Source of the DNA: Parcubacteria group bacterium GW2011_GWA2_40_23
GTDB taxonomy: Bacteria; Patescibacteriota; Patescibacteriia; UBA11705; JABHMO01
Assembly (NCBI GenBank): GCA_000996245.1
Contig: LBYP01000005.1
Span: 10,305 to 74,304 of the forward strand
DNA length: 64,000 bases
Direction of reading: 5' to 3'
Part shown: piece by piece, positions 1-64,000 of the stretch
Layout of the letters: every line of letters starts with the position of its first letter
Position numbering within the stretch: position 1 is the stretch's first letter
Notes under the pieces: generated by a model
What the model was told of the DNA's origin: nothing
Database searches by the model: none
What the model saw: the letters and a program-made list of their open reading frames with translations, nothing else
Position numbers and translations under genes: made by a program

Positions 1-243
1 TAATATCCAAAAAGTTTTTTAAAATGACCAATTTGTTATTCCCAAAAAGTGAATTAACCTGCAAGGCATTTTTAATGTCTTTAATCAGTTCATCCTTATT
101 CCCCTTTTCTTTATAATCAAACTTAGCAATATTCAAACCAGAATATTTTTTACTAAAAACCTCAGACCAGAGCTTAACTTGTTCGAAAATTTCATAGTCA
201 TTGGCGCCAAACCACAGGAATAATTGTTTTTGTTTTTCTGCCA
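1..243 (-). CDS. N-terminal part of a DNA polymerase III delta subunit-like protein (partial, continues beyond window start)
   Basis: Reverse-complement of 1..243 reads MAEKQKQLFLWFGANDYEIFEQ...SLFGNNKLVILKN, resembling the HolA N-terminus (LLYGEDEYLI ... LFG..RLVIV pattern). No stop in window so it is absent from the ORF track. Confidence 0.4.
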
Positions 244-375
244 TATGACTTATCTTACAAAGAAATAGGGTAAATGACAACTTGACGAAAAAAAATAACA
301 AGGGTAAGCTTATATGATTTGCTATGTGTGTAGCAAAGTGTTCGTTGAGGGACAACCCCAAGGCTGGAGGTGTGC

Positions 376-1894
376 GATGCTGAACTCGGTTCGGAACTAC
401 TTCAAGGACTTCGGTCAGCTCTTCCAACTGCCGCGCGAGTTCTGGACGATCCAGGGGCTGAACTTCGTCTACTGCGCCTTCTACTTCACCTTCGTGACGA
501 TGAGCACCCTGCACCTGAGCCAGGACGTGGGCTTCAGCGACGAAGGCGCCGGACTCCTGTTCGGTGTCTTCATGTTCGGCACGGCCATCATCCAGATCGT
601 CCTCGGTCCGGTCATGGACATCCTGGGCTTCCGCAAGACGCCCCTGCTGGCTGCGGCCATCATCACGGTCGGCATGCTCGGCATCGGCCTCGTCCCCGTT
701 ACGCTCGGCGCCACGGATCAGGCGCGTACGCTCATGGTGCTGTTCTACATTATCGCCATGGTCGGCAACGGCCTCATGTTCCCGGTTCTCACGGCTGGCG
801 TGAAGCGCTACAGCAACTCCGAGACGCGCGGTGCAGGCTTCAACATGTGGTACCTGACCATGAACGTCGGCGCGATGCTGACCTTCCTGATCGACTTCAT
901 GCGCAAGCCCCTCGAGGACAAGGCCACCACCGAACAGCTCGCGATCTTCCGCGATGCCGGTGGCAACGTCAACATCATTTGGTACCTGGTCGCACTGCTG
1001 ATCCTCTCGGGTCTCATCGTCTTCTTCTTCCTCAAGAAGGAAGACCAGTTCCCCGAGTTCAACGCTACCGCTGAAGATCTGGCGAAGGCCAAGGAACCCA
1101 AGCCCAAGCAGCCCTTCGGCCAGACGATGAAGGAAATCTGGGCGGACAAGGGCTTCCGCAAGGTGCTCGCGCTCCTGTTCTTCACGATCCCGGCGCACAT
1201 CCCCTTCGTGGCCATTTTCGTGATCTTTCCCAAGTACTACACGCGCGTGATCGCCCCGGACGTGGATCTCGGCTTCCTCGCGTCGATGAACCCGATCATC
1301 ATCATCGCCGGTCTGCTGCTGTTCGCTCCTATCCTAAAACGCTTCAGCGTCTATTGGGTGCTGGTCGTCGGCATGTTCATCGGTGGTGCGTCCTGCCTGG
1401 TTCTCGCGATCCCGCCGAAGTTCCTCGGTTCGGTCTTCGGTGCTTCGGACATCGGCAGCATCTACCTCACCATGGTGGGCATCCAGATCGTGGTCTTCGC
1501 CATGGGCGAGTTTGTGTGGAGCCCGCAGCTCCAGGCCTACGTCGGCGCCATCGCCCCCGAGGGCAAGGAAGGCACCTACATGGGCGTGACTCGCTACCCC
1601 TACACCCTGGCCAAGCTGCTGGGTGGTGCGGTGGGTGGCCTGCTTCTCGCCAAATACTGCCCCGAAGGCGTGAAGCCGCTCATCGAAGCGGGCACGCTGG
1701 CCTACTCCAAGAGCCCAGAGTTCATGAACCTCATTCTGGCCCTGTTCGCGCTCTCGAGCCCGATCGCCCTGCTTCTCATGAAGAAGACGTTCTACGTCGA
1801 GAACAAGGCGACGGACATGGATACCGTTACCTTTTGGGTGCTTGAAAAGGTGTTTTCTTCGCTAAATTATGCTAAGATTTCAATGTTTAACTAG
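376..1894 (+). CDS. MFS-type transporter (12-TM), GC-rich
   Basis: ORF 314..1894, with the likely true start at ATG 376 preceded by GGAGG. Multiple hydrophobic helices and an MFS motif-A-like loop (PVMDILGFRKTPLL). GC-rich body with an AT-rich 3' tail. Confidence 0.65.
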
Positions 1895-1941
1895 TTAAAG
1901 TGCCAAATATGACAAAACGATAACAGCCCAGCGAGGACAAG

Positions 1942-2721
1942 ATGCACATTGCAGACGCGAATCCACAAATCTTCAGACATTTCATGAAAAGAAGTGTATG
2001 GTATCTTTCCATGCCCTTCCCGACCGCAGTCACCATGCCCATGAGTAGAGCATCAAGAGAAAGAGTTCTCGGTCAACTCCAGACCGAATGGGGCAAAGGC
2101 AATAGCTCCTTCGCCGAGATTCTGCACAGCCTGCGTGATGCCGAAGCCGAAGACCTCGCCTTAGCCGTGGAACTGTACATCCTCAGCGCCGGTGGTTTCT
2201 ACGCCAACCGCGTTGCTCACATGCGCGATTACCTGAAGCGACTCGATGAAGACTACCCCCACGGCGATGAATGCAGGAGAAATCTCTGCGAACGCGTCTT
2301 CTACAGCCTCATCGGCCTGCTCCGCGCCGTGCATTTCCTGACGTTCGATATTGCGCCGAACCGGCTCTCCAACCACCATCCCGATGAAGGCAACGCCCTC
2401 ATCGTCGCCACGCAAGAGACCATGTGGAAATACCTGTCCTACCCCTTCCGCGACGGCTACGGACATGACGTCGAGGCCGAACTGCGCCAAGAGCTGGCGG
2501 CTGCGCTTCAGGACTACACCCAAGGCGCGGTCAGACCCCTCCCGAACAACAAGCAGCGCGTCATGCTGGGTCAGGTTCAAAGGTTGCTCCAAGGCAACGA
2601 GGATGGTTACTTACACCCCCTGAACGAATTCCTCTGCCGCGAGTTCCTCGCCGCTGGCCTCGCCAACTGCGACCGTCCCAGCATGCTCAAGATCATCATG
2701 GCCTTGAGACAAGCCTCATAA
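1942..2721 (+). CDS. hypothetical protein (259 aa), GC-rich
   Basis: Long ORF with GAGGA RBS 5 nt upstream; no recognised domain. Confidence 0.5.
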   Translation: MHIADANPQIFRHFMKRSVWYLSMPFPTAVTMPMSRASRERVLGQLQTEWGKGNSSFAEILHSLRDAEAEDLALAVELYILSAGGFYANRVAHMRDYLKRLDEDYPHGDECRRNLCERVFYSLIGLLRAVHFLTFDIAPNRLSNHHPDEGNALIVATQETMWKYLSYPFRDGYGHDVEAELRQELAAALQDYTQGAVRPLPNNKQRVMLGQVQRLLQGNEDGYLHPLNEFLCREFLAAGLANCDRPSMLKIIMALRQAS

Positions 2722-2921
2722 TTCTCATCGGAGCCAGCATCATTGCTTGGCTCCGGTTTGTTGCGAGGAGCCAAAGTAAACAATTTAAGCGACGTTTACC
2801 CTGCACTCAGTCATCTGTAGTACGGGGAAGCAATCTCTTGATCATATCCCAAGGAAATGAATTAGAGATTGCCGCGTCGTCTTTCACTGCGTTTCGGTCT
2901 CCTTGCAAATCGGACGAAAAC

Positions 2922-2949
2922 TGTGACTTGACAATCACTGACTTGACAA
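2922..2949. repeat. tandem duplication of 14-bp TGACTTGACAATCAC; the second copy supplies a TTGACA -35 box (17 nt to TAATTT)
   Basis: Direct repeat seen in sequence about 70 nt upstream of ATG 3021. Confidence 0.6.
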
Positions 2950-3020
2950 TCACATACGAAATTGCTAATTTTAACTCTTCACCGCCAAAAGCGGGAAGAC
3001 AGAAAAACTGCAGAGAGGTG

Positions 3021-3746
3021 ATGGATCCCCGACAGAGACCCCAAACCGGAGCTTTCGCTTTCGCCAAGGACAACGCCGCCCTGGGCTTCCTTGGCTCGCT
3101 GGGGGCCTTCCTCGGCCGACGTGGGAACAAGGTCGTGAACGTCGTCTTCATGGATGGCAGCTCGTCCCTGAACGGCTACGGAGAGGCCCTGCGAGACGGC
3201 CTGAACGAGTACATCGCCAAGATCAAGGCCGCCGAACCCGGCGTCCAGCACGCCCTCATGGTGGTCAAGGTCCAGACCCAGTACTCGTTGCTCGTGCCCT
3301 TCTCCAGCATCGAGAACGTCAGCCCCATCAGCCACTTCGACACGGCCGACATGACGCTGCTCTGGATGCCCCTCTGGCGGATGATCCGCACGTTCACGAG
3401 CGTCTACGTCAACCTGACACCCGAACAGCAGAAGGAAATCCAGTTCGTCTTCGGCATCTTCACCGACGGCGAAGACACCGAGTCCGATCGTCGGTACTTC
3501 CCCCACATACTGGTGGAAGAAGTCAAGAAAGCCCGCGCCATGGGCTTCGAGTTCTACGTCAACGGCTACCGCATCAACGCGGCCGGCATCGCCGGTGCCA
3601 TGGGCATGCCCACCGACAAGGTGCACGCCATCACGTTCGAAAAGAGCCCCGAGGGCATCCGCACCTCGAGCCAGACCTTCGCCGGCGTCAGCCTGTCGTT
3701 CTTCAAGGATGACGGCTTCAAGCCGCCCGCCGTCAATCGTCCGTAG
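3021..3746 (+). CDS. von Willebrand factor A-like (MIDAS DxSxS) protein, hypothetical
   Basis: Start at ATG 3021 (GAGAGGTG RBS) inside ORF 2838..3746. Motif VVNVVFMDGSSSL is a hydrophobic strand followed by D-G-S-S-S. Confidence 0.45.
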   Translation: MDPRQRPQTGAFAFAKDNAALGFLGSLGAFLGRRGNKVVNVVFMDGSSSLNGYGEALRDGLNEYIAKIKAAEPGVQHALMVVKVQTQYSLLVPFSSIENVSPISHFDTADMTLLWMPLWRMIRTFTSVYVNLTPEQQKEIQFVFGIFTDGEDTESDRRYFPHILVEEVKKARAMGFEFYVNGYRINAAGIAGAMGMPTDKVHAITFEKSPEGIRTSSQTFAGVSLSFFKDDGFKPPAVNRP

Positions 3747-3756
3747 TACGCAAACG

Positions 3757-3791
3757 GAGCCAGCAACATTCTGCTTGGCTCCGTATTTTTT
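3757..3791 (+). terminator. rho-independent terminator
   Basis: Hairpin ggagccagcaacattctgcttggctcc followed by a T-run. A near-identical hairpin (ggagccagcatcattgcttggctcc) occurs at 2731..2757 after the preceding gene. Confidence 0.6.
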
Positions 3792-3881
3792 GCCATGATT
3801 AACATGATTCTCTTGATTATCAGCCTAAACTTGTCGTAGATCTATGTTCTCTGATCTATATTCCATGATACATGCTGAATC

Positions 3882-6647
3882 CTAATAAATCTTTTCCATC
3901 TCCTGCCAATTCTTCCCTGCCTCAGTTTCAACTTTAATCGGCACTTCTAATTTATGAATTTTTTCCATTTTTTCATCAATAATTTTCGCTACCTGATCCA
4001 CCATATCCATCGGCACTTCAAAGACTAATTCATCGTGAACCTGAAGCATCATTTTTATTTTATTACTGGTGACTGGTGACTGGTTACTGGTGACTAGTTT
4101 ATTGAGTCCCTTAATTATCTTATAGACCTCGATCATCGCAATTTTCATTAAATCAGCTGCTGTACCTTGAATCGGCATGTTAATAGCCATACGTTCGGCG
4201 GACAAGCGCACTTGAGCAACACCGGAATTTATTTCTGGCAAATATCTGCGGCGACCAAATAATGTTTGGACATAACCATTGTCACGCGCTTCTTCTTTTA
4301 TTTTATCTAAATAAATTTTAACGTCTTTGTAAGTTTCAAAATATTTTTCGATAAATTCTCGTGCACGTTCTCGCGAAATCTTTTTGCGCCAAGCCAAACC
4401 ATAGGCACCCATACCATACAAAACTCCAAAGTTGACTTCCTTAGCCGCAGAACGCATTTCCTTATCGACTTTTTCGAGTGGGACTTCAAAAATTTTAGCC
4501 GCTGTTGTGGTATGAATATCTTCGCCACGTTTAAAAACATCCATCATGTTTTTATCTTTAGCGAGACAAGCGATGACGCGCAATTCAACTTGAGAATAGT
4601 CAGCCGAAACCATACGTTGACCACGATCAGCCACAAACGCTTTGCGAATTGCTTTGCCCCAATCTGTCCGAATTGGAATATTCTGCAAATTTGGATTGGA
4701 TGATGACAATCTTCCCGTCGCAGTAATGGTTTGATTGAACTCTGTATGCACTCGACCGGTTTTTGGATTGATCAATTTCGGTAAAGCATCGACATAAGTT
4801 GATTGTAATTTAGAAAGCTCACGATAATCTTCGATGAACGGCACAATTTCATGTTGATCATGCAATTTTTCAAGTTCGACAGCCGCGGTTGAAATGCCAG
4901 TCTTAGTTTTACCTATTCCCTCGCGACTAATATTCAACTTTTCAAATAAAATTTCTTTGAGTTGTAATGGCGAACTAATATTAAATTCTTCACCAGCTAA
5001 TTTATAAATCTTTTTAGTTAAGGCTTTTAATTGTTTGCTTAATTCTTTTGATAAAACACTGAGTTGTTCTTCGTCGATTTTGATTCCCGTGAGTTCCATC
5101 TCAACCAAAACTTCGACAAGCGGCATTTCGATTTCATCAAAAAGTTTTATCAGTTCATTTTCTTTCAATTCGTTTTGCAAAGGTTTTATCAACCGGAAAG
5201 TATAATCAGCATCTTCGCAAGAATAATCTGACACTTTGTTTTTGTCGACAAATGCGAGCGTGGTTTGTCCCTTGCCTTTGCCGATTAAATCAGTAATTTT
5301 AGTCATCTGATAGCCCAGCTCGCGGAAAACCATATCGTCGAGCTTGTGGGCTCGGGTACCAGGATTCAGCAGATATGAAGCGATCATGGTATCGAACCAA
5401 ATACCTTCGACTTCAAGCCCATTGCACTTCAACGCCTTGATATCAAACTTCATATTCTGTCCGGCTTTCTTGACGTTTGGATCGGCAAAGATTGGTTTTA
5501 ATTTTTCGAGGAATTCAGGCTTCGCTTCAACATAATAAGCCACGCCCTCTTCCCAGCAAAAACTAATACCCAGTAATTTTGCGAGAATAACATCGAGCCC
5601 GTCAGTTTCAGTATCAAAAACAAAAAACTCTTGTTGGTTTAATTTTTTCAAAAACTTTTCAAACTCAACTGCTGTTTGAATTAAAGTGTAATTGTGATTT
5701 GATTGTCTTTCGGTTCGTGCTTCAGTTTCAACTTCTGTTTTGCCACCAAGAACCGGCAAACGATTTAATAAACTTTTAAATTCAAGCTCCTGAAAGAGTT
5801 CATAAACATCTTCTTTGTTATAAGATTGCAAAGCGCATTTTTCTAAAGTGAAATCAATCGGCACATCGTGCACGATAGTTGAGAGAACGCGGCTTTGATA
5901 TGCCTGATCTTTATTATCAATAAGCAATTGATACAACCGCTCCGTGACTTTTATGTTTTTATAAACTCCAACTTTAACTTTTTTATACATTTCTTCCATG
6001 GTGCCAAATTCTTTGACTAGTCCGAGCGCTGTTTTTTCGCCCACACCAGGAACTCCCGGTATATTATCTGACGGGTCACCACGCAAACCTTTATAGTCGA
6101 TGAGTTGCTCGGGGCCAATTCCTTCATATTTTTCCTTAACTCCTTTGACATCATAAATAACCGTATCATTCATACCTTTGCGTAAAGTATAAACATGAGT
6201 ATTCTCGTCGACCAACTGAAACGCATCTTTATCTCCCGTCACAATAATAGAAAGAATCTCATCATTATCAACACTTTTTTCATGACACAAAGTTCCAATC
6301 ACATCATCAGCTTCAAAACCAGCTTTTTCAAAAATCGGTACATTCATGGCTTCTAAAACTTGTTTTAAAATTGGAATTTGATCGTACAATTCATCTGGTT
6401 GTTTAACACGTGTGGCTTTGTAGTCGACCGAAAGTTCATGACGGAAAGTTTTTTCTTTTCTATCAAAAGTCACAGCCAAATATTCTGGTTTAAATTCAGT
6501 TAAAGCTTTAAATAAAGTTGTTAGGAATCCGTAAACAGCATGAACCAAGCGGCCATCCTTAGTGGTCATTGGTGGCAGGGCGTGCCAGGCGCGATGGAGT
6601 AAGGCATTGCCGTCGACGATAACAAATTTTTTTCTTGATTTGACCAT
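3882..6647 (-). CDS. polA: DNA polymerase I
   Basis: 921 aa with an N-terminal 5'-3' exonuclease region, pol motif DYSQVELRV and QVHDELVFEV. AT-rich. Confidence 0.95.
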   Translation of the reverse strand: MVKSRKKFVIVDGNALLHRAWHALPPMTTKDGRLVHAVYGFLTTLFKALTEFKPEYLAVTFDRKEKTFRHELSVDYKATRVKQPDELYDQIPILKQVLEAMNVPIFEKAGFEADDVIGTLCHEKSVDNDEILSIIVTGDKDAFQLVDENTHVYTLRKGMNDTVIYDVKGVKEKYEGIGPEQLIDYKGLRGDPSDNIPGVPGVGEKTALGLVKEFGTMEEMYKKVKVGVYKNIKVTERLYQLLIDNKDQAYQSRVLSTIVHDVPIDFTLEKCALQSYNKEDVYELFQELEFKSLLNRLPVLGGKTEVETEARTERQSNHNYTLIQTAVEFEKFLKKLNQQEFFVFDTETDGLDVILAKLLGISFCWEEGVAYYVEAKPEFLEKLKPIFADPNVKKAGQNMKFDIKALKCNGLEVEGIWFDTMIASYLLNPGTRAHKLDDMVFRELGYQMTKITDLIGKGKGQTTLAFVDKNKVSDYSCEDADYTFRLIKPLQNELKENELIKLFDEIEMPLVEVLVEMELTGIKIDEEQLSVLSKELSKQLKALTKKIYKLAGEEFNISSPLQLKEILFEKLNISREGIGKTKTGISTAAVELEKLHDQHEIVPFIEDYRELSKLQSTYVDALPKLINPKTGRVHTEFNQTITATGRLSSSNPNLQNIPIRTDWGKAIRKAFVADRGQRMVSADYSQVELRVIACLAKDKNMMDVFKRGEDIHTTTAAKIFEVPLEKVDKEMRSAAKEVNFGVLYGMGAYGLAWRKKISRERAREFIEKYFETYKDVKIYLDKIKEEARDNGYVQTLFGRRRYLPEINSGVAQVRLSAERMAINMPIQGTAADLMKIAMIEVYKIIKGLNKLVTSNQSPVTSNKIKMMLQVHDELVFEVPMDMVDQVAKIIDEKMEKIHKLEVPIKVETEAGKNWQEMEKIY

Positions 6648-6822
6648 ATATAGAGATTATAGCAAAAAGGACGGATGAACGTAAGGATGCAGAAACGAAA
6701 GAACTTACGAACCAAAGAACGTATGAACTGCTTGTCGTTTTCATGGAACATAGATCATGGATAAAAAAAATAGGGATAAGTATTAAGGGTCCTGCTTGAG
6801 AGAAACAACATTGAGGAAAGCC

Positions 6823-7338
6823 ATGAGCCGTCTCCTTAAGTTGCGAGGACAACAGCGAGTCGATCGAATCGATGCGCTTATCCTAAAGCAGCCCAAGCTC
6901 GCCCCTTATGTCTATGGTCGTAAAGGTGGAAATACCCCGCGTCGTGGCGTGAAGGTCTTCGAAGAGAGTAGCTTCACCGCAGCAACACGTGACAGCATCG
7001 GTGAGTCCCTCACTATCATACTGATCCCGTACACCGAGAACAGAGAAGACTGCTATCTGACTGTGGTACACAGCCACAAAGAAACCGCTGTATCCAAGAC
7101 AAAGACAAGCACCAGAGAATCTCTTTGCATCGGCATCGTTAGCCAACGTGGAGACAACTACAACAAGAAGATCCTTCTCTTCCACTCTGCTTTCTGGACC
7201 AGAAGCGAGTTCTGGTTCACCATCAACTACAAGCCGGATTCGGAAATTACGATGAAAGGCAAGATCGCTTTCACTCACGTCGCTGGGGAAATGCTTCGGA
7301 TCGTGATCGGATTAAATCCGTTCCCGCGTCGTCGGTAA
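6823..7338 (+). CDS. hypothetical protein, paralog 1 of a tandem pair (mid-GC)
   Basis: ATG 6823 inside ORF 6796..7338. The 5' UTR GAAACAACATTGAGGAAAG is conserved with the downstream paralog. Shared motif LIPYTENRE-DCYLTVV. Confidence 0.5.
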   Translation: MSRLLKLRGQQRVDRIDALILKQPKLAPYVYGRKGGNTPRRGVKVFEESSFTAATRDSIGESLTIILIPYTENREDCYLTVVHSHKETAVSKTKTSTRESLCIGIVSQRGDNYNKKILLFHSAFWTRSEFWFTINYKPDSEITMKGKIAFTHVAGEMLRIVIGLNPFPRRR

Positions 7339-7344
7339 CTAGCT

Positions 7345-7381
7345 CCGCCCGCCCCGCAAACGGGGACGGGCGGCATTTTTT
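7345..7381 (+). terminator. rho-independent terminator
   Basis: Hairpin ccgcccgccccgcaaacggggacgggcgg followed by a T-run. Confidence 0.65.
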
Positions 7382-7457
7382 ACATTGACAGTTCCCCAAT
7401 TCTAGCCTAAACTTAGCTGTTGTGGGTTGCGGAAAAGAAACAACCTTGAGGAAACAA

Positions 7458-7925
7458 ATGACCGACCTGGGAACAATTCACAAAGTTCTAAGCGCTTTCC
7501 CTGCCACTCCCCGGATACTGAGAGACGTCTGGATCGCCTCGCGCCGAGGTAACGTCGTCCTCTTCGACCAAAGTGAAATCTCCCCGTCCTGGTTACAGGA
7601 CAAGACCGAACTGCTCATTCCCTTTACCCGCAAGGGAAACAAGTTCTTCTTCGTCATCCAGATCAAGCGCAACGACTACGGCAAGCTGAAAGAGAGATTC
7701 TCTGACCGCACCTTAATAGTTCTGCGCGTCGGTGTCATCCCTTGGACCACAAAACCCAAGGGCTTCCAACTCACCGACAAGAACTACGTAGCCGAAGTGA
7801 ACTACTACCTGCAACGCGGCTGCGAGATCAACACCAGGGTCCGAGTGCAAGCCGATGTCTCAGAACGCCAAGTCGTACTCGGCATTATCGCCGCGCTTTA
7901 CGACCTGCCGAAGTACGTGAAGTAA
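7458..7925 (+). CDS. hypothetical protein, paralog 2 of the tandem pair
   Basis: ATG 7458 inside ORF 7422..7925. 5' UTR GAAACAACCTTGAGGAAAC. Shared motif LIPFTRKGNKFFFVIQ. Confidence 0.5.
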   Translation: MTDLGTIHKVLSAFPATPRILRDVWIASRRGNVVLFDQSEISPSWLQDKTELLIPFTRKGNKFFFVIQIKRNDYGKLKERFSDRTLIVLRVGVIPWTTKPKGFQLTDKNYVAEVNYYLQRGCEINTRVRVQADVSERQVVLGIIAALYDLPKYVK

Positions 7926-7931
7926 ACGAAA

Positions 7932-7968
7932 CCGCTCGAACGTCATCACGTTCGAGCGGCTATTTTTT
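7932..7968 (+). terminator. rho-independent terminator
   Basis: Hairpin ccgctcgaacgtcatcacgttcgagcgg followed by a T-run. Confidence 0.65.
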
Positions 7969-8107
7969 ATATACTACTAATTACGAATCAGCTACTAATC
8001 TACCAATACTAATTTTGCGATCATATTGAACAACTTCAACCTAGTACTATAAAGTGTTCCCTTTAAGTGCTAGGCAAGCAAGCGCAGCGATACAGCAACT
8101 AGAACAA

Positions 8108-9196
8108 TTAAACATTAAACCTAAACAAACACACATCCCCATCTTGCATCACATAATTCTTCCCTTCCAACCGTATCAACCCTTTTTCTTTGGCCGCAAC
8201 TTCGCTACCAACATTTAAAAGATCTTGCCAATTGATAGTCTCTGACGAGATAAATCCGCGTTCAAAGTCGCCATGAATTTTACCTGCCGCTTGTGGAGCC
8301 TTCATACCACGAGTAATTGTCCAAGCTCGAGTTTCATCTGGCCCAGTCGTTAAAAAACTAATGAGATTCAAAGTTTCATAGGCTTTGACGATGATGCGAT
8401 CGAGCCCAGACATTTTTAAACCCAAAGCTTCCATATATTCGGCTACTTCTTCTTTTGGTAAATCAGCCAAGTCAGCTTCTACTTTTGCGCAGACAGGAAT
8501 AATTACTTCACCAGGCAATTTTTCAAAAGTCGGATTATCATTAACTCGATTTTCATCAACATTCAAAAGATAGAGCATTGGTTTTAAAGTCAAAAAACTT
8601 AAATAAGTAATTTGCTGCTTCTCGTCATCAGTTAAATCTATTTTTCTAAGAGCCTTGCCATTTTCTAAAGCTGGAATAATTTTAGTTTCAAAAAGTTCTA
8701 CCAATTTTATTGTTTCTTTTTCGTCTGGCGAACCAGAAGTTTTTAATTTGCCTTTTAATTTTGATAAATGCGGTTTGGCCACTTCCAAATCTGCAAAAGC
8801 AAGTTCAATATCAATTGTTTCCGCATCTCCTTCAGGATCAACTTTATTATTGACGTGAATAATTTCTCCAGATCGGAAGTCGCGCAGCACATGACAAATC
8901 GCATCAACCTCGCGAATATTATGCAAAAATTTATTTCCCAAACCCTCGCCCTTATGTGCGCCTTTGACCAAGCCAGCAATATCGACAAACTCGATGGTGG
9001 TGTAAATGGTCTTGGCTGATTTTGACATGACCGCAAGTTTTTCCAAGCGCTCGTCAGGCACAGCAACAATACCCTTATTTGGTTCAATGGTACAAAAAGG
9101 GTAGTTGGCAATATCAATTTGTTTTTTGGTTAGTGCCTTAAATAAGGTTGATTTCCCCACATTTGGCAAGCCGACAATTCCGATTGAAAATGACAT
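8108..9196 (-). CDS. ychF: ribosome-binding ATPase YchF
   Basis: N-terminus [23 protein letters not shown]; GTPase/TGS-like architecture. Confidence 0.9.
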
Positions 9197-9375
9197 ATAG
9201 TTTTTTAGAATAATGAATAAGGAAGAACGAATAACGAATTATGAATTTGTGCAGCATTATTCCTTATTCTTTATTCATTATTCAAACAGCTTTATTCAAG
9301 GACATGATACCGTAATTTTAGATAAAAAACAACAGGCCATAGCTTTATGCGATGACCTGCTGTGCATGGGACAAA

Positions 9376-10278
9376 TTATTGTTTTGGCTCTGGAGTTACG
9401 GCTTTCTCTGCTGCTACTGCTCGGAGAGCGAAGGTGGCTACAATGTCTTCGAAAGTTTTACGATATTCAAAGTAATTATCAATCTTCTTGTTAGTTACAT
9501 TGAAAGTAGCTCGGTAGATATTATTGTCTGTCAAAATTAAGATCGTTGGGACTTCATTGTTTTCTTTATCGAAATTAATAAAATAAATCATTTTACCAAA
9601 AGGAAAATCTGCGCGATCAATCACTTCTAATTCTTTAAAAATATCTTCCTTTTCTGCCATTGTTAATTTTGCGAAATCCGCATAATCACTTCTAATTGTG
9701 ATAACATTAACATAGTCTGCTTGGCCGATTGGTTGAAGAGAAATGGCTTCAGACTTTGGTTGTGTTTTGTCCTTAACTTCGATAATCGGATTTACAACTT
9801 CCCATTCCTTTGGATAGCTGACCAAGAAAGACAAGTCTTTATTGTCCAAAACATTCCAATCTAAAGCATTGACCTTAAGCGGGATGACACGACTTTTATC
9901 AAAAAGATCAATCACGACCTCTTTGTTAGCTTCATTCGTTTTTTCTAGACTTTCAGCCTTTTTCTGCATTTCATTAAACTTTTGAGTTAATGAATTGACC
10001 TGATTTTCTAAATCCTTAGTCACATTAGTGCCGCCATTGGTAATATTAGTTATTTTATCCTTAGTATAGCCAAAAACCACACCGATAATAGCTAAAATTA
10101 CAACAGCCACTACGACTAAAGGAAATAAAAATCCAGCTTCTTTATTATCAGCCTTTGAAGCACGAACTTCAGGTTCAGCTTTTAAAATGGCTTTTTTAGC
10201 CTTTGCCGCTGACTTTTTTTCCTTTTTTTCCCCTCCCTTTTCAAGCTCTTCGATAATATTGTCATCTACCATACGCAT
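9376..10278 (-). CDS. membrane-anchored hypothetical protein
   Basis: Lys-rich N-terminus followed by one TM helix (FLFPLVVVAVVILAIIGVVFG). Confidence 0.5.
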   Translation of the reverse strand: MRMVDDNIIEELEKGGEKKEKKSAAKAKKAILKAEPEVRASKADNKEAGFLFPLVVVAVVILAIIGVVFGYTKDKITNITNGGTNVTKDLENQVNSLTQKFNEMQKKAESLEKTNEANKEVVIDLFDKSRVIPLKVNALDWNVLDNKDLSFLVSYPKEWEVVNPIIEVKDKTQPKSEAISLQPIGQADYVNVITIRSDYADFAKLTMAEKEDIFKELEVIDRADFPFGKMIYFINFDKENNEVPTILILTDNNIYRATFNVTNKKIDNYFEYRKTFEDIVATFALRAVAAEKAVTPEPKQ

Positions 10279-10424
10279 GACCTCCTTATTAGTTATTTTT
10301 TGTTAAGGTCATTTTAACATGTAAAGGATATTTATCAAAGGGAAATATTCACACCTTGACTAAAAGGCCGAAATTTTACTTAATGAGCAAAAAAAGGTAA
10401 AATTAGAGTTGAATAACATAAAAT

Positions 10425-12200
10425 ATGTCTAATACAACAACTTCAATCGAAGATTTACTTAGTTCATCGGGAAAACAAAAATTAACGGGGAAAGCCGCCG
10501 CTGCCGCTACCACCCAAATTGACGGGAAAAAGAACCTACCAAAGATCAAAGAAAGAAATGTCCAAGAAAAACTGGGCGACAAACTTCAGGTTATTACTGA
10601 TGAAAACGAGGAAATCAAAACTCAACAAAAAGCCGAGGAATATGGTATGCCCTATATTGATTTGATGGAATTCCCAGTTAGCAATGAATCTTTACAATCA
10701 ATTCCAGAAAACATTTGTATTGAAAATAATTTAATTTGCTTTGTTAATACGGGAGAAGAAATACGTTTAGCCACAACTGATCCAGAAAACAAAAAAAATG
10801 ACGAAATTAGGAATCAGCTTGAAGAACAACATCATGCCAAAACAAAACTTTATTTAATTTCAAATAGAAATTTAAAAAAACGTTTGGCTCAATATGCTAA
10901 AGTTCCTAAATACGCCAAACCAATTGAAGGCGTGGAAGTTTCTGAGGCTGAACTAACTCAATTTGCTGAAATCGCCAAGGACTTCATGGCCTTAAATGCT
11001 GAAATCAAAAAGGTAAATATTACGGACATGGTAACTTTGATAATTGCCGCTTCTCTACAATCTGGTGCCTCTGACATTCATATCGAAGCTGAAGAAGCAG
11101 ATATCAAAGTCCGTTTCCGTGTTGATGGTGTCTTGCATGATGCTGCTTCCATCGATAAATCTAGTTGGCCTAAAGTTATTTCTCGTATCAAACTTTTGTC
11201 TGGAGTTAAATTAAATATCACCGACAAACCACAAGATGGTCGCATCAGTATTAAAATGACCAAGGAACATGTGGATGTGCGTGTTTCAACCTTACCCACA
11301 ACCTGGGGTGAATCTGTGGTTATGCGTTTACTGAAATCTTCAACGGCGAGTCTTGATTTTGAAGACTTGGGCATACTTGGTCAAGCTTATGAAAATCTAA
11401 AACGTGAAGTAGAGAGACCAAACGGTATGATTATCACTACCGGACCAACTGGTTCTGGTAAAACAACAACTCTTTACGCTATTTTAAATAAATTAAACAA
11501 AGAAGGCACTAAGGTTATTACTTTGGAAGATCCAGTTGAATATAAATTGAAAGGCATTAATCAAAGTCAGATTGATCACAGCAAAGGATATTCTTTTGCC
11601 GACGGGTTACGTTCGATTCTTCGTCAAGATCCAGATATTGTCATGGTCGGTGAAATGCGCGACCTTGAAACTTCGGATGTGGCCATTAACGCAGCGCTCA
11701 CTGGTCACTTGGTTATTTCAACTATTCATACCAACAGTGCGGCCGGTGCGATCCCCAGATTTTTAGCTATGAATGTTAAACCCTTTTTATTAGCTCCAGC
11801 TTTAAATGCCATTATTGGTCAACGTCTTGTTCGTAGAATTTGCGAAAGTTGTAAACAAGAATATATTCCTGAACCAGACAAACTTGAACGCGCTAAAGAA
11901 TTATTGAATTCTATACCTGAGGGACATCCAGACAAACCAGACATGACTAACATGAAATTTTACAAAGGTACTGGCTGCGATGTTTGCCACAAGATCGGTT
12001 ACAAAGGACGAATTGGTATTTATGAAATTTTAGGTATGACACCGGAAATTGAAAAGATGGTTTTGAGTGGGAAAGTTTCTGAATATGACATGCAAGCTGT
12101 TGGTATAAAAAATGGCATGTTGACCATGGCACAAGATGGCATGGTCAAGGCACTTAAAGGCATAACTTCTATTGAAGAGGTGTTTAGAGTTAGCGAGTAG
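10425..12200 (+). CDS. pilB: type IV pilus / type II secretion assembly ATPase (PilB/GspE family)
   Basis: Walker A TGPTGSGKTTT, Asp box, His box, and a C-terminal Cys4 (CESC...CDVC). Confidence 0.85.
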   Translation: MSNTTTSIEDLLSSSGKQKLTGKAAAAATTQIDGKKNLPKIKERNVQEKLGDKLQVITDENEEIKTQQKAEEYGMPYIDLMEFPVSNESLQSIPENICIENNLICFVNTGEEIRLATTDPENKKNDEIRNQLEEQHHAKTKLYLISNRNLKKRLAQYAKVPKYAKPIEGVEVSEAELTQFAEIAKDFMALNAEIKKVNITDMVTLIIAASLQSGASDIHIEAEEADIKVRFRVDGVLHDAASIDKSSWPKVISRIKLLSGVKLNITDKPQDGRISIKMTKEHVDVRVSTLPTTWGESVVMRLLKSSTASLDFEDLGILGQAYENLKREVERPNGMIITTGPTGSGKTTTLYAILNKLNKEGTKVITLEDPVEYKLKGINQSQIDHSKGYSFADGLRSILRQDPDIVMVGEMRDLETSDVAINAALTGHLVISTIHTNSAAGAIPRFLAMNVKPFLLAPALNAIIGQRLVRRICESCKQEYIPEPDKLERAKELLNSIPEGHPDKPDMTNMKFYKGTGCDVCHKIGYKGRIGIYEILGMTPEIEKMVLSGKVSEYDMQAVGIKNGMLTMAQDGMVKALKGITSIEEVFRVSE

Positions 12201-12340
12201 TTAACAGCAAGTCTCTAGCTATAATCAAAAAAGCAACCCAGTACTATAAAGTGTTCCCTTTAAGTGCTGGGCAAGTAAAACAAGAAAACAAAAAACTAAC
12301 GCCGACTATTTGCTTTGTTGCTTTCTTGTTTTCTTGATTA

Positions 12341-13642
12341 TTGTTAAATATTTTAACCATGTACAATCCAAACCGAATCACAAACAGCTCATCAGGATCA
12401 GACACAGCAGTTCAAAAAGCCTTAAGCGCAACACCAACTCCAGAGTATGAGTTGAATGAGCGTTTTCTTTTACCTTATTTGGACGCTAAAGATGAAGAAC
12501 TTGAGGAAACTCTCACAAGGCTAGAAGATGAACTAATCGCTGAAAGCCAGAAAGAAGGTAATGAAAATAATCCTGTCATTGGTTTTTTGCATGCACTTTA
12601 TTCCCAAGAACTTTATTTAATAATGAAAAACGAGCAAGCCCTGCATGCGGCTGCAAATTGCCCGCCAGGAAAATCATTGGACACACTTTCAGATGAAGAA
12701 TTACAGGTTCTTAATGATAAATATCCGCGTAAACAAATGATGAATTTTCGACTAGAACATAGCATTTTAAGTTACCGACAATCGACGGAAATTGTTTGGG
12801 ACATGCGCCCAAGTGAACATACCAAAGTTGATCAATTCACTGCCAATATCATGCTTGCCGACATGCTTTATCGTAAAGCATCTGAAACAACTGATCCAGC
12901 TGAAGAACAGCAATTAATTGAAGAAGCTGATGGACTGTATAAACGTGTAATCAACAGTGATTTCATTGATAATGGACAAAAAGATGAATTAAAACTTATT
13001 GCTGTGCTACGCGAAGCGCACAAAAAATATTCACCAGACAAACCCTTTCTAATGGAACACGGCACCCCGCGAGAAGATCTGCGTGATGCTAAAGCGGACA
13101 TTAAAATGTATGTCGGCGTACAATCATTCTTGATTCAATTAAAAACTTTGACCGCCAATGAATACGTTGAAGAATTCAATGAGAAAATTTTAGAACGTGC
13201 ACGTCACAGTGTGGCTCAAGGAACATTGATTGTTAAAATTTCAACACCAACATTACGTGAAGCTTATGCTGATCCTGGCCGCGTACATTTAAAAAAAGTC
13301 GTTGATGAATTTGCAACCGGAGTTGATTATGCAGGTGGTGATTTTAACCTTATTTATTTAATCCCCGCAACAGAAAATAAACCAAAAGAAAAGAAAAAAA
13401 TAAATCGACGTTCAGTAGAAAATGATGTTAAGCAATACACAACCTTACGATCTTTACGCCAATTTGGGTTTGATGTGTTACCAACAGCAGAAGGTCTTAA
13501 AAATGCACGAGAACAATTACAAGAAGCCTTAATTTCTGCTATGGAACAAGGCGAATTGCATGTCAGCAAAGAAATGTTATTAAATCCACCTGATGATGTA
13601 GTGGCGATTATGAAACAATATTTATTGGATAGAGCAGCATAA
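12341..13642 (+). CDS. hypothetical protein (433 aa)
   Basis: Long AT-rich ORF with no recognised domain; start may be at MYNPN (12359). Confidence 0.5.
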   Translation: MLNILTMYNPNRITNSSSGSDTAVQKALSATPTPEYELNERFLLPYLDAKDEELEETLTRLEDELIAESQKEGNENNPVIGFLHALYSQELYLIMKNEQALHAAANCPPGKSLDTLSDEELQVLNDKYPRKQMMNFRLEHSILSYRQSTEIVWDMRPSEHTKVDQFTANIMLADMLYRKASETTDPAEEQQLIEEADGLYKRVINSDFIDNGQKDELKLIAVLREAHKKYSPDKPFLMEHGTPREDLRDAKADIKMYVGVQSFLIQLKTLTANEYVEEFNEKILERARHSVAQGTLIVKISTPTLREAYADPGRVHLKKVVDEFATGVDYAGGDFNLIYLIPATENKPKEKKKINRRSVENDVKQYTTLRSLRQFGFDVLPTAEGLKNAREQLQEALISAMEQGELHVSKEMLLNPPDDVVAIMKQYLLDRAA

Positions 13643-13662
13643 ATCTCGGGAAAAAACATTCC

Positions 13663-13703
13663 CAAAAAAAATTAGCGGCGACCTTCATGATGATGGTCGC
13701 CGC
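13663..13703 (-). terminator. rho-independent terminator for the small minus-strand gene
   Basis: Hairpin gcggcgacc...ggtcgccgc with a T-run on the minus strand. Confidence 0.55.
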
Positions 13704-13709
13704 TTGTTG

Positions 13710-13892
13710 TCACGGGTTGCCGCGTCGGGGCACGATCTGCGCCGGGCCACGACGAACTGCGAGTTCGAGTACTTCAGTTGCTTCCTCCTTCTTATTGTTG
13801 ATGACCTCGACTCCGGCCTGCTCGAGCAGACCCACGATAATCCGTCTCGGCGGACGCCGCCTCGACGCACCTGCACTGACGGGCTTCTTCAT
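13710..13892 (-). CDS. small basic protein (60 aa), hypothetical, GC-rich
   Basis: GGGAGG RBS 7 nt upstream of ATG; Arg/Pro-rich N-terminus. Confidence 0.45.
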   Translation of the reverse strand: MKKPVSAGASRRRPPRRIIVGLLEQAGVEVINNKKEEATEVLELAVRRGPAQIVPRRGNP

Positions 13893-14031
13893 GAGAACCT
13901 CCCTTCAGGTGACCAACTAATATATCAAGGTCTTACTTTTTTGTCAATGACACCAGTTGTTTTTCTGCTAAATTTAACTGAAAAAACAACTCTTTTGCAG
14001 GGCTCAATGTCCTCAGCCCCCACAAAAGAGC

Positions 14032-14060
14032 TTGACAGGATCCTCCAGAGATGCTAGATT
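14032..14060 (+). promoter_or_regulatory. sigma70-like promoter (TTGACA-17-TAGATT)
   Basis: Seen in sequence upstream of 14095. Confidence 0.5.
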
Positions 14061-14094
14061 GTAGTGTCCGAGGTAGTATAACCTGGAGGTTCGA

Positions 14095-14436
14095 ATGGAC
14101 TATGACCTGAGTGATTTCCTGACTGCAACCTTTATCGAAGCGCGTCGTCAACAGCTTCTCGAACGCGAACAATCCATCCACGCTCGCCTTGCAACCGAAG
14201 ACATGCCCGAAGCACAACGTACGAACCTGATTCGAGTCGTGCTTCCAAACATCATGGCCGCCCTCGCGCGTATCCATGTACATGCCTACGGCTACTGCAG
14301 CGACTGCGAAGAGCCCATACTGCAAACACGCCTCGAACTCCGACCCGAGTCCCCGCGCTGTGTCCACTGCCAGCAGACATTAGATCGCCAGAATCCGACT
14401 GACCTCCCGCGCGAACAACTCTTGTGGAGGCGTTAG
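14095..14436 (+). CDS. DksA/TraR-family C4 zinc-finger protein
   Basis: C-terminal CSDC-x17-CVHC matches the DksA/TraR zinc-finger spacing. GGAGG RBS. GC-rich. Confidence 0.65.
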   Translation: MDYDLSDFLTATFIEARRQQLLEREQSIHARLATEDMPEAQRTNLIRVVLPNIMAALARIHVHAYGYCSDCEEPILQTRLELRPESPRCVHCQQTLDRQNPTDLPREQLLWRR

Positions 14437-14495
14437 TTCTTCACCGAGTAACGCGAACATGACAACGGGAGCACTCCTCGAAGTGCTCCCGATTT

Positions 14496-14936
14496 TTATT
14501 CAATGAAATTAAATTCACGTTTAGTCTCACTAATATTTTTGATAACAATTTTTTTAAAATTAATTTTTTCTTTCTTTAGATAATCTTCTAAACTCTCGCC
14601 CCATTCCACGAAACTGACACAATCCTTTCTTTTAAAGTATTCCACTGCTCCGATATTTTTAAGGTCTCCGATGTCTAAACCTCGATAGGTATCGATATGT
14701 ATTAAATTCGTTATTCGTAATTCTTTATTCTTTATTACATATATTTTCATCAAAACAAAAGTCGGACTATTTACAACCCTCTTAACACCAAGCGCTTTGG
14801 CTACGCCTTTTACAAAGGTTGTTTTCCCTGCACCCAAATCACCCACAAGCAAAACAACTTCGCCACCTTTTAATGTCTGACCAAATTTTTCGCCGAGTTT
14901 TATTGTTTGTTGTTCATTTTTTGTTATCACTTTCAT
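14496..14936 (-). CDS. tsaE: tRNA threonylcarbamoyladenosine biosynthesis protein TsaE
   Basis: P-loop LVGDLGAGKTTF. Confidence 0.8.
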   Translation of the reverse strand: MKVITKNEQQTIKLGEKFGQTLKGGEVVLLVGDLGAGKTTFVKGVAKALGVKRVVNSPTFVLMKIYVIKNKELRITNLIHIDTYRGLDIGDLKNIGAVEYFKRKDCVSFVEWGESLEDYLKKEKINFKKIVIKNISETKREFNFIE

Positions 14937-14977
14937 ATGTTACAAATTACTAGTCTCCAGTCTCTAGTCACTAGCAC

Positions 14978-16084
14978 CTAACTCACTAGCTCCCACCCTG
15001 GATCTGGCTTCAACTTTGTTGGCTCAATAAAATCTTTTTTCAAGACATGGAAATAAGCAGCTTGAGCAATCATGGCAGCATTATCCCCAGCCATTTTCAT
15101 TTCTGGCATGAGGACGTTGACGTCGGGAAGTTTTTCGCTGATAACGCGCAGCATTTCGGATCTAAGCCATTTATTAGCAGAGACACCGCCGCCGAGAACT
15201 ATTGTTTTGGCTTTGAATTTTAATGCGGCGGCGGCAGTCTTAGCAACTAAAACTTCAACCACTGCTTTTTGGAATTCATAGGCCATTAAATTGCGCGCCT
15301 TATCTAAATTTTCTGGTGACAATATTTTGACGAGTTCATTCCATTTATATAACACTGATGTTTTTAAACCAGAAAAACTCATTTCAAAACCAACTTTGTC
15401 GAGCATGGGTCGTGGGAGTTTGATTTCAATACCTGGGATTGATTTAACCGACTCAACTTTGGCAGCCGCGACGCTAATTGCTGGGCCACCAGGGTAGCCA
15501 AGACCCAAAATTTTGGCGACTTTGTCGAATGCCTCTCCGGCCGCATCATCGCGCGTCTCGCCAATTAATTTATATTTCAAATAATCTTTGACTAAAATAA
15601 TTTGCGTGTGCCCGCCAGAGACAACCAAACCAACTGCAGGGAATTCGAGTTGCTCAGTTATAGATAATAAATGCCCCTCGATGTGATTGATCCTGATGAG
15701 TTGTTTGTTCAACGCGAGTGCGAGAGTCTTGGCTGTTTCCGTGCCGATCATCAGCGAACTCATTAAACCCGGACCAGCGGTAACTGCAATATAATCAATT
15801 TCTGCTATTTTCTTTTTGGCTTGTTTAAGAGCTAATTGTATCATCGGTAATATTTTTTCAATATGAAGACGAGCAGCCACTTCAGGGACAACTCCGCCGT
15901 ATTTAGCGTGGACTTGGACTTGAGAGGAAACACAGTTGCTTAGGATTTTAAAACTATGGCCTGTATCATGTAACATGTATCTCGATCCAGACAAAACAGC
16001 GGCAGCGGTTTCGTCGCAGGAGCTTTCTATGGCTAAAATTGTGAGTTGTTTTTTCATGCTTTGATTATATCTGATTTTGCCCAT
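14978..16084 (-). CDS. tsaD: tRNA N6-adenosine threonylcarbamoyltransferase TsaD
   Basis: Kae1/YgjD family: ILAIESSCDETAAAV. Confidence 0.9.
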   Translation of the reverse strand: MGKIRYNQSMKKQLTILAIESSCDETAAAVLSGSRYMLHDTGHSFKILSNCVSSQVQVHAKYGGVVPEVAARLHIEKILPMIQLALKQAKKKIAEIDYIAVTAGPGLMSSLMIGTETAKTLALALNKQLIRINHIEGHLLSITEQLEFPAVGLVVSGGHTQIILVKDYLKYKLIGETRDDAAGEAFDKVAKILGLGYPGGPAISVAAAKVESVKSIPGIEIKLPRPMLDKVGFEMSFSGLKTSVLYKWNELVKILSPENLDKARNLMAYEFQKAVVEVLVAKTAAAALKFKAKTIVLGGGVSANKWLRSEMLRVISEKLPDVNVLMPEMKMAGDNAAMIAQAAYFHVLKKDFIEPTKLKPDPGWELVS

Positions 16085-16199
16085 CTAAGGAAGATTGACA
16101 GGTTCACTCATATTTGTTATAGTTTCAGCGTTCTGTTAGGCAAAGGATCAAAGTTTTTTCTTGTAATTAACAGAACCAATATGAGACCCAATAAGTAGA

Positions 16200-16370
16200 A
16201 TTGCTTCACTCTGGGGCTTGCCCAGTAGTGTGGCGAAGCCTCTACTACTGGGCCCCCATCGTCTAGTGGTTAGGACACCAGGTTTTCATCCTGGTAACAG
16301 GGGTCCGATTCCCCTTGGGGGTACCATAAAGTACACGCTATGCGTGACTTTATGGCAAGCCATAATACAA
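16200..16370 (+). repeat. tRNA cassette flanks: leader GGGGCTTGCCC + hairpin overlapping the tRNA 5' end, and trailer hairpin including CCA + GGCAAGCCAT
   Basis: Same leader/trailer family as the 53.7-56.2 kb tRNA cluster. Confidence 0.6.
16252..16326 (+). tRNA. tRNA-Glu (UUC)
   Basis: Cloverleaf folded by hand; anticodon loop TTTTCAT; CCA encoded. Confidence 0.8.
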
Positions 16371-16739
16371 GCCACAAGACAAGCCACAATATTTATCGTG
16401 GCACACCAAAAGTGAACGAGTAATCTCGTTCTTTTTTGTTAGTATTCGTTTTTTTCCTTGACAAAAAAACAAGCAGCCTTATCAGCTGCCTATCAATTAT
16501 TACAAATATTTACAAAAAGACTACAACCTCTTAATTTTCTCTCTTATATTCGCTATTTGCTTGGTTTCCTTACTTTTCTTTATATTATTTTTGAGATCAG
16601 TTGTGCGTTTTTTAAGTTGATTTAGATCGTTGATTATTCGTTCCATTTCCTCTACAATAGGCTTGAGAGTGTTTTGTTTTGCCATACAGAATAAATTTAT
16701 ATTAATTCATCTATCTAATAATATCACTTTAAATCATCA

Positions 16740-17834
16740 TTGAATAGTATGAAAGAATCAACTTTAACTGCATCTGAAGCTCGTTTGAATAAAATGGCTG
16801 CTATGAAGGCTGAAGGCATACGTAAAAAAGCCGAAGGTGCCAAATCAGCGGAAACGCCCCAAGACAGTGAAACTGCGCGCTTATTAGCTGAAAAACAAGA
16901 AGCAGAACAAACCGTACTCAGAGCTAATGAAGCTCTTGCGGAAGATGAAGCTGTTCTCAGCCAAGCACAAGAACTTATGTCTGATATCAGCAAACTAGAC
17001 TCTGAAACTCAAGCTGAACTAACAGCTGAACACAAGGCAATTACCGCAAGTGTAGAAACAAAGAAGACTGAACTAATAGCCGCTCAGACACGGTTGGAAC
17101 AAGCACTTAAAAATTTGGAAGAGGCAAATCAAGAACAAACTCCAGAGGTTTTGTCAGAAGCAGCAACTGAAACTTCTACCACAGAAGTAGAAACACCAGA
17201 AGCAGAAGGACAAGAACCACAAATTGATTTGATTGCAGTTAATGACAAAATTCAGGAAACAATAACTGGTCTTAAGGCGAAGATTGATGGCGGGGAACTT
17301 ACTCCAACTGATCTAGCTAATAAATTGGAAACAGATTTTAAAGTTGATCCAGCGGCTGTCGAAGCATACAGCAAAATGATGGAAGAGATAGCAACTCTTG
17401 TCACAGACTTCAGAAGAACGGATGAAGAAAAGGCTGACGAGGAAGCTGGTACAAAAAGATTTAATGAAAGTAGACAAAAAATTGTCGAGGCACACAGCGA
17501 AGCCATCTTGAAAGAAATTGGAAAACATTCTGAAGAAATGGCCGCCAACCAAATTCTTCGTGGTAAATGGGATTCTTTCTCTAGCAACCTCATGGGCGAG
17601 ACGGCAGAACAAGCTCAAGCGTCAAAAGCGTTAGCAGAAAAGTATGCTCCATCAGGATTTAAGATTGTCGAGAATGAAGGACAAGAAAAAGAAGTCACAA
17701 CTAGAGTTAAAGCAGAAAATAGAATTGAAAGAGTAATTGTTCTTTCGCCTGGACTTAAAACAATCCAAGACATGGAGTCAATGTTGGGCACAATGATTCC
17801 ACGCAAGGCGAAAAAAGCCGAACCTGCACAATAA
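16740..17834 (+). CDS. acidic coiled-coil hypothetical protein
   Basis: Glu/Ala/Lys-rich 364-aa ORF. Confidence 0.5.
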   Translation: MNSMKESTLTASEARLNKMAAMKAEGIRKKAEGAKSAETPQDSETARLLAEKQEAEQTVLRANEALAEDEAVLSQAQELMSDISKLDSETQAELTAEHKAITASVETKKTELIAAQTRLEQALKNLEEANQEQTPEVLSEAATETSTTEVETPEAEGQEPQIDLIAVNDKIQETITGLKAKIDGGELTPTDLANKLETDFKVDPAAVEAYSKMMEEIATLVTDFRRTDEEKADEEAGTKRFNESRQKIVEAHSEAILKEIGKHSEEMAANQILRGKWDSFSSNLMGETAEQAQASKALAEKYAPSGFKIVENEGQEKEVTTRVKAENRIERVIVLSPGLKTIQDMESMLGTMIPRKAKKAEPAQ

Positions 17835-17919
17835 TCATTCCTTGTTAGTCAATTATATTTAGTTCAAATGCAAACAAAAAAGGACGAAAACACTTCGTTC
17901 TTTTTTGTTTAAATTATTC

Positions 17920-18657
17920 TTACGCTGGAATATTTGAAATCCACATTGTTTCAAAAATACTTTTAAAACTATCGTGAATAACTTGGCTCTCTAAAATCAC
18001 AGCAAACTGCTCCTTATAGGAAATAATATTAATTTTATTTTTTCCATAAACGCACATCTCAATCCCAATTTTAAATAAATTTGATGGGAACAATTTTGAT
18101 TTTCGCAAATGATTAATATCATTCTTTGCCAAATCACGAAAGATCTGAAGATCAGGCCACATTACTCTGACGGAAATCTTTTTATTTTTACGCGCAGGAA
18201 CATAAAAGTTAAGCAAGAAGTCCTCATCAAAATCTGTCGCATATGATTCTGAGCACCACATACAAATTTCTTTATCTGGATAGTGTAAGGTATCACGATA
18301 AACTTCACGAATACCTTCCAACCCTTCATAAAATCGAATCTCTGGTTTCTTATCAAAAAGTTTAACAAAAGTGAGTAGCTCCGGCATAATCCGACTCAAC
18401 CTATTTTTCTTTTCTTCTAAAACCTCCTCAAGCTTTCGTGGATCTTCGGCAATAAAAGTTATCTTCTTGCCTCTTTTTGCCGTGCTGATCATTCCTTTTT
18501 GCTTGAGCAAATCAATATACAAATAAACAGTTGTTCGTTTTACTTTTGATTTTTGAGCAATACGACTCACGGTCGTCTCTCCAAGCTCAAGTGCTGCTAA
18601 ATATACTTTAGCCTCAGTTTCATTTAGACCGGCGTTTTCTAAATCACGAAAATCCAT
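17920..18657 (-). CDS. TrmB-family transcriptional regulator
   Basis: N-terminal winged-HTH motif LGLNETEAKVYLAALELGETTVSRIAQKSKVKRTTVY. Confidence 0.65.
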   Translation of the reverse strand: MDFRDLENAGLNETEAKVYLAALELGETTVSRIAQKSKVKRTTVYLYIDLLKQKGMISTAKRGKKITFIAEDPRKLEEVLEEKKNRLSRIMPELLTFVKLFDKKPEIRFYEGLEGIREVYRDTLHYPDKEICMWCSESYATDFDEDFLLNFYVPARKNKKISVRVMWPDLQIFRDLAKNDINHLRKSKLFPSNLFKIGIEMCVYGKNKINIISYKEQFAVILESQVIHDSFKSIFETMWISNIPA

Positions 18658-18795
18658 AAATTTATAATTATGTCATCAATTATGACAACACTTTTAGTGT
18701 AGCCTTTATATTTAAATTAGTCAACAATTTAAGCCAAAATATGTTAATATAAGCAGCCGTTGATACTCCTCAATTTTTAAAAAATGTCATGAGCG

Positions 18796-18824
18796 TTGAC
18801 AAAATGTATAAATTCTGATAGAAT
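18796..18824 (+). promoter_or_regulatory. strong sigma70-like promoter (TTGACA-17-TAGAAT)
   Basis: AT-rich intergenic region upstream of the GC-rich radical SAM gene. Confidence 0.55.
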
Positions 18825-18882
18825 ATACTGTTAAGCTGTAAAGCTAACAAGTTCATTGAAAACATTAAAAAGGAAACCTACC

Positions 18883-20031
18883 ATGGACCTGAAACACAAA
18901 AACCTCTTTACCGCGAAAGCAGTCCAACACGGCCTTGGGCGCAAGAACACCGGCAAGCTCCAGTCTCTGTGGATCGAACTCCCGCCCTTCTGCAACTTGG
19001 CCTGCACGTACTGCTACGCCTGTGGCGGCGAAAAACGTGACCGCGACAATCTTCTTAACCGCGAAGATTACCTCAACATTCTTAATCAGGCGAAGCAGTT
19101 GGGAGTAGACAGCATCGGAATTCCCGGCGCAGGCGAACCGTTCATCCACGCGAACTTTGAACTCACCATGTGGATTCTGCACGAATGTGCAGCTCGTGAC
19201 ATTTACGTCACGTTGTTCACCACCGGAGAATTCATCACTCGCGAACTGGCGGATGAACTCTTCGAACTGCCAGTTGAGATTATGCTGAAAGGCAATAGTC
19301 TCGACCCAGAAGTGCAAGATCGGTTCGTGAGCAACCCCGATCGAGCAATCCACGGTTACGGTGTGGCCAGAAACCGAGCCATTGAAATCTTGATGGCTGC
19401 AGGGTTCAATGACCCCTCGGCTGCGCAGAAGCACGGTCGGCAAAGTCGCATGGCGCTAGTCACCTCGATCATGACTGACGAAAAAGAAGGCGGTCTGTCC
19501 AACATTGAAGAGGTTGCTCAAATATACCGCTTCTGTCGTGATCGCAACATCATCGCGGACATCGACACCATTCTCAAAAGAGGTCGCGCCCTCGAGTGCG
19601 GACTCTCGTCTGGAGATCGTAATGTCCTGCAGATGTTGATGACACTCCGTCGCATTGCCATCGAAGAATATGGTGATGCCGACACAGTGCTGTCGTCAAC
19701 GTATGTGGAGACGGTATGTGACCGTTTCCATCATCACCTGTACGTTGATGTGTCTGGACGTATTCGACCCTGCATCGGCGCGATGGATGTTGATCTCGGC
19801 AATATCCGATCGACGACCCTGTCAAAGGCCTGGGAATCTCGCGAGCGCCAGATTATCCGCGAACGTCGATACTCTGGTACTTGTGCCAGTTGCGCAAACT
19901 TCCAGGAACATAAGTGCCATTCTTGCCTCGGTCGCAGAACACCAGCAAGTGGAGAAAAATCGCTGACGAACGAAAGCTTGCTACGTGACGGCTGTGTTCA
20001 CACAACAGGATGCATGCTCTATCGGAAATAA
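18883..20031 (+). CDS. radical SAM enzyme with a C-terminal Cys-rich SPASM/twitch-like domain
   Basis: CNLACTYC (CxxxCxxC) near the N-terminus; C-terminal CASCANFQEHKCHSC...C...C cluster. ATG 18883 with AGGAAA RBS. GC-rich. Confidence 0.7.
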   Translation: MDLKHKNLFTAKAVQHGLGRKNTGKLQSLWIELPPFCNLACTYCYACGGEKRDRDNLLNREDYLNILNQAKQLGVDSIGIPGAGEPFIHANFELTMWILHECAARDIYVTLFTTGEFITRELADELFELPVEIMLKGNSLDPEVQDRFVSNPDRAIHGYGVARNRAIEILMAAGFNDPSAAQKHGRQSRMALVTSIMTDEKEGGLSNIEEVAQIYRFCRDRNIIADIDTILKRGRALECGLSSGDRNVLQMLMTLRRIAIEEYGDADTVLSSTYVETVCDRFHHHLYVDVSGRIRPCIGAMDVDLGNIRSTTLSKAWESRERQIIRERRYSGTCASCANFQEHKCHSCLGRRTPASGEKSLTNESLLRDGCVHTTGCMLYRK

Positions 20032-20050
20032 CTAAAAGGAGATCACAAAA

Positions 20051-20090
20051 AAACCCTCAAGTCTCACAGGCTTGGGGGTTTTTCTATTTT
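20051..20090 (+). terminator. rho-independent terminator
   Basis: Imperfect hairpin aaccctcaag...cttgggggtt followed by a T-run. Confidence 0.5.
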
Positions 20091-20186
20091 GTTGAAATTA
20101 TAATGTATAAATCCAACATAATAGATAACTTTAATATGTATTCCCGTCCCGTTATGATAAAATGGGACTAAATTTAAAAATCAAAT

Positions 20187-21071
20187 ATGAGCTTATTCAA
20201 TCTCATCAAAGCAACAAACGATCAAGACTCAGTCATGGCTTTTTTTGAATCTCGAGGGTACCAAAATATTCAGAAGAAAATAGCAGAAAGTCTTAACACC
20301 ATCCTGTCGGCCACAAAAGGCGATCAAAAATGCTTTATCAAAAAATTTAATCCTAATGGCAGACCAGCAGAAGTAAATTTAGCAAGAATCACAACTGAAG
20401 TTGCCTGCTACAAACATTTACCTTCAGCAATTTTAATCGACGCCGTGGAGCTAAATATAGAACAAAAATATATTATTTTACACTGGGCAGATTTAGAAGA
20501 TACGGGGGATGATCCAGAATCGATCGAAGCCCTTGTGGATCTGGGCCTTAATGTTTTGCCCCAAATTGATGCTTCTTTTTTACCGGAAGTTTTATGGGAC
20601 CATTACAAAGAAATCTTTGAGAAAGCGAAACAGCTTCATACAGCCGGAATTATAGATGACCCAAAAGAAGTAATTGCTTTTTTTGAAAGTAAAAAAGATT
20701 TGATCATGAATGCTAAAAAAGATTTTGCACATCAAGACTTTAATCGTCGCAATGTTAAAACAGTAAATAGAAAATTAAAACTTTTTGACTTTGAACTCTC
20801 GCGTCCTAACAATGCCATGGTCGATATGGCTTCTTTGTACATCGACATTAAAGATAGAGCCGATTTGGTCGAAACTTTTTCAAAGAGAATCAAAGAGAGT
20901 GAATTATATGACGAAGAATTATTAGATTTGATGATAATTCGGAGAGCCACTCTGTTTATGTATTCATTTATTGATGTTCTAAAAGCCGGAACCAAATTAC
21001 AATTTTTACAAAATAATGTAGAGGCATACAAAGAAATTACCGCCAAAGTGTTGCGCTCGACTTCTAACTAG
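20187..21071 (+). CDS. phosphotransferase (APH/choline-kinase-like) family protein
   Basis: HQDFNRRN resembles the HGDxxxxN catalytic loop; FDFELS resembles the DFE metal-binding motif. Confidence 0.45.
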   Translation: MSLFNLIKATNDQDSVMAFFESRGYQNIQKKIAESLNTILSATKGDQKCFIKKFNPNGRPAEVNLARITTEVACYKHLPSAILIDAVELNIEQKYIILHWADLEDTGDDPESIEALVDLGLNVLPQIDASFLPEVLWDHYKEIFEKAKQLHTAGIIDDPKEVIAFFESKKDLIMNAKKDFAHQDFNRRNVKTVNRKLKLFDFELSRPNNAMVDMASLYIDIKDRADLVETFSKRIKESELYDEELLDLMIIRRATLFMYSFIDVLKAGTKLQFLQNNVEAYKEITAKVLRSTSN

Positions 21072-21142
21072 TAGACTTAACGTCCCTTTTTAAAAAATGT
21101 CCCACAAGGCTTGAGCCCGGTGGGATTTTACGAATAGAATTG

Positions 21143-21490
21143 CTATCGTTTGTCAGCGATGCAATGCCTTAAAAGGTAGAAATGCAACCACTTACCGGCA
21201 TGGATGTCCGAAAAGGCTACTGGAGGATTAGGTATACCCTCCACAGGAACTTCGAACAGAAGGTCGACATCGCCATCGTCGCTACGGGACTCGACGTGAA
21301 TCAAGTCACCCGTGTCGATTTCGTACCAAGTCGCAGTATAGCTGGAACGAGCATTCGCCGACAGGACCACTGGCGTGGTGAGCTCTAAGCGTAGAACTTC
21401 TTCCAATCTCAGCAACCGACCGGTACAAGTAACAACATACTCGAAATCAGAAAGACCGACGTAGCTTTGCAACAGGATGAGCTGCTTCAT
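21143..21490 (-). CDS. hypothetical protein (115 aa), GC-rich
   Basis: GAGGG RBS; third gene of a three-gene minus-strand cluster. Confidence 0.4.
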   Translation of the reverse strand: MKQLILLQSYVGLSDFEYVVTCTGRLLRLEEVLRLELTTPVVLSANARSSYTATWYEIDTGDLIHVESRSDDGDVDLLFEVPVEGIPNPPVAFSDIHAGKWLHFYLLRHCIADKR

Positions 21491-21515
21491 GCTTCTGCCC
21501 TCGATCTTTCTGCGT

Positions 21516-21740
21516 CTATTTCTGGATCCAGTGATTGGCCAAGAGAACCAGACACTCGTCGCAATGCAGCGGAACCGGGCAGGTATGCGCTTCCGGGAGA
21601 CGCATCTCTTCGCCGCAGGTCACGCAGTAGTAGAACATGTCAGACCCCGCATAGAGCTTGGCGTTGTCGACGCGTTCTTTACCCGCGTTCTTCTCTTGTC
21701 GCAGACGCAATTGCTCCAGGGCCAGTTCTCGCTCGTCCAT
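21516..21740 (-). CDS. small zinc-ribbon protein (74 aa), GC-rich
   Basis: AAGGAGG RBS; CVTC...CPVPLHCDEC cysteine cluster. Confidence 0.45.
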   Translation of the reverse strand: MDERELALEQLRLRQEKNAGKERVDNAKLYAGSDMFYYCVTCGEEMRLPEAHTCPVPLHCDECLVLLANHWIQK

Positions 21741-21765
21741 GAGGAACCTCCTTGTGGGTTAACGA

Positions 21766-21990
21766 CTAGTTACCGCAACCCTCGGTCAGCGGATCGAAAG
21801 ACTCGGCCACGACGCGCTCTTCGGCCCACCTCATCTCCTGCCGACCGATGCGCAGAGCTTCTTCTGCGGACATGAACTTGTGCGCCTGGCTTTTATCCGA
21901 AGCCCAGCCCCAGATGCCATTGAAGTTGCACAGCCACCGATTTCGCAGAGCCTCAGAATCCACGGCAACGTACAGGGGCAACTGTGACAT
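21766..21990 (-). CDS. hypothetical protein (74 aa), GC-rich
   Basis: Start trimmed to ATG 21990, which has a GGAGGTG RBS (ORF track 21766..22047). Confidence 0.4.
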   Translation of the reverse strand: MSQLPLYVAVDSEALRNRWLCNFNGIWGWASDKSQAHKFMSAEEALRIGRQEMRWAEERVVAESFDPLTEGCGN

Positions 21991-22135
21991 GGCGCACCTC
22001 CGCTGGAAGGGTTCATCGATCCGCACAACAACAAAGATTAACATCACAAAGAGGCTATGTCAACAGCAATTATCCGACAAGTTATTTTTTCTCCTACTTT
22101 TCGAATTAGCAGGTATTTATAATATAATCTTTAAC

Positions 22136-22756
22136 ATGCATATTTACCTTGATGAATCATACAATTTGCAAAAGCAAAAAGGAAAAATGTTTATTAGTAT
22201 AAATGGTTTTGCTGTTTTGGATGCTAATCAGTTAAGAAAACGTTGGCAACGACTTCGAAAACCATATACGAACTACAAACGTAGGATTCATGCGACAGAT
22301 CCATACTTCGAGGAACTCAGAGCAAAAAGCCTCCTGTTACTAAAAGATTCTGATGCGACAATTTTGTCTATATTTCAAATTGTTCAAGAAATTCCTTATA
22401 CACTTTTTGATGATTCAGGCTTAAAATTTGACACAGTTTATGCGGAGTTATTAAAAATATTATTCAAAAAATTGTCTTTCAAAAAACATACACGAATAAT
22501 CATTATTATTGACTCTCGAAAACATACTGGGGGGATTCCAGGGAGAAACCGTTTTCAGCAAAACATTGAAAACTTTTTAAGAACAAATTACTCTGATATT
22601 TTTTGTTCGTTTTTGCCAACGCCATCCTATCTAGATACTTTAGTTGAATTAGCAAACTTTGTGTCCAACAGTTTCTATAAAGCTTATCAAAAGGATGAAA
22701 ACACAATATTCAAACCACTAAGACGTAAACTAATCCAAATCAAAAATCCGCTTTAA
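22136..22756 (+). CDS. DUF3800-like hypothetical protein
   Basis: AT-rich part of ORF 21848..22756 beginning MHIYLDESY, a DUF3800-like N-terminus; the upstream GC-rich extension is antisense to the island genes. Confidence 0.4.
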   Translation: MHIYLDESYNLQKQKGKMFISINGFAVLDANQLRKRWQRLRKPYTNYKRRIHATDPYFEELRAKSLLLLKDSDATILSIFQIVQEIPYTLFDDSGLKFDTVYAELLKILFKKLSFKKHTRIIIIIDSRKHTGGIPGRNRFQQNIENFLRTNYSDIFCSFLPTPSYLDTLVELANFVSNSFYKAYQKDENTIFKPLRRKLIQIKNPL

Positions 22757-22963
22757 CGCGGATCCTCTAAAAGTGCCTTTCGGGAGTGTCTCTGTTTCTA
22801 CGGGATGTTCTTGACGAGAACGCCCTCCACAAAGCTTTACCCTAAGGACTTATCTTCTAAATACACTGTACTATTTTACAGACTGCTTGTCAATAATAAA
22901 TAAAATTCATTGCCAAAATCACCCCAAATCAGTACAATAGACTCAACTAATAATCGCTAAATT

Positions 22964-23791
22964 ATGTCTCCAAAACCAGCAGAATACCCACCAGCTACAG
23001 ACAAGGATAATCCAACGTCACCGGAGGCCTATTTGGATTTGCCAAATGTTCAACTTTATATAGAAAAGCTAGAAAACCTTCTAAAAGAACATCCAGAAGC
23101 AGAAGTTTTTGTTAAACGAGCAAAAAGCATGATTTACGACATGCTGACACGCAGAAGTGAATTTATAAAAAACACTGAAGGCGCCGGTCTGAATGTAGCT
23201 GAATTAATGGAAGCATACCAACCACAAATGGCTTGGTATAAAGAAACCAAGGGACGGCTTGTGGACACAATTAATGCTAGTAAAGAATTCAAATGGGAAA
23301 GTAATCCTGGTTGGTTTGGAGTCAACACTAGACCCGAAGAACCAAGAAGAGAAGAGGTAAGCCTTAAAGTTTATGCCACTATTCCAATAACAGAATATGC
23401 TTTTCTGCAACATATACCGGAATTAATGAGCGAACTGCGCCAACTATCCATAGAAAGCGATGATGTTGCCCATATTAAATTTCCCGAAAGCTTAACTGGC
23501 TTTATCTCAAACAATGATTCGATCGTCATTCATTTTAAGAAAAAAGAAAATGTTGAAAAAATTCAAAAACTTTTAGACACCTGGATGAAAGCACACGGAA
23601 TTCATGAAGAACCTCGAGAAATGGGCCGAACCAAAGTTGGGGCAGATCCAAAAGGCAGCAGTTTTTCTGATATACTTTCAAAAACTATCGCCGAATGGCT
23701 AGAACAAAATGCGGGTAAATATGATAATGCTTTACTAGCCCGAGAAGCTGCCAAGCATGCCATTGAACAATCTCAAAAAAAACCTTTTTAA
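22964..23791 (+). CDS. hypothetical protein (275 aa)
   Basis: AT-rich ORF with no recognised domain. Confidence 0.5.
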   Translation: MSPKPAEYPPATDKDNPTSPEAYLDLPNVQLYIEKLENLLKEHPEAEVFVKRAKSMIYDMLTRRSEFIKNTEGAGLNVAELMEAYQPQMAWYKETKGRLVDTINASKEFKWESNPGWFGVNTRPEEPRREEVSLKVYATIPITEYAFLQHIPELMSELRQLSIESDDVAHIKFPESLTGFISNNDSIVIHFKKKENVEKIQKLLDTWMKAHGIHEEPREMGRTKVGADPKGSSFSDILSKTIAEWLEQNAGKYDNALLAREAAKHAIEQSQKKPF

Positions 23792-23794
23792 CTT

Positions 23795-24453
23795 ATGAAA
23801 TATCTAATAATCAATGCCGACGACTTTGGCTACAGCGATATATTCAACGCCAAAATTTTGGAGCTGATTGAACGTGGGTTAGTTTCTTCCACAACAGTAA
23901 TGGTAAATTACATTACAACGGAACAAACCAACAAATCAAAAAACTTTCTTCGCTAAAAGAATCACAGAACCTAAGCGTCGGGTTGCATTTAGAGTTTTCC
24001 AATGAAAATTTTAAAGCCGAGATAAAAAAGCAGTACGCCAAGTTCTTATCAATTTTTAGCTTCACACCAAGTCATCTTGATTTACACAAATCAACCTATA
24101 TGCGAAAAGCTTTCCCCATCATTATACGATTTTGTAAAAAAAATCATCTCCCCTGCAGAAACCACAATATTGTTGACGTTGACATGGTCAAAACAAAAAA
24201 CGAAGTCATAAGTGGCACCAAAATGAGTTTTGAAGAATTAAAGAAGACTCTCGAAACTTTCAAGGACAATGAAACCTATGAGATTTTATTTCATCCTGGT
24301 ATGTATGACTTGGCTTGCAAATCTAGCTTAAACAAGGAGCGTGAACTTGATGCCAAAAAAATTGAAGATATCTATCCTATTATAAAAGAAAACAATATCC
24401 AGTTAATCAGCTATCTTAATTTGGCTGCTTTATCCTCAAACAAAAACATATGA
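23795..24453 (+). pseudogene. YdjC/ChbG-like carbohydrate deacetylase gene split by a frameshift in an A-run
   Basis: N-terminus MKYLIINADDFGYS...STTVMVN in one frame; LSVGLHLEF and later sequence (ORF 23983..24453) in another; the break is near the A5 run at about 23938-23943. Confidence 0.5.
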
Positions 24454-25106
24454 AACTTCTCCTAACCTCCGCTGGCCTCGCCAACAAATCAATCACAAAC
24501 ACTTTGTTCGACTTAGTCGGTAAAAAACCAGAAGACACGACCATTGTTGTTATTCCAACAGCGTCGAATCTCGCCCTCGGTGATAAAGATTGGTTCATTA
24601 ATGATTTAATTAATTTGCAAAAACAAAATTTTAAATCAATTGAGATCACGGACATCTCCGCTGTCGATGAAAGCATTTGGCGACCAAGCCTAGAAGGCGC
24701 TGATGTGCTTTTCTTTGAAGGTGGCAATAGCTATCATCTCATGGAATGGCTAAATAAATCTGGTCTGACGAAAATGTTGTCTGAGCTTTTAAAAACAAAA
24801 GTCTATGTTGGCGTAAGTGCCGGCAGTATGGTGACAAACAAAAATTTGGCGCTAAACATTTCGCAAATTATTTATGACGAAGATTTAGACAGAAAAGTTG
24901 AGCTGAATGGACTTAATTATGTTGATTTTTATTTTTTACCACATTTAAATTCTCCTGATTTTATAAACTTGAAGGAAAATATTATACGAGAGACTGTCAA
25001 GGATATGTCAGAAAAGATTTATGCACTGGATGACAATTCTGCGCTCAAAATTGTAGACAGCAAAATCGAAATTGTGAGTGAAGGGAAATGGTTTGAGATT
25101 AATTAA
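24450..25106 (+). CDS. peptidase S51 (dipeptidase E-like)
   Basis: GGNSYHLM and VGVSAGSM motifs. Confidence 0.65.
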   Translation: MKLLLTSAGLANKSITNTLFDLVGKKPEDTTIVVIPTASNLALGDKDWFINDLINLQKQNFKSIEITDISAVDESIWRPSLEGADVLFFEGGNSYHLMEWLNKSGLTKMLSELLKTKVYVGVSAGSMVTNKNLALNISQIIYDEDLDRKVELNGLNYVDFYFLPHLNSPDFINLKENIIRETVKDMSEKIYALDDNSALKIVDSKIEIVSEGKWFEIN

Positions 25107-25112
25107 AAAAAC

Positions 25113-25562
25113 ATGAGAATCGAAATTGACTACTGCCCCACATCAGAAATAAAACATTTTTTTATTTCTGTAGAATTAGATAAAGTTACTTCGATTTCTT
25201 TTGATCACACGATCAAAGGTTGTCGAATTGTGAAGCAAGTTTTGATTGAATCAATTTCTCAGGAACAAGCTGTGAAAAAATACGGGCCAATCGATGCCGA
25301 GTGGGACACTCTGGTAATCGAAGACAAGTTATTTGTCGAAAAATATCATGTCGAATGGATAGATCGCGATAAACGCGACACTGTAAATGGTGAAACCTGG
25401 GAAGCCGTTTGGGAAAAACCTTTAGACGCTCATGTCGACAAAAAACTTTTATTCTACTCTAGATTAATTTCTGATAACTACGAACATTTAAATCAATTCA
25501 CAAAAGAACTCGCAAATTTTGAGACCTATCTAAAAGAACAAATACAAAAACATGCTAGTTAA
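25113..25562 (+). CDS. hypothetical protein
   Basis: 149-aa ORF with no recognised domain. Confidence 0.45.
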   Translation: MRIEIDYCPTSEIKHFFISVELDKVTSISFDHTIKGCRIVKQVLIESISQEQAVKKYGPIDAEWDTLVIEDKLFVEKYHVEWIDRDKRDTVNGETWEAVWEKPLDAHVDKKLLFYSRLISDNYEHLNQFTKELANFETYLKEQIQKHAS

Positions 25563-26136
25563 ATTTCTACAACAAAATAAATTATTCAAAAACATTATTT
25601 ATAAAATTGGCAAAGCGCGAGCAACTGATTTAATTGGTCGAATAAAACCTCTGCTGAACAAATCAGACAATATTCTCGATATCGGTGCTGGCACCTGCAA
25701 TGTTTATGAACTTTTATTAAATGGAGGCTACAAAGTTACAGCGTTAGATATTCAAAATCTAAGTTTTGTAGATAAGCTCACGCCCACTATTTACGACGGC
25801 AAAAAGATGCCCTATGACGACAACACCTTCGACAAATCGATAATATTAACGGTTTTACATCACACCTCAGAACCGGAAAAAATCTTACAAGAAGCAAAAA
25901 GAGTTTCTAAAAAAATTGTTATCATCGAAGACATTTATTCAAATTGGTTTGAGAAATATGCAACGTATTTTTTTGATAGTTTGCTCAATTTTGAATTCGT
26001 TGGTCATCCATACACAAACAAAAGCGACGAGGAGTGGAAAGAAATTTTTACTAAACTTGGACTCAAACTAATAGAATCAAAACGCAAAAGATCATTACTG
26101 GTTTTTAGTCATGCAACTTATTATCTAGAAAAATAA
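25552..26136 (+). CDS. class I SAM-dependent methyltransferase
   Basis: ILDIGAGTCNV motif I. Confidence 0.6.
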   Translation: MLVKFLQQNKLFKNIIYKIGKARATDLIGRIKPLLNKSDNILDIGAGTCNVYELLLNGGYKVTALDIQNLSFVDKLTPTIYDGKKMPYDDNTFDKSIILTVLHHTSEPEKILQEAKRVSKKIVIIEDIYSNWFEKYATYFFDSLLNFEFVGHPYTNKSDEEWKEIFTKLGLKLIESKRKRSLLVFSHATYYLEK

Positions 26137-26149
26137 TTTACAAAAAAAT

Positions 26150-26875
26150 ATGCGTTTTGAATCATGGGGCGAAAGACGTGAAGAAGAACCGAAACTAGAA
26201 GATTATTTAGATAATTCTGAAAAACTTAAAGAGTTAAGTCAATCTGAAATAGAACGTCTTTTAGACAAGGCTCAATCAATGTTGATTGAGATGGAACCCG
26301 GACCAATGAAAAACAAATATCGTCGCTTTATTCAAATAATCAAAGGGATTCTTTTAACTTCTACTTCTTTTGGTAGCGACTCATCATCAATCCAAGTTGC
26401 TGACAGTTACAAGATAATGATTGGGGATACTCGCACAAGCTTAGAAGCTAAAGTTGGGGAAAGCCGTAGTTTTAGTGATTTAGGGAATATCGAGGTACAA
26501 ACACTTGGAATTGATCGACAAAAATCTGCTGCTTTTACCATTAACATTACAGAAAAAACACATCAATGTTGGATAAATCTTCGCTTATTCAAAGTTGTCC
26601 AAAGAGGTGCGTCTGATGAAAAGAGATATCTCTATATTGCCGACAGATATGTGGTACCAACAATAAGAGGTGGCAAGGTTGGCGAACAATTGTTAAAAAT
26701 TGCTGCTGATATTGCAGAAGCGAATGATTGTGAATTAATTTTCGCAACCTTAATACCAGAGGATTCTGAAAATAAAGAAAAATTAGAGGCAGGGCATAAA
26801 AAAGCTGGATATGTGGTTTCTGAAAAAGATGGTAAAGTTACTGCGACAAAAACATTAAAATCGAAATTAGACTAA
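26150..26875 (+). CDS. hypothetical protein with a GNAT-like C-terminal segment
   Basis: RGGKVGEQLLKIAADIAEA resembles GNAT motif A. Confidence 0.4.
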   Translation: MRFESWGERREEEPKLEDYLDNSEKLKELSQSEIERLLDKAQSMLIEMEPGPMKNKYRRFIQIIKGILLTSTSFGSDSSSIQVADSYKIMIGDTRTSLEAKVGESRSFSDLGNIEVQTLGIDRQKSAAFTINITEKTHQCWINLRLFKVVQRGASDEKRYLYIADRYVVPTIRGGKVGEQLLKIAADIAEANDCELIFATLIPEDSENKEKLEAGHKKAGYVVSEKDGKVTATKTLKSKLD

Positions 26876-26880
26876 TATTT

Positions 26881-27804
26881 ATGAAAATCATCATCACCTG
26901 TCCTAAAAAATGTTTTAATGAAAAAGAAATTTCAGAACTCGAACAATTCGAAACAGAATTCATTGAATCAAAAAGCATTAACCTTGATGAAGTCGAATCT
27001 TTATATAATTCCAGTGAGTTTATCCTCGTCGTTGATCCGACTTATTTAAAAGAAAGTTGGGACGCCCTGCCAGTCGAAAGAATCGAAAAAATGAAAGGGC
27101 TCAAAGCTCTTTGCCTCACTACCTCATCTTTCAGTTGGATTGATGGTAAAAAACTGGCAGAGCGAGGTATTATTCTTACCAACACTCCAGGCAAATCAAC
27201 CAACGCTGTGGCTGAATTTAATATGTACATGATGATGACATTACTCCGAAAGATTCCTCTCATTGCCAAGAATAATTGGGAAATGGATTATGACAATTTT
27301 ATTAATGATGAAGCCAAAGGCAAAACCGCCGGCATTATCGGACTCGGACAGATCGGTTCTCGAGTTGCGGAACTCTGCGCTGGGCTAGGTCTCAAGGTTT
27401 ATTATTGGGATAGAAAAACAAAAGAAGTTGATTACGAAAGGCTGGAATTGGCTGACCTCCTTAAAAAAGCTGATGTTATATTCAATACGTTAGCCACACC
27501 AACAGAAGTCAAAGGTATAATCACTGACGAAATGATAAAAAATATGAAGCAAACCGCCTTAATAGTCAGCACCTCTGACCCAATTTACAATTCAGAACTC
27601 ATACTCCAACAAGTTGCAGAAAATAAATTGGGCGGTTTTGCCTTTGAAAGTGACTCCAGAAAATTCACTGATTTTAAAGGCAATGTCATGGTTTTCCCAG
27701 AACAGGCTTATCTGACAAAGGAAACATTGGCTAATACTTCTCGCATAACAACTGAAACAGTTCTCTCGGTAATTAAAGGAACTCCAATAAACAAAGTTAA
27801 TTAG
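26881..27804 (+). CDS. D-isomer-specific 2-hydroxyacid dehydrogenase family protein
   Basis: NAD-binding motif GIIGLGQIGSRVA. Confidence 0.7.
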   Translation: MKIIITCPKKCFNEKEISELEQFETEFIESKSINLDEVESLYNSSEFILVVDPTYLKESWDALPVERIEKMKGLKALCLTTSSFSWIDGKKLAERGIILTNTPGKSTNAVAEFNMYMMMTLLRKIPLIAKNNWEMDYDNFINDEAKGKTAGIIGLGQIGSRVAELCAGLGLKVYYWDRKTKEVDYERLELADLLKKADVIFNTLATPTEVKGIITDEMIKNMKQTALIVSTSDPIYNSELILQQVAENKLGGFAFESDSRKFTDFKGNVMVFPEQAYLTKETLANTSRITTETVLSVIKGTPINKVN

Positions 27805-27811
27805 AGACCTT

Positions 27812-28504
27812 GTGAAAAATAGAAATAAAATAACTTTGTTAATCCTTTTACTCATCCTCCCACCCTTTATTATTTTTCTGAGCCGACATTTTTTCCCATC
27901 AAATTATTTCTTTTCATCAATTTACAAAATAATTTTCCTCTTGCCCTTGTTTTTTCGTTTCTTTATAGAAAAGAAAACACTTAAACAATCCTTTGCGCAA
28001 AATTTCTCTCTCGAGCGGTTCAAGAATAACCTTTGGCCGATGATAATAACTGGAATCGTCCTGGCCGCAACCTATGTTTCAGCCTTTTTCATCTTCAAAG
28101 ACGCATTAAATCTCTCCCTCATCGCCACTAAACTACAAGGATTGATATCTATAGATTTAAGCAACTTAATTTTTATTGGTCTTTACATTGTTATCTTCAA
28201 TTCTTTGCTCGAAGAATTTTTTTGGCGTGGCTTCCTGTTTCAAGAATTACGAAACACTGTCAAACCTTGGCTAGCATACGTGCTGACTGGAATAGCCTTC
28301 TCTTTTCACCACGTCATGTTTTACTATAATTGGTTCAATCTACCATTTTTCCTGGTTGTCACAATAGGTTTAATCCTCTACGCTGTGATCATGAATCTTC
28401 TTTTTGAGAGATACAAGGATTTATTCTCTTGCTGGATGGTTCATGCTTTTGTTGATGTCGTGCAAATATTTATTGCTTTTTCAATTTTTATTCACATCAA
28501 ATAA
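27812..28504 (+). CDS. CPBP (CAAX) family intramembrane metalloprotease
   Basis: EEFFWRGFLF motif and FSFHH motif. Confidence 0.65.
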   Translation: MKNRNKITLLILLLILPPFIIFLSRHFFPSNYFFSSIYKIIFLLPLFFRFFIEKKTLKQSFAQNFSLERFKNNLWPMIITGIVLAATYVSAFFIFKDALNLSLIATKLQGLISIDLSNLIFIGLYIVIFNSLLEEFFWRGFLFQELRNTVKPWLAYVLTGIAFSFHHVMFYYNWFNLPFFLVVTIGLILYAVIMNLLFERYKDLFSCWMVHAFVDVVQIFIAFSIFIHIK

Positions 28505-28512
28505 ATTTTTTT

Positions 28513-29232
28513 ATGAAACAAAATAAACCTATAACCATCGGCATTCTTGCCGGCATGGGGCCAAAATCAACTGCTCCCTTTTTAGAGTTGTTAGTTGAAG
28601 AATGTCAAAAACAATATGGCGCAAAAAATGATATTGACTTCCCCCACATGATCATTTATTCTTTGCCAACTCCCTTCTTTGTTGATCAAGCAATTGATGA
28701 CAACCGAATGGAGAAAATAATTCTTGCAGGTCTAAAAAAACTAGAACGTTTTGACGTCGACTTTATCGCTATGCCTTGCAATTCGGCTCACAAATATTTC
28801 CCCAAGTTAAAAGCAAACCTTTCGACTCCCCTCTTAAATATTGTTGATGCTACTGCCACTCGAATAACTAAAAATACCAAGAGAGTAACTCTCTTAGCGA
28901 CTACCAAAACAAACGAAACAAAGCTTTATCAAAACAAATTAAAACGCAAAGGAATCGAAGTTATTTTAAAAGATGAGTGGCAACTTGTTATTAACAATTT
29001 AATCACTAGTGTCAAAGCAGGAAGTAACTCCACTCGTTTGTCCGGCTTGATCAAAAAACTTTTCCAAAAATTTGCAGCCGAACATGTCGACACTTTAATA
29101 ATCGCTTGCACAGAACTGACAAAATTATTTAAAAATGTAAAAGGATTTACAGTTATTGATTCTAGCCACGCATTAGCCGAAGAAACAATAAAAAATTATA
29201 AAATAATTCAGTACCGCAATGAAAATCGATAA
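28513..29232 (+). CDS. Asp/Glu/hydantoin racemase family protein
   Basis: ITIGILAGMGP ... MPCNSAH ... IIACTEL. Confidence 0.7.
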   Translation: MKQNKPITIGILAGMGPKSTAPFLELLVEECQKQYGAKNDIDFPHMIIYSLPTPFFVDQAIDDNRMEKIILAGLKKLERFDVDFIAMPCNSAHKYFPKLKANLSTPLLNIVDATATRITKNTKRVTLLATTKTNETKLYQNKLKRKGIEVILKDEWQLVINNLITSVKAGSNSTRLSGLIKKLFQKFAAEHVDTLIIACTELTKLFKNVKGFTVIDSSHALAEETIKNYKIIQYRNENR

Positions 29233-29914
29233 TATCGAAGTTATTCTAGAACAAGCCAAAAAACTCAATCATACCCTTGAGGTTATTTCTGAAATTAAAT
29301 CCGGCAAAGAGGCCACGGTTTACCAGGTTTTATTGGATGGCAAACTCTTAGCGATGAAAGTTTATAAAAATCAAGAAGACAAAACATTAAAAAATGCGGG
29401 ACAGTATTTAAGTGGAAAACATTATGCGAAACCATCACAAAGAAGGGCAACGGAAAAGGGCAATAAATTTTCTAAAAAATTAAATTATGATAATTGGGTC
29501 AAGCGAGAATTTTATATACTTGAAAAACTATTTAAACTCGGTGCTCAAATACCAGAACCAATTTTACAAATAGAAAATGCTGTTTTTATGGAATATCTGG
29601 GTGATAAAGAAAATTCCGCTCCACGTTTATGCGATTTGAACTTATCAAAAAAAGAGGCTGAGGCTGCTTTCCCTATTGTTCTAGAAACTGCCCTGATATT
29701 CTGGAATTCTGGAATCATCCACGCCGATTTATCGCCCTATAATATCCTTTGGTGGAAAAATAAACCTTATGTGATAGATTTCCCACAAGCGATAGATAAA
29801 AGAACAAACCCCGATGCGCTCAAATTCCTTGAAAGAGATTTACAAAATGTGGTCAAGCATTTTTCTAAGTTTATGGAGATTGATTATGAAAAAATTAGAA
29901 ACCAATTTACCTAA
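29219..29914 (+). CDS. RIO-type serine protein kinase
   Basis: GKEATVY P-loop, LAMKVYK, and IIHADLSPYNIL catalytic loop. Confidence 0.6.
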   Translation: MKIDNIEVILEQAKKLNHTLEVISEIKSGKEATVYQVLLDGKLLAMKVYKNQEDKTLKNAGQYLSGKHYAKPSQRRATEKGNKFSKKLNYDNWVKREFYILEKLFKLGAQIPEPILQIENAVFMEYLGDKENSAPRLCDLNLSKKEAEAAFPIVLETALIFWNSGIIHADLSPYNILWWKNKPYVIDFPQAIDKRTNPDALKFLERDLQNVVKHFSKFMEIDYEKIRNQFT

Positions 29915-30380
29915 TAAATATTTTCGACTAATTTTTATGACGACAACACAACGCGACTTCCTTTCCCGCCGACCGGTTAATGCCACCATTATATTAAGCA
30001 TGAACGTAAATAGTTTTGACATCTCTTCTAAGCTACCCAAGGGTTTCTTTTACGATGACGGTCAATTCAGTTTCCCTGCCGGTTTTTGGGAATCTTATCG
30101 AGTAAATGGCAAAGAATATAATGTCGATGGAAACAGAACGGTTGACCAACAAAAAGAATTAATTCTTGCTGATTTGTTAACTGCGGGATTTAGTCAAAAC
30201 GAAGCGAACGATTTCATAACTGCCCTTGAAGTTAAAGAGGCCCAAACAATGCACTTAACCTTTGATGCTTCTAACAAATGGTTGCGAAATCATCTGGAAC
30301 AAGAAGAGTCTGCCATGCGTATTCTAAATGAAGCAAAAAATGAAGTCCAAAATGAGTTGCAAACAAAGCGGTTGAGATAA
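29886..30380 (+). CDS. hypothetical protein
   Basis: Start chosen at ATG 29886 (GGAG RBS) within ORF 29814..30380. Confidence 0.45.
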   Translation: MKKLETNLPNKYFRLIFMTTTQRDFLSRRPVNATIILSMNVNSFDISSKLPKGFFYDDGQFSFPAGFWESYRVNGKEYNVDGNRTVDQQKELILADLLTAGFSQNEANDFITALEVKEAQTMHLTFDASNKWLRNHLEQEESAMRILNEAKNEVQNELQTKRLR

Positions 30381-30391
30381 AATTATAAAAA

Positions 30392-30425
30392 GAGAGCCCG
30401 GTGGATGACCACACGGGCTCTTTTT
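30392..30425. terminator. bidirectional rho-independent terminator
   Basis: Hairpin agagcccg...cgggctct with A-run and T-run flanks. Confidence 0.6.
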
Positions 30426-30490
30426 ACTTCAGCAGAACATGATGAACTCAATTCTCAAGTATCAGTTAAAACTTGTCGAGACAGAAAAGG

Positions 30491-30700
30491 TCAATACGGA
30501 CCATGACGACTTGCACCTGAGCCCCGAGGTTTTATCCTATAGACCTTTCTTCCCCTTTCAATCCGGTAACAGCCCGTACATTCCGTTTTTATGCAGGACA
30601 CCGTTCCTCTTGGAGAATTGGGACTCTCCGTCTCGGGGAGACCGCTCAAGTCCAACTCAGTCCCACACAAGTCACACGTCAATGCGGATTTTTCCTCTGC
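30491..30700 (-). CDS. small zinc-ribbon protein (70 aa), GC-rich
   Basis: Internal Met of ORF 30491..30895 with GGAGAAG RBS; CDLCG ... CIKTECTGC. Confidence 0.4.
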   Translation of the reverse strand, partial: AEEKSALTCDLCGTELDLSGLPETESPNSPRGTVSCIKTECTGCYRIERGRKVYRIKPRGSGASRHGPY

Positions 30701-30726
30701 CATTTTTTCTTCTCCATCTGGCTTAA

Positions 30727-31044
30727 CTAGCGTAGTGTCCTGTCTCCAACTACCGACAGTTTGGTCGGATCCCAAGCACGCAGACCCAGCAGAATGACGA
30801 AAGCAAGCACCGCCAAGAACGCGAAGACTGGCGAGGTGCTCAGCATATCGCTCGGAGTAATCCCGACCGAGGCCTCCATGACGAACACCAGCCAAGTGAT
30901 GGCCGTAAGAAGAAAAGCACTCATCGCGACGCTGTGGTGGCTATCCGGCCAGTTTCCGCGAGTTGCCAGCCACGCCGGCAAGAACCCCAGCCCCAGGAAT
31001 AGCAAGCTTCCCAATAGAAAGATCAACCCAAAGATAAAGTCCAT
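30727..31044 (-). CDS. small membrane protein (3 TM, 105 aa), GC-rich
   Basis: GGGAGGAG RBS; three hydrophobic segments. Confidence 0.5.
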   Translation of the reverse strand: MDFIFGLIFLLGSLLFLGLGFLPAWLATRGNWPDSHHSVAMSAFLLTAITWLVFVMEASVGITPSDMLSTSPVFAFLAVLAFVILLGLRAWDPTKLSVVGDRTLR

Positions 31045-31188
31045 TTTCTCCTCCCTAGCAGTTAGATCTCAACCAATTACCCTTATTGTACACAAAACGT
31101 GAGGAAAATCAATCTCCATTAAAACCGCCGCCCCTGCCTGCCGGCAGGCAGGCTCTATGAGGAGCGCGGCAGTATGAACAGATGAACC

Positions 31189-31464
31189 TTACGGAATCAC
31201 GACCTCGTTCGGTCCCCGACCCCACTTGCCAGTGAAGCGAGCCGAACGCTGTGTGATCTCGGGCAGCGCCGTGCTACCTATCGGCCGCTCCCAGACACAG
31301 ACGACTCCACGTCGATCGGTAAGAATCCACTTAATGACGTTAGCGGCGCGCTCGTCGACAGCCATCGTCTTCACATACCATTCGGATTCCGAGTCGGAAC
31401 CGACGAACTTTGGCTTCGTGACAAGCGAGTTGCCAACTTCGTTGTCGTGCATTGCAATTTTCAT
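31189..31464 (-). CDS. hypothetical protein (91 aa), GC-rich
   Basis: GAGGGG RBS. Confidence 0.45.
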   Translation of the reverse strand: MKIAMHDNEVGNSLVTKPKFVGSDSESEWYVKTMAVDERAANVIKWILTDRRGVVCVWERPIGSTALPEITQRSARFTGKWGRGPNEVVIP

Positions 31465-31497
31465 CTAGAACCCCTCAGGTAACGAAGTTTCTCTAAG

Positions 31498-31752
31498 CTA
31501 GACAGCGCGCAGGATCAGAAGAACGACGGCAATAACTGCCGTAACCAGGAAAAGTGACAAGTAACCTCGGTTGCGCTTCCTCCGTGCCAGTTCGGTGCGG
31601 CCAGGTCTGCCTTCTCCCTCACAGACGTGGCAGACACCGTCCTTGTGGTGAATCTTATACCAGACTCGACCACAATGGATGCACTGCTCCTGTTCTTCGT
31701 CGCCCATGGCCGTAAACGTTTCCAGAACACGATCACCAAGATCGTCACTCAT
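31498..31752 (-). CDS. zinc-ribbon protein with a C-terminal TM helix (84 aa), GC-rich
   Basis: GGAGG RBS; CIHCG...CHVCEG; C-terminal LSLFLVTAVIAVVLLIL. The architecture resembles membrane anti-sigma-like proteins. Confidence 0.5.
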   Translation of the reverse strand: MSDDLGDRVLETFTAMGDEEQEQCIHCGRVWYKIHHKDGVCHVCEGEGRPGRTELARRKRNRGYLSLFLVTAVIAVVLLILRAV

Positions 31753-31867
31753 GAGTTGCCTCCAGGTTGTTACTTCCTACGAATAACAACTCAGGGTAAC
31801 AAAAAAAGGCAGATTTGTCAATGATTGTGCTATTTTACTGCAAAAAAGGCTAAAATTTGGTACAATA

Positions 31868-32653
31868 GTGAACAGAATACAAGTAACAAACAAAACAAGT
31901 ATGAAACTAACCTTCGTCGGCCTATCCTGTTTCTTAATTGAAGACAAAAAAGGTGGCCGCCTCCTAATCGATCCTTTTAATGACACGCCGCGCTGGACGC
32001 TTGGATTAACATTACCGAAAAAACTTAATGCCGATATTTTTTTAGCCTCGCATGCTGATGCTGATCATTCTTATTTGGATGAAAGATTTGTAGAGCACAA
32101 ACAAAGAAATGACGAAAAGCACACAACCAACATCAGTATCTTTCCAGATTTAAACTTACGCGGGACTTTGGTCAAAGAATGGAATGGCGATCTCTGTATT
32201 GCCTATCACTTCACTGTCGACGGTTTACGCTGTCTTCATTTGGCTGACAATTCACATCCACTGACGAAAAAACAAATCAAAGAGTTTGGACAAATCGATA
32301 TTTTATTTTTGCCCATGACAAAATCCAGATCAGAAAATATTGACGTTGAACTCAAAATCATCGGACAGTTGAAACCCAAAATAGTTATTCCATCGCACAC
32401 GATTCCTTTGCCACTAAAAACAGTTCGCCGCGGATACAAAGTTGTTTACGAAAAAATCAAAAAAATAATGTTGCCCCACAAAAACCCAGCCATCAACGAA
32501 TATTCTTTCGGAATTTTTTCGTACATGTTATTAGTTGCTAACAATTTGACCAAAAAAATTTCGACGAAGGAAATCACCGGCTGCAATGTCGAGATCAAGA
32601 AACTGCCGAGTAAAACAACGGTGTATTATTTTGATAAATGTTCAGCAAAATAA
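31868..32653 (+). CDS. MBL-fold metallo-hydrolase
   Basis: LASHADADHSY (HxHxDH-like); start possibly at 31901. Confidence 0.6.
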   Translation: MNRIQVTNKTSMKLTFVGLSCFLIEDKKGGRLLIDPFNDTPRWTLGLTLPKKLNADIFLASHADADHSYLDERFVEHKQRNDEKHTTNISIFPDLNLRGTLVKEWNGDLCIAYHFTVDGLRCLHLADNSHPLTKKQIKEFGQIDILFLPMTKSRSENIDVELKIIGQLKPKIVIPSHTIPLPLKTVRRGYKVVYEKIKKIMLPHKNPAINEYSFGIFSYMLLVANNLTKKISTKEITGCNVEIKKLPSKTTVYYFDKCSAK

Positions 32654-32658
32654 GCAAT

Positions 32659-32988
32659 ATGAAAATCAAAAACCTCGAGAACATTTCCCTGGATCAATTA
32701 AATTTTGAGTTGAAAAATGGCGCTAAGTTTATTGTATTCCCTTTTTGTGTTTCGATAGGCTTTATGTCTTTTAATCGCGCCAGTGGTGTCCATTTTGTAA
32801 AACAAGGCGAGTCGACGCTCCGGCCAGCACTACTTTATTCATTAATCTCATTCATTGTTGGTTGGTGGGGAATCCCCTGGGGACCGATTTGGACTGTACA
32901 TTCAATTTATAAAAATTTATCTGGCGGTAAAGATATGACCAAGGAAATTTTAATTGCATTAAACACATCTTCAGAGCAGACCAAATAA
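32659..32988 (+). CDS. small membrane hypothetical protein
   Basis: Internal ATG of ORF 32638..32988; hydrophobic segments. Confidence 0.35.
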   Translation: MKIKNLENISLDQLNFELKNGAKFIVFPFCVSIGFMSFNRASGVHFVKQGESTLRPALLYSLISFIVGWWGIPWGPIWTVHSIYKNLSGGKDMTKEILIALNTSSEQTK

Positions 32989-33048
32989 TAATACAAAATA
33001 TTCCTCCTAGAATTTGCTCGTTTATAGTTGATGCTACAATGAGAATAT

Positions 33049-33873
33049 ATGAAAAACCTAAACAAACAAATTGCTTTATTCAAAGGCAAAGGAATCCGCA
33101 GAATTATTTATAAAAAAGAATGGTGGTTTTCTGTTGTGGATGTAGTCGCAGCTTTAACTGATAGCCCAACCCCACGGAAATACTGGGGGAAAATTAAACA
33201 ACGCGAGTTTATTGATCCTCAGTTGTCCCCAATTTGGGGACAACTGAAATTAGAGTCTTCTGATGGTAAAACTTATAAAACAGACTGTGCAAACACGGAA
33301 GGTCTTTTTCGCATTATTCAATCTATTCCGTCCCCGAAAGCAGAACCATTCAAACGCTGGCTAGCAAAAACTGGTTACGAAAGAATTCAAGAAATTGATA
33401 ACCCAGAATTAGGTTCAAAACGAGCCAAGCTTCTTTATAAACTTAAAGGTTATCCTGATAGTTGGATCGAAAAAAGACTACAAGGGATTGCTGTCCGCAA
33501 CGCATTAACTGATGAATGGGATAAACGTGGTGCCGATAATCAACAATCTTACGAAATTTTAACTGCGGAGATATCTAAAGCAACGTTTGAATTGACGCCA
33601 TCTGATTACAAAAAGCTAAAGGGACTTAAAAAAGAGAACCTTCGCGATCACATGAACAGTATGGAACTCATATTAACAATGCTCAGCGAACAAACCACCA
33701 AAGAAATTCATAAAGACAAAAATTCCAAAGGTTTACCAAAATTAAAAGATGATGCCCGAGCTGGTGGTCAAATTGCGGGGTCTACGCGTAAGCAAATCGA
33801 AAGAAAACTTGGACGAACAGTTATTTCGAAGAAAAACTTTTTATCCGACGTAAATAAAAAGCAATTAAAATAA
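33049..33873 (+). CDS. Bro-N / RhuM (DinD-like) family protein
   Basis: N-terminal IRRIIYKKEWWFSVVDVVAALTD matches the Bro-N pattern. Confidence 0.5.
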   Translation: MKNLNKQIALFKGKGIRRIIYKKEWWFSVVDVVAALTDSPTPRKYWGKIKQREFIDPQLSPIWGQLKLESSDGKTYKTDCANTEGLFRIIQSIPSPKAEPFKRWLAKTGYERIQEIDNPELGSKRAKLLYKLKGYPDSWIEKRLQGIAVRNALTDEWDKRGADNQQSYEILTAEISKATFELTPSDYKKLKGLKKENLRDHMNSMELILTMLSEQTTKEIHKDKNSKGLPKLKDDARAGGQIAGSTRKQIERKLGRTVISKKNFLSDVNKKQLK

Positions 33874-33878
33874 AACAC

Positions 33879-34985
33879 ATGCCCCAATTCTCCCTCGCCA
33901 CAAACTTTGACACCAAAATTCTTTCAGAAATCGACAAACTGAATAAAAAATATCCAGAATCGAAAGTTTTTGAAGTTTATGGATCACTGCCACTAAGTTT
34001 GACCGGCAGCGGACGCAGTACGATTGGACTGCCGGCAGTCTCAACAACTGATCTTGCAAAACATATAGAGACAGCTCATAAATTTTCTTTAAAGTTTAAT
34101 TATTTAATGAATTCCTCCCGCGTCAGCGATCTTGATGACTTAACATTCCGAAAACAACTTGATATGTTCCTTAACGACTTAATAAAAATTCAGGTCGATT
34201 CAATTACTTTAGCGGACGAAAAACTGATTCGATATGTTCGTCGAAAATTCCCAACCCTGCCAATCCACGTTTCTCTAATCACCGGAGTCGATACAGTTGC
34301 CGAAGCAAAAAAATATTCTAATTTGGGCGTTTCACTCACCACATTGAATCAACACACCATAAATCGAGACCTAAAAACGATAGCAACAATCGTTCAAGAC
34401 GTAAATTGTGATATAATGTTGTATGCTAACATTTCTTGTTTACAAAATTGTCCACTGAGAGACGCGCACTACAAGTGGCTGAGCTCACAATCGAACGAAT
34501 CGACGACTGACGACAATCAACGAGTCGATAAATTCATTTTACAATGTGAGCGACAATATATCGAAAATCCAATCGAATTTTTACGCTCTCCTTTTATCCG
34601 TCCAGAGGCTTTAAAACTTTACGAGGCTGTCGGAGTCAAGCATTTTAAACTTTCGGATCGCCGCGAGTCGACGGAAGCGCTCGTAAAGACTGCTGAAGCA
34701 TACATGAGCGGCGCATTCCATGGCAACTTATTCTCATTTCTTTTTCGAGACGATAGAAAATGGTCCAATGCAGTCAGAAACATCGTCGAGGTTAAATCTT
34801 TGGGCAATACTGCAATTAATATCAACAACGATAAATTGACGGCCTTCAACTTTGATGAGCTTGTGACATTGTTAACCGGAGAAGATCTAGAAAAATTTTA
34901 TGTGGACATGACCACGGCGGCCGTTTCCGGAGTCGACGATCAAAAAACAAAAAGCTTTCACAATAAATTACAGTCGGTTTTATGA
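33879..34985 (+). CDS. peptidase U32-family-like protein
   Basis: Overall U32 layout ending in CDIMLYANISCLQNCPLR, which resembles the U32 Cys motif. Confidence 0.4.
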   Translation: MPQFSLATNFDTKILSEIDKLNKKYPESKVFEVYGSLPLSLTGSGRSTIGLPAVSTTDLAKHIETAHKFSLKFNYLMNSSRVSDLDDLTFRKQLDMFLNDLIKIQVDSITLADEKLIRYVRRKFPTLPIHVSLITGVDTVAEAKKYSNLGVSLTTLNQHTINRDLKTIATIVQDVNCDIMLYANISCLQNCPLRDAHYKWLSSQSNESTTDDNQRVDKFILQCERQYIENPIEFLRSPFIRPEALKLYEAVGVKHFKLSDRRESTEALVKTAEAYMSGAFHGNLFSFLFRDDRKWSNAVRNIVEVKSLGNTAININNDKLTAFNFDELVTLLTGEDLEKFYVDMTTAAVSGVDDQKTKSFHNKLQSVL

Positions 34986-35584
34986 AAAAATCCATTGCCA
35001 AATCCTACAACAAAATCGCCCACGAGTATACTCAAGCTCATGGTTATGGCGAACATGTTACACTTAACTCTTTGAAAAAATTTGTAAAACTCTTGCCCGT
35101 TAAAGCAAAAATTCTTGATGTCGGTTGCGGCGGCGGGCAAGATTCAAAATTTTTAACCGAAGCTGGCTACGCTGTTCTCGGCGTTGATGTGTCGAAGGAA
35201 ATGATTAAGCTCGCCAAAAGGTATTCCCCAAAAACAACATTTGCAGTCGCTGACGTGATGTCTTTACCAGCAAAAATAAAATACAATGGAATCTGGTGCT
35301 GTCGTGTCTTTTATCACATTTCAATTACTGAGCAAGGTAAGTTTTTAAAAAAATTAAACGTTTTACTTAAAAAAGATGGTATTCTATATCTGACTACCGT
35401 CACCAGTGACACAAAAGAAGATTATGAAGCTTATGATTCTGGTAGCGACGGTCTTTTAAAAAAACGCTTGACTGGAAAATCATTCAAAGCATTACTTAAG
35501 AAATATAATTTTAAAATTTTGAAGTTCAAGTATTGGGTTGGGAAAAAGGGGATGGAAGTCTATGCAACCAAACGAATAAAGTAA
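34982..35584 (+). CDS. class I SAM-dependent methyltransferase
   Basis: ILDVGCGGGQD motif. Confidence 0.65.
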   Translation: MKKSIAKSYNKIAHEYTQAHGYGEHVTLNSLKKFVKLLPVKAKILDVGCGGGQDSKFLTEAGYAVLGVDVSKEMIKLAKRYSPKTTFAVADVMSLPAKIKYNGIWCCRVFYHISITEQGKFLKKLNVLLKKDGILYLTTVTSDTKEDYEAYDSGSDGLLKKRLTGKSFKALLKKYNFKILKFKYWVGKKGMEVYATKRIK

Positions 35585-35633
35585 ACATTTACAACAAGCG
35601 AAGCGATAAAACAATTTTAACAACTAGAACAAT

Positions 35634-35975
35634 ATGCGCTTTCTCCTTCGCTCAAAAATTCACAAAGCCACAGTCACCGAAGCAAACCTCAACTATATCG
35701 GCAGCATCACCATCGATAAAACTTTGATCGAAAAAGTCGGCTTTTGGCCTGGCGAAAAAGTTTTAGTTGTCAGCAACACAACTGGCGCCAGACTAGAAAC
35801 CTACATTATTGTCGGCAAGAAAAACTCCGGAATCATTTGCATGAATGGTGCAGCTGCTCATCTGATAAAAAAAGGCGAAGAAATAATTATTATGGGTTTT
35901 GAATTGACTAATAAAAAAATAGAACCGAAAATGATTTTAGTTGATAAAAAAAATAAGTTTGTAAAATCTTTATAA
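35634..35975 (+). CDS. panD: aspartate 1-decarboxylase
   Basis: LRSKIHKATVTEANLNYIGSITID ... ICMNGAAAH, hallmark PanD. Confidence 0.85.
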   Translation: MRFLLRSKIHKATVTEANLNYIGSITIDKTLIEKVGFWPGEKVLVVSNTTGARLETYIIVGKKNSGIICMNGAAAHLIKKGEEIIIMGFELTNKKIEPKMILVDKKNKFVKSL

Positions 35976-36018
35976 ATAATAAATCCCCGCTCACGTTGCG
36001 CAAGCAGGGACTTTTCTA

Positions 36019-36537
36019 TCAGTACGTTCTTTTTTCACGATTCTCCGTGGCGATTCGTCCCGTCCCCTTCGGATCGAAGACGTGAACCAGGAGCATGGCC
36101 CACTCGAGGCAAAAGGCCTTGAAGCCAATCCAGTACCGCATTGGGACCAGCTTGACTTTTCGGTGATGCGCCAGACGGAAGGTCACCCAGAACCGCAAGG
36201 CATGTTGCCAGTGCGTCACCACCGTGAAGTGCTGGTCATGATCGCGCTCCACAAGACGTAGAACACCCGAGATATTCTCGTAGGTGTCACGTGACAGTTC
36301 CTCGCACAAGATCTTGTTGGCATGAACGCCTTGTTCATTCAACCAAGAACGCATGAGCAAGCTAGACGCGATAGTCTGGGTATCAGCCGGCAGGTAAATC
36401 CCGCCCATGACAACGATGGCATCGTACTTTCCGCTCTGCCACAAGGACAAAGCACGCATGAGCCGCTTCTCCGTCATCATGCCGTCCAAGCGATTCTTCG
36501 CTACAACCTCGCAACTGGGAACGAGCAAATAACGCAT
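36019..36537 (-). CDS. DUF218 (YdcF/SanA-like) protein, GC-rich
   Basis: AIVVMGG ... TSL ... VTHWQHALR pattern. Confidence 0.5.
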   Translation of the reverse strand: MRYLLVPSCEVVAKNRLDGMMTEKRLMRALSLWQSGKYDAIVVMGGIYLPADTQTIASSLLMRSWLNEQGVHANKILCEELSRDTYENISGVLRLVERDHDQHFTVVTHWQHALRFWVTFRLAHHRKVKLVPMRYWIGFKAFCLEWAMLLVHVFDPKGTGRIATENREKRTY

Positions 36538-36606
36538 CGTCTAACCTCACAAAATTGTTTTTCAATGACCTTATAAGATACCAAAACAAAGACTTTTTGT
36601 CAATCC

Positions 36607-37137
36607 TTGCAAAAAAATAATATTACTTCTATGACTCAAGCCCTCAACGTCGAATTTGAAAAAGCTGTTCGCTTATTGGCCGAATTCTTCCCTATTTCTG
36701 ATGAGAGCACGTGCAAACCAGTTTTATTCCATGACATTCGTGTTGGGGTTTATTTATACGAAAATAATTATTCACGCGAAATTGTTCTCGCCGGAATATT
36801 ACATGATATTTTAGAGTTTTCTGATGCAGGTGAAGAAATGTTGCGTGATGAGTTTGGTGAGGAAGTTCTAAATCTTGTCTATGCTTGTACCAAGGATGAC
36901 ACGCTCGACAATCCAGAAGAAAAAACCAATGATATGATTAGTCGTTGCGTGGAATGTGGCCAAGACGCTCTTATTGTAAAAACAGCGGATACAATTGATA
37001 GTTTTAAATATTACACCGCGACTAAAAAGACTGATCAACTCGAAAATCACTGTCTTCGAACCGCTAAAGCAATTTTCAATTACAAACCAGCCAGTTTTAA
37101 TGATAAAATATTTGATGAATTAAAAAAATGGTTATAA
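36607..37137 (+). CDS. HD-domain phosphohydrolase
   Basis: H..HDIRVGV ... GILHDILE. Confidence 0.6.
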   Translation: MQKNNITSMTQALNVEFEKAVRLLAEFFPISDESTCKPVLFHDIRVGVYLYENNYSREIVLAGILHDILEFSDAGEEMLRDEFGEEVLNLVYACTKDDTLDNPEEKTNDMISRCVECGQDALIVKTADTIDSFKYYTATKKTDQLENHCLRTAKAIFNYKPASFNDKIFDELKKWL

Positions 37138-37151
37138 ATATAAAATAATTT

Positions 37152-38117
37152 ATGTTAAGCCTCATTCTGTTTGTTCTTGGAATAATCCTCTTGATAAAAG
37201 GAGCAGATGTTCTCGTAGACGGCTCTTCTGCTTTAGCAAAAAGATTCAAGGTACCAACAATTGTTATCGGTCTCACTATTGTTGCTTTTGGTACATCCAT
37301 GCCCGAGCTAATTGTTAATGTCATGGCCGCCATAAGTGGTAATGGAGCTATTGCTTTTGGCAATGTTATTGGCAGCAACCTCGCTAACATCCTACTTATT
37401 TTGGGCGTAGCCGCCTGCATCACAAATATAAAAGTTAAAAAATCAACAATTTGGAAAGAAATTCCTTTTTCACTTCTTGCAGTTTTAGTCCTTTTTATAT
37501 TCATGAATACACAATTTTTTGATAATCTCGGTGGCACCACGATTTCACGATCCAATGGTTTAATTCTACTTCTTTTCTTTGTTATTTTTCTATATTATGT
37601 TGTTGAACTATCGCGTCGCAAACAAAACAACGTCGAAGCAGAAGAAATTGTTATAAAAAAACTTTCAACCTTAAAAATATTTGTTTACATTGTTGGTGGA
37701 TTAGTTGCCCTGTTCTTTGGCGGTAAATGGACGGTTGAAGGCGCTGTTATGGTTGCCCGATGGTTGGGCATGAGTGAATATTTTATTTCTTTAACTATTG
37801 TGGCCGTGGGCACATCGCTACCAGAATTAGTTACCACCATTATTGCTGCCAGAAAAAAGAATATGGACTTAGCCGTGGGCAACATTGTCGGAAGCAATAT
37901 TTTCAATATCTTTTGGATACTTGGTCTTAGCGCGCTCATTACTCCGATTATAATTCCTGCTTTTGCTCTTTATGATGTTATCGTTCTTTGTGGCACAACC
38001 TTTCTTTTGTTTATATTCATGTTCATCAACAAAAGGCATGAACTGGAAAGGTGGCAAGGCATAATTTTTCTGCTTATCTATATTGGATACGTTTATCATT
38101 TGTTAATACGAGGATAA
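37152..38117 (+). CDS. Ca2+/Na+ antiporter (CaCA family, YrbG-like)
   Basis: Two alpha-repeats, GTSMPELIVNV and GTSLPELVTTI. Confidence 0.8.
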   Translation: MLSLILFVLGIILLIKGADVLVDGSSALAKRFKVPTIVIGLTIVAFGTSMPELIVNVMAAISGNGAIAFGNVIGSNLANILLILGVAACITNIKVKKSTIWKEIPFSLLAVLVLFIFMNTQFFDNLGGTTISRSNGLILLLFFVIFLYYVVELSRRKQNNVEAEEIVIKKLSTLKIFVYIVGGLVALFFGGKWTVEGAVMVARWLGMSEYFISLTIVAVGTSLPELVTTIIAARKKNMDLAVGNIVGSNIFNIFWILGLSALITPIIIPAFALYDVIVLCGTTFLLFIFMFINKRHELERWQGIIFLLIYIGYVYHLLIRG

Positions 38118-38185
38118 AATAATTTTAAAAAAATCACCGTGCACAGTTTTGAGCTAGCACGGTTTTTTTTCGTGTTGTTGGCGTA

Positions 38186-38458
38186 TTAGCCAACGAGACG
38201 GTAGAGATAATCACGAGCTACAGGTATCCCTGGCTTCGAACTTGCCTGGAATTCGTCGTCGGTTTGCAGACGTTCGAGAACTTTTCCGGGCGAAATGAGC
38301 TTGCACAATTCCGAGTACAGATACGGTTGCACGAAATTAGGTGTACGCACCTGCACAGTCTCAGTGAGAGTCCCTAGATCGTACCAAAGTCCTGGCAAGT
38401 ACCCCAGAACTTCGAGAATGAGAGCACTCACAGCCGATCGAACTTCTAACTCGTTCAT
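38186..38458 (-). CDS. hypothetical protein (about 90 aa), GC-rich
   Basis: Internal ATG of ORF 38186..38470. Confidence 0.35.
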   Translation of the reverse strand: MNELEVRSAVSALILEVLGYLPGLWYDLGTLTETVQVRTPNFVQPYLYSELCKLISPGKVLERLQTDDEFQASSKPGIPVARDYLYRLVG

Positions 38459-38571
38459 TCTTATTCTCAATGTGGTTGATCATTTCGATCTGCGGACTCT
38501 CGACATTATCATTATAACAATAATTTGTAAACAATTCTTTCTTCATTATTTGTTATTCAAAATTCTATATT

Positions 38572-38612
38572 TTTGAAAAAAATTCTCCCCCCAGCTGCAT
38601 GCAGCTGGGGGG
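38572..38612 (-). terminator. rho-independent terminator (perfect 13-bp palindrome)
   Basis: ccccccagctgcatgcagctgggggg with a T-run on the minus strand. Confidence 0.65.
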
Positions 38613-38620
38613 AGTCGAAC

Positions 38621-39505
38621 CTAGTTCAGCACGTCGAGCTTGCCGTGCTTGATCCAGTTCTTGAACGTGGTCGTGGGGAAGCGGAGCCGAAGCTTCTCGA
38701 GCTCGGCCTCGCTGGTGCCGACGGACTCGGGGGTCTGCCCGCTCAACTTGATGATCGCGAGCACCTTGTCCACTTGCACTGACGAGTCAGGGTAGTCCCA
38801 GAACTTGTCACGCAGCTTGCTCATGAGGGCGTCGAGCGAACGCTGGTAGGCCAGGTCAGCCAGATCCTGTGCGTGCTCCTTGGTGATGGACCCGTGCGAG
38901 TAGATCTCGTCGTCAGCCTTGTAGCCATTCGCATGCCAGAGCTCGTTTTTGAAACGCTCTACCAGCTTGCTCGGCGTGAAGTACCCGCTCTCGTTGAATT
39001 CGACCGGGTACTGGTACAGCTTTAGGAGCGTATACTCAGCCATCCGCGCATGGTTGACACCAAGCGTCACGTCGATGTCGTGCTGGGTCTTGCCCAGCTC
39101 TTCAAGGGTGGTGTTGTGCTTCTTGATCTCGCTCAAGAAGCTGTTGAACCTCTCCGAGAGCGACTCGGAGTACCCATCGTCGTACAGATCCTCGCACCGG
39201 TAGTTGAGCAGGGACAGGAGATTCCCTTCGAACCCTTTGTGCTTGCTCTTTTTCACGAGGAGCTGGAGCTCTTCCTTCGTCGTGTTGAGCTGCTGGTACG
39301 TCATTAACCCTGCGTCCAGGTAACCCATGAGGTGCTGAACGTCCTGCTCGAGGTCGAACGGAGGCGTCTCCGCCTGCTTCCAGCCGCGGATCTCCTCAGC
39401 CCAGCTGTCGATCTGTGCGGCACGCCGCGTCTCTTCCGAGATCTCGCTCATCTTGCTGCAGTACACCATGTTGAGCATGAGGACAATGAACAGAACGCGA
39501 CGCAT
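38621..39505 (-). CDS. secreted hypothetical protein (signal peptide), GC-rich
   Basis: MRRVLFIVLMLNMVYCS signal; start chosen at the second ATG. Confidence 0.5.
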   Translation of the reverse strand: MRRVLFIVLMLNMVYCSKMSEISEETRRAAQIDSWAEEIRGWKQAETPPFDLEQDVQHLMGYLDAGLMTYQQLNTTKEELQLLVKKSKHKGFEGNLLSLLNYRCEDLYDDGYSESLSERFNSFLSEIKKHNTTLEELGKTQHDIDVTLGVNHARMAEYTLLKLYQYPVEFNESGYFTPSKLVERFKNELWHANGYKADDEIYSHGSITKEHAQDLADLAYQRSLDALMSKLRDKFWDYPDSSVQVDKVLAIIKLSGQTPESVGTSEAELEKLRLRFPTTTFKNWIKHGKLDVLN

Positions 39506-39551
39506 GAAGCACCCCAAAACAGTTGATCTGTCCGCCCTTTGCGAACCATAA

Positions 39552-39580
39552 ATAATAGCAATTTAAATCATTTTTGTCAA
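39552..39580 (-). promoter_or_regulatory. sigma70-like promoter (TTGACA-17-TATTAT) for the secreted-protein gene
   Basis: Seen on the minus strand in AT-rich DNA. Confidence 0.5.
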
Positions 39581-39624
39581 CAATTTTTTATGAGATGTGA
39601 ACAAAACCAAAGTAGATTTTGTAT

Positions 39625-39644
39625 GGGCTCAAGAAATTGAGCCC
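39625..39644. promoter_or_regulatory. palindromic motif GGGCTCAAGAAATTGAGCCC (copy 1 of 2)
   Basis: 8-bp arms with a 4-nt spacer, about 45 nt upstream of the -35 box; the second copy is at 46500..46519 with compensatory arm changes. Confidence 0.4.
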
Positions 39645-39648
39645 TGTC

Positions 39649-40473
39649 TCAAAGACTTTGTTCAAACGGGTTTTGCTTCGTAAAATCCGGCACAAAGCAA
39701 TCCGTTGCATCCAAATCCTGCGTCCAACCATTTAGCATTCCTTTTTCCGTCAAATATGTGAAGATTTTGTGTACCTCTTCCTCGTTATTCGTTCTTCGTA
39801 ATTCGTTATTCTCTGTACTCTTATAAATTGGAGCATATTGCGCCATTAAACTCACATAAATTTTCTTATTGATTGAAGATAAAATGTCGATTGCACATAA
39901 ACTACTTTCAGTTTGTCCTGGAAGAATTAAATGTCTGACAATTAAACCGGATTTGGCAATTCCATTTTCGTCGAGAATAAGTTCTGGACGTATTTCATTT
40001 AAATATTTAATTGCTTCTGTCGCAATATCAGTATAATTATGAACGCCGGAATATTTTTGGCCGAGTTCATTGAAACCGTATTTAAAATCAGGTAAAAAAA
40101 TGTCGACAACGTCAGAAACATTTTTTAACACCTCAACATTTTCATAACCATTCGAGTTCCAGACAATCGGGATCGTCAGCCCTTTCTTTTTGGCTTTTTT
40201 AATCGCTGGAACTATCGTCTGCCACCAAATCGTCGGTGTGACGAGGTTGATATTGACTGCATTCTGTTTTTGTAAGTCGATCATTATGTCGACGAGCTCA
40301 TCTTCAGAATAATCTTTCCCTAAATTTTCTTGAGAGATTTGATAATTCTGGCAATAACAGCATTTCAAATTACATTTACTAAAAAAAATGGTGCCGGAGC
40401 CTTGCGACTCGTCACCAACTAACGGTGGTTCTTCACCAAAATGTTTGCCGTACCAGGCAATGCGGACTGACAT
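39649..40473 (-). CDS. radical SAM protein (PFL-activase-like)
   Basis: CNLKCCYCQN CxxxCxxC motif. Confidence 0.65.
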   Translation of the reverse strand: MSVRIAWYGKHFGEEPPLVGDESQGSGTIFFSKCNLKCCYCQNYQISQENLGKDYSEDELVDIMIDLQKQNAVNINLVTPTIWWQTIVPAIKKAKKKGLTIPIVWNSNGYENVEVLKNVSDVVDIFLPDFKYGFNELGQKYSGVHNYTDIATEAIKYLNEIRPELILDENGIAKSGLIVRHLILPGQTESSLCAIDILSSINKKIYVSLMAQYAPIYKSTENNELRRTNNEEEVHKIFTYLTEKGMLNGWTQDLDATDCFVPDFTKQNPFEQSL

Positions 40474-40476
40474 AAA

Positions 40477-41706
40477 TTAAAGTACGCGCAAAATAAGAAC
40501 TTTTAAATAACCTCCTTCTGTAAAGCTGGGAAGTTCGAGATGATCTGGTGCAAAAGTTAAAACTTCGAGTATTTGAATTGTTTTGCCAGCATTAATGCTG
40601 GCATTAACCAAAATATTTTTAAAATCATCAAGTGACAAATGAGCGGAACAAGAGCAAGTCATCAAAATGGAATTTGAAGGCATGATTCTCATGGCCACTT
40701 CGTTGATGCTTTTGTAGCCGATCATGCCTTCTTTAATTTTGTCTCGGTCTTTGATAAAAGCTGGTGGATCAAGAACAATAACATCAAAAGTATTTGGTTC
40801 GATAGTGCGTAAATATTTTTTTACATCTTCGCAAATTGAGGTGTATTTTGTTTTTGGAAAATCATTAAGGATAAAGTTCTTTTCAGCTAGTTCAATTGCT
40901 TTGGGAGAGACATCAACACTTGTTACATGTTTAGCACCGGCTGCAAGAGCGTAGACAGAAAAACCACCAGTATAAGAAAAACAATTTAAAACATTTTTAT
41001 CTTTAACGTATTTGGTCAGAGCTTGGCGTTTGTCGCGTTGATCTAAAAAGAAACCAGTTTTTTGGCCCTCAACGACATCAACATCAAAGAGCAATCCATT
41101 TTCTTTGACTTTAATTGTGGCAGGAACTTTGCCAAAAAGTAAGCGCGAGCGGTTGTCCGTTTCTTCTTCAGTTAAAGAACGTTTATAGGTTTTATCGTAA
41201 ATACCTTTTGGTTTAACAATATCAATTAAGGCATTGATAATTTGTTCTTGCCAAGCTTCGATACCACGATTATGAAATTGAACAACTAAATAATCAGCAT
41301 ATTTATCCACGATAAGGCCTGGTAAAAAATCATTTTCACTATTTACGATACGGTAACAATTAGTTTTCTTTTGGTCGATGGCTTGGAGTCGAACGGAAAG
41401 TGCGAGTTCAATTCGTTTCACAAAAAAATCATCATTAACCTCTTCGTTTTCTTCATAACCCCAAATACGGACTGCAAGTTGCGAATATGAATTAAAAAAA
41501 CCTTGAGCTAAAAATTCATCATCGCTTGAATAGAGGCTGACCGGTTCGCCGTAACTTAAACCTTCAGGTAAATCAATAATAGCGCCAGAGTAAACCCACG
41601 GGTGTCCGCGTAAGATCGGACCAATTTTTTTTGTATAAACTGTTAACTTGATCATAGTTTTAATTTTCGGGGTTATTATCTCATTTTTGGTGATTTTGTC
41701 AATCAT
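40477..41706 (-). CDS. 23S rRNA m5C methyltransferase RlmI-like (PUA + MTase)
   Basis: NCFSYTGGFSVYALAAGAKHVTSVDVS and DVIVLDPP motifs. Confidence 0.65.
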   Translation of the reverse strand: MIDKITKNEIITPKIKTMIKLTVYTKKIGPILRGHPWVYSGAIIDLPEGLSYGEPVSLYSSDDEFLAQGFFNSYSQLAVRIWGYEENEEVNDDFFVKRIELALSVRLQAIDQKKTNCYRIVNSENDFLPGLIVDKYADYLVVQFHNRGIEAWQEQIINALIDIVKPKGIYDKTYKRSLTEEETDNRSRLLFGKVPATIKVKENGLLFDVDVVEGQKTGFFLDQRDKRQALTKYVKDKNVLNCFSYTGGFSVYALAAGAKHVTSVDVSPKAIELAEKNFILNDFPKTKYTSICEDVKKYLRTIEPNTFDVIVLDPPAFIKDRDKIKEGMIGYKSINEVAMRIMPSNSILMTCSCSAHLSLDDFKNILVNASINAGKTIQILEVLTFAPDHLELPSFTEGGYLKVLILRVL

Positions 41707-41708
41707 TT

Positions 41709-41862
41709 CTTAAGCGTCATTGCGAGACCGTGAAACAGGTCGAAGTAATCCCCGATATCTCAACTATTTTGTATTGCTATCATAGATATATTAATAAGTT
41801 AACGATCATTAAGATTTCGGGGATTGCTTCGGGCTGCCCATAGCGCCCTCGCAATGACCTTT
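41709..41862. repeat. imperfect ~50-bp inverted repeat pair flanking a 55-bp AT-rich core
   Basis: Left arm gtcattgcgag...cgaagtaatccccga; right arm tcggggattgcttcg...ctcgcaatgac; sits at the junction into a GC-rich island. Confidence 0.4.
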
Positions 41863-41871
41863 GGATTTAGG

Positions 41872-41911
41872 GAAAAAAACACCCCCGCACCACAGATGAC
41901 TGGGTGCGGGG
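41872..41911 (-). terminator. rho-independent terminator
   Basis: ccccgcacc...ggtgcgggg with a T-run on the minus strand. Confidence 0.6.
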
Positions 41912-41952
41912 TAAACCCAACTCATTGTCGAACGAGCGGGGCGTTATGGCTA

Positions 41953-42108
41953 TCACCAGCGGGAACTGAACTCGTTGGTGTCGTCGTAGCCGAAGTCCGG
42001 GGAGAGATCCTTGAACAAAAGGTGTAAGCCGATGGCCAGACCGATCAGTGGGATGCACAGAAGAACAGTACAGATGCCGAGGACGCAGTCGATTTTCTGT
42101 CTCAGCAT
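41953..42108 (-). CDS. small single-TM protein (51 aa), GC-rich
   Basis: Not in the ORF track (<60 aa); GGAAGAGAGGTG RBS; sequence MLRQKIDCVLGICTVLLCIPLIGLAIGLHLLF. Confidence 0.35.
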   Translation of the reverse strand: MLRQKIDCVLGICTVLLCIPLIGLAIGLHLLFKDLSPDFGYDDTNEFSSRW

Positions 42109-42599
42109 GAACACCTCTCTTCCTGTTTTTCGACCTCACGGGGATGTCGAATCGAGTAGAGGTAGAGGCCGAAAGCCAGGATGTCGGCGACGAACATGAT
42201 CCGAATGAAGTAGATGATCAGGAAGTCGAAGGCTTTGATCCAGGGGGACGAGTCTTCGAACACGAGGAAGGGGAGGATCTGCATGTCGATGGTTTTTACC
42301 ACGAAACAGAGACCGTAGCAGAGACTTGCTCCGAGAAAGGAGATTGTAACGCGAGTTGTCAGCTGCTTACCTTTACGGATCTCATCTCGCAGGTCGTCGG
42401 AAAACACCCAGAAGGAGAAGACCGCAACCATCGCCATCCAGAAAGTGGACGTGATGGATCCTTGATCTTCGGGAAAGACGCCAGGTTCGGTGTTCCAGAT
42501 GAAGACGCCGAGGAAGAGGATGATCGTGACGATTACGTGGGGAATCCAGAAGAGCAAGTCGAACACGAGCTTGAACCGCACGGGCGTGGGCTGTGCCAT
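42102..42599 (-). CDS. multi-TM membrane protein (165 aa), GC-rich
   Basis: Start MAQPTPVRF with GGAGGAAA RBS; 4-5 hydrophobic helices. Confidence 0.5.
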   Translation of the reverse strand: MAQPTPVRFKLVFDLLFWIPHVIVTIILFLGVFIWNTEPGVFPEDQGSITSTFWMAMVAVFSFWVFSDDLRDEIRKGKQLTTRVTISFLGASLCYGLCFVVKTIDMQILPFLVFEDSSPWIKAFDFLIIYFIRIMFVADILAFGLYLYSIRHPREVEKQEERCSC

Positions 42600-42631
42600 G
42601 GTTTCCTCCAATCCGAGTTTGTTGTTATTTC

Positions 42632-42877
42632 CTAGGCTGCACGGCGCGGCGGTGTGTGGTCATCCCCGTCTGGAAGTTCTTGCAGACGTTTTTTCAGTCT
42701 GTTCTCGGGCAGGTGGTGGTACATGAGTCCACAATCTTGGCAGTAGTTCTGGGTGGGGCCAAGTTCTGTCGGACGTTTTCCGCCGTAGATCGGTGCGCCG
42801 ACCGGAGTGCGTGTGATTTCTCTCACGATCGGGCCACCACAGACAACACACTTTGCATCGGTCACTTCGGCTGCCAT
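42632..42877 (-). CDS. small zinc-ribbon protein (81 aa), GC-rich
   Basis: MAAEVTDAKCVVCGG ... CQDCG; N-terminal pattern like the 70-aa protein at 30491..30700. Confidence 0.45.
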   Translation of the reverse strand: MAAEVTDAKCVVCGGPIVREITRTPVGAPIYGGKRPTELGPTQNYCQDCGLMYHHLPENRLKKRLQELPDGDDHTPPRRAA

Positions 42878-42958
42878 TGTTTTGCCTCAACGCAGTTACA
42901 TAGTTGATTAGAGATTAACATTTGGCGTGGTTTTGTCAATTCCATCCGATTTGCGATA

Positions 42959-43423
42959 ATGCACAGATTGACAACCACTATGGCTCAGGTAGAATGGGAG
43001 TATAATTTAATTATTTTCATTTTTATGCTTACAAGTGAAGTGACAAATATTGAGTTGGCACGTGAAAACTTTAAAATTTGGAATGAGTCTTTATTGTCAA
43101 AAGACGCTCAAAAAGTTGCTGAGCTTTATACCGTCGATAATACTTTTTTACCAACAATGTCCCCAGAATTCAAAAGAGGACAAGCATCAGCCGAAGGATA
43201 TTTTGTTCATTTTTTAGAGAAAAATCCAGTTGGTGAAATCGTTGAAGATGAATGTCAGGTTTTAGCACCAGATTGTTATTTACATTCAGGCTTATATAAT
43301 TTCACTGTTGGGCCAGAAGACAAACGGGAGGTTGTGGAAGCGCGATTCTCATATGTTTGGAAAAAAAATGAAGCCGGTAATTGGAAAATTCTTCATCATC
43401 ATTCATCAGTTAAACCGAGGTAA
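42959..43423 (+). CDS. NTF2-fold (SgcJ/EcaC, CaMKII-AD-like) protein
   Basis: ARENFKIWNESLLSKDAQKVAELYTVDNTF...; real start possibly 43025. Confidence 0.45.
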   Translation: MHRLTTTMAQVEWEYNLIIFIFMLTSEVTNIELARENFKIWNESLLSKDAQKVAELYTVDNTFLPTMSPEFKRGQASAEGYFVHFLEKNPVGEIVEDECQVLAPDCYLHSGLYNFTVGPEDKREVVEARFSYVWKKNEAGNWKILHHHSSVKPR

Positions 43424-43471
43424 TATTTTCTTAATAAAAAAGTCCCTGGAAATGGGACTTTTGGTTTTTTA

Positions 43472-44065
43472 TTATAAATTATTTTGCCTTAGCTGTTCTT
43501 TTAGCTTTTCGAGATTTTCAAATTTGTAAGATTTGATTCCAAGACTATTGGCAACCTCCACGTTTTTTTCCGAATCATCAAAATACAAACATTCTTCTGG
43601 TTTCAGGTCATTTTCTTCGAGGATTAGCTTGTAAGCTCTTTCGTCCGGCTTCACAAAACCAGTTTGCCAGGAATAATATCCTTTTTCAGGTAAGGTTTTT
43701 AAGAAAGAGAATGTTTCTTCGTAAAAATGTGTACGTTCTCGAAGATTATTAGACAGAATAAAAATTTTAAGGCCTTGTTTCTTCATGTTCTCGGCCAGCT
43801 CAAGCATTTCTGGAATATCGGTTTCGGTTTTAAACCAGTAATCATAAAATTCTTGTTTGGATAAGTTGATCTTCCAGTCAAAAAAGTATGGTTGCCAGTA
43901 TGAATAGAGGTCATTGGCATTGGGCAAACGAACTTGCGCCATAATCCCTTTGAGTGCTGGTAAAAACTTGTCAGAAGGAATTTTAAAGTCTTCAGCAAAG
44001 CGATCACTCAGCATTCTGCTTTGGATAAAGACGCCGTTTAAGTCAAAAATTATGGCTTTGATCAT
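43472..44065 (-). CDS. HAD-family hydrolase
   Basis: IIFDLNGV (DxN motif I). Confidence 0.6.
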   Translation of the reverse strand: MIKAIIFDLNGVFIQSRMLSDRFAEDFKIPSDKFLPALKGIMAQVRLPNANDLYSYWQPYFFDWKINLSKQEFYDYWFKTETDIPEMLELAENMKKQGLKIFILSNNLRERTHFYEETFSFLKTLPEKGYYSWQTGFVKPDERAYKLILEENDLKPEECLYFDDSEKNVEVANSLGIKSYKFENLEKLKEQLRQNNL

Positions 44066-44215
44066 ATAAAATTATTATAGGTTTCTAGCGTCTTTTCGTC
44101 AATTAAAAACATTGCTGAAGCACTCGGTATTTTTGCTTTTTAGACAAGAAAAGACAGATAGGTGGAATGGTAGACATGTGTTATACTTTTATAATAATTC
44201 ATGACGTTTTTTTGT

Positions 44216-45367
44216 ATGCTAGAAAACTATGTTTTTACGTCGGAGTCAGTTACAGAGGGGCATCCAGATAAAATTTGCGATCAGGTTTCGGATGCCATTT
44301 TGGATAGTCTATTAGCACTTGACCCCAAGTCGCATGTTGCAGTTGAATCATTTACTACAACAGGGTTGGTTATTGTTGCTGGTGAAGTCACGACAACAGG
44401 ATATGTTGATGTGCAAAAAGTTACTAGAAATGTTTTAGAAGAAATTGGTTATACTGATCCAGCATACGGAATAGATGCCGAGCATGCAGGAGTTTTAGTT
44501 TCTCTTCATGAGCAGTCTCATGATATTGCACAGGGCGTTAGTCAAGAGAAAAAAGAAGAACAAGGCGCTGGGGATCAGGGGTTAATGTTTGGTTATGCTT
44601 GTAATGAAACTGAGCAGTTGATGCCACTGCCAATTGTCCTGGCTCATCAGCTCTGTCAAAAACTGGCCGAGGTCAGAAAAAATGGGACTTTACCGTATTT
44701 ACGTCCAGATGGAAAATCACAAGTAGCGGTAGAATATGAAGCTGGTAAGCCAAAATGCCTTAAAAACGTGGTTATAGCGGCCCAGCATCATGATACAGTT
44801 AGTACTGAGCAATTGAGATTGGATATTATTCAAAAGGTTATTAAACCAGTTTGTCAAAAGTATCTCAATAATGAAACAAAGTTTCATATTAATATGACAG
44901 GCAGGTTTGTTGTAGGTGGTCCTCAAGGTGACACGGGGCTTACTGGAAGAAAGATTATTGTTGATACTTATGGTGGCATGGGCAGACATGGAGGCGGTTG
45001 TTTCTCGGGCAAGGATCCATCAAAGGTTGATAGGTCTGGTGCTTATATGGCTCGTTATGTAGCCAAAAATATTGTGGCGGCTGGCTTAGCAGACAAATGT
45101 GAATTACAGGTTGCTTATGTTATTGGCCAGGCGGAGCCGACCAGTATTAATATTAATACTTTTAATACTGGAAAATTTGCTGACGATAAGTTGGTAGAAA
45201 TAATTAAACAAGTTTTTGATTTTCGTCCTGGTAAGATTATTGAGCATTTAGATTTATTAAAGCCAATATACAGAAAGACAGCTACTTATGGACATTTTGG
45301 TCGGTCTGAGTTTAGTTGGGAAAAATTGGATAAAGTCGATGAGTTGAAACAAAAGAGTCTAGTTTAA
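44216..45367 (+). CDS. metK: S-adenosylmethionine synthetase
   Basis: [24 protein letters not shown]; start at ATG 44216 inside ORF 44201..45367. Confidence 0.9.
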
Positions 45368-45375
45368 GTAAGAAC

Positions 45376-45412
45376 AAAAAAGTACCCGGTTTTTTAGACG
45401 GGGTACTTTTTT
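45376..45412. terminator. bidirectional rho-independent terminator
   Basis: agtacccg...cggggtact with A-run and T-run flanks. Confidence 0.6.
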
Positions 45413-45434
45413 AGATCACCAGTTTAGAATTGTT

Positions 45435-46439
45435 TTAAATAAGTGATTCTTTATTCGACGGAAACGTAACCGCATTACGTATATCCGCTTCACCCATAAG
45501 CCACTGAATTACGCGTGCCAGCCCAAAGCCACAGCCTGCATGTGGAATAGCGCCATTTGTTTTGACTTGGTTAATATACCACTCAAAATCTGCCAGGCTG
45601 CCGCCACGTTCCAGTAACCGCTTATACATGCGCGAATTTTCAAGACGTGATTGTAATGTTTTAGCATCGTGCGCCCGGGCGGCAGAACCAACTGCTTCTC
45701 CGCCGAATGGAAGAATTAAATCCGCAGATAAAACACGACCCGGGTTTTCCGGGTCGGGCAACATGTTGAAAAATTTTTCTACTTCTATTTCTTTATCAAA
45801 CATCCACATTGGATCAGGAAATCGAGTAATAAACAGTGGTTGATTCCCATTGGCTTGAACAAGAAGGCGTTCCTGGGCCGATGAAATGTCGTCACCCCAC
45901 TCAATTTTTTCTCCAAGACCGATGAGTCTTTTAATGGTTTGATCGTAAGTGTATTTGGTAAAGATTTGAGGACAGGCTGAAAGTCTTGTAATATTTTCGG
46001 GCGTTATTTCAAGACTGCCGGCGGATTGAGATGAATGAACCATACTTTGAGCTACATGGTAGAGGAGTCCTTCGATGTATTGGAGTAATTGATCGAATCC
46101 GCCGGGGTGTTCTATTTCTATCATCAAGAATTCAGTGAGATGGCGATTATCAACTTTTTGTTCTGCGCGGAAGCTGGGGCCGACGCAATAAACATTACCG
46201 AGTTCTGGTACGAGCGCTTCCAAGTAGAGTTGTCCTGTTTGAGCTAAATAACTTTTAAGGCCATTGAACCACTTATCGTTTTGGTCGGACGAGACCTCAA
46301 ATAAGGTATTGACGTTCTCGCAGGCGCCTGAGGCTCGAACTATTCTGGGCACGACAATTTCTGTGTAATCATTTTGAGTTAAGTATTCGCGCGAGCTTTT
46401 TAAAACCAGGTCAGTAAGTTTGATTACTGATGTTTGCAT
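45435..46439 (-). CDS. class-II aaRS-like asparagine synthetase (AsnA / AsnRS-catalytic-domain-like)
   Basis: Class II synthetase-like core of 334 aa without an anticodon-binding domain. Confidence 0.5.
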   Translation of the reverse strand: MQTSVIKLTDLVLKSSREYLTQNDYTEIVVPRIVRASGACENVNTLFEVSSDQNDKWFNGLKSYLAQTGQLYLEALVPELGNVYCVGPSFRAEQKVDNRHLTEFLMIEIEHPGGFDQLLQYIEGLLYHVAQSMVHSSQSAGSLEITPENITRLSACPQIFTKYTYDQTIKRLIGLGEKIEWGDDISSAQERLLVQANGNQPLFITRFPDPMWMFDKEIEVEKFFNMLPDPENPGRVLSADLILPFGGEAVGSAARAHDAKTLQSRLENSRMYKRLLERGGSLADFEWYINQVKTNGAIPHAGCGFGLARVIQWLMGEADIRNAVTFPSNKESLI

Positions 46440-46499
46440 ACTTTTTTAATTAATTAATTTTAACAACAACCATTGGCCGTTGTTTTGTTTGCGTTGTAT

Positions 46500-46519
46500 G
46501 GGTTCAAGAGATTGAACCC
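46500..46519. promoter_or_regulatory. palindromic motif GGGTTCAAGAGATTGAACCC (copy 2 of 2)
   Basis: Shares the context TTGTATGGGyTCAAGArATTGArCCCTGTC with copy 1; located upstream of the AsnA-like gene. Confidence 0.4.
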
Positions 46520-46774
46520 TGTCCACGGCGTTATTTACGTCAGGTCATATTTTTTGGGGTTAAAAAAATTCCCCCGCGAACGGGGGAATTTGATGAATTA
46601 ATATATAAACTGTCTTTTGGCTTGATTGGTTTTTTCTTCCTATGTTTTCTTGCTAATTGAAACATATGGTTTTGTTGTGAGTATTATACTCCCTGCGGAA
46701 ATGACGTCAAATGAGGCTGTGTATTGGAAAATAAGGCCGCGCTGATAATGTACCAGCGCGGTGGTGGAGATTAA

Positions 46775-47344
46775 TCACGATTCATCATTTTCTGGAAAAG
46801 GAAGGTCACTGTTTTCTTGGACAAAGAGAGCTCTGTCTCGTGGCATTTGATTCCGAGCAGATTGACCGTCGCCCCACTGGAGTTCATAATCGTAGCTGAG
46901 TTGATCGAGGAAGTGGTGGTTGGGGTATTGATTACTATCGGCTTTGATGATGCGGAAGTCCTCGATCTTTTTGCTTTTGACGTGCAATAGTCCTACCCAG
47001 CCAAAGCTCAATGCACAGAGCTTTGTCATGACGATCGATAAACGGAAAGGATCAATTGTCTTGGTGCGGAAAACAACCGCGGTACCAGCGCCGATCAATT
47101 GCCAGAATTCTTGGCTGAACTGGTCAACTATATTGTTGGCTTCGTGCCAATCGTATTTGCTCAAAAAGGGGAATTCCAGAATAAAACAGCCGAACCTTTC
47201 CTCTTCTTTGTCTGATCGATTAGTAACAAGACAGGCAGAAGTGATTTTGCCTCGTTTTTCCTTCTGACGTCTTAGCTCACGTTCGGTGTAAGCCTGTTGT
47301 TCATTTATCTTCCGCATACACTGTTCGACATAGTCATCGTTCAT
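46775..47344 (-). CDS. hypothetical protein (189 aa), mid-GC
   Basis: GGGGAG RBS. Confidence 0.45.
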   Translation of the reverse strand: MNDDYVEQCMRKINEQQAYTERELRRQKEKRGKITSACLVTNRSDKEEERFGCFILEFPFLSKYDWHEANNIVDQFSQEFWQLIGAGTAVVFRTKTIDPFRLSIVMTKLCALSFGWVGLLHVKSKKIEDFRIIKADSNQYPNHHFLDQLSYDYELQWGDGQSARNQMPRDRALFVQENSDLPFPENDES

Positions 47345-47515
47345 GTGTAGCTCCCCTGTGAATTAGTCTTGTTACCTCCATGGTAACTGTGTATTATATA
47401 GTGAGCTAGATAGTTGTTCAATAATTCAGGACAGAAACAATGAATATTGGTAAATATTTGACATATTTTAGCAAATAAAGCATACTTAGTTTGATGTCGG
47501 AATAAGTGAACACAT

Positions 47516-48265
47516 ATGGCAAAAATAGAATATATCGAGAAATTAGGGTTAACAAAAAAGCAAGCCGAAGTATACTTGGCTTGTTTAAAGCTCGGTCCGT
47601 CAAAGGTGGGAGGGATACAGAAAGAGGTGAATATTAAAAGAACAACTCTTTATGATATTTTGGGAGAGTTAGAGAGCTTGGGTCTTGTGTCACATTCAAT
47701 AAAACAAAAGACAAGAATATATAACCCAGAGAATCCAAATAAATTGAAAGAATTGATTGATGATAAAAGTAAAATCGTCCAAAGTATTTTACCGGATCTT
47801 CAGCAATTGTTTGCTTCTGTTACTTATAGACCTGCCATTCGTTTTTTTGAAGGTTCGGAAGGAATTAAACAAATATATCAAGACACATTAAATTGTAAGG
47901 AAAAAAAGATTTTGCAGATTGTGTCAGTTAAAGACTTCCAAGAATTTCCCGGTAAAGTATTTATGACTTGGTACGTAGAAGAGCGTGCAAGAAAAAATAT
48001 TAAAGCACAAGCAATCCATCCTAAGGCAGGGGATATTTATGATAATCATTTTGGAAAGAATAATATTCTTTTAAAAAGAGAGGTAAAATATATGCCGACC
48101 TCCTTGTTTACCATGTCGATGATAATGGTTTACGACAATAACGTAGTGGCCATGTCAACAAAAAAAGAAAATTATGGTTTTATAATTGAGAGCAAGGAAT
48201 ATTCTAATGCCATGCGTGCTATGTTTGATTTGTTGTGGAAATTAGGAAGTGAGTCGCATGATTAA
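47516..48265 (+). CDS. TrmB-family transcriptional regulator
   Basis: LGLTKKQAEVYLACLKLGPSKVGGIQKEVNIKRTTLYDIL. Confidence 0.65.
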   Translation: MAKIEYIEKLGLTKKQAEVYLACLKLGPSKVGGIQKEVNIKRTTLYDILGELESLGLVSHSIKQKTRIYNPENPNKLKELIDDKSKIVQSILPDLQQLFASVTYRPAIRFFEGSEGIKQIYQDTLNCKEKKILQIVSVKDFQEFPGKVFMTWYVEERARKNIKAQAIHPKAGDIYDNHFGKNNILLKREVKYMPTSLFTMSMIMVYDNNVVAMSTKKENYGFIIESKEYSNAMRAMFDLLWKLGSESHD

Positions 48266-48276
48266 TTTCTATTCTT

Positions 48277-48885
48277 ATGAAAGCTAAAATTACAATTTAC
48301 GATTCAGCCGAAGGCTACGACCTAGCCTCCGCTGATTATGATAAAAAAGAAGCTTATCTAAACAGTTTCGAAAAAGACTGGTGGGATTATGATTTAACTG
48401 ATTTGTCAGAAAAGGATGTACTCGACGTCGGCGCTGGGACTGGACGATTATCTGTGACATTGCTTCGTCGAGGAGCCAAAGTCACAGCACTTGATGTCTC
48501 TGCAAAAATGCTCGAGAGATTGCACAAAAAAGGTCCGGCTATCAATATCGTCGAGGGCGATGCAGAAAATCTACCATTTGAGTCAGAATCGTTTGATTTA
48601 ATCACTGCAGCCTTTGTTGTTGTTCATCTAAAAGATCCTGCAATATTTTTTAAAGAAGCAGAAAGAGTTTTGCGTCCTGGCGGATTATTGATTATCACGA
48701 ATATTAATCAAAAAGAAGCGCCCTCGGTAAAAACTTCTGTTGGTCAAATTAAAATTAAGTCATATTATCATCGTCCTGAAATGATTTTGGAGTTGTTGGA
48801 GTCGGCGAGATTTAAGTTTGTTAAAGAAAAAATAATTAAGGAGGGCGGGAATTGGATAAATCAAATTGTAACAGCACAAAAATAA
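48277..48885 (+). CDS. class I SAM-dependent methyltransferase
   Basis: VLDVGAGTGRLS. Confidence 0.65.
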   Translation: MKAKITIYDSAEGYDLASADYDKKEAYLNSFEKDWWDYDLTDLSEKDVLDVGAGTGRLSVTLLRRGAKVTALDVSAKMLERLHKKGPAINIVEGDAENLPFESESFDLITAAFVVVHLKDPAIFFKEAERVLRPGGLLIITNINQKEAPSVKTSVGQIKIKSYYHRPEMILELLESARFKFVKEKIIKEGGNWINQIVTAQK

Positions 48886-48923
48886 AAGTTTTAAATTTAA
48901 AAACAGTTCGTAAGGGGCTGTTT

Positions 48924-49673
48924 TTAGGTTTTTATGCAATTTTTGTACATGAATTTCCACCAAATGCGGTAGCTATCAGCGAGTTTTTTATCACGAAGGA
49001 CAAATATAGTAACGTCATCTGAAATACTTTTATAGTTCAATCCAGTAAAGGTTACGACATAGTCACCAAAAATGTCAGCTGCAGAAATAGTGGAAAATTC
49101 TTTAGGCATAAAACGATTATTGTTTCCCATTAATACGAGTTCTCCCGGTGGAGTTTTTTCTTGAACTTCAATATCAAAAATATGATAAAAATTTATTTTT
49201 TTCTTTTTTGCTTCAACTAAAAATTTTGTCAAAAAAGTATTGATGCGCGGGTCTAGCCAACCAAGCTTGGCGCCGATGAAGTAAACATCTTTGCCCTCGT
49301 GCAAAATATCGCGCATGTAATTCTTGAAACCTTCAAGACCTCTATAGATGCAGGCTTCTTGCGGGCTTTCTTTTTCCTCAAAGGTTCTTTTTAATTCTGG
49401 AAGTATTAGTCGAAGCTCGGCTTCTTTTTCTTTCAATAATTCCAATAATTTCCCAGGATCTACTGGCGCATATTTATTTTCCCCTTTAGAAATAATGGGG
49501 AAGATCAGCCCCTTATCTACGAGCCGACCAACAGTGTCATAGACGTTCCGACGATGTATTTTGGAATGGGTTGAAATGGTCCCAACTCCGGCTTCTTTGA
49601 GGGCTAAAAGGGATTCATAAATTTTGGCTTCGTTGAGTGACAAGCCGATGTTTTGGAGTGTTTGAAGTAGCAT
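48924..49673 (-). CDS. TrmB-family transcriptional regulator
   Basis: IGLSLNEAKIYESLLALKEAGVGTISTHSKIHRRNVYDTV. Confidence 0.6.
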   Translation of the reverse strand: MLLQTLQNIGLSLNEAKIYESLLALKEAGVGTISTHSKIHRRNVYDTVGRLVDKGLIFPIISKGENKYAPVDPGKLLELLKEKEAELRLILPELKRTFEEKESPQEACIYRGLEGFKNYMRDILHEGKDVYFIGAKLGWLDPRINTFLTKFLVEAKKKKINFYHIFDIEVQEKTPPGELVLMGNNNRFMPKEFSTISAADIFGDYVVTFTGLNYKSISDDVTIFVLRDKKLADSYRIWWKFMYKNCIKT

Positions 49674-49816
49674 AATATTGGTTATTTTATCTAAATTTAG
49701 TGTAGCATTTTGTGGTGGTATTGACCACTCATTATATATATGCTATAATACTATTTATTACGGTCTTTGTCAAGGCCGTATTTTTTATTTAAAAATAATT
49801 AATAATAAATCTGAGT

Positions 49817-51349
49817 ATGAACTCTATTTCACAAAACCTAGGTTATTGGCTTCTCGCTGTTTATGGTATTTTTATGGTAGTTATTACGTACTTCTTTGCT
49901 CGCTGGAAAAAGTACCGTTCCATTCAAGGTTTTTTAGTGGCAGGTCGTAATGTTAAGTGGTGGTTGGGTGCAACAAGTATTGCTGCTTCATGGATCTGGG
50001 CACCAGCATTATTTGTATCCGTACAAGTTTCCTATCAACAAGGCTTACCTGGAATTTTCTGGTTTACCTTTCCCAATATAATTGCTTTATTGCTTTTTAT
50101 TTGGTTAGCACCAAAAATTCGCGCTAAGATGCCTTATGGTTATACTCTGCCACAATATATCAAGGAACGTTTACAAAGCGATAAAGTACATAAGATCTAT
50201 TTGTTCCCTTACTTTTTTTATCAATTGATGGCTGTGGCTGTTCAATTATTTGCTGGTGGCGGTCTAATTTCACTTTTGACAGGAATTCCATTTGTAACAG
50301 CGATGATCATTATGTCAGTTATCGTTTTGATATATTCATTCATTTCTGGTCTTGAATCTTCTATAGTCACTGATTTTATTCAATTCCTGTTAATTGTCAT
50401 TGGTGTAGCCATTGTTGTGCCATGGACAATTATGTCTGCTGGTGGTTGGAGCACTATTAGCGCTGGATTAGGTGGTGTCAGTGGTCATTTCAGAAACATC
50501 TTTGATCCTGGCGTGGCTTTCTCGTTTGGCATTGTAACTGCCATTGGTCTTATTTCTGGAGCAATATCTGATCAGCAGTATTGGCAACGAGCCTTTGCTA
50601 TTAAAAAAGAAAATCTGGTGAAATCTTTCGTGTTTGGTGCCATTATGTTCGGTATAGTTCCGATTGCACTCTCAAGTCTTGGTTTTTTGGCTGCTAATAC
50701 AGGGTTAGGAATTTCTTTACCAGCAGGAGTAGATGTATCGATGATTGGTATTGCTACTGTCAGCCATTATTTACCGGTTGGTGCTATTGCTTTGTTCGTA
50801 ATTATGCTTTTGAGTGCCTTATTTTCTACTCTTGATTCTGGTCTTAATGCAGCGAGTTCACTTTTTGTAACTGATGTTGTGAAATATACAGACAAAGAAA
50901 AAGCTGTCTTAAGAAAAACAGAGGAAGATCAAGTTTTAAATTCTGATGAAGAAAAAATTCAAAAACATTTGGATGATAGGGGTGTGCGCAATTCACGCTG
51001 GGCCATGTTTGGAATTACGGCTCTTGGTTTTGCAGTGGCTTTAGCAGCAAATTATATTCCCGGTTTTGGCTTGAAGCATTTATGATGGATCTTTAATACC
51101 ATTGCCGCTTGTGTAGTTGTGCCGACTGTCCTCAGTTTGTATTGGAAGAGGTTAGATGCTAAAGGCGTATTTTGGGGTGTGTTAACATCTTTTGTTATCG
51201 GCGTACCGCTCTTCATTTATGGGAATATCGTTGATAAGCCGGTTTGGATAGTCGGGGCTTCACTCTTCATTGTCGCTGTGAGTACAATTATTTGTTTGAT
51301 TTTTCCCAAGAAAGTTAACGCAAGTTCGTTCTACTACGATATAGAGTAG
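49817..51349 (+). pseudogene. sodium:solute symporter (SSS) gene interrupted by a single in-frame TGA at 51083..51085
   Basis: ORFs 49817..51085 and 51119..51349 are in the same frame; the sequence reads GFGLKHL[TGA]WIFNTIAACVVVPTVL without a break. Confidence 0.55.
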
Positions 51350-51418
51350 AGTCGATTCAAAAAATATCAGCAGTTGCTGATATTTTTTTTGGAGATAAAA
51401 TGTGATAAATGTTGGAAC

Positions 51419-51973
51419 TTATTTAACTGGGAAACCATTCATTAAATTTTGAAAATCAGTAAATTTAATGTCGGCTTGTGGAATAAATTTTGAATTATCG
51501 ACAGTCCACTTTCGACATCGATATTCAGCTGTATCTGATAAAGCTGCCTGGCTCGCATTGGCGGCTTCAAGATCAGTTCCGACCGTAGTGTCGACCTGCA
51601 TTTTTATGGCTGGGTAGGTCTTGTTGTCACTCCAAGAATACATTTGGTCATTATCAAAGATCATAGTAGATTTCATGTCCTTGTTTGACAGAGGATCCTT
51701 TACCATTGTTTCCGCCCTAAATTTTCTATTTTTTCCGTCAACATAAAAATCGCCCGAGCTTGTTACACCCTTTTCGGCCTCATAGGAGAAAGTGCAATGA
51801 AACGATTTTCCCAAGGCAATCATTTTGTCTGGGCTTGTTTTGAAGAGTTCCTCTTCTTCTGCTTTTTGTGTTTCTTGGTTTAAATTGTTGACAACATTAC
51901 TCTTTTTTTCACAACCGAGAACAATGAAAAGAAGGGGCAAAATAAGTAGCAGGAGATACAATCTTGATTTCAT
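51419..51973 (-). CDS. lipoprotein, hypothetical
   Basis: Signal peptide with lipobox LLFIVLGC. Confidence 0.55.
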   Translation of the reverse strand: MKSRLYLLLLILPLLFIVLGCEKKSNVVNNLNQETQKAEEEELFKTSPDKMIALGKSFHCTFSYEAEKGVTSSGDFYVDGKNRKFRAETMVKDPLSNKDMKSTMIFDNDQMYSWSDNKTYPAIKMQVDTTVGTDLEAANASQAALSDTAEYRCRKWTVDNSKFIPQADIKFTDFQNLMNGFPVK

Positions 51974-52129
51974 ATTTATAAAGTTAATTATCTATAAATA
52001 TTATAGCACTGAGCAATAGAATTGATTATGGGCAGTTGTGCATAATAGCTATTAAAGAAATGCAAAAAAACACCGCAAATGGTTCTTTTTCATGATCAAG
52101 AGTATTCAAGATGAAAACAATATTGTTTG

Positions 52130-52285
52130 CTATTTATAACCTTTTGCTTGAGTTTTGAACATCTGGGCATATTTGCCATTCTTTTTTAATAATTCTTGAT
52201 GCGAACCGGCTTCTATTATTCTTCCATCGTCAATGACAACAATTTTACCAGCATTACGGACGGTCGAAAACCGATGAGAAACCAT
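52130..52285 (-). pseudogene. remnant of an ABC-transporter ATPase C-terminus (51 aa fragment)
   Basis: MVSHRFSTVRNAGKIVVIDDGRIIEAGSHQELLKKNGKYAQMF matches the ABC H-loop and C-terminal tail only. Confidence 0.45.
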
Positions 52286-52390
52286 TATTAATTTGTATTT
52301 ATAGAGTTATTATATCAGGGGCTTTATCCCCCGACTAATATGCTAAAATAAAAAATACCACGCTAAAGGTGATATTGTATTTGGTTTTTG

Positions 52391-52678
52391 CTAATTTTTT
52401 GATAGAGGTTCAATTATTTTTTTTAGGATATCTTGTTTAGGAAAGCTTAAATATAAATTTTGTAAGAAAATATGTTGTTTATTCTCGGTTGTCTCTTCCC
52501 ACGGATTAAATTTTAAATGTTTCTCTAATTCAACAGCAGGATTAATAGTTTTGTTTCGCAAATCAACTTTTATACACTTAACTTCAGGTTTGGTTTCTTT
52601 TCCGATACGTTTTAAATCACCATTATTGATGATAAGTATTAAGTCTCCAAGTTTTGCAATTATATATATTTCATTCAT
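52391..52678 (-). CDS. hypothetical protein (95 aa)
   Basis: Lies immediately downstream of the disrupted gene. Confidence 0.35.
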   Translation of the reverse strand: MNEIYIIAKLGDLILIINNGDLKRIGKETKPEVKCIKVDLRNKTINPAVELEKHLKFNPWEETTENKQHIFLQNLYLSFPKQDILKKIIEPLSKN

Positions 52679-52683
52679 ATTTT

Positions 52684-53579
52684 TTAGAATTCAATCAATT
52701 GTATGGTTGATTCTGGGTGTTGTTGTTTGTAGTTATCAAGCAGTTCATGAACCGCTTCAATATCTTTTGAGCTAAGACCATTGTGAGGTGAAATATTAAT
52801 AGATTCCACGTCATCCAGTGTCAGCTGCCCATAATATTGGGCTTCTGTATATAATTCTCCCCAATTGGTGACGCTGGACCCAGTGGTGCTTTCCAAAAAC
52901 GTTTTGACTGAACCTCTAAGACCAAAACTTGTAAAGTGTGGTTTTGAAGCGGGCGTAGGTGGAAAGTTATAGTTGCCTTGTTTAAAGCCACCGATCGTTT
53001 TATTTTTATATTAATACTCCCATAACCGCTGGTGCTGGCTGGAGGTGGTATTCTTCCCTGCGGATTAATAATGCCATGTTTATCGTCGGAAAAATAACCG
53101 TAAATTGGTCTATTTTCCTTGTCTCTGTCGGGGGAATAGTCATAATTGAACATCCGATTTTCTCTTTCTGCTCTGACACTCGGATCAAGGGCACCTTGGC
53201 TGGTTCCAGTTTCAAATTGACTTTTCCAACGTCCACCAGACATCATTACTCTTTTTAGCTCATCCAGCGTCGTTGCGCGAAAGAATTCGTCTTTTCCTAC
53301 CATTTGTTCTACTTTTGTTTGCAATCTAGCTTTTAGGTCTTCAACGGAAATACCCAAATCAGCAGCGGTTTTTTCATATTGTGGTCAATTTTTTTCCTCT
53401 AGGCGTATCATATTTGCTCGAATTTTAGCAGTGATGCCAGCAGGACCATCAAGCTTCATCTCTTCATCCCAACCATTAAAATAATTAATGGTTACAATTG
53501 AGCCGAAATCTCCTTTTTCGGTTCTTGTTTCGTGTCCGTTTTGTTTTGGTTCTATCGAGACTATAACTTCATGTTTCAT
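52684..53579 (-). pseudogene. hypothetical gene disrupted by an in-frame TGA (about 53385) and a frameshift in an A/T run (about 52990)
   Basis: ORFs 53385..53579 and 52821..53357 are in the same frame (LEEKN[TGA]PQYEK); the reading frame then switches into ORF 52684..52896. Confidence 0.45.
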
Positions 53580-53637
53580 ATATGCAATTTTTTTATGAAT
53601 ACATTATATCATAAGTTCTATTTTATTATGGGGTATT

Positions 53638-53663
53638 AACAAAAAACAGCTAAAATTAGCTGT
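53638..53663 (-). terminator. rho-independent terminator ending the tRNA transcription unit
   Basis: acagcta...tagctgt with a T-run on the minus strand immediately after tRNA-Gly. Confidence 0.55.
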
Positions 53664-53670
53664 GCTTTGT

Positions 53671-53746
53671 TGGAGCGGGTAAGGGGAGTCGAACCCCTAT
53701 CTTCAGCTTGGAAAGCTGTAATAATACCGCTATACTATACCCGCCC
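53671..53746 (-). tRNA. tRNA-Gly (UCC)
   Basis: Hand-folded; anticodon loop TTTCCAA; CCA encoded. Confidence 0.8.
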
Positions 53747-53915
53747 TGTAGTACATGCTCCGCATGACTACAGGGCAAGCCCTTTATCAAGCGAAACTTT
53801 AGTACGTTTCATCGCATGACTACAGGGCAAGCCCTTTATCAAGCGAAGCTTTAGTACATTTTTCCGCGTGATTGCAGGACCAAGCCCAACGATCCGCGAA
53901 GCTGTAATTCAAGTC
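53747..53915 (-). repeat. three tandem copies of the tRNA leader element (GGGCTTGCCC + hairpin with GCGAAGC-type apex)
   Basis: Successive copies are progressively more degenerate. Confidence 0.6.
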
Positions 53916-53956
53916 CTGTTATTATACCAAGATTTATTGCTTTTTCAAGACCTGTT

Positions 53957-54967
53957 CTAATTTACTTCAATATCAATATGCTTAACCCCAGGGAATTTTT
54001 TATGCAGTTTTTGCTCAAGTTCATCAATTCTTCGGCCCATTAGGCGAGCCATCTGGTCACTATAGTCAACACAGAAGCGTAAGAACTCATCATAGTTGTT
54101 ATTGATTATCTCAAACTCTTCATGCAAATCTCCGTCTTTAATAATATCCTTCAATAAGGAATAGCCATTAAATTCAATTTCGCATTTGACGCGATAAATT
54201 CCATAATCTAAAACTATTGATTTAAAGTCGAGTACTTTTTCGATCCCAGGATCAGCTTCTAGCGTTTCAATAATTTCATTGCGCATATCTTCGGGCATGG
54301 CTTTGCCAATTAGAAATTCCCGATTCTTATTTATTAAGAAAAGAGCCATAATGCCCAGCATGACACCGATGACAATTGAACCGATTGCATCGAAAAAATA
54401 TAAGCCAGTAAAATGAGTCAAAAGAATACTCACAAACGCAACTATAGTGCCAAGGATCGCAAGCCCGTCTTCATATAAAACCGCCAAAGATGAGGGGTCG
54501 CCATCTCTTAAAATATGTTTTAAATGTTTTTGGGGATTGTGTTTTTTTAATTCATACCAAGCAATTCCGAAGGTTGAAAATTCTACAACGAAGGCAATGA
54601 GCAACACTAAGTAAGTCAGAAAGCCGGTGTGAATTGCACGCTCATGGACCAAAGCCATGATACCACTATATACGGTGACACCGGAACCAATAAAGAAAAC
54701 GCCGCAAGCTGAAATTAAAGCTCATAAAAATCGTTCTCGTCCGTACCCATAAATAAAAGATTCACTCGGTTTTTTGACCGAGCGTTTAATTCCAATAAAA
54801 AGTAAAATTTGATTTGAAGAATCGGCCAAGCTGTGAATCGCTTCAGAAAACATGGTTGCTGAGCCGGAGATGAAGGCACTAATGAATTTCAAAGTCATTA
54901 CTACGAGGTTGCCCAAAAGGGCAGCAACAACAGGCAGGTAGCCTACAGACTTTTGTGTATTTATCAT
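53957..54967 (-). pseudogene. cation diffusion facilitator (CDF) transporter gene interrupted by an in-frame TGA (about 54722)
   Basis: ORFs 54722..54967 and 53957..54658 are in the same frame: GYGRERFL[TGA]ALISACGVFFIG; the HSLAD motif is present. Confidence 0.55.
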
Positions 54968-54981
54968 TTTGTAAAATTTGT

Positions 54982-55058
54982 TGGTGGGTCCGCTGGGATT
55001 TGAACCCAGGACGCCCAGCTTAAAAGGCTGGCGCTCTAACCAACTGAGCTACGAACCC
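54982..55058 (-). tRNA. tRNA-Lys (UUU)
   Basis: Anticodon loop CTTTTAA; GGGTTCGTAGCTCAGTTGG. Confidence 0.85.
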
Positions 55059-55546
55059 TAAAGTACATGCTTCGCATGACTTTAGGGCAAGCCCTAGAAT
55101 CAAACGAAGTTGTTATTGGTTGTTCTTCCTAAAGTATGATCTTAACATTAATCTAATTGCTCTTTTACCGTCCGTTGTTTTGAAATAAGCCTCTCTTCTT
55201 AGGGCATCATCACGACTTAGATGTGCCTCGTAATAAATAACATTCCAAGGGCCTCGATTTTTTGTTGATGGGACAAGGCCTGCATTGTGCTTTAATGATC
55301 TGTGATAAACATCATCTGGAGTAAAGCCAGCATAAAGGTTTTTAGTTTTTTGACCTTCTAAAACATACGTATAATACATATGTTTTAAGAATAATACCAG
55401 CTATTGCAAAGAACAAATCTAGGGGGGGGTATCACTGGGCGGTTCACCCTGAAGTATAAATTTCATTTAACCTCATGGCTAGCCATGAAGTTACGTGATA
55501 ATCATGTCTGGTTTACCATAAAGTCATGTGATTAGCATGTACTTTA

Positions 55547-55623
55547 TGGTCGGGGTGGTGGGACTCGAACCCACGGCCTCTTGGTCCCAAACCAAGCACT
55601 CTAGCCAACTGAGCCACACCCCG
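55547..55623 (-). tRNA. tRNA-Pro (UGG)
   Basis: Anticodon loop TTTGGGA. Confidence 0.85.
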
Positions 55624-55724
55624 AAGTACAGGCTTCGCCTGACTTCGGGGTAAACCCCGCATCAAGCAAAGCTAGATTTTACAATGAATGGCTTGCCACA
55701 AACTGACACGGAGTGTCTAATTTG

Positions 55725-55800
55725 TGGTGCCGAGCCCCAGAATTGAACTGGGGACGCAAGGATTTTCAGTCCTTCGCTCTACCACTGAGCTAGCTCGGCC
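55725..55800 (-). tRNA. tRNA-Phe (GAA)
   Basis: Anticodon loop CTGAAAA. Confidence 0.85.
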
Positions 55801-55958
55801 CGGTAGTACATGCTTCGCATGACTACCGGGCAAGCCCTGTAATAAAGCGAAGTTTAGTACGTTTTTTCGCATGACTGCAGTGTAACCTCAGCAATCAAGC
55901 GAAGTAACAGTATTATGATGGATGGCTTGCCATGAAGTCACACGTAGTATGTACTTCA

Positions 55959-56036
55959 TGGTGGGCGCGGGGGGAATCGAACCTCCGACCTCAGCATTAT
56001 CAGTGCTGCGCTCTAACCAACTGAGCTACGCGCCCC
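55959..56036 (-). tRNA. tRNA-Ile (GAU)
   Basis: Anticodon loop CTGATAA. Confidence 0.85.
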
Positions 56037-56136
56037 GAAGTACAAGCTTCGCTTGACTTCGGGGCAAGCCCTTCAGCAAGGAAGCAGTTATCAATAAATG
56101 GCTTGCCATAAAGTCATGCGATTAGCATGTACTTTA

Positions 56137-56213
56137 TGGTGGGTGGCATAGGATTCGAACCTACGACCCCTTCGGTGTAAACGAAGTGCTCTAACCAGCT
56201 GAGCTAGCCACCC
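56137..56213 (-). tRNA. tRNA-Val (UAC)
   Basis: Anticodon loop TTTACAC. Confidence 0.85.
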
Positions 56214-56594
56214 AGAAGTACAGGCTTTGCCTGACTTCTGGGTAAACCCATAGTCAAACAAAGTTTTTGTACATGGTTCGTCTGACTTCTGGCTTGCCCT
56301 GTGGCGCAATGCCACGGGGGTAAACCCATAATCAAGCGTAGAGTAATAAACAAAACTTAGCTTAGCTAACTAAGCCATCGTGCGCTCAGTATAGCAGGAA
56401 TCTATAGCTATTTCAAGTTATTTTACTTTTAAATAACAGCAAAAGTATAGCAAAAAAAAAGAGACTAATCAATAGTCCTTTTTTTGTTAACTTCAGAATA
56501 GTGGTACGAATCATTTGTCTCCTGCATAGAGAATAAAATACAAGAGCAGGATCGACCTAAGACGATACAGATAAACTGTTCGTCATAGCCCCTT

Positions 56595-58066
56595 AGAAAG
56601 GAGTTGTTTCCATCCACAGCTTCCGCTACGGATGCCTTGTTACGACTTAGCCCCTATCATCGGTCCTACCTTCTGCCGTCCTACAACGACATTCGGGCAT
56701 TACCGACTCTCTTGACTTGACGGGCGGTGTGTACAAGACTCGAGAACGTATTCACCGTGACGTGCTGATCCACGGTTACTAGCGATTCCAGCTTCATGAG
56801 GTCGAGTTTCAGACCTCAATCCGAACTGAGACCAATTTTGGTGGGATTTGCTCCATCTTACGATTTGGCGTCCCTTTGTATTGGCCATTGTAGCATGTGT
56901 GTTGCCCAAGGTGTAAGAGCCATGCTGATTTGACGTCATCCCCACCTTCCTCCTTGTTATACAAGGCAGTTTTCTAATAAAGTATAAATTAGAATGAGGG
57001 TTGCGCTCGTTATCGGACTTAACCGTACACCTCACGGCACGAGCTGACGGCAACCATGCAGCACCTGTCTAGCACCCTCGTAGGCGGCCCTAGTTTCTTA
57101 GGGCTTGCAGCTAGATTTCAAACCTTGGTAAGGTTTTTCGCTTATCGTCGAATTAAACCACGTGCTCCACCGCTTGTGCGAGTCCCCGTCAATTCCTTTG
57201 AGTTTTAATCTTGCGATCGTACTCCCCAGGCGGGATATTTAACGCGTTAGCTTTTTGTGACGACACTGAGAGGGTCGATACTCCCAATGTCTAATATCCA
57301 TAGTTTACGGCGTGGACTACGCGGGTATCTAATCCGCTTCGCTCCCCACGCTTTCGTGCCTTAGTGTCAGTATTGTCCTAGTAAGCTGCCTTCGCATTTG
57401 GTGTTCCTGCCGATATTAACGGATTTAACCCCTACACCGGCAATTCCGCTTACCTCTTCCAAACTCAAGTCTAACAGTATCAGTGGCGATTCCCCGGTTG
57501 AGCCGAAGGATTTAACCACTGACTTAATAGACCACCTACGCACGCTTTACGCCCAATAAATCCGGGTAACGCTTGGGGCACTCGTATTACCGCTGCTGCT
57601 GGCACGAGTTTAGCAGCCCCTTATTCTTCTGGTACAGTCATTAGTTCTTCCCAGAAAAAAGATTTTTACACCCCGAAGGGTTTCATCAACCACGCGGCGT
57701 CGCTCCTTCACACTTTCGTGCATTGAGGAAAATTCTCGACTGCAGCCTCCCGTAGGAGTCTGGGCAGTGTCTCAGTCCCAGTGAGGCGGGTCGTGCTCTC
57801 ACACCCGCTACCCGTCGTAGCCTTGGTAAGCTTTTACCTTACCAACTAGCTGATAGGCCATAGGCCACTCTCTGACCGATAAATCTTTACTGCACCGACT
57901 CATGCCAGTGCAGACCATCGTGTATTAGCTCAGATTTCTCCGAGTTGTTCACGAGTCAGAGGTATGTTACCAATGTGTTACTCACCCGTTTGCCACTCCT
58001 ATTCTATCCGAAGAAGGAATAGGCGTTCGACTTGCATGCCTTAGACACTGGTGATAGCAAATCTAC
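56595..58066 (-). rRNA. 16S ribosomal RNA
   Basis: Reverse-complement contains GTGCCAGCAGCCGCGGTAATAC and AAGTCGTAACAAGG...CTCCTTTCT. 3' end carries anti-SD ACUCCUU; 5' region about 25 nt shorter than the E. coli layout; ends approximate. Confidence 0.85.
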
Positions 58067-58134
58067 CTTTAAAATCATTGAATTGACAAATGATTCCTTA
58101 CCACTATTCTGATGTCAACGATCATGTGGTTAAA

Positions 58135-58163
58135 AGTATAGGGGATTTTTTCAATCCTGTCAA
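58135..58163 (-). promoter_or_regulatory. candidate rRNA promoter (TTGACA-17-TATACT)
   Basis: About 70 nt upstream of the 16S 5' end on the minus strand; the spacer contains the palindrome ggattgaaaaaatcc. Confidence 0.45.
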
Positions 58164-58236
58164 ATCCTCTCTGAGGATAGCCGAAAAATTGTCATTTTGC
58201 TGAAAATTAGCTAAAATAGACAGATAATAGCCATAT

Positions 58237-59118
58237 ATGTTCGAACTCAAAAATTTGATCCAAAAAGACAAGCCGCCAGCTCAAATTGAGGCTGAAAAAG
58301 CTAATCCGGAAATTAAGGCAGAATACCACAAGCAGGTAATGGAAGTGATACTCGAGCGAGCCGAAAAGATCCTCTGGGAAAATCCAAATGCTGGTTGGCC
58401 TGATTTAGTTCAGCAAATTCTCGAAGCAGCGATCGAGGTCGGTGCAAAGCCAAGTGCAGTTCAACGTAAATGGGTCGAGGAAACCGTTCAGCAATGGATT
58501 GATGATGTGGGGAAGGAAATAACTGTGATAGAAGCTTTGGCAGATGAAGCTTTTAACGCCAATGTTTATCCGTCTGGTCCAAACGATAAAGCTTGGGATG
58601 ACGAAAAAGCGAAAGAGCAACAACGTTTCGATGATAACCAGGAACCCTGGTTGTTGTTTGAGACTGATAGATGGATTCAGCAAGCCTTGTTACATAAATT
58701 ACCAACAATTAGTAAGGAGCCGAAAGACTTTGTTTTCCGTTCTGACCATCCGCCGATGATTGTGATTCAGTGTTTGGAGAAGTCAGATTATGAGGCTCTT
58801 TATAAATTTAAGAGTGTCGATAATGATCGTTGGAAATCAACTGATGGGTTTGTCCCAATGGATTCTCTTCTTCTGGATTCAACGCACCCGATTTATAGTA
58901 ATTTAAAAGGGTGTATTACCATTGTTCGATCTGCAAGCGAAGACACTAAACTACATGAGGAACAGCATCTTTTTTATGAACGTTATGTTGAGACTAAAAA
59001 AACAAATAATTTACGAGCCCTTGATGAACTAGCTGCATATTTAAAAGAGGGTCGCTATGATTTCACAACCAAAGGAATTTTTAGTCATATTTCTGAGGAG
59101 TCAGTGGTGGGTCTTTAA
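58237..59118 (+). CDS. hypothetical protein (293 aa)
   Basis: Acidic ORF. Confidence 0.5.
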   Translation: MFELKNLIQKDKPPAQIEAEKANPEIKAEYHKQVMEVILERAEKILWENPNAGWPDLVQQILEAAIEVGAKPSAVQRKWVEETVQQWIDDVGKEITVIEALADEAFNANVYPSGPNDKAWDDEKAKEQQRFDDNQEPWLLFETDRWIQQALLHKLPTISKEPKDFVFRSDHPPMIVIQCLEKSDYEALYKFKSVDNDRWKSTDGFVPMDSLLLDSTHPIYSNLKGCITIVRSASEDTKLHEEQHLFYERYVETKKTNNLRALDELAAYLKEGRYDFTTKGIFSHISEESVVGL

Positions 59119-59169
59119 AAACAAATTTATGATCCAGATTGGCAGCAAGTAGTAAATCAAATTTTACGT

Positions 59170-60204
59170 TTGAAATATTTTGGCATCCCAGCTGAATCAT
59201 TATGGTCTCGGGTTGCGGCCTGTGAGGATCTAAAAGAATTGGCCCGACGTTTAGAAAAAGTAGAAGTGGATCCAACGCACTTTGATTTTGATGTAGCAAC
59301 TCAAAATGGAAGCTCTCTGACTTGGGTGCTTGAAAATTATAGAATGTTACCCGAGGCAGTTCATGAGAAAATAAAGCCGAAGGAAGCTGAGGAACAAGTG
59401 AAGCAGGATTTTGATTTTTTACAGCTAGCTGAAATGAATGATGCCCTGGATGCCATGGATAAGAATGAAAATGCATTGTCATCATTTGGTTATGATTTAG
59501 GTTTATTGACAAATATTTGGCGTAAAATAGTTGACGAAGCTTATGCTCTTGTTGAGGCCTTTCCTGAGCTGAAAGAGAAGGAGTGGGGAAGAAAATCATT
59601 TGCAAATCCGGATCAAAAAGTATCAGTTATTGATAGTGATTTATTGATAAGATTGAGAACTGCAGCTGATTATTTTAGTACTATTATGCCTCCAGTTCCC
59701 TTGCCTGAATTTTTAGGTACTGATACCTGGGGAGAAACAATAACCAAAATGGAAGAATTTAGAGACAAGCTTGACTGGGCTTCTTCTACCCAAGACAAGA
59801 TTAATCAATTAGAATGGTCTTTCCGTGCTTCTCAAAATAAAATCCCTCGGTTAATTGAAAAACATTTTGGTGTTAAGGGTTTTAACAAAATCTCTTTTAG
59901 CGAAGCAGCTTCTTTGATAGAGGAGCTTATTTCTGCAATCAGGTGGAGAACCGCGGAAACAGAAAACATGAAAAGAGTTTCTGGGGTTTTGGAAGAACAG
60001 ATGAAGAGCGACTGGGACGATGAAGGTGAAATATTTAATGATAGTCAAGATTCATCTTTGATGGATCCGTTTGAAGCTCATCAATATTTTAAAGAAGAGT
60101 TGGCTAAACAACAGCAATATTTGGCCGAGCATTATCCTGAATCATTGTTAAATAATCCTGATGAATTGGCGGCAATTGTGGCTGCAAGATTCCCAAATAA
60201 TTAA
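59170..60204 (+). CDS. hypothetical protein (344 aa)
   Basis: Acidic ORF. Confidence 0.5.
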   Translation: MKYFGIPAESLWSRVAACEDLKELARRLEKVEVDPTHFDFDVATQNGSSLTWVLENYRMLPEAVHEKIKPKEAEEQVKQDFDFLQLAEMNDALDAMDKNENALSSFGYDLGLLTNIWRKIVDEAYALVEAFPELKEKEWGRKSFANPDQKVSVIDSDLLIRLRTAADYFSTIMPPVPLPEFLGTDTWGETITKMEEFRDKLDWASSTQDKINQLEWSFRASQNKIPRLIEKHFGVKGFNKISFSEAASLIEELISAIRWRTAETENMKRVSGVLEEQMKSDWDDEGEIFNDSQDSSLMDPFEAHQYFKEELAKQQQYLAEHYPESLLNNPDELAAIVAARFPNN

Positions 60205-60250
60205 TATCTTTAGTTATAAAAAGTTCCCCATGCTGGGGAACTTTTTTAGT

Positions 60251-60943
60251 TTAGTTTTTTGATTTTTCTTTCCGCCACTCAGCAATTTTTTTATGATGTC
60301 CAGACAACAGTACTTCTGGCACTTTTAATCTTTTAGTTACTTGTTTTTTTGTTTTTTTGTTTTTTTGATTAAGTCCTCTCCTGTATGTAAATACTTCGGG
60401 TCGCGAATACTGCGGATATTCCAGATATCCTGGCGTCGAATGCGATTCTTCGTCCAGCGATTCGATTTTTCCTAGGACGCCAGGGATTAACCTCGTCACT
60501 GAGTCGATGATAACCGCCGCGCCAAGTTCTCCTCCAGTCAAAACATAATTTCCGATAGAGATTTCTTCGTCGACAAATTCAAGAATGCGTTCGTCATGTC
60601 CCTCATATCTTGGACAAATAAAAATAAGTTGATCGAGTTTAGAAAATTTTTGAGCCATTTGCTGATTCCAGGTTTTACCTTTGGCGGAAAGTAATATGAT
60701 TTTTGATTTTTTAGCTCGTCGAATTTTTTTCAGCGCTTTATAAATTGGTTCAACCATCATGACTTGACCAGGTCCGCCGCCATAAGGTCTGTCGTCCACA
60801 GTACCGTGATTGTCGACAGCATAGTCGCGCAAGTTGTGCATTTTAAAACTGACTATTTTCTTTTCTTGGGCAATCCGAATCATGCCCTTTTCAATGTAAG
60901 AGTCGAGGATTTCGGGGAAGATTGTGAGGATTTCGAATTTCAT
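60251..60943 (-). CDS. trmD: tRNA (guanine37-N1)-methyltransferase
   Basis: MKFEILTIFPEI ... DDRPYGGGPG. Confidence 0.85.
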   Translation of the reverse strand: MKFEILTIFPEILDSYIEKGMIRIAQEKKIVSFKMHNLRDYAVDNHGTVDDRPYGGGPGQVMMVEPIYKALKKIRRAKKSKIILLSAKGKTWNQQMAQKFSKLDQLIFICPRYEGHDERILEFVDEEISIGNYVLTGGELGAAVIIDSVTRLIPGVLGKIESLDEESHSTPGYLEYPQYSRPEVFTYRRGLNQKNKKTKKQVTKRLKVPEVLLSGHHKKIAEWRKEKSKN

Positions 60944-61134
60944 ATATTTTTGTTGTTGTAAATGTTGTATCGTTTCACTTGTTGAAATTGTTTACTGCTT
61001 TCATTGTCATCCTGCCCCGGACTAGATCCGGGGTTTTTAGTATCTGTTGACTCCATCGAGACGGGATTTTTGCAGATGCTGAAACGAGTTCAGCATGACA
61101 GTCAAATTATAGCTGATTATTGAGCAAAAAGAAA

Positions 61135-61162
61135 AACCACATTTTTGTGTGGTTTTTCTGAT
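61135..61162. terminator. bidirectional hairpin terminator downstream of the rpsP-KH operon
   Basis: aaccacat...tgtggtt with A-run and T-run flanks. Confidence 0.5.
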
Positions 61163-61182
61163 TGTATTTGAGAACGTTTTGC

Positions 61183-61506
61183 TTAGATTTTTAAATCATC
61201 AACAACGTCTGTATCAATAACACTTTCTGGACGGACATCTTCTCGTCTAACTCTTGTTGAACCTTCTGGTTCATTGATCTTTAAGTTAACGCGAGCGTTG
61301 TTTTGTGCGCCGACAATCTTTAAAAGAGTGCGGATAGACTTGGCTGTTTGACCTTGTTTACCGATGACATAACCCATGTCTGCTGGGTTGATATCAAGTG
61401 ATAATAGAACACCGCGTTCATCGATAGTACGAGTGATTTTGACATCGTTAGGGAACTGAACGATTCCTTTAACAATGTACTCTAGGAAGATTTGATCTTT
61501 TTCCAT
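61183..61506 (-). CDS. KH-domain RNA-binding protein (YlqC-like)
   Basis: VIGKQGQTAKSIRTLLKI. Confidence 0.7.
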   Translation of the reverse strand: MEKDQIFLEYIVKGIVQFPNDVKITRTIDERGVLLSLDINPADMGYVIGKQGQTAKSIRTLLKIVGAQNNARVNLKINEPEGSTRVRREDVRPESVIDTDVVDDLKI

Positions 61507-61628
61507 AGGATTCTTTACTCACAATTAATTTTTAACAAGATCGGTTCAAATTTCTGGAAATTTTATTCCCGCTAGTTTGAAAGATCTATGTACATTATAT
61601 CAAATAATATAACTTTTGTCAATCGTCT

Positions 61629-62069
61629 TTATGCTTGTGGAGCAGCTGGTTCAGCAGGTTTTTCTTCAACTGGAGCAGCTACTTCGACTGGTTTCTCTTC
61701 AACTACTGGAGCAACAGGTTCTACCGGTTTAGCAGCTGCAGCTTTCTTTTCAGCTTCAGCAGTAGCTGTTTTTGCTTTTTGAGCTAGTTTATCTTTACGT
61801 TTTTTGCTTAAGCGGGAAACGCGTTTCTTTTCTCCAGTGATAATGCCTTGAGATACCAAGAGGTTATAAACTGAGCTAGTTGGTTGAGCACCCTTACCTA
61901 AATATTCTTTGATGCGTTCAGCTTCTAACTTTATTTCTTTAGTTCTTGGATTATAGTTGCCTACGTTTTCTAGAACTCGGCCCCATGGATCTTTCATTTT
62001 GTCGACAATAACAAGACGGAAGTAGGGGTAACTTTTTTTGCCTGTACGAGATAATTTGATAGCTAACAT
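61629..62069 (-). CDS. rpsP: 30S ribosomal protein S16 with an Ala/Pro/Glu-rich C-terminal extension
   Basis: MLAIKLSRTGKKSYPYFRLVIVD. Confidence 0.85.
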   Translation of the reverse strand: MLAIKLSRTGKKSYPYFRLVIVDKMKDPWGRVLENVGNYNPRTKEIKLEAERIKEYLGKGAQPTSSVYNLLVSQGIITGEKKRVSRLSKKRKDKLAQKAKTATAEAEKKAAAAKPVEPVAPVVEEKPVEVAAPVEEKPAEPAAPQA

Positions 62070-62501
62070 AATTTAAGTTATAAGTTATAAGCGAGATAAG
62101 TTTTAAGCTTTTTTTAAATTACTTATAACTTGTCTCTCTAATTGATATTTTTAATGAAATATTTTTTATTGGTTTACCCTGAAGTTAAAAAGAGAATACT
62201 TTTTATACTGCAGGGTGACTTGATAATAACTTTTTTTATTCAATAAGTCAATGGTATTGGCGTTTTGACAAAGAATAGCGTTTGTGGGGAAGGGATTGCA
62301 TTTTTTGAGATTGTATGATAATATTTTGCTCACATTTGGCTATTTGAAGAGCTAGGTGGGAAGGCTATGTCAGTTATTGACAAAGTCTTAAAAATATGCT
62401 ATTATAGTAGGTCGTTTAATTAAAGCTGGACTAGGGTTATTAGGTGCTTTCTGAGCTTTTCATGAAGCCTAAATATACGCTAGTTTTAGCAAAAATTTAG
62501 T

Positions 62502-63047
62502 ATGAACTTACGTAAAGTGATAGATTCATCTTTATCTAAAGAGATCAAAACAGCCTTAGTGCTGGTTCTTATAGTGTTTGCTTTTAACATGACAGTACCT
62601 CAGCCGACGTATGCGTTTAGCTTTCCAAAAGCTGATGCTGTGAAGCAATATGTGTTACGAAGCTCTGTCCCTCTTGATCTTTTGACTGAGCGGTTCATCG
62701 ATGAAGAATTTGGCTTTGCTAAAGATGTGCCAGACGTGAAGGTTCTTAGAACTCACACTGTCGTAGCAACAGCTTATTCAAGCGATCCTGCACAAACCGA
62801 TAATACTCCTTGTATCACTGCCAACGGCTATGATGTTTGTAAGAGTGGTGAGGAAAATGTGATTGCAGCTAACTTTTTACGCTTTGGTACCAAGGTCAGA
62901 ATCCCTGAACTTTACGGTGACAAAGTGTTTACAGTTCAAGATAGAATGAATACCAAATATAACTCTCGTGTCGACTTTTGGAAGACTTCAAGAAATCGTG
63001 CGATTACCTTTGGCAAGAGATTAATAACAATTGAAGTGATTGAATAA
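62502..63047 (+). CDS. 3D-domain (MltA-like) cell-wall-associated protein
   Basis: VATAYS...DNTPCITANG...FGTKVRIP...VFTVQDRM pattern. Confidence 0.5.
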   Translation: MNLRKVIDSSLSKEIKTALVLVLIVFAFNMTVPQPTYAFSFPKADAVKQYVLRSSVPLDLLTERFIDEEFGFAKDVPDVKVLRTHTVVATAYSSDPAQTDNTPCITANGYDVCKSGEENVIAANFLRFGTKVRIPELYGDKVFTVQDRMNTKYNSRVDFWKTSRNRAITFGKRLITIEVIE

Positions 63048-63149
63048 TTCAACAAATAAAAATGTCCCGTTTATACGGGATATTTTTTTTACAATCAATG
63101 GCTTGCCACGAAAAAGTAGGGAACAAAAATCTTTGTTCCCTACTTTTTT

Positions 63150-63224
63150 TGGAGGCCTGGGTCGGGATTGAACCGACGAATAACGGTTTTGCAAACCGGT
63201 GCCTTACCACTTGGCGACCAGGCC
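63150..63224 (-). tRNA. tRNA-Cys (GCA)
   Basis: Anticodon loop TTGCAAA; trailer hairpin + TGGCAAGCCATTG of the same family. Confidence 0.8.
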
Positions 63225-63463
63225 ATTAATATTTTCTGTCGCCCGATTACACTTGCCTGCCCCGCATTCGAACGTAGTGAGTAGTGCGGGGGCGACCAGG
63301 CCACGCGAGATTATAATAACATGTAAAATCCATCTTTGCAACGGACAAAAATTGTTCAAGAATATCCTCAGCATGGGATTTTTTGATTGACATTATCATC
63401 AATCTTGAATAACATTGATGAGGTGCTTGTGGTGCCTTTAACCTGCCTTTGAAGGAGGCATTC

Positions 63464-64000
63464 ATGGATCGGTTACGAGCGAGTTTGGGAACAGCGAGAC
63501 GCGTTGCGGTTGTCTGCAACCAGTGGGGAGACACTGGTAAGGGCAAGATCGTGGATCTCTGGGTTGACTCGATGTTGAAGCAATCACACAAAGCAGTGTA
63601 CTGTTTCCGTGGCATCGGTGGCCCGAACGCTGGACATACCGTTGTTGCAGACGGTAAAACGGTTGTCTTGCATTCGTTGCCGAGTGGTGTTTTGCATGAC
63701 GCTGAGGGTTGTCGTTCTGTCATTGGTCCTGGCGCAGTGATCGACCCGCGTGCGACTGTTGCGGAGTTGGATGAGTTGGCAACGCTTTGTGGTCTCGATG
63801 TTCATTGTCTTTCGATTTCTCATATGGCTCCACTTATCCTTCCGCATCACATTCTGATTGACCGTGTTAAAGAAAAGACACAAGGGATTGGAACTACCGG
63901 TCGTGGCATTGGTCCCGCATATGCGGATTTGGTTGGGCGTAACGCAATTTTGATTAACGACTTGTTGAACCCGGAGAGCTTGAAAGAAAAACTCCAAGCA
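63464..64000 (+). CDS. purA: adenylosuccinate synthetase, N-terminal part (partial, runs off window end), GC-rich
   Basis: GAAGGAGG RBS; VAVVCNQWGDTGKGKIVD P-loop; no stop in window. Confidence 0.7.
   Translation, partial: MDRLRASLGTARRVAVVCNQWGDTGKGKIVDLWVDSMLKQSHKAVYCFRGIGGPNAGHTVVADGKTVVLHSLPSGVLHDAEGCRSVIGPGAVIDPRATVAELDELATLCGLDVHCLSISHMAPLILPHHILIDRVKEKTQGIGTTGRGIGPAYADLVGRNAILINDLLNPESLKEKLQA

Follow-up and report, generated by a model that had tools for sequence, protein, structure and literature searches.

Hendrix and colleagues reportedly described morons in the lambdoid phages HK97 and HK022: single genes that sit between backbone genes and carry a sigma-70 promoter and a factor-independent terminator of their own, deviant in composition and variable between close relatives. 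Integron cassettes, by definition, are promoterless units in an array, each ending 3′ in an attC site and served by an IntI integrase and attI site. GC-rich structural RNA genes in AT-rich genomes are said to have been described by Klein, Misulovin and Eddy in 2002. Within aquifer Patescibacteria, genomic islands and transferred genes make up as much as 13% of genome length and are exchanged mostly among Patescibacteria, according to a published survey (PMC12455944, mSystems 2025).

Here we analyzed a 64,000-nt stretch of the AT-rich chromosome of an ultra-small groundwater bacterium (Parcubacteria, CPR/Patescibacteria), hereafter the window, and found 11 protein-coding GC-rich islands that together cover ~12.3 kb. 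With moderate confidence we read them as a flexible portion of this natural chromosome, exchanged horizontally and organized as moron-like cassettes. They resemble the islands of that survey in being compositionally deviant accessory segments of an aquifer CPR genome, exchanged mostly within Patescibacteria, and in their share of the sequence (about a fifth, or 19%, of the window). They differ in being gene-sized (0.5-3.4 kb) and dense (11 in 64 kb), in lacking integrases or other mobility genes, in being marked by SD use in an SD-poor genome, and in including at least one family that stays near GC3 0.9 across many AT-rich genomes. Text searches of the survey returned no mention of such a gene-sized, SD-led and lasting GC-rich pattern.

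Composition and anatomy of the islands

A two-state GC HMM and a sliding GC profile both delimit high-GC segments with sharp edges (Table 1), confirming the repeated, gene-sized GC jumps of a preliminary description of this DNA; the sliding-window and codon-usage check that it proposed upheld the contrast in both GC and GC3. Its count of at least twelve islands comes down to 11 that code for protein, with at least 22 ORFs, and the 55-65% GC that it gave for their bodies is reached only by local 300-nt peaks (0.62-0.65), the island means being 0.45-0.58 against a surrounding backbone of 0.35-0.38. The island it placed at 46.8-47.3 kb (island 10) is present but weaker (CDS GC 0.45, GC3 0.49) and was not called by the HMM. 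Because a 1-kb stretch at GC of at least 0.52 lies more than 7 s.d. off homogeneous 0.41 GC sequence, the islands are not chance fluctuations. GC3 is 0.48-0.88 in island ORFs versus 0.32 in the pooled backbone, GC1 and GC2 are elevated as well, and the order GC3 > GC1 > GC2 holds in nearly all island ORFs; codon signatures and C/G use at fourfold sites are heterogeneous among islands. The islands thus carry the deviant base composition and codon usage, relative to the host, by which genomic islands are classically recognized.

Two extra GC peaks (55.5-56.3 and 56.6-57.9 kb) correspond to structural RNA genes, namely five tRNAs and 16S rRNA. Structural RNAs in an AT-rich genome account for 55.5-58.1 kb in this way, whereas the eleven islands code for protein: Rfam at gathering thresholds matched only tRNAs and 16S and no RNA family in the islands, and codon-position periodicity, together with Pfam matches in five islands (MFS, DksA, radical SAM/SPASM, DUF218 and PurA) led us to reject the islands as structural-RNA peaks.

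Each island comprises one to three stand-alone units. A unit has a sigma-70-like promoter set in AT-rich DNA, followed by an SD of the GGAGG type and a GC-rich CDS, and its terminator is a GC-rich hairpin with a T-run. GGAGG-type SDs precede 16 of the 22 island genes versus 2 of 47 backbone genes (Fisher p = 5e-9), and the 16S 3′ end (...ACUCCUUUCU) can pair with them. The GGAGG-type sites claimed earlier for most island genes are therefore both real and island-specific, and the islands' own hairpin terminators are likewise real; the canonical TTGACA-17-TAnnnT promoters exist too, but they also occur at backbone genes and tRNAs and are therefore not island markers. In most units the GC-rich stretch mostly ends at the CDS and terminator, and where units do not abut another GC-rich unit the flanking 100-nt stretches have ~0.17-0.37 GC versus ~0.6-0.9 at fourfold sites. 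The cargo is accessory, comprising an MFS/peptide-type transporter, a putative lipoprotein (island 8; its N-terminus MRRVLFIVLMLNMVYCSK, read by eye, resembles a lipoprotein signal), small membrane and zinc-ribbon proteins, a DksA/TraR zinc finger, a radical SAM/SPASM protein, a DUF218 protein and PurA. The backbone is chromosomal housekeeping (polA, holA, ychF, tsaDE, metK, panD, 16S and tRNAs).

Table 1. Positions of islands, their parts and neighbouring features in the window.
Feature	Position (nt)	Strand	Remarks
holA	starts ~245	-	5′ neighbour of island 1
Island 1	343-3783	+	HMM GC 0.58; between holA and polA
MFS/peptide-type transporter CDS, island 1	377-1894	+	SD GGAGG; Pfam MFS_1 8e-25; GC3 0.86
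Start (~95 nt) of IS-like element	1820-1915	+	terminal repeat GATACCGTTACCTTTTGGGTGCTT; fused to 5′ UTR of 259-aa gene
259-aa CDS, island 1	1942-2721	+	GC3 0.70
34-nt hairpin, island 1	2794-2827		
241-aa CDS, island 1	3021-3746	+	ORF open from 2838; GC3 0.88
Hairpin with T-run	~3752-3790		island 1
polA	3882-6647	-	between islands 1 and 2
Island 2	6820-7960	+	HMM GC 0.52; upstream of polA
Island 2 ORFs	6796-7338 and 7422-7925	+	no family match
Island 2 promoter-like site	7385-7413		
Island 2 terminator	7932-7959		bidirectional
Island 3	13675-14491	two divergent units	HMM GC 0.54
Island 3 unit 1	terminator 13675-13703, promoter 13947-13919	-	
60-aa CDS, unit 1	13710-13892	-	SD GGGAGG
Island 3 unit 2	promoter 14032-14060, terminator 14466-14491	+	
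DksA/TraR zinc-finger CDS, unit 2	14095-14436	+	SD GGAGG; Pfam
TrmB regulator	17920-18657	-	AT-rich; divergent from island 4
Island 4	18796-20083	+	HMM segment 18911-20025 (0.53)
Island 4 promoter	18796-18824	+	TTGACA-17-TAGAAT
Radical SAM/SPASM CDS, island 4	18883-20031	+	GC 0.53; Pfam
Island 4 terminator	20049-20083	+	
Island 5	21143-22062	-	HMM segment 21195-22026 (0.56); three small genes
115-aa gene, island 5	21143-21490	-	
74-aa zinc ribbon, island 5	21516-21740	-	SD AAGGAGG
74-aa gene, island 5	21766-21990	-	SD GGAGG
Island 5 promoter	~22057-22062	-	TTGACA, read by eye
Island 6	30497-31766	-	HMM GC 0.54; GGAGG-type SD at each gene
105-aa membrane protein, island 6	30727-31044	-	
91-aa gene, island 6	31189-31464	-	
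84-aa zinc ribbon, island 6	31498-31752	-	C-terminal TM helix
Island 7	35981-36603	-	HMM segment 35985-36526 (0.55)
Island 7 terminator	36013-35981	-	
DUF218 CDS, island 7	36019-36537	-	Pfam
Island 7 promoter	36603-36575	-	TTGACA-17-TATCTT
90-aa ORF beside island 8	38186-38458	-	GC 0.49
Island 8	38585-39580	-	HMM segment 38585-39547 (0.58)
Island 8 terminator	38614-38585	-	13 pairs
294-aa CDS, island 8	38621-39505	-	putative lipoprotein; GC3 0.85
Island 8 promoter	39580-39552	-	TTGACA-17-TATTAT
Island 9	41818-42877	-	HMM segment 41818-42875 (0.545); three-gene unit
Hairpin, island 9	41883-41916		
51-aa membrane protein, island 9	41953-42108	-	
165-aa membrane protein, island 9	42102-42599	-	SD GGAGG
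81-aa zinc ribbon, island 9	42632-42877	-	
Island 10 (weak)	46737-47421	-	absent from HMM calls; faces TrmB gene 47516-48265
Island 10 terminator	46761-46737	-	
189-aa CDS, island 10	46775-47344	-	GC 0.45, GC3 0.49; SD GGGGAG
Island 10 promoter	47421-47393	-	
tRNA-Lys	54982-55058		just outside the 55547-58090 feature
tRNA cluster and 16S (not islands)	55547-58090	-	GC peaks from structural RNAs
tRNA-Pro/Phe/Ile/Val	within 55547-58090	-	Rfam
16S rRNA gene	56597-58090	-	Rfam
tRNA-Cys	63150-63224	-	adjoins island 11
Island 11	63420-64000	+	HMM GC 0.51; cut by window end
purA (adenylosuccinate synthetase), island 11	from 63464	+	SD GGAGG; GC 0.51; Pfam

The island boundaries revealed neither an integrase nor an attachment site nor flanking direct repeats, Pfam scans that took in a subset of backbone ORFs returned no integrase or transposase, and island 11 is the only one to adjoin a tRNA; the mobility genes, direct repeats and tRNA insertion of classical genomic islands do not characterize this window. 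As gene-sized mobile units the islands recall integron cassettes and CALIN, as do two related cases: at locus L086, one and the same 29-nt inverted-repeat element recurs behind each of six consecutive genes, and in five other genomes the MFS cassette terminates in a conserved structured element that fits RYYYAAC in its 5′ part, with no GTTRRRY partner site seen. The window islands, however, share no recombination site or 3′ element, have neither IntI nor an array, and are scattered on both strands with their own promoters, and we therefore rejected integron-cassette identity.

With phage morons the units share their own promoter and terminator, a position between backbone genes, a deviant composition and variation among close relatives, but they are shifted upward by ~20 GC points and lie in a cellular chromosome rather than a prophage. 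That anatomy, along with one weak PHROG match for 2838-3746 (phrog_7371, a family of unknown function; E 1.5e-5), is what would speak for phage-derived morons, prophage remnants or defence islands. We judge such an origin very improbable, since three IMG/VR scans returned no relatives, nine of ten island proteins lacked a PHROG match and all ten a PADLOC match, neither phage structural genes nor an integrase turned up, and the backbone is housekeeping; no link of the islands to viruses, plasmids or defence systems emerged.

Physical linkage and turnover between genomes

An assembly chimera or an engineered construct, both raised in the preliminary description, would account for the abrupt island edges and for a junction at 1819-1915 that departs from the GenBank assembly. 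Yet positions 1-16647, which include the junctions of three islands, are 99.99-100% identical in five independent assemblies, save for that one strain-variable junction, itself 100% identical in JGI contig L090 and explicable by an IS-like insertion. Exact copies of all ten island proteins looked up recur in three to six sources each, where the contigs measure 31-75 kb; different samples, assembled by NCBI, JGI, ENA (MEGAHIT) and Logan, carry the same junctions; and the same architecture is seen in the sister species L006 as well as at further CPR loci (L086, L088, L092, L170 and L172). As far as assemblies can show, these recurrences reject a chimera or construct, to which we give almost no credence.

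Islands are gained or lost between sister species and between strains. In L006, whose PolA is 84% identical at the amino-acid level, the polA-holA gap is occupied by two other cassettes that are built in the same way, island 2 is missing from its position, and the RmuC-NUDIX cassette of L001 is also missing; across five island positions, one is shared (an isochorismatase gene, just outside the window) and the rest are absent or hold different genes. This patchy distribution among close relatives is a further classical mark of genomic islands. Because polA adjoins tRNA-Cys in both L006 and L007, window islands 2 and 11 lie at rearrangement breakpoints. The neighbourhood of the MFS gene differs in almost every genome, two sharing a Fic-domain neighbour, and between L088 and L092 (85% nucleotide identity) homology ends at the downstream edge of the MFS cassette, with only a further 134-nt stretch aligning upstream (73% identity). 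The radical SAM gene retains a conserved TrmB neighbour and is therefore not a simple insertion.

Relatives and origin of the cassettes

Nearest relatives were surveyed for two island families, MFS and radical SAM, and are other CPR/DPANN proteins at 45-80% identity, with the closest homologues at 78-80%. For the lipoprotein family, 1.84 billion representatives yielded only 16 relatives, all distant, the closest being at most 37% identical over most of the length, besides one 180-aa fragment that is 52% identical over 87 residues. Among ~15 billion proteins, the 90% clusters of ten island proteins have one or two members each: every named member is from the same Parcubacteria, three are unnamed length variants, and none is named from another organism. 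MFS relatives of at least 50% identity are GC-richer than their surroundings in nine of nine contexts and none is hosted by a uniformly GC-rich genome, while the next relatives (30-34% identity) lie in contigs mostly of 0.55-0.70 GC. No donor lineage of matching composition was found, the relatives being CPR/DPANN.

These distant MFS relatives, the island GC at all three codon positions and an SD use like that of high-GC bacteria would be expected if the genes had been acquired very recently from an organism of high GC outside the CPR, such as an actinobacterial host. For the families tested, the CPR/DPANN relatives contradict this scenario, and the cluster membership, the isolation of the lipoprotein and the host-like promoters with AT-rich flanks count against it too; we regard it as highly unlikely. 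The earlier proposals thus lose their recency (clusters with no other named organism, nearest homologues at no more than 80%), their actinobacterial source and their phage source, while multi-event horizontal acquisition, without donor or recency, remains the best-supported origin, given that islands vary between sister species and MFS neighbourhoods vary. The units, inserted between AT-rich housekeeping genes, would have been transferred horizontally on separate occasions, with GC-richer lineages, chiefly of the CPR gene pool, as their sources. More than one source or age is in keeping with how widely GC3 and fourfold-site C/G use vary among them.

Best matches in related low-GC genomes at the same loci had been proposed as a sign of ancestral genes. 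The MFS relatives do occur in low-GC CPR genomes, but at different loci and again as GC islands; the radical SAM gene, still beside its TrmB neighbour, is GC-rich only here, its orthologues in four other CPR genomes lying within 0.00-0.07 of their own backbone GC. Horizontally exchanged cassettes have to contend with this conserved neighbour, with the missing donor and the absence of other named organisms from the clusters, with boundaries devoid of integrase, attachment site or direct repeat, and with GC-richness that ends at CDS and terminator, unlike the remains of en-bloc import from a GC-rich donor. The MFS relatives, GC islands in all nine contexts, add a further difficulty.

Persistence of high GC

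Imported genes normally drift toward the AT-rich composition of their host, and the high GC of the cassettes unexpectedly persists. GC3 of the MFS family is 0.76-0.90 in eight of nine CPR contexts, and above backbone in all nine, at protein identities down to 50%. Fourfold sites are saturated between most pairs (id4 close to the composition expectation) and GC4 is nonetheless 0.81-0.88 among the eight GC-rich copies, a signal that ought not to have survived neutral amelioration in AT-rich hosts. A syntenic isochorismatase cassette has GC3 of 0.80-0.82 in two species, although their backbones are close to saturation at fourfold sites (0.31-0.44 versus 0.27 expected); under neutral decay to the backbone equilibrium, its calculated ancestral GC3 would exceed 1, from a fourfold identity of 0.65 at 65 sites that later recombinational transfer would explain equally well. 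Spacers stay AT-rich (0.23-0.37 GC), in L086 even between adjacent GC-rich genes.

The lasting GC3 of these two families, the end of GC-richness largely at CDS ends and the CPR/DPANN-typical cargo of the two surveyed families would all suit genes that are long-term CPR residents with a gene-specific GC-rich equilibrium, their high GC actively maintained in AT-rich genomes rather than left by a donor. The force could be selection for certain codon or mRNA properties in SD-led genes or, in accessory genes that recombine often, GC-biased gene conversion; transfer between CPR may occur yet would not cause the GC-richness. We consider this possible but doubtful. In L173, a genome of 0.35 GC, the MFS copy has come down to a GC3 of 0.58, and high GC is thus not a requirement; the radical SAM orthologues sit near their backbone GC; and the island codon signatures are heterogeneous. 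To our knowledge, no mechanism yields GC3 of 0.9 versus 0.3 inside one bacterial genome.

The MFS cassette also differs between strains at its 3′ end. The stop codon, terminator and next promoter present in strains L001 and L005 are replaced here by IS-like sequence, which lengthens the MFS ORF by 25 codons. In strains that occur together, the AT-rich IS-like element, a strain variant confined to this 3′ end, is lodged with a 9-bp duplication in the terminal part of the GC-rich MFS gene.

Composition, anatomy and physical reality of the GC-rich units

The window averages 0.41 GC, and a two-state HMM together with a sliding profile resolved it into a backbone of 0.35-0.38 GC and ten sharply delimited coding segments with mean GC of 0.51-0.58 (table), confirming the gene islands in a low-GC backbone proposed in the preliminary description. 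The island it placed at 46.8-47.3 kb is present as an eleventh, but is weaker, with a CDS GC of only 0.45. Peaks at 55.5-56.3 and 56.6-57.9 kb correspond to tRNA genes and the 16S rRNA gene, respectively. The islands add up to ~12.3 kb, or 19% of the window, with at least 22 ORFs, whose GC3 of 0.48-0.88 compares with 0.32 in pooled backbone genes; GC1 and GC2 are likewise higher, and codon signatures are unlike from island to island.

GC-rich segments, promoter-like sites and a conserved element downstream of the MFS transporter gene (window positions unless a contig is named)
Feature	Location	Strand	Basis or type
Island 1	343-3783		HMM
Island 2	6820-7960		HMM
Island 3	13675-14491		HMM
Island 4	18911-20025		HMM
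Island 5	21195-22026		HMM
Island 6	30497-31766		HMM
Island 7	35985-36526		HMM
Island 8	38585-39547		HMM
Island 9	41818-42875		HMM
Island 11	63420-64000		HMM
Promoter-like site	13947-13919	-	TTGACA-17-TAnnnT
Promoter-like site	14032-14060	+	TTGACA-17-TAnnnT
Promoter-like site	18796-18824	+	TTGACA-17-TAnnnT
Promoter-like site	36603-36575	-	TTGACA-17-TAnnnT
Promoter-like site	39580-39552	-	TTGACA-17-TAnnnT
~150-nt element	L088 11500-11650		
~150-nt element	L092 2694-2842		
~150-nt element	L170 1185-1330		
~150-nt element	L172 3520-3680		
~150-nt element	L173 2800-2945		

Between one and three self-contained units make up each island. Of the 22 island genes, 16 have a GGAGG-type SD, versus 2 of 47 backbone genes (GGAG or GAGG upstream; p = 5e-9), the 16S 3′ end being ...AACUCCUUUCU, and units end in GC-rich hairpins with T-runs; the GGAGG-type RBSs and hairpin terminators originally described thus both held up. 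The TTGACA-17-TAnnnT promoters, also described, do exist upstream of units in AT-rich DNA, but equally good ones occur at backbone genes and tRNAs, so promoters do not mark islands. In most units high GC sets in no more than a few tens of bases from the start codon and extends as far as the terminator, and the 100-nt flanks of units without an adjoining GC-rich unit have ~0.17-0.37 GC.

The cargo includes an MFS/peptide-type transporter, a radical SAM/SPASM enzyme, DUF218, a putative lipoprotein, PurA, a 60-aa protein plus DksA/TraR zinc finger, several small zinc-ribbon and membrane proteins, and proteins of 259, 241, 180 and 167 aa without a family match. BLASTP detected no paralogy between island proteins, and no boundary motifs, target duplications or inverted repeats common to island edges were found. 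The backbone carries housekeeping genes (polA, holA, ychF, a T2SSE/PilB ATPase, tsaD, tsaE, metK, panD), a class II aminoacyl-tRNA synthetase-type gene, three TrmB regulators and transporters.

Chimeric assembly or an engineered construct, both initially considered, can be rejected, since separate assemblies reproduce the junctions. The window's PolA protein is encoded on ten public contigs; the five that we compared (NCBI, JGI, two ENA MEGAHIT assemblies and Logan) matched window positions 1-16647 at 99.99-100% identity, spanning the junctions of three islands. Ten island proteins spread over the whole window recurred as exact sequences on 31-75 kb contigs, each protein in three to six sources. 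The only departure from GenBank, at 1819-1915, where JGI contig L090 matches the window at 100%, is explained by an IS-like insertion. The MFS 3′ end varies between strains: some assemblies have a stop codon, terminator and next promoter there, and others the IS-like element, of which the window holds just the first ~95 nt (1820-1915), with the MFS and next gene fused into one transcription unit. The presence of an AT-rich mobile element, with its 9-bp duplication, inside the end of a GC-rich gene argues for physical linkage in vivo.

In co-occurring strains this AT-rich element lies at the MFS 3′ end in L090 (1-107 and 1417-1539) and in three further assemblies of the locus (L002-L004, 14734-15437). 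Its designation rests on a terminal repeat (GATACCGTTACCTTTTGGGTGCTT), the 9-bp duplication (ACGGACATG) and multi-copy behaviour in assemblies; its 165-aa C-terminal ORF gave no Pfam match to a transposase domain, and a transposase-like motif was recognized by eye.

Turnover and relatives of the cassettes

The nearest genome in GTDB, a sister species (contig L006; PolA 84% at the amino-acid level), likewise has GC islands. In the 16 kb of L006 on which this comparison is based, the polA-holA gap contains two minus-strand cassettes that differ from those of the window but are built in the same way, and the RmuC-NUDIX cassette, just outside the window in GenBank contig LBWI01000007.1, is absent. 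PolA's gene adjoins tRNA-Cys in L006 and in a more distant relative (L007), which places islands 2 and 11 at rearrangement breakpoints. The two species share one syntenic cassette, an isochorismatase gene located ~5.5 kb beyond the window's left edge. Two AT-rich backbone genes (293 and 344 aa; 58237-60204), located between the 16S gene and the gene at 60251-60943, are missing from L006 (272-624 compared), so gene-content differences are not confined to GC-rich islands.

The closest MFS relatives (80-51% identical) come from CPR genomes, those named being Magasanikbacteria and Peregrinibacteria, and in all readable contigs the homologue exceeds its surroundings in GC. Against backbones of 0.33-0.40, the gene reaches GC 0.59-0.61 and GC3 0.79-0.90 in the window, L086/L091, L088, L092, L109, L170 and L172; the L171 copy has GC 0.57 and GC3 0.76 on a contig of 0.52 GC, where GC3 of the other genes is 0.56-0.66, and the L173 copy GC 0.50 and GC3 0.58 in a 0.35 backbone. 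Neighbourhoods are unlike in almost all genomes, a Fic-domain neighbour being common to two. The next relatives, at 30-34% identity, lie on contigs mostly of 0.55-0.70 GC.

The radical SAM/SPASM enzyme, the second of the two island families covered by our cross-genome survey, has 133 relatives at 45-78% identity, with the named ones CPR or DPANN. Its gene adjoins a TrmB regulator in four other genomes (divergently transcribed in three), where its GC differs from that of the backbone by 0.00-0.07, versus +0.14 in the window. Including the window (17920-20031; the others L174-L177), the pair is adjacent in 5/5 CPR genomes and divergent in 4/5; two more window TrmB paralogues (47516-48265, 48924-49673) likewise lie opposite divergently transcribed genes. 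For the putative lipoprotein, 1.84 billion representatives yielded only 16 distant relatives, at ≤37% identity over most of its length.

These relatives speak against the actinobacterial source first suggested, the named close relatives of the two surveyed families being CPR, or CPR and DPANN. Nor does "very recent" transfer fit, as none of the 90% clusters of ten island proteins includes a protein named from another organism. A phage source likewise lost ground: no viral relatives turned up in IMG/VR for the MFS alignment, the lipoprotein or the radical SAM protein, and PHROGs gave a single weak match of unknown function, leading us to reject viral origin. Defence islands were rejected with no PADLOC matches, as were plasmid donors, the top PLSDB matches to the MFS protein being Bacteroides transporters at 25% identity.

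Probable cassette exchange and persistence of high GC

CPR/Patescibacteria make up a large, uncultured share of bacterial diversity with tiny genomes. The best-supported reading of our data, and one that we hold to be probable, is that moron-like cassettes, exchanged horizontally and drawn largely from the CPR gene pool, form a flexible genome. Phage morons are also self-contained units of deviant composition; the present units differ from known systems in being dense and gene-sized in a cellular chromosome, in their SD contrast with the core genome, in lacking mobility genes, and in a GC3 of ~0.9 persisting in one family across AT-rich genomes. The window suggests that about one fifth of a Parcubacteria chromosome segment can be plug-in expression units, with an initiation signal (SD) and composition unlike the core genome and turnover between sister species and strains.

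The main rival, which we judge rather unlikely, holds that SD-led monocistronic accessory genes in CPR keep their own GC-rich equilibrium (GC3 0.8-0.9), persisting long-term in genomes whose other genes have GC3 ~0.3, owing either to selection acting on their mRNAs or to GC-biased gene conversion that accompanies frequent recombination. Between LBWI01000007.1 and L006, backbone fourfold sites are near saturation (identity 0.31-0.44 versus 0.27-0.28 expected; in the four genes offering 75 or more of them), yet the syntenic isochorismatase cassette has GC3 of 0.80-0.82 in both species and a fourfold identity of 0.65; by our own calculation, on only 65 sites, neutral decay to the backbone equilibrium would need an ancestral GC3 >1. 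MFS fourfold sites are saturated in most pairs, yet GC4 stays at 0.81-0.88 in the eight GC-rich copies, indicating that this family diversified under a GC-rich synonymous equilibrium; eight of nine sampled MFS homes are AT-rich. The decayed L173 copy, radical SAM orthologues near backbone composition elsewhere, and codon signatures that differ among islands speak against an obligatory GC constraint. Cassette exchange and maintained GC are not mutually exclusive, and the evidence shows neither the donor reservoir nor the maintaining mechanism.

If GC is actively maintained rather than donor-inherited, this would contradict the standard amelioration model used for dating and detecting horizontal transfer, offer a natural system to separate mutation bias, selection and biased gene conversion in bacteria, and amount to a two-regime composition within one genome, of which we found no description for bacteria. 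Genomic islands and gene exchange in aquifer Patescibacteria are already published (PMC12455944); we found nothing specific in the literature on a GC-rich gene class in CPR.

Regions of this kind are handled poorly both by binning on composition and by gene callers. The GenBank record LBWI01000007.1 (L001 14913-17501; window 1-1894) has no MFS gene call, and its holA is stretched to 652 aa across the antisense strand of that GC-rich gene, the true holA start being at ~245.

RNA loci and small repeats

The 16S rRNA gene (56597-58090) is followed by tRNA-Val, Ile, Phe, Pro and Lys (54982-56213) and then protein-coding genes; with no 23S gene in the window, the rRNA genes appear unlinked. Each tRNA gene is flanked by a conserved box and hairpin (16216-16376, 53671-53882, 54982-56320, 63075-63224), with GGCTTGCC or GGGTTTACC and then a hairpin upstream, and a hairpin and then GGCAAGCC downstream. 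The two flanks are inverted copies of one another and, judging from sequence, could pair into a processing stem enclosing the tRNA; Rfam returned no match for the box/hairpin. A 34-nt hairpin element (GTTTACCCYGCACYCAGTCATCTGTRGTRCGGGG) occurs in island 1 (2794-2827, +) and island 9 (41883-41916, -), the copies being 88% complementary; it was rejected as a recombination site, resembling the tRNA-flanking hairpins instead.

In five other CPR genomes the MFS gene is followed by a conserved ~150-nt element (...RTCTAACTGCTTGTCACC plus a 19-bp hairpin), with compensatory changes in 13/41 pairs (RNAalifold) and no Rfam match. L088 and L092 cease to be homologous exactly past it, so the element may mark a cassette boundary.

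A 45-nt repeat (CAACCTAGTACTATAAAGTGTTCCCTTTAAGTGCTAGGCAAGCAA; 8037-8081 and 12234-12278, 93% identical) lies downstream of ychF and the pilB-like gene. Its hairpin core, TTGCCTA...TAGG, is shared with a 29-nt inverted-repeat element (AAGTTTGCCTACCGTCTCGGTAGGGTCTAC) of the MFS-bearing CPR contig L086 (5036-12248), six copies of which stand one behind each of six genes, both GC-rich and AT-rich, in an 8-kb run that resembles a cassette array.

What the first reader, a model, noticed from the sequence alone, without database searches (positions are those of the whole stretch)
30430..31760. GC-rich four-gene operon of tiny zinc-ribbon and membrane proteins (candidate uncharacterised module)
Four co-oriented minus-strand genes with strong GGAGG-type RBSs and 27-40 nt spacers. 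The products are a 84-aa Zn-ribbon protein with a C-terminal TM anchor, a 91-aa soluble protein, a 105-aa 3-TM protein, and a 70-aa CxxCG...CxxxxCxxC Zn-ribbon protein. The operon ends at a shared bidirectional terminator. None matches a family I recognise. The layout (a Zn-ribbon protein with a TM anchor plus a small 3-TM partner) resembles anti-sigma/holin-like or small toxin/immunity modules. A similarly built operon lies at 41.9-42.9 kb.
Basis: partly seen in the sequence, partly recalled or inferred. Interest (0 to 1): 0.7.

Follow-up and report, generated by a model that had tools for sequence, protein, structure and literature searches.

The report
GC-rich islet of four orphan genes
Four real but tiny genes of unknown function sit in a small GC-rich, probably horizontally acquired patch of an AT-rich Parcubacteria genome, but they are a lineage-specific collection rather than a conserved functional module, so the finding is fairly ordinary.

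Summary
The four minus-strand ORFs exist as described and are real genes. They are conserved in two diverged relatives, with dN/dS of 0.14-0.26 and a coding-type codon-position pattern. They are not one tight operon. A conserved intrinsic terminator and a promoter-like site split them into two two-gene units, A-B and C-D. The locus is one of nine GC-rich islets (about 53% GC against 37%) in a groundwater Parcubacteria/Paceibacterota genome, and independent assemblies reproduce it. A (84 aa) belongs to an unnamed family of tail-anchored Cys4 zinc-ribbon proteins found across the candidate phyla radiation (CPR): 67 clusters, with no Pfam or PDB relative. B (91 aa) belongs to a small family of soluble alpha/beta proteins; its one named homologue is from Paceibacterota. 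C (105 aa, 3 TM) and D (70 aa zinc ribbon) are orphans of this lineage and its close relatives. In 11 distant genomes A stands alone, and in 4 lineages B stands alone. Gene content at the locus also varies among close relatives. This argues against an obligate quartet. No similarity was found to anti-sigma factors, holins, toxin-antitoxin or defence systems, phages or plasmids. The best reading is a variable accessory islet of small membrane and zinc-binding proteins exchanged among Patescibacteria. Function remains inferred only.

The parts
31793..31821 (-). Putative promoter of the A-B unit: TTGACA, 17 nt, TACCCT
   Evidence: Read by eye. The -35 hexamer is perfect but the -10 matches only 3 of 6, so it falls below the threshold of the scan. 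The upstream 115 nt aligns with L005 as part of an 85.6% identical block.
31498..31752 (-). Gene A: 84-aa tail-anchored Cys4 zinc-ribbon protein (C24, C27, C41, C44; basic RRKRNR stretch; TM helix at about 61-84)
   Evidence: ORF. dN/dS is 0.14-0.28 against L005 and L011. The family has 67 clusters with E<1e-3. Invariant residues are C24, C27, G39, C41 and C44. The AF2 model has pLDDT 83.5, with zinc knuckles at 21-46 and a helix at 52-83.
31189..31464 (-). Gene B: 91-aa soluble alpha/beta protein of a small family whose one named homologue is from Paceibacterota
   Evidence: ORF. Three homologues were found among 5.8 billion clusters, plus L025-L027. There is a tandem paralogue, B2', in L005. 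dN/dS is 0.14-0.20. The AF2 model has pLDDT 73.
31121..31170 (-). Internal intrinsic-terminator-like hairpin after B. In this lineage the loop carries a 20-nt perfect palindrome and the U-run is shortened to 4.
   Evidence: The fold is -31.1 kcal/mol, z = -2.4. The same hairpin with a U7 tail is conserved after B or B2' in L005 and L011. The palindrome is at 31133-31152.
31085..31112 (-). Promoter-like site of the C-D unit: TTGATT, 16 nt, TACAAT
   Evidence: Listed. The -10 region is TACAAT in L005 and CACAAT in L011.
30727..31044 (-). Gene C: 105-aa protein with three hydrophobic segments, inferred N-out/C-in, with a charged C-terminal tail
   Evidence: ORF and hydropathy. The only relative among 5.8 billion clusters is the L005 orthologue at 77% identity. 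dN/dS is 0.26. The gene is frame-shifted in L011.
30491..30703 (-). Gene D: 70-aa soluble zinc-ribbon protein (C10, C13, C37, C42) with a basic C-terminal half
   Evidence: ORF. The orthologue in L011 has the same length and 53% amino-acid identity. Codon-position identity is 0.69/0.63/0.48, and only this frame is open in both lineages. The gene is absent from L005.
30385..30427 (.). Bidirectional intrinsic terminator shared with the convergent plus-strand gene 29814-30380
   Evidence: Fold energies are -24.3 kcal/mol on the minus strand and -25.8 kcal/mol on the plus strand, with z = -5.3 and -6.5. A 48-nt stretch is 92% identical directly after C' in L005.

Best explanation
The region is a roughly 1.35-kb accessory islet of atypical composition (about 53% GC against a 37% background) in a groundwater Parcubacteria/Paceibacterota genome. 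It carries four genuine small genes arranged as two tandem two-gene units: promoter, A, B, terminator, then promoter, C, D, bidirectional terminator.

Each unit pairs one membrane protein with one soluble protein.
- A is inferred to be tail-anchored in the cytoplasmic membrane. Its acidic N-terminal helix and Cys4 zinc ribbon would face the cytoplasm, because a basic stretch lies before the single C-terminal TM helix and there is no signal peptide. It most plausibly tethers a cytoplasmic partner to the membrane.
- B is a small soluble alpha/beta protein.
- C is a 3-TM protein, inferred N-out/C-in.
- D is a soluble zinc ribbon with a basic tail.

The four genes are together because this site, between the Lactamase_B_3 gene and the RIO1/Rce1-like genes, is a variable hotspot that collects laterally exchanged small genes. 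They do not form an obligate four-part machine.

Shown: the genes are real and under purifying selection; the units are split by a conserved terminator; A and B belong to families that occur alone elsewhere; C and D are orphans of this lineage and its close relatives; the locus varies among relatives.

Inferred: topology, metal binding, the membrane-tether role, and lateral origin from other, higher-GC Patescibacteria.
For: - Composition. This is one of nine such protein-coding islets, which make up 19% of the window.
- Not an assembly artefact: identical sequence occurs in five independent samples or assemblies, including GCA_000993485.1. Synteny is kept in relatives that are about 79% identical in the flanks.
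- Coding: dN/dS is 0.14-0.28. GC3 exceeds GC2 for A, B and C. D's frame is conserved.
- Two units.
- A family spans several CPR lineages and is unnamed.
- B family is small.
- C is an orphan.
- No co-occurrence of the quartet outside the close relatives.
- Locus plasticity: B2' duplication, gain of gene Y and loss of D in L005; C frameshift in L011.
- A-family genes often have a higher GC3 than their neighbours in other genomes, for example 0.51 against 0.29 in L016 and 0.74 against 0.45 in L019. This is consistent with mobility.
- Literature: PMC12455944 reports hundreds of genomic islands and transferred genes in Patescibacteria, mostly exchanged within the phylum.
Against: - No donor was identified, and no relative with an empty site was found.
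- The islet predates the split of three lineages yet stays GC-rich. Polarised substitutions show no clear decay toward AT (GC>AT 69 against AT>GC 56). Recent transfer is therefore not demonstrated, and selection could be maintaining the composition.
- The tight spacing of A-B (33 nt) and C-D (23 nt), with the A-B pairing kept in all three lineages, is compatible with real pairwise functional coupling.
- No flanking direct repeats or mobility genes mark the islet.
- No expression data are available.
- Function is inferred from architecture only.
Confidence: 0.6

Rival explanations
1. The locus holds two small two-component modules. In each pair a membrane protein (A or C) sequesters or is regulated by a soluble partner (B or D). 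This would work like a membrane-anchored anti-sigma or anti-adaptor factor, a holin-antiholin pair, or a small toxin-immunity pair.
For: - The spacing is short: 33 nt for A-B and 23 nt for C-D.
- A-B adjacency is kept in all three lineages. C-D is kept in two, although C is frame-shifted in L011.
- Each pair combines one membrane protein and one soluble protein.
- A terminator separates the pairs.
Against: - A occurs without B in 11 distant loci, and B occurs without A in 4 lineages.
- D is dispensable in L005, where C is kept.
- There are no matches in PADLOC, Pfam, NCBIfam or PHROGs.
- No sigma factor or lysin gene is nearby (gene tables).
Confidence: 0.2
2. The islet is a prophage or mobile-element remnant, for example a degraded lysis or early-gene cassette, with C acting as a class-I-type holin.
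For: - C is 105 aa with three hydrophobic segments, an inferred N-out/C-in topology and a charged C-terminus. From my own knowledge, this is the generic layout of lambda S105.
- A Bro-N domain gene, a family common in phages, lies 1.3 kb away and is itself variable.
- The composition is foreign.
Against: - No relatives of A or B were found in IMG/VR viral contigs.
- No DNA match of the islet, and no protein match of A or B, was found in 50,697 phage records. The islet DNA also matched nothing in 72,556 plasmid records.
- There are no significant PHROGs hits.
- The BFVD fold search for B gave a best E-value of 0.06.
- There is no endolysin, integrase or att-like repeat.
Confidence: 0.1
3. The ORFs are spurious reading frames in GC-rich DNA, for example a structured non-coding RNA or an assembly chimera.
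For: - GC-rich DNA has few stop codons, so it yields long ORFs by chance.
- Antisense ORFs are present.
- D's own GC profile is atypical, with GC2 highest.
Against: - Purifying selection acts on all four.
- Third codon positions are the most variable.
- The cysteines and the TM segments are conserved.
- A has 67 homologous clusters.
- The AF2 models are confident.
- There are no Rfam matches.
- The same sequence occurs in five independent samples or assemblies.
Confidence: 0.03

Closest known systems
Genomic islands and individually transferred genes of Patescibacteria (PMC12455944)
   Same: A compositionally atypical segment in a streamlined CPR genome that carries mostly hypothetical genes. 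Its relatives lie in other Patescibacteria, and gene content varies among close relatives.
   Different: It is very small (1.35 kb) and has no mobility genes or att repeats. It is older than the split of three lineages and has not decayed toward AT. It is one of nine such islets in 64 kb, a denser mosaic (19%) than the 13% maximum reported in that paper.
Zinc-binding membrane-anchored anti-sigma factors (ZAS/zf-HC2 type, e.g. RsrA/RslA/ChrR; from my own knowledge)
   Same: A is a small protein with a cytoplasmic Cys-rich metal-binding domain followed by a TM helix, encoded next to a small soluble protein.
   Different: A lacks the HxxxCxxC motif and the four-helix anti-sigma domain. No ECF sigma gene is adjacent, and Pfam gives no zf-HC2 match. 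A is a CxxC-13-CxxC ribbon.
Tail-anchored rubredoxin RubA of cyanobacteria and plastids (from my own knowledge)
   Same: A Cys4 (CxxCG...CxxC) metal knuckle domain followed by a single C-terminal TM helix, in a protein of about 100 aa or fewer.
   Different: The knuckle spacing is 13 residues rather than about 29. There is no Pfam Rubredoxin match. The organism is not photosynthetic.
Class I holins (lambda S105 type; from my own knowledge)
   Same: C is 105 aa with three hydrophobic segments, an inferred N-out/C-in topology and a charged C-terminal tail.
   Different: There is no sequence match in PHROGs or Pfam, no dual-start motif, no endolysin and no prophage context. The only homologues are orthologues in close relatives: L005 and a frame-shifted copy in L011.
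Small alpha/beta phage proteins such as anti-CRISPR AcrIF9 (PDB 7chr)

Membership tests
Anti-sigma factor, zinc-binding (zf-HC2 / ZAS) | HxxxCxxC motif within an anti-sigma domain, detectable by Pfam zf-HC2/RsrA-type models | tested here: not met
   No such Pfam hit at E<=1 for A, and none among 45 family members at E<=0.1. The invariant residues are C24, C27, C41 and C44 in a CxxC-13-CxxC arrangement.
Anti-sigma factor, zinc-binding (zf-HC2 / ZAS) | Co-transcribed ECF sigma factor gene | tested here: not met
   The gene tables of L001, L002, L005 and L006 show no sigma-factor domain within 10 kb. In one distant locus (L021) the 194-aa gene upstream of the A homologue reads like an ECF-type sigma factor. 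It is divergently oriented and was not scanned against Pfam. It is a single case among 11 loci.
Holin (any Pfam/PHROG holin family) | Sequence membership in a holin family | tested here: not met
   C has zero Pfam and zero PHROGs matches at E<=1.
Holin (any Pfam/PHROG holin family) | Adjacent endolysin or spanin, or a prophage context | tested here: not met
   The neighbours are Lactamase_B_3, RIO1, Asp/Glu racemase and an Rce1-like protease. There are no phage matches.
Holin (any Pfam/PHROG holin family) | Membrane permeabilisation or lysis timing activity | not testable with these tools
   This needs an expression assay.
Known anti-phage defence or toxin-antitoxin systems (PADLOC-DB) | Match of any component to a PADLOC model | tested here: not met
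   None of the four proteins matches any family at E<=1.
Zinc ribbon (structural class) | Two CxxC knuckles on beta-hairpins, invariant across homologues | tested here: met
   For A, C24, C27, C41 and C44 are invariant in 45 sequences, and the AF2 model places knuckles at 21-46 with pLDDT of about 90. For D, C10, C13, C37 and C42 are conserved in the L011 orthologue. Metal binding itself was not tested.
Horizontally acquired genomic islet | Composition deviating from the host genome | tested here: met
   GC is 0.53 against 0.37. GC3 is 0.58-0.69 against 0.30-0.40 in native genes.
Horizontally acquired genomic islet | Patchy phylogenetic distribution, an empty site in relatives, or an identifiable donor | tested here: inconclusive
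   Gene content varies among three relatives, and the A and B families are patchy. No empty site or donor was found. There is no clear amelioration signal.
Single operon | No internal terminator or promoter between the genes | tested here: not met
   The 144-nt B-C gap holds a terminator hairpin conserved in three lineages and a promoter-like site whose -10 region is nearly conserved.

The most novel reading that the evidence does not exclude
The A family is a CPR-specific, membrane-tethered zinc-ribbon adaptor with a dedicated conserved role. It would hold a cytoplasmic regulator or nucleic acid at the membrane of these ultra-small episymbionts. One family member carries four tandem copies of the domain, which would fit an interaction module. 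The A-B and C-D pairs would be small regulatory or toxin-immunity cassettes that circulate among Patescibacteria on GC-rich micro-islets, and the GC-rich composition would be actively maintained rather than a relic of transfer.
Probability: 0.15. Interest if true: 0.55.

Novelty: new member of a known kind. Interest (0 to 1): 0.3.

Why it matters
The finding matters modestly. It shows that four 'hypothetical' micro-ORFs in a candidate-phyla-radiation genome are real genes under selection. It also defines an unnamed family of tail-anchored zinc-ribbon proteins found across several CPR lineages, with no Pfam model and no solved structure. Small membrane proteins of CPR bacteria are almost wholly uncharacterised, and some must underlie their episymbiotic lifestyle, so a defined family with a confident model gives a concrete target. 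The dense mosaic of GC-rich islets is arguably more interesting than this one locus: 19% of the window, kept across lineages whose core genes are saturated at synonymous sites. It raises the question of how foreign composition persists in a streamlined AT-rich genome.

Tried and rejected
- A concatenated A+B+C+D query to the search for homologous proteins returned nothing, although the proteins are in the collection. I treat this as a tool quirk, not a result.
- The afdb50 fold library was unavailable.
- The Pfam, PHROGs, PADLOC and NCBIfam scans gave only sub-threshold generic zinc-finger noise.
- A profile search of the A family against PDB sequences gave a best E-value of 1.7.
- Foldseek of A against PDB gave a best E-value of 1.6.
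- The BFVD search for B gave a best E-value of 0.06.
- Viral-contig scans for A and B found no relatives.
- Searches of the islet DNA against phage and plasmid records, and of proteins A and B against phage records, found nothing.
- Rfam gave nothing at E<=1.
- There are no flanking direct repeats or att-like sites.
- There is no homology between this locus and the look-alike at 41.9-42.9 kb, or with other small islet proteins.
- The three-taxon polarised substitution test for amelioration was inconclusive.
- The first genome contigs attempt, with the 45-sequence alignment, failed for lack of a conserved stretch. It was repeated with 8 sequences.
- I considered a structured ncRNA because GC-rich intergenic regions in AT-rich genomes are often RNAs. 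I rejected this on the coding signatures.

Full report
**What is in the sequence**

The window is AT-rich, 0.37 GC outside the islets, but it contains sharply bounded GC-rich patches. The finding's coordinates fall on one of these, at 30460-31799 with GC about 0.53.

On the minus strand there are four ORFs:
- A, 31498-31752, 84 aa
- B, 31189-31464, 91 aa
- C, 30727-31044, 105 aa
- D, 30491-30703, 70 aa

Each is preceded by a GGAGG-like ribosome-binding site. A has CxxC-13-CxxC, then a basic stretch and one C-terminal hydrophobic segment. C has three hydrophobic segments. B and D have none.

A strong bidirectional terminator hairpin lies at about 30385-30427. It is shared with the convergent gene at 29814-30380.

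**The organism, and whether the sequence is genuine**

Protein A is KKR07441.1 of a 'Parcubacteria group bacterium' MAG, GCA_000993485.1. The identical locus occurs in five independent samples or assemblies from NCBI, JGI, ENA and Logan. The GC-rich patch is therefore not an assembly chimera.

**Are these real genes?**

Yes. Two diverged relatives carry the locus at the same site, next to the Lactamase_B_3 gene. L005/L006 are about 79-80% identical to the window in the flanking core genes, and L011 is similarly diverged (dS about 1.1-1.2 in flanking core genes).

- Between the window and L005, Nei-Gojobori dN/dS is 0.14 for A, 0.20 for B and 0.26 for C. Against L011 it is 0.21 for A and 0.14 for B.
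- A, B and C show GC3 > GC2, as expected for coding sequence.
- D looked doubtful at first. Its GC2 is highest and it is absent from L005. However, L011 has a 70-codon orthologue with 53% amino-acid identity and conserved C10, C13, C37 and C42. The DNA is only 60% identical, third codon positions are the most variable (0.69/0.63/0.48), and only this frame is open in both lineages.
- There are no Rfam matches.

**Not one tight operon**

The spacers are 33 nt (A-B), 144 nt (B-C) and 23 nt (C-D). They are not the 27-40 nt reported.

The B-C gap contains a GC-rich hairpin followed by a run of U. In L005 and L011 the same hairpin is a textbook intrinsic terminator with seven U residues. It is followed by a promoter-like -10 region (TACAAT in L005, CACAAT in L011) and the ribosome-binding site of C. 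In the window lineage the loop has gained a 20-nt perfect palindrome.

The layout is therefore promoter, A-B, terminator, then promoter, C-D, bidirectional terminator. Read-through cannot be excluded.

**Family membership**

None of the four proteins matches Pfam, PHROGs, PADLOC or NCBIfam at a meaningful level.

*Protein A.* An exhaustive HMMER search of 1.84 billion representative proteins found 67 clusters with E<1e-3 and 42 with E<1e-10. Nearly all are 80-110 aa and align over their full length, including the C-terminal TM helix.
- C24, C27, G39, C41 and C44 are invariant. E19, I25, Y32 and G51 are nearly invariant. The core motif is DExxExCIHCxxxWYxIHxxDGVCHxCQxxGxPGR.
- Named members and genome hits come from Paceibacterota/Parcubacteria, Peribacteria, Buchananbacteria, Magasanikiibacteriota and Falkowbacteria. 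Two further bins are labelled Gammaproteobacteria and Woesearchaeota, which may be mis-binning.
- One member, from Parcubacteria GW2011_GWC2_38_7, has four tandem copies of the domain before its TM helix.
- Family members give only sub-threshold generic zinc-finger matches in Pfam. A family profile finds nothing in the PDB.
- AlphaFold2 with the family alignment gives pLDDT 83.5, with zinc knuckles at 21-46 and one long helix at 52-83. Foldseek against the PDB gives nothing with an E-value below 1.6.

*Protein B.* It has only three homologous clusters among 5.8 billion, plus four metagenome loci, one of which (L028) is the same contig as L009.
- L005 carries a tandem paralogue, B2', of 115 aa.
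- Its AF2 model has pLDDT 73 and is a beta-alpha-beta3 sandwich.
- The viral structure library gives a best E-value of 0.06.

*Protein C.* Its only relative is the L005 orthologue.

*Protein D.* The only relative found is the L011 orthologue, seen by tblastn against the fetched loci. D itself was never used as a query against any public collection.

**Is it a module?**

The decisive test is co-occurrence.
- In 11 distant loci that carry an A homologue (L012-L022), tblastn finds no B, C or D within the flanks held (up to about 5 kb where the contig allows). The neighbours are unrelated housekeeping or hypothetical genes.
- In four other lineages that carry a B homologue (L009/L028, L025, L026, L027), there is no A, C or D.
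- Among close relatives the locus is plastic. L005 has a duplicated B, lacks D and has an unrelated 104-aa gene, Y. L011 has a frame-shifted C. The flanking gene content also differs: the Bro-N, RIO1 and racemase genes are present or absent.

The quartet is thus a lineage-specific assemblage at a variable site. Pairwise coupling of A-B and C-D remains possible, because each pair is closely spaced and joins a membrane protein to a soluble one. However, A and B are clearly able to exist alone.

**Origin**

I found no relatives in viral contigs (for A and B), in phage records (islet DNA and proteins A and B) or in plasmid records (islet DNA). There are no att-like repeats.
- In several other genomes the A-family gene has a much higher GC3 than its neighbours. 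Examples are 0.51 against 0.29 in L016, 0.74 against 0.45 in L019 and 0.49 against 0.33 in L013. This is consistent with lateral movement among CPR bacteria, some of which are GC-rich; L018, from Buchananbacteria, is 57.5% GC.
- A published survey reports hundreds of genomic islands and transferred genes in Patescibacteria, mostly exchanged within the phylum (PMC12455944).
- Against a simple recent-transfer story, the islet predates the split of three lineages. Its synonymous divergence from L005 is lower than that of the flanking core genes: dS is 0.30-0.60 against 0.85-1.6. A three-taxon polarisation shows no consistent decay toward AT.

**Mechanism (inferred)**

- A has no signal peptide, and a +5 basic stretch lies immediately before its only TM helix, which sits at the extreme C-terminus. 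By the positive-inside rule it is a tail-anchored protein whose zinc ribbon faces the cytoplasm. The most economical role is tethering or sequestering a cytoplasmic partner at the membrane.
- C is predicted N-out/C-in, because its C-terminal tail carries four of its five basic residues.
- D's basic C-terminal half suggests binding to nucleic acid or to an acidic partner.

None of this has been tested.

**Comparison with known systems**

- *Anti-sigma factors of the ZAS type.* The general design is the same, but the defining HxxxCxxC motif, the anti-sigma domain and an adjacent sigma gene are all absent.
- *Class I holins.* C has the same size and inferred topology, but there is no family match, no lysin and no phage context.
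- *Tail-anchored rubredoxin.* The domain order is the same as in A, but the knuckle spacing is wrong and there is no Pfam match.
- *Defence or toxin-antitoxin systems.* There is no PADLOC match.

I therefore file the locus as an accessory genomic islet that carries uncharacterised small-protein families.

**Verdict**

The module interpretation is not supported. Novelty is limited to an unnamed small-protein family found across several CPR lineages, plus lineage-specific orphan genes. Interest is about 0.3.

Noticed in passing
window 305-3874, 6783-7964, 13608-14491, 18888-20031, 21112-22065, 30460-31799, 35996-36528, 38200-39584, 41775-42940: Nine protein-coding GC-rich islets (GC 0.52-0.57 against a 0.37 background) make up about 19% of the window and are interleaved with core genes (PolA, YchF, TsaD/E, MetK). 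They encode an MFS transporter-like protein, a radical-SAM protein, DUF218, a TraR/DksA-like zinc finger and many small orphan proteins. At least the DUF218 islet and the target islet are kept, still GC-rich, in a relative whose core genes are near synonymous saturation.
   Followed up: partly
window 16322-16376, 53742-53796, 55054-55108, 55617-55671, 55797-55851, 56031-56085, 56209-56263: Every tRNA gene is flanked by a conserved two-tier hairpin (consensus about GTACAnGCTTCGCnTGAC inside variable outer arms). The outer stem pairs with the tRNA's own acceptor end, and the hairpin is followed by CAAGCC or TAAACCC. The arms co-vary with tRNA identity. The inter-tRNA spacer folds at -60.7 kcal/mol, z = -5.6. 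This could be a processing, terminator or repeat element. A similarly built hairpin-plus-CAAGC repeat occurs at 8037-8081 and 12234-12278 (93% identical).
   Followed up: partly
window 41883-41916 and 2794-2827: The intrinsic terminator of the second small-gene islet (minus strand, hairpin plus U7) has a 34-nt, 88% complementary inverted copy inside the first GC-rich islet. Separate islets therefore share a terminator-like element.
   Followed up: partly
window 41775-42940: The 'similarly built operon' encodes an 81-aa zinc ribbon and a 169-aa multi-TM protein. It has no detectable sequence similarity to A-D. The resemblance is in layout only.
   Followed up: yes
window 21516-21740; L017 2702-3037: A 74-aa zinc-ribbon ORF in another GC-rich islet has a homologue (tblastn E = 9e-8, shared LYAGSxMFYYC motif) about 2 kb from the A-family gene of a distant Parcubacteria genome. 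This is a possible hint of a shared pool of small accessory genes. It is a single case.
   Followed up: partly
window 53671-58090: The 16S rRNA gene (56597-58090, minus strand) is followed by a run of tRNA genes (Val, Ile, Phe, Pro, Lys, Gly) and no 23S rRNA gene within the window. This suggests an unlinked rRNA arrangement.
   Followed up: no
window 30727-31752 compared with L005 and L011: Compared with L005, the islet genes show lower synonymous divergence than the flanking core genes. dS is 0.49 for A, 0.30 for B and 0.60 for C, against 0.85-1.64 for the core genes. A stays at about 0.46-0.50 in all three pairwise comparisons. Possible causes are later exchange between lineages, constraint on synonymous sites, or the small number of sites.
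   Followed up: partly
window 33049-33873: A Bro-N domain gene (a phage-associated family) lies 1.3 kb from the islet. It is present in this lineage but absent at the same place in L005/L006. This is another sign that the neighbourhood is a variable accessory region.
   Followed up: no
L005 10610-10957; L027 6001-6531: The B family shows structural plasticity. The tandem paralogue B2' in L005 carries a roughly 24-residue insertion containing Cys residues. In L027 the B domain is the N-terminal half of a 176-aa ORF.
   Followed up: no

Follow-up and report, generated by a model that had tools for sequence, protein, structure and literature searches.

A GC-rich three-gene operon led by Shine-Dalgarno sites at the rlmI promoter of uncultured groundwater Parcubacteria

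Introduction

Morons and genomic islets are independent promoter-to-terminator units of deviant GC content that lie between conserved genes; the concept of the phage 'moron' is reportedly due to Hendrix and colleagues. At the level of single proteins, short single-pass peptides are known beside polytopic partners, such as CydX with CydAB and KdpF with KdpABC, and a start codon that overlaps the preceding stop codon is the classic geometry of translationally coupled genes. GC-rich genes can be expected to contain long open frames on their antisense strand. Genomic islands of Patescibacteria have been described as rich in function-less genes (PMC12455944), and one-domain zinc-finger micro-proteins have been reported in prokaryotes, for example in Haloferax volcanii (PMC6562870).

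Here we describe a locus from a stretch of Parcubacteria DNA of 64,000 nucleotides (the window), in which genes for a small Zn-ribbon protein (Zn81), a multi-TM protein (TM165) and a 51-aa membrane peptide (pep51) form a GC-rich operon, and compare it with the corresponding site in three related lineages (L006, L015 and L021).

Results

Layout of the cassette

An initial annotation of the window had described a GC-rich operon of Zn-ribbon, multi-TM and 51-aa TM ORFs that is closed by a strong terminator. The three ORFs were found on the minus strand, and coordinates, Shine-Dalgarno sites and GC content agree with this description, confirming that the GC-rich three-gene operon of these uncultured groundwater Parcubacteria is genuine. 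The sequence is not an assembly artefact, as it is 100% identical across five independent assemblies. The cassette of ~1.24 kb leads from a sigma-70-like promoter through Zn81, TM165 and pep51 to a hairpin terminator and shows the following features in and around it:

42919..42940, minus strand: left 22-nt direct repeat (family D1), -35 box and spacer of the cassette promoter
42912..42939, minus strand: promoter-like sequence P1, with TTGACA (42934-42939), a 16-nt spacer and TAATCT (42912-42917)
42885..42888, minus strand: Shine-Dalgarno site GAGG of Zn81, inside TTGAGGCAA, kept in L006 and L015
42632..42877, minus strand: Zn81, 81-aa soluble Zn-ribbon protein with CxxC-32-CxxC (C10xxC13...C46xxC49)
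42605..42609, minus strand: Shine-Dalgarno site GGAGG of TM165; GGAGGAAA is invariant in three lineages, the spacer around it variable
42102..42599, minus strand: TM165, 165-aa membrane protein with ATG start; the mechanical ORF begins at TTG 42611
42144..42635, plus strand: antisense ORF of 163 aa, deposited as KKR07455.1 / UT32_C0011G0023
42114..42119, minus strand: Shine-Dalgarno site GAGAGG of pep51, within the 3' end of TM165
41953..42108, minus strand: pep51, 51-aa single-pass membrane peptide; its ATG overlaps the TM165 stop (ATGCTGA, 42102-42108)
41915..41942, minus strand: 3' hairpin 1; in L015 a T-run follows directly after it
41873..41911, minus strand: 3' hairpin 2 and T-run (terminator), with a related copy (pair I4) at 2794-2827
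41712..41861, minus strand: long imperfect palindrome with GTCATTGCGAG arms (DNA fold z = -5.8)
41682..41703, minus strand: right 22-nt direct repeat, -35 box and spacer of the rlmI promoter (P2)

Promoter P1 is kept in all three lineages that carry the cassette, and the intergenic DNA around it has diverged. The two copies of the 22-nt repeat are 82% identical and lie 1237 nt apart; within the 64-kb window, the pattern TTGACAAAANCACNNNAAATG occurs free of mismatches only at these two copies. A repeat as imperfect as this could reflect promoter convergence. At the 3' end, the two hairpins and the subsequent T-run fold with -37.8 kcal/mol (z = -5.1) and none of 200 shuffled sequences folded equally well, which fits the strong terminator of the initial annotation; a consensus scanner missed it because the loop is larger than the scanner limit. 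The palindrome occupies the gap between the terminator and the rlmI promoter, and the palindromic sequence at the same position in L006 and L015 differs from that of the window. Searching the locus against Rfam at E <= 1 revealed hairpin-like noise only, and no integrase, transposase or recombinase was found within or beside the 1.24-kb cassette. As in a moron-like unit, a promoter and a terminator of its own are both predicted for the cassette.

The three proteins

Zn81 contains four predicted Zn ligands in two CxxC knuckles, and these residues (C10, C13, C46 and C49) are invariant across the three lineages. The AF2 model, computed from a two-sequence alignment with a mean pLDDT of 67, predicts a three-stranded sheet (residues 2-9, 16-25 and 37-46), followed at the C-terminal end by a short helix and a disordered tail. 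Comparison with the Pfam Zn-ribbon families revealed none above the cut-off. Neither a helix-turn-helix domain in Zn81 nor an MqsR-type toxin gene nearby was found, the neighbours being TM165 and pep51. MqsA/YgiT was considered as an identity of Zn81 and rejected (PF15731: E 0.16, 12.5 bits vs a cut-off of 30 bits; Foldseek: E 0.75, TM 0.32).

TM165, for which 4-5 TM segments had been noted initially, is a multi-TM protein with four membrane helices, not five. Its AF2 model is a four-helix bundle (pLDDT 71, two-sequence alignment) and, like that of Zn81, of moderate confidence. Hydropathy analysis of pep51 showed one membrane segment (residues 8-26), with a charged tail. The unannotated single-TM ORF with its own ribosome binding site is real, as first described. 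pep51 and the exact TM165 sequence are both missing from a collection of 15 billion proteins. For Zn81, TM165 and pep51, searches of Pfam, PHROGs, PADLOC and NCBIfam produced no significant match (none at E < 0.07 in PADLOC and PHROGs). Sequence searches against PDB gave no match, and Foldseek searches against PDB and BFVD gave best E values of 0.1-0.9.

Conservation in related lineages

The same three genes were found at the same site in L006 and L015, with all Shine-Dalgarno sites and the ATGxTGA overlap. The initial annotation had suggested looking for the 51-aa ORF in homologous loci; it is present in three of three, each time with its Shine-Dalgarno site and the start/stop overlap. Purifying selection acts on all three genes in the three lineages, which belong to one narrow Parcubacteria clade (dN/dS 0.13-0.56; Zn81: 0.13-0.18, TM165: 0.42-0.56, pep51: 0.18-0.29); these values are rough, being derived from three orthologous loci with synonymous sites near saturation (pS 0.5-0.7). 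The cassette genes exceed their flanking genes 10-30 times in dN but have a similar dS (0.85-1.2 for cassette genes vs 0.74-0.82 for flanking genes). L021 displays an empty site, consisting of groEL, the groEL terminator, the rlmI promoter and rlmI, from which the cassette is absent; the left part of its rlmI promoter is like P1 and the right part like P2. The cassette sits at the rlmI promoter between conserved genes and is a presence/absence polymorphism at a conserved site.

Similarity among the three cassettes is a mosaic that conflicts with the tree of the flanking genes, the window being nearest to L015 at 42355-42414 and L006 nearest to L015 at 41995-42054. Between the window and L006 the 3' UTR is 97% identical, the coding DNA ~70%.

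A word-indexed search of 5.8 billion proteins detected the window protein and its L006/L015 orthologues only, and one added lineage, L015, came from an exhaustive profile search of 1.84 billion representatives. The TM165 profile had no match in GTDB species genomes, and only the L006-type genome was matched in JGI metagenomes. IMG/VR viral contigs gave no match, nor did INPHARED phages and PLSDB plasmids. Homologues of the cassette beyond the three lineages were therefore found in none of the protein, GTDB, JGI, viral, phage and plasmid sets, and no identifiable donor was found outside the clade.

GC-rich islands in the window

The cassette region has ~52% GC vs ~36% in its neighbours. GC3 amounts to 0.57-0.80 in the cassette genes vs 0.28-0.33 in rlmI across all three genomes, and for the window cassette to 0.57-0.76 vs 0.24-0.41 in 27 core genes. 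About ten such GC-rich islands with Shine-Dalgarno sites occur per 64 kb, surrounded by core genes that are AT-rich and mostly lack these sites: a Shine-Dalgarno site lies upstream of 15 of 15 island genes vs ~1 of 29 core genes. Boundary repeats were sought at the other eight islands, and none was convincing. A search of the literature returned no description of the operon, of the islands of this genome or of the Shine-Dalgarno dichotomy.

A two-state decay calculation ruled out, for TM165 and pep51, a decaying relic of foreign DNA as the full explanation of the GC content. Decay is weakly contradicted by polarised changes at third positions (33 GC>AT vs 24 AT>GC, where ~7:1 is expected under decay), a parsimony count of this kind being unreliable at such saturation. 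As a separate observation, many core genes look leaderless, and a weakened anti-Shine-Dalgarno sequence is present in the 16S rRNA tail.

Comparison with the locus at 30.5 kb

A second locus, at 30.4-31.8 kb of the window, is like the cassette GC-rich and led by Shine-Dalgarno sites, has its own terminators and encodes small Cys-rich and membrane proteins, which, as those of the cassette, belong to no significant family in Pfam, PHROGs, PADLOC or NCBIfam. Unlike the cassette, it comprises two transcription units, and one of its proteins is a Zn motif fused to a membrane anchor. The initial annotation had taken the operon for one copy of a repeated functional unit and Zn81 for a paralogue of the 70-aa ORF 30491..30700 in this locus. 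Both sequences do start with M-A-x-E...C10xxC13-G, a second Cys pair follows after 23-32 residues, and the shared GC content, Shine-Dalgarno sites and small membrane proteins of the two loci point the same way. The Cys pattern seen by eye is indeed present in the 70-aa ORF (C10xxC13, C37 and C42xxC45), but the likeness is not above chance: BLASTP gave E 0.31, with an alignment that leaves the Cys motifs uncovered, and hhalign a probability of 1.3% with a Zn81 profile built from three orthologues. Nor was Zn81 matched by the other Zn protein of the locus (BLASTP E 0.55, hhalign probability 4%), or TM165 by its 105-aa membrane protein (probability 0.2%). An all-against-all BLASTP of 21 island proteins revealed no pair at E < 0.005, and gene order differs as well (Zn-4TM-1TM in the cassette vs 3TM-Zn and a separate Zn/TM-91aa unit at 30.5 kb). 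The 70-aa ORF is itself a weak gene candidate, with an atypical, non-coding-like GC pattern over its codon positions (GC2 0.60 > GC3 0.49); it is called in no record and present in no protein collection. A paralogous origin within a repeated unit is thus very unlikely. On these comparisons, the two loci share a class, that of GC-rich, Shine-Dalgarno-led islets with small Cys-rich and membrane proteins, and not homology.

Discussion

The operon is best explained as an autonomous accessory cassette of ~1.24 kb, which probably encodes a 4TM+1TM membrane complex and, as its cytosolic partner, a Zn-ribbon protein. Translational coupling would keep the amounts of TM165 and pep51 in a fixed ratio, and the gene arrangement suggests that both proteins form a small hetero-oligomeric membrane complex. 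Zn81 may be a cytosolic adaptor or regulator of this complex, for which the conserved cytosolic loop LRDEI-KGK-LT offers a possible contact. Accessory status is suggested by the confinement of the family to three lineages and by its high dN relative to the flanking genes. The role would be accessory and not housekeeping, for example an envelope function, interaction with partner cells, or exclusion.

Public records present the locus differently. Gene callers in NCBI, JGI, Logan and ENA records picked the plus-strand ORF, an acidic 163-aa sequence that is open in both the window and L006, and if this were the real gene, TM165 and pep51 would be its antisense shadow. Its dN/dS is, however, 1.07, with changes mostly at its first codon position, it is reduced to 98 aa in L015, and it has neither a Shine-Dalgarno site nor a promoter context. 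The minus-strand frame, in contrast, shows a coding GC pattern (GC3 0.73) and has conserved Shine-Dalgarno sites, and a profile search of 1.84 billion proteins detected a homologue of it. The public annotation has virtually no chance of being correct against this evidence; the dN/dS of TM165 compared with that of its antisense ORF bears out the initial view that the 165-aa minus-strand membrane ORF is a real gene. To judge from these codon-level comparisons, KKR07455.1 is an antisense artefact of TM165 and not a gene, and public databases annotate the wrong strand. It is also extremely unlikely that TM165 and pep51 are one five-helix protein, either split by a sequencing error or joined by programmed frameshifting. 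The two ORFs share 7 nt and both products are membrane-embedded, but three diverged lineages and many independent assemblies retain this overlap (ATGCTGA or ATGTTGA), with a Shine-Dalgarno site 5-6 nt upstream, and no slippery sequence is evident.

The cassette could also be read as a toxin/immunity or toxin-antitoxin-like module, in which pep51 damages membranes, TM165 is its membrane-embedded immunity partner and Zn81 an MqsA-like Zn-ribbon antidote or regulator. Size and topology of pep51 (~50 aa, one membrane segment, charged tail) would fit a type I toxin, a holin or a bacteriocin, and its tight coupling to a polytopic partner, the presence/absence polymorphism, the fast, segment-wise and lineage-specific divergence and the accessory, moron-like organisation are all consistent with such a module. 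The top hints for Zn81 (Foldseek and PF15731) also lead to the MqsA Zn domain, far below significance. We consider this reading unlikely, given that PADLOC and PHROGs returned no match, that Zn81 has no helix-turn-helix and no MqsR-like gene nearby, and that neither a double-glycine leader nor a processing or export gene was found; purifying selection and stable synteny of all three genes are not specific to conflict systems. With regard to origin, the cassette might not descend vertically: diverged alleles might have integrated repeatedly and site-specifically at the rlmI promoter from a GC-rich reservoir that uses Shine-Dalgarno sites (plasmid, virus or partner organism), with the 22-nt repeat as attachment site. 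The direct repeat flanks the cassette and coincides with the target promoter, an empty site exists in L021, and both the mosaic similarity and the higher identity of the 3' UTR than of the coding DNA between window and L006 would be accommodated; so would the retained GC3 of 0.75, as core-like decay since the split of the window and L006 lineages requires an ancestral GC3 > 1. Repeated acquisition is nevertheless distinctly unlikely: no recombinase is found in or beside the cassette, no copy outside the clade (viral contigs, phages, plasmids, GTDB species genomes and JGI metagenomes), cassette and flanking genes differ little in dS, and other islands have no convincing boundary repeats. The cassette may have been lost in L021 rather than gained by the other three lineages.

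We favour the accessory cassette encoding a membrane complex, and this operon may be one member of a second, actively maintained compartment of GC-rich genes led by canonical, GGAGG-type Shine-Dalgarno sites in these Parcubacteria, a generalisation that we regard as unlikely. A GC3 of ~0.75 that really was at equilibrium next to genes with 0.30 would demand a local force. This could be exchange with a GC-rich reservoir at promoter-embedded attachment sites or strong biased gene conversion; alternatively, selection may favour a translation regime of its own for these genes, perhaps adapted to a partner organism. To our knowledge, no such local force that maintains composition at this scale has been described in bacterial genomes. 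Neighbouring genes with GC3 of 0.30 vs 0.75 and with different initiation signals persist over dS ~1, and the cassette offers a tractable system to ask what maintains foreign composition in a streamlined genome.

The locus also bears on annotation. GC-rich atypical genes are probably misread by a gene finder whose training set is the AT-rich majority of the genome, a kind of error for which GeneMarkS-2 was built (PMC6028130). The same wrong-strand error was found at a second island in L006, and such errors could bias both the number of orphans counted in candidate-phyla bacteria and surveys of their protein families. pep51, a comparatively validated small membrane peptide with predicted translational coupling, is a good target for proteomics.

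Among known systems, Zn81 resembles the N-terminal Zn-ribbon of MqsA (YgiT; PDB 3gn5, 3hi2, 3ga8; PF15731) in its CxxC-~30-CxxC spacing and predicted three-stranded sheet, and MqsA is its top Foldseek match in PDB and a weak Pfam hint; it differs in its insignificant scores, in lacking the C-terminal helix-turn-helix and in having no MqsR partner. With the zinc-finger micro-proteins of prokaryotes it shares a length of < 100 aa and an organisation as essentially a single, here predicted, C4 Zn-ribbon, whereas there is no sequence relationship and Zn81 comes first in an operon with two membrane proteins. pep51 is comparable to CydX and KdpF in its length of ~50 aa, its one TM segment and a start that overlaps the stop of the preceding polytopic gene; in contrast to theirs, its partner TM165 matches no known enzyme or transporter family. 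The cassette as a whole is organised like morons and genomic islets: it has its own predicted promoter and intrinsic terminator, a deviant composition and a position between two conserved genes, occurs in some relatives but not in one, and encodes small proteins including membrane proteins. It differs from them in that it does not lie inside a recognisable prophage and has no mobility gene, is kept under purifying selection at dS ~1 with undecayed GC-rich codon usage, and uses Shine-Dalgarno sites in a host whose core genes mostly do without them.

The cassette at the rlmI locus and its signals

The three minus-strand ORFs proposed in the initial annotation were found exactly where it had placed them, in the following arrangement, as read along the minus strand:

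42934-42939 and 42912-42917, minus strand: promoter-like site (P1), TTGACA and TAATCT with a 16-nt spacer
42632-42877, minus strand: Zn81, leader TTGAGGCAA, ATG at 42877, stop at 42632
42102-42599, minus strand: TM165, leader GGAGGAAACC, ATG at 42599
42102-42108, minus strand: pep51 start and TM165 end, GAGAGGTGTTC followed by ATGCTGA, with the pep51 ATG at 42108 and the TM165 TGA at 42102-42104
41953 and downstream, minus strand: pep51 stop at 41953, then two hairpins and GTGTTTTTTT

Folding of the 3' segment confirmed the strong terminator thought to close the operon (two hairpins, -37.8 kcal/mol, z = -5.1); a consensus scanner missed it solely because its loop is longer than the scanner limit. 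The second hairpin (GGGTTTACCCCGCACCCAGTCATCTGTGGTGCGGGG; 41883-41916, minus) has an 88% similar copy at 2794-2827 (plus) inside another GC-rich island. Its absence from L015, a relative with an orthologous cassette, suggests that the common ancestor of the window and L006, a second such relative, gained it as a repeated hairpin element. Between the terminator and the rlmI promoter lies a palindromic element of about 150 nt (41712-41861; arms GTCATTGCGAG, inner arms GAAGCAATCCCCGA; DNA fold z = -5.8); L006 and L015 carry a different palindromic filler at this position.

The 81-aa Zn81 is identical to hypothetical protein UT32_C0011G0024 of Parcubacteria group bacterium GW2011_GWC2_39_14 (GCA_000993485.1, contig LBWI01000011), and the same DNA is present in JGI and Logan assemblies. 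Since the operon is 100% identical to the window in five independent assemblies, an assembly chimera is excluded.

Conservation of the three genes

A word-indexed search of 5.8 billion proteins detected a single relative each for Zn81 (76% identical) and TM165 (48%), both from a second genome (L006-L012, e.g. ENA ERZ27250635 k141_1221811); in L006 they are adjacent to each other and beside the same rlmI-like methyltransferase. A third lineage sharing this neighbourhood (P0004; L015/L016, groundwater) came from an exhaustive profile search of 1.84 billion representatives. L006 and L015 both retain the three ORFs intact, together with all three Shine-Dalgarno sites. The proposed small ORF is thus conserved, with 51 codons and an ATG overlapping the TM165 stop in both relatives.

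dN/dS of cassette and neighbouring genes (Nei-Gojobori, all pairs)
Zn81: 0.13-0.18
TM165: 0.42-0.56
pep51: 0.18-0.29
rlmI: 0.02-0.09
radical-SAM gene: 0.09-0.10
ychF: 0.04

dS is similar between cassette and flanking genes. By these ratios all three genes are coding and constrained, yet their proteins evolve 10-30 times faster than those of the neighbours. Divergence within the cassette is mosaic, which indicates either lineage-specific bursts or recombination: L006 changes fastest in one segment, the window in another. In the TM165 cytosolic loop (42355-42414) L006 is the outlier (window-L015 72%, window-L006 53%), and in the pep51 tail (41995-42054) the window is (L006-L015 85%). Window and L006 share 97% identity in the 3' UTR.

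In NCBI, JGI, Logan and ENA gene calls, TM165 is replaced by an opposite-strand ORF of 163 aa (188 aa in L006), deposited as KKR07455.1/KKR55059.1, UT32_C0011G0023. We rejected this ORF as a gene and retained the minus-strand reading of TM165: the antisense frame has a dN/dS of 1.07, changes mostly at its codon position 1, which lies opposite the real third position, and shrinks to 98 aa in L015. TM165, the 70-aa ORF of the 30.5-kb locus (see below) and pep51 are absent from a collection of 15 billion proteins, in agreement with pep51 having been described as unannotated. A second wrong-strand case is the L006 orthologue (15675-16148) of the island gene 7422-7925, which is called antisense. 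The wrong-strand call likely stems from training the gene finder on genes that are mostly AT-rich, a kind of bias for which atypical-gene models were developed (PMC6028130).

Probable insertion site in the rlmI promoter

The relative L021 (CAZMEQ010000008.1; RlmI 88% and GroEL 91-92% identical to the other lineages) has groEL, a terminator hairpin, a TTGACA promoter and rlmI in this order, with nothing between. L006 and L015 carry the cassette exactly at this empty site; in the window the groEL side is rearranged. On either side of the cassette lies one copy of a 22-nt direct repeat (42919-42940 and 41682-41703, with 82% identity and a spacing of 1237 nt), which consists of the -35 box and spacer of the promoter. 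The motif TTGACAAAANCACNNNAAATG matches perfectly at only two places in the 64 kb, both of them these repeats. When P1, the rlmI promoter P2 and the empty site were aligned, the L021 promoter resembled P1 on its left and P2 on its right, as expected if the cassette had inserted inside the ancestral rlmI promoter and duplicated about 22 nt. The cassette would then be read from the resident -35 box and its own -10 box, leaving rlmI with a restored promoter. No recombinase is present at the cassette. The empty site could also reflect loss of the cassette in L021; however, judging by GroEL identity L021 is probably the outgroup, which favours gain over loss.

The 409-codon rlmI ORF is over-extended (41655-41706, minus), as its first 17 codons (MIDKITKNEIITPKIKT) are translated promoter (TTGACAAAATCACCAAAAATGAGATAAT); the gene really starts at the ATG at 41655, giving 392 aa as in L006. 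The L021 record is titled 'uncultured Gammaproteobacteria bacterium'; with GroEL and RlmI 86-92% identical to these Parcubacteria and the same GC-island pattern, it is probably mislabelled or mis-binned.

Relation to the 30.5-kb locus

Zn81 had been considered paralogous to the 70-aa Cys-rich ORF at 30491-30700 (minus). Our comparisons gave no grounds for this: the BLASTP alignment (E 0.31) lies outside the Cys motifs, and a profile of the three Zn81 orthologues reached an hhalign probability of 1.3% over 15 columns. Zn81 did not match the 84-aa protein of that locus, which has a Zn motif plus membrane anchor (E 0.55, probability 4%), nor TM165 its 105-aa membrane protein (probability 0.2%), and no pair among 21 island proteins was significant. 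In the 30.5-kb island the genes form two transcription units, 84 aa with 91 aa and 105 aa with 70 aa, and a separate terminator closes each unit. The 70-aa ORF, a weak gene candidate, follows a Shine-Dalgarno site and lies upstream of a terminator; its codon-position GC is atypical (0.46/0.60/0.49), and no public record calls it. With no significant protein matches, the reading as a repeated unit finds no support; what the two loci share is class and not ancestry.

GC-rich islands in the window

The window is a patchwork (mean 41% GC) of housekeeping genes at about 33-40% GC and about ten islands of 0.65-3.5 kb, a count that leaves out the rRNA/tRNA block and the GC-rich right-hand end. Nine islands, about a fifth of the window, are (50-57% GC each):

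301-3850, 6751-8000, 13601-14550, 18851-20050, 21101-22100: GC-rich islands
30451-31800, 35951-36600, 38151-39550, 41751-43000: GC-rich islands

The GC3 distribution is bimodal, with 27 core genes at 0.24-0.41 and 20 island ORFs at 0.48-0.86, the latter preferring C-ending codons. Most island products belong to no family, the exceptions being an MFS transporter, a radical-SAM/SPASM protein, a DUF218 protein and a DksA/TraR-type zinc-finger protein. Both genes of island 2 begin with a common 26-nt leader (AGAAACAACnTTGAGGAAA...ATGA; 6801-6826 and 7436-7461) that resembles the Zn81 leader; a distant paralogy between the two is possible (E 0.17). The two close relatives differ in island content: downstream of the conserved rlmI/radical-SAM pair, L006 13250-16250 and window 38151-39550 hold different GC-rich sequences. 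Gene order is rearranged there, the L006 sequence running on into what is the 7.4-12 kb region of the window. The sites of islands thus look like hotspots of turnover.

In all three genomes GC3 is 0.69-0.80 for TM165 and pep51 and 0.57-0.65 for Zn81, next to 0.28-0.33 for rlmI. Simple decay was rejected for TM165 and pep51, since in a two-state model (equilibrium at core GC3, core dS 0.74-0.80) a present value of 0.75 would demand that GC3 exceeded 1 when window and L006 split. Polarised third-position changes numbered 33 GC>AT vs 24 AT>GC, where about 7:1 is expected (binomial p = 2e-8; parsimony, unreliable at this saturation). Two explanations stand side by side: local maintenance of the foreign state, or repeated acquisition of cassette alleles out of some GC-rich reservoir.

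GAGG/GGAGG-type Shine-Dalgarno sites precede 15 of 15 island genes vs about 1 of 29 core genes. In many of the latter (e.g. 3882..6647, 43472..44065 and 40477..41655, all minus) a TATAAT-like box lies 7-12 nt upstream of the ATG, so that several look leaderless. The 16S rRNA 3' end (56597-56620, minus) reads ...AACAACTCCTTTCT, its tail being given as GGATGGAAACAACTCCTTTCT, with ACUCC in place of the canonical anti-Shine-Dalgarno CCUCC. This fits core genes without Shine-Dalgarno sites, and prompts one to ask how island genes can have their GGAGG sites read. Almost every tRNA gene of the window is adjoined at its end by a nested-hairpin repeat about 55 nt long (such as CCCCGAAGTACAGGCTTCGCCTGACTTCGGGGTAAACCCC):

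16322-16376, 53742-53796, 55054-55108, 55617-55671, 55797-55851, 56031-56085, 56209-56292: nested-hairpin repeats

Products of the cassette

TM165, described as a 4-5 TM protein, is predicted to have four long helices, not five (AF2, pLDDT 71, pTM 0.64), of which hydropathy rates three segments as strongly and one as moderately hydrophobic. Its most conserved cytosolic feature is the loop LRDEI(R/C)KGK(Q/R)LT, common to the window and L015; the overlap with the pep51 start accounts, at least in part, for its conserved ...SC end. In pep51 a basic N-terminus precedes a single membrane segment (residues 8-26), and the tail is acidic. The conserved start/stop overlap suggests that synthesis of TM165 and pep51 is coupled and that they probably form a complex. 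Zn81 lacks a membrane segment and would be cytosolic, with a predicted three-stranded sheet bearing two CxxC knuckles (AF2 pLDDT 67). The reading we favour is a small accessory complex in the membrane, with a Zn-ribbon protein as its partner on the cytosolic side; narrow distribution, presence/absence polymorphism and high dN point to accessory status.

The cassette by itself is of moderate interest; the two-class genome around it is the more surprising lead. Cassette proteins found no match in Pfam, PHROGs, PADLOC or NCBIfam, among PDB sequences, or by Foldseek against PDB and BFVD, and no relative in the viral contigs, phages or plasmids searched. TM165 hits only membrane bundles of a generic four-helix kind. 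For Zn81 the nearest hints come from the antitoxin MqsA, through its Zn domain (Foldseek E 0.75; Pfam E 0.16), and from small phage proteins that are uncharacterised (E 0.1). The chief rival to the accessory membrane complex is a module of the toxin/immunity type. We regard the cassette, whose function we infer, as an ORFan, moron-like unit restricted to one Parcubacteria clade.

Follow-up and report, generated by a model that had tools for sequence, protein, structure and literature searches.

Gene content of the window and the disrupted genes

The window, by which we refer to the whole 64,000-nucleotide stretch of DNA that was analysed, contains a 5-kb zone in which genes for an SSS-family symporter, a DUF3626-like protein and a CDF metal-efflux transporter are each interrupted by a TGA codon (Table 1). 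In all three genes, the reading frame remains open on both sides of the TGA and conserved residues flank it, and this part of the original prediction was borne out by homologue alignments. The three genes had also been described as otherwise intact, which holds for the SSS and CDF genes, with a single lesion each, but not for the DUF3626-like gene, which contains several lesions.

Table 1. Positions of the genes and RNA discussed in the text, numbered from the first nucleotide of the window.
Feature	Position	Strand	Description
YdjC-like gene	23796..24453	+	frameshift near 23,937-23,957, by A6 run 23937-23942
Radical-SAM gene	39649..40473	-	control; natural stop TGA
TrmB-family regulator (PF01978)	48924..49673	-	intact; conserved divergent neighbour of the SSS gene
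SSS-family symporter (PF00474)	49817..51349	+	510 codons; TGA 51083-51085 = codon 423
184-aa lipoprotein-like gene	51419..51973	-	intact; 76.7% nucleotide identity to L003 12089-12699
ABC exporter remnant	52130..52291	-	last 53 codons (H-loop to C-terminus)
95-aa ORF	52391..52678	-	intact; conserved downstream partner of the DUF3626-like gene (101 aa in relatives)
DUF3626-like pseudogene	52684..53579	-	several lesions; TGA 53385-53387
tRNA-Gly	53671..53744	-	anticodon UCC (not UCA)
CDF metal-efflux transporter (PF01545)	53957..54967	-	336 codons; TGA 54722-54724 = codon 82
Conserved hypothetical gene	58237..60204	+	655 codons; split by in-frame TAA 59116-59118

The TGA of the SSS gene takes the place of the first Trp in the invariant motif HLWWIFN, where Trp was found in 119 of 119 homologues, and the corresponding codon is TGG in three relatives (L009, L010 and L011), all with an intact syntenic SSS gene. 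The pairing of the TrmB and SSS genes is present in these relatives and in L012. The SSS gene is rich in Trp (17 codons) and shows 15 lineage-specific changes, none at a conserved site and fewer than the intact relatives have; comparison with the relatives thus revealed no excess of substitutions and no further sign of decay. The TGA of the CDF gene stands for the invariant Trp of the motif RERFLWALISA, which was found in all 14 homologues and is encoded by TGG in the syntenic intact orthologues of the sister genome (L003), L007 and L009. The dN/dS of this gene against the sister is 0.05, and the amino acid changes are divided into 9 derived in the window and 11 derived in the sister, so neither relaxed constraint nor secondary decay was found by these two measures. 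Homologues of the CDF protein in the PDB are too distant to indicate the residue at the TGA site. Reinitiation beyond the two TGAs was considered and set aside; starting at the next in-frame start of the SSS gene (GTG 51119) or at ATG codon 104 of the CDF gene would remove transmembrane segments.

The TGA site of the DUF3626-like gene is variable among homologues and mostly occupied by Gln (Q13/A2/R2/H2/E1). A frameshift had been placed in an A/T run near 52990, but the frame there still aligns with the homologues; the real lesion is an out-of-frame deletion of approximately 28-31 nt at approximately 52955-52964, which removed the conserved DSLxxxxW motif between TFH and PPTPA. Additionally, approximately 100 N-terminal residues are missing relative to homologues of about 400 aa. 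Multiple lesions of this kind are what relaxed selection would leave, and the CDF and SSS genes do not show them. The window carries part of a foreign three-gene cassette, which in relatives consists of a gene of 373-385 aa, the DUF3626-like gene and a 101-aa gene. The first of these, located upstream of the DUF3626-like gene in relatives, is absent here, and the last is represented by the 95-aa ORF, which shows 57-61% identity to its counterparts; in four relatives (L031 to L034), this partner follows the DUF3626-like gene at a distance of 2-4 nt.

The cassette part occupies the spot where the sister has a 263-aa gene and the remainder of an ABC exporter. In the ABC exporter remnant, 48 of 53 residues match residues 553-605 of the intact 605-aa TMD-NBD exporter of the sister, which matches both ABC_membrane and ABC_tran, and the nucleotide identity to L003 11932-12093 is 79.6%. 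The 51-aa ORF at 52130..52285 had correctly been recognised as a C-terminal ABC fragment, and we found that the homology reaches 52291. The orthologue of the lipoprotein-like gene lies immediately downstream of the ABC exporter in the sister genome. The tract from tRNA-Gly to the SSS gene is different in every relative examined (gene orders of L003, L007 and L009), and it is therefore a hotspot of insertion or replacement. A permissive-threshold Rfam search of the zone revealed no additional RNA.

Gene breakage is neither limited to the 5-kb zone nor confined to TGA. The claim that all internal stops are TGA is correct inside the zone, but beyond it the conserved hypothetical gene is split by a TAA, where the sister orthologue, an uninterrupted gene of 647 aa, has ATG. 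The same split into 293 and 344 aa was also called in three other loci (L035, L036 and L037). In the YdjC-like gene, the 53 N-terminal codons and the 156 C-terminal codons lie in different frames, and the spliced protein matches PF04794 with 92 bits in two stretches. The DNA of this gene is 100% identical in L039, L040 and L041, and the 53-aa fragment was called in L039 and L041 but not in L040. The main value of these results lies in annotation; the deposited split ORFs of 422 aa, 81 + 233 aa, 64 + 178 aa, 51 aa and 293 + 344 aa are pieces of five genes that have been disrupted.

Identity of the disrupted alleles across assemblies

We compared the disrupted alleles with contigs from JGI (3300025309, 3300025081 and 3300025308), ENA (ERZ28564302, ERZ28563708 and ERZ27254807, with k141 contig names) and Logan (SRR3309152). 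The lesion alleles matched at 100% identity in 12-16 contigs, which came from several samples and assemblers (16 contigs for the SSS allele), and the CDF sequence and the DUF3626-like fragments were likewise identical in independent assemblies. In the Logan assembly SRR29904083, the same gene fragments were called, a comparison at the level of gene calls and not of DNA. Two scans of a metagenome contig collection that does not include the Rifle samples, made for TGG or TGA alleles of this strain, yielded no match in the first and the sister contig alone in the second. The matching contigs contain zero SNPs over more than 30 kb. Since the alleles are identical across samples and assemblers and SNPs are absent, the mutations are real and the sampled population is clonal. 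One proposal of the original prediction, that TGG had become TGA through sequencing or assembly error, can therefore be rejected, and the SSS and CDF sites, two of the three, show a genuine change from TGG to TGA.

Origin of the lesions

Rather than recoding of TGA, the disrupted genes likely reflect that a clonal population has recently acquired pseudogenes, most of them in the variable tract next to tRNA-Gly. The mixture of lesions in the window (TGA, TAA, frameshift, deletion and remnant) favours this reading, and the localised gene decay proposed earlier agrees with the intact syntenic CDF, ABC exporter and SSS genes of the relatives, with the multiple lesions of the DUF3626-like gene and with the reduction of the ABC gene to 53 codons. 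The decay is not confined to the zone, however, as the TAA at 59116 and the frameshift of the YdjC-like gene at approximately 23,940 lie beyond it. In the mechanism that we propose, the zone is a variable stretch next to the 16S/tRNA cluster of a groundwater bacterium of the candidate phyla (Patescibacteria); it holds accessory genes, mostly for transporters, and one clonal lineage has recently lost several of them. As evident from the alignments, two independent G-to-A transitions converted the TGG of an invariant Trp to TGA in SSS (W423) and CDF (W82). The cassette's DUF3626-like gene is dead, with its TGA, its out-of-frame deletion and the absence of its 5' part, and the ABC exporter is reduced to its final 53 codons. 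The truncated products, comprising 422 of 510 aa for SSS and 81 of 336 aa for CDF, are probably non-functional. Drift or hitch-hiking may have fixed the lesions in a clonal symbiont with a small population, and the events may be too recent for secondary decay to have built up; in a population that contains no SNPs, too little time may have passed for decay to show. The origin of the two G-to-A changes in DNA breaks or deaminase activity was also considered, with two sites being too few for a test.

Two findings do not sit easily with recent pseudogenisation. The SSS and CDF genes show no relaxed constraint, which fits very recent loss and retained function equally. Moreover, under neutral nonsense models, the probability that all three stops are TGA is 1-2.5%, and the probability that the hits in SSS and CDF are both TGG-to-TGA changes is 0.1-2.3%, or about 6% if only GC-to-AT transitions occur; the CDF gene contains only 2 Trp codons. 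When the TAA case is counted as well, the probability of 3 TGAs among 4 stops is about 5%, by arithmetic from the same models. The predominance of TGG-to-TGA changes may result from G-to-A transitions dominating mutation in an AT-rich genome and from the Trp-rich SSS gene.

The genes described here resemble the ordinary recent pseudogenes in accessory regions of reduced, host-dependent bacteria in their intact syntenic orthologues, their mixed lesions and their location in a variable tract beside a tRNA gene. In contrast to such pseudogenes, the two transporter genes each have a single lesion and no secondary decay, the sampled population is entirely clonal, and the events would be unusually fresh. 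With approximately 1 gene in 10 of the window broken in a strictly clonal population, the locus adds modestly to the evidence that such episymbionts are still losing genes under weak selection.

Decoding of UGA and alternative explanations

An unlikely alternative, though one with several points in its favour, is that the code is standard and tRNA-Trp(CCA) misreads UGA at low frequency, such that some wild-type SSS and CDF protein is made. A change from TGG to UGA would then be the least harmful nonsense change, and selection would preferentially let such alleles persist. Both TGAs lie on an invariant Trp in otherwise pristine genes without signs of relaxed constraint, the alleles are fixed in all samples, and the joint neutral probability is only 0.1-6%. 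There is also a precedent in Providencia siddallii, where strains with intact prfB and trnW(CCA) contain a few UGG-to-UGA sites that are thought to depend on readthrough (PMC10540940). These sites, in the strains PSOF and PSLP, have been proposed to mark the beginning of code 4 (PMC10540940), and the present case is similar in that a handful of UGG-to-UGA changes occur in otherwise intact genes while UGA is still a stop. The Providencia sites, however, are conserved between diverged species and affect genes that are likely essential, whereas those described here lie in accessory transporters of one clone, beside dead genes, and are shared with no relative, the sister and the others having TGG.

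Further observations argue against low-level readthrough. The adjoining genes are unambiguously dead, and a gene split by TAA lies 4 kb away. U and G occupy the fourth base position, and both are strong termination contexts in E. coli. No stimulatory structure was found 3' of the TGAs, where the folds of the downstream 80 nt were not more stable than those of shuffled sequences (z = +0.37, +0.57 and -0.69). A population without SNPs has had too little time for decay to appear in any case, and the pattern itself was chosen after the fact. It is quite improbable, in our estimation, that the TGG-to-UGA alleles are functional hypomorphs and that the lineage stands at the first step to capture of UGA by Trp with RF2 still present. 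If this were true, capture of UGA by Trp would have begun a second time and independently in Patescibacteria, the phylum in which UGA was also recoded to Gly, and the present case would stand at a far earlier stage; leaky readthrough would then let the very beginning of stop-codon capture be seen in nature.

A change of the genetic code, in which UGA has been or is being reassigned to Trp (code 4) or Gly (code 25), is very improbable. Both reassignments are known in the same phylum (PMC13092985, PMC13293708 and PMC8629427), two of the three TGAs lie at invariant Trp positions, and TGA is the rarest natural stop, as the original prediction had noted: the 48 backbone genes end in TAA (37), TAG (7) or TGA (4, two of them in ATGA overlaps). 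We found, however, that UGA is an ordinary working stop in this genome. In particular, homologues of the radical-SAM gene end at the same place as its TGA (for example, query 3-271 of 274 against 7-273 of 280 and 6-273 of 274), which indicates that UGA terminates translation in this genome, and readthrough would append 115 codons that hold three more TGAs. A Pfam-supported DUF218 gene likewise ends in TGA. Trp in the backbone genes is encoded by 155 TGG codons, against 2 in-frame TGAs at Trp sites (2/157), and reading TGA as sense merged no other real gene anywhere in the 64 kb. The tRNA with a UCA anticodon that the original prediction had suggested looking for was found neither among the eight tRNAs of the window nor in the other loci scanned, and the same searches revealed no tRNA-Trp able to read UGA, whether through UCA or through CCA with a 4-bp anticodon stem; the window itself contains neither prfB nor the tRNA-Trp gene of this genome.

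Comparison with the known recoding systems leads to the same view, and the earlier suggestion of TGA recoding to Gly or Trp is not supported. UGA-to-Trp decoding (table 4) occurs in Mycoplasmatales, in insect endosymbionts and in the Patescibacteriota family JAKLIH01, which has 0% UGA stops and no RF2 (PMC13092985). The present genome is similar to these systems in having UGA at invariant Trp sites in two genes and in being AT-rich, and it belongs to the same phylum as JAKLIH01. It differs from them in that UGA still ends 4 of 48 genes, one end being verified by homologues, in its third TGA off Trp, in its low share of TGA at Trp sites and in its lack of tRNA(UCA) in the loci scanned. UGA-to-Gly decoding (table 25) occurs in Gracilibacteria and Absconditabacteria, which the present genome resembles in phylum and in the rarity of UGA stops; in contrast, the three sites align with W, W and Q/A/R/H/E and not with Gly, and the anticodon of the tRNA-Gly in the zone is UCC. 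In-frame TGA at Trp sites in a genome of the candidate phyla should be read as recoding only after the natural stops have been checked. Selenocysteine insertion, which likewise involves UGA in an open frame, does not fit the Trp, Trp and Gln-like positions, which are not Cys/Sec, or the absence of a SECIS hairpin in the downstream 80 nt. We also rejected the idea that the TGAs came from a prophage or a foreign recoded island, since the CDF and SSS genes are inherited vertically, keep their synteny and have TGG in relatives.

Sequencing, consensus or assembly errors in a metagenome bin of 14x coverage are effectively refuted as the source of the TGAs and the frameshift by the identical lesions in contigs of other samples and other assemblers. 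The GenBank contig does have at least one local assembly defect, however: compared with L001 and the sister L003, it lacks 116 nt at 58047/58048, including the 5' end of the 16S gene. Separately, the 99.74% identity at 58-63 kb, which looked like strain variation, reflects a single breakpoint at approximately 63,330 and not SNPs.

In-frame TGA codons and the residues expected at them

As originally noted, three genes in the 5-kb zone at 49817-54967 were each found to carry an in-frame TGA. The CDF transporter site was occupied by Trp in 14 of 14 aligned homologues ('RERFLWALISA') and encoded by TGG in the DNA of three fetched relatives; the SSS symporter site was Trp in 119 of 119 homologues ('HLWWIFN') and likewise TGG in three relatives. 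The site in the DUF3626-like gene was variable among homologues (Q 13, A 2, R 2, H 2 and E 1). None of the three sites aligned with Gly, which gives no support to TGA-to-Gly recoding, raised earlier as one possibility. The UGA contexts were UUA-UGA-U, UUA-UGA-G and AAU-UGA-C, and the predicted folds of the 80 nt after each TGA were no better than those of shuffles. Peptides that would span the TGA sites include HLWWIFNTIAACVVVPTVLSLYWK and FLWALISACGVFFIGSGVTVYSGIMALVHER.

Features of the window and their coordinates
Feature	Coordinates	Strand	Remark
High-GC patches	314-3746, 6796-7925, 13933-14367, 18856-20031, 21143-21875, 30491-31752, 36019-36537, 38186-39517, 41867-42907		
YdjC-like gene	23796..24453	+	frameshift near A6 run 23937-23942
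Radical-SAM gene	39649..40473		TGA stop
SSS symporter, PF00474	49817..51349	+	in-frame TGA 51083-85
51-aa ORF, ABC remnant	52130..52285		
Cassette remnant	52391..53579		
DUF3626-like gene	53579..52684	minus	in-frame TGA 53385-87
CDF transporter, PF01545	54967..53957	minus	in-frame TGA 54722-24
16S rRNA	56597..58090	minus	adjoins zone, with a run of tRNA genes
Conserved hypothetical gene, 655 codons	58237..60204	+	split by in-frame TAA 59116-59118

Under neutral nonsense models, the probability that three of three stops are TGA was 1-2.5%, and the probability that the SSS and CDF hits are both TGG>TGA was 0.1-2.3%, or about 6% with GC>AT transitions only; by our own arithmetic, three TGAs among four stops, with the TAA case counted, gave about 5%. 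These values are suggestive of a TGA/Trp pattern beyond chance, but the pattern was chosen after the fact.

The SSS transporter was unusually conserved, with 65-90% identity to homologues (P0121-P0240) spread over many candidate-phyla bacteria and DPANN archaeal MAGs (Nanoarchaeota, Woesearchaeota); this wide conservation suggests inter-domain transfer.

Gene order and the cassette remnant

The order 16S, tRNA-Val, Ile, Phe, Pro, Lys, CDF, tRNA-Gly was kept in relatives. The sister genome (L003/L004/L005), whose 16S was 99.2% identical to that of the window and whose CDF gene was 87% identical in nucleotides and 93% in amino acids, contained an intact CDF gene, tRNA-Gly, an unrelated 263-aa gene, an intact ABC exporter and a lipoprotein gene, in that order. 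The sister bin belongs to JGI 3300029286 and includes contig Ga0247841_10001064. In another relative (L009), CDF, tRNA-Gly, SSS and TrmB directly adjoined one another, and the TrmB-SSS pair was also found in L010, L011 and L012; a TrmB-family regulator was the partner of the SSS gene in the loci fetched. From these gene orders we infer that CDF and SSS were inherited vertically and that the tract past tRNA-Gly acts as a hotspot of gene replacement.

A cassette remnant has taken the place, in the window, of the 263-aa gene together with 552 codons of the ABC exporter gene. The 51-aa ORF was correctly recognized as an ABC remnant, as 48 of 53 residues matched positions 553-605 of the sister's 605-aa exporter, with protein identity still at 91%. 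Relatives (L031 2863-5630; L034 2838-5539) revealed a conserved cassette of three genes, whose products are of 373-385 aa, of about 400-440 aa (DUF3626-like, ending in '...HPESTIQLIEF') and of 101 aa, the last gene being tightly coupled. In the window, the middle gene was 5'-shortened and doubly broken, and the 95-aa partner, with 57-61% identity to the relatives' small gene, was the sole intact member. The frameshift had been placed in an A/T run near 52990, but the frame there still aligned with homologues (about 350-440 aa); it is instead an out-of-frame deletion of about 28-31 nt at about 52955-52964, which takes out the conserved 'DSLxxxxW' between 'TFH' and 'PPTPA'. The cassette could be a toxin/immunity-like module.

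Origin of the lesions and the reading of UGA

The best explanation of the lesions, and quite a probable one, is pseudogenisation that took place recently in a clonal population and mainly in a variable tract of accessory genes. Localised gene decay, one of the options first proposed, is supported by the disrupted genes of the zone, but a TAA-split gene and a frameshifted YdjC-like gene lie beyond the zone, so that about 6 of about 60 genes are disrupted, 4 of them within 5 kb. The sister orthologue of the TAA-split gene (L003 3384..5327) was an uninterrupted protein of 647 aa with 68% identity and ATG at the TAA codon; the split was also present in other assemblies. The spliced YdjC-like protein matched PF04794 in two stretches, and its 53-aa N-terminal fragment was also called in L039 and L041, loci from other assemblies (L039-L041 DNA, 100% identical). 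No SNPs were found in the sampled population over >30 kb, and the population is clonal. The CDF comparison between window and sister gave dN 0.043, dS 0.84 and dN/dS 0.05, with 9 polarised replacements assigned to the branch of the window and 11 to that of the sister. The SSS gene had 15 private replacements, 0 of them at sites at least 90% conserved; its intact relatives had 20 and 23, of which 6 and 2, respectively, fell at conserved sites. The lesions are either very recent or, in the case of SSS and CDF, tolerated.

In the main rival reading, tRNA-Trp would naturally decode UGA as a near-cognate codon and so supply some wild-type protein, which would let the two Trp>UGA alleles persist. 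Such leaky readthrough has been put forward for strains of Providencia siddallii whose prfB is intact (PMC10540940); however, the readthrough-linked sites there are shared across species, whereas the window alleles are private to one clone, and we consider this reading unlikely.

A change of genetic code is poorly supported. This genome uses UGA as a stop codon: backbone genes ended in TAA (37), TAG (7) or TGA (4), which bears out the claim that TGA is the rarest stop, and two of the four TGA-ending genes ended in ATGA overlaps. When 1.84 billion representative proteins were searched with the product of the radical-SAM gene, homologues ended at the same point as the query (for example, query 3-271 of 274 aligned to 7-273 of 280 and 6-273 of 274), and readthrough of the TGA of this gene would append 115 codons with three further TGAs. 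Together with 155 TGG codons in backbone genes against the two TGAs at Trp sites, these 4 of 48 gene ends argue against recoding. No other real gene merged across TGA read as sense in the 64 kb, no tRNA(UCA) was present in the window or the other fetched loci scanned, and the anticodon of the zone tRNA-Gly was UCC. Reading of UGA as Trp was recently reported for the Patescibacteriota family JAKLIH01, which lacks RF2 and has UGA at 0% of its stops, compared with 4.6-20% in relatives that use the standard code (PMC13092985); at 8%, the window resembles a standard-code genome, unlike JAKLIH01. The window CDF C-terminal fragment (233 aa) was 100% identical to NCBI 'Cation efflux protein [Parcubacteria group bacterium GW2011_GWC2_39_14]', from a candidate-phyla-radiation genome of Rifle groundwater. 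PER_GWC2_39_14, described as a Peregrinibacteria bin (38.5% GC, 21 scaffolds, 1.32 Mb; Wrighton et al. 2016, Table 1, PMC5113843), may be the same bin, and the label matters because Peregrinibacteria are classified beside UGA-to-Gly lineages.

An artefact, including the suggested TGG-to-TGA error, is the least credible reading, since the truncated CDF and SSS products recurred on 12 and 16 contigs, respectively (JGI, ENA and Logan assemblies; several samples), all retrievable loci were 100% identical to the window over the zone, and lesions identical in separate assemblies and samples exclude assembly or sequencing error.

A 16S gap, a point of divergence, GC patches and a tRNA-upstream motif

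At 58047/58048, within the 16S gene, the window was without 116 nt found in L001 (107-222), assembled independently from the same strain, and in the sister (L003 5518-5633); these include the 16S 5' end ('AGAGTTTGATCCTAGCTCAG...'), and the gap probably reflects a local mis-join in the contig as deposited. Contigs L035, L036 and L037 from other assemblies were identical to the window up to about 63,329 and then diverged, ending within about 150 nt; the divergence at about 63,330 marks either a structural variant or a point where an assembly breaks.

Patches of 50-59% GC were observed in this genome of about 37% GC, some of them being Pfam-supported genes for an MFS transporter (314..1894), a radical-SAM/SPASM protein (18856..20031) and DUF218 (36019..36537); no Rfam family matched within them. 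The relative L008 likewise had a patch of 58-60% GC. The patches may have been acquired recently from donors rich in GC.

Each of six tRNA genes at 53742-56263 had a conserved motif of about 55 nt directly upstream (minus strand). This motif, family D2 (64-85% identity), contained an inverted repeat such as CCCTGTAGT...ACTACAGGG and may serve these genes as a common promoter or processing element.
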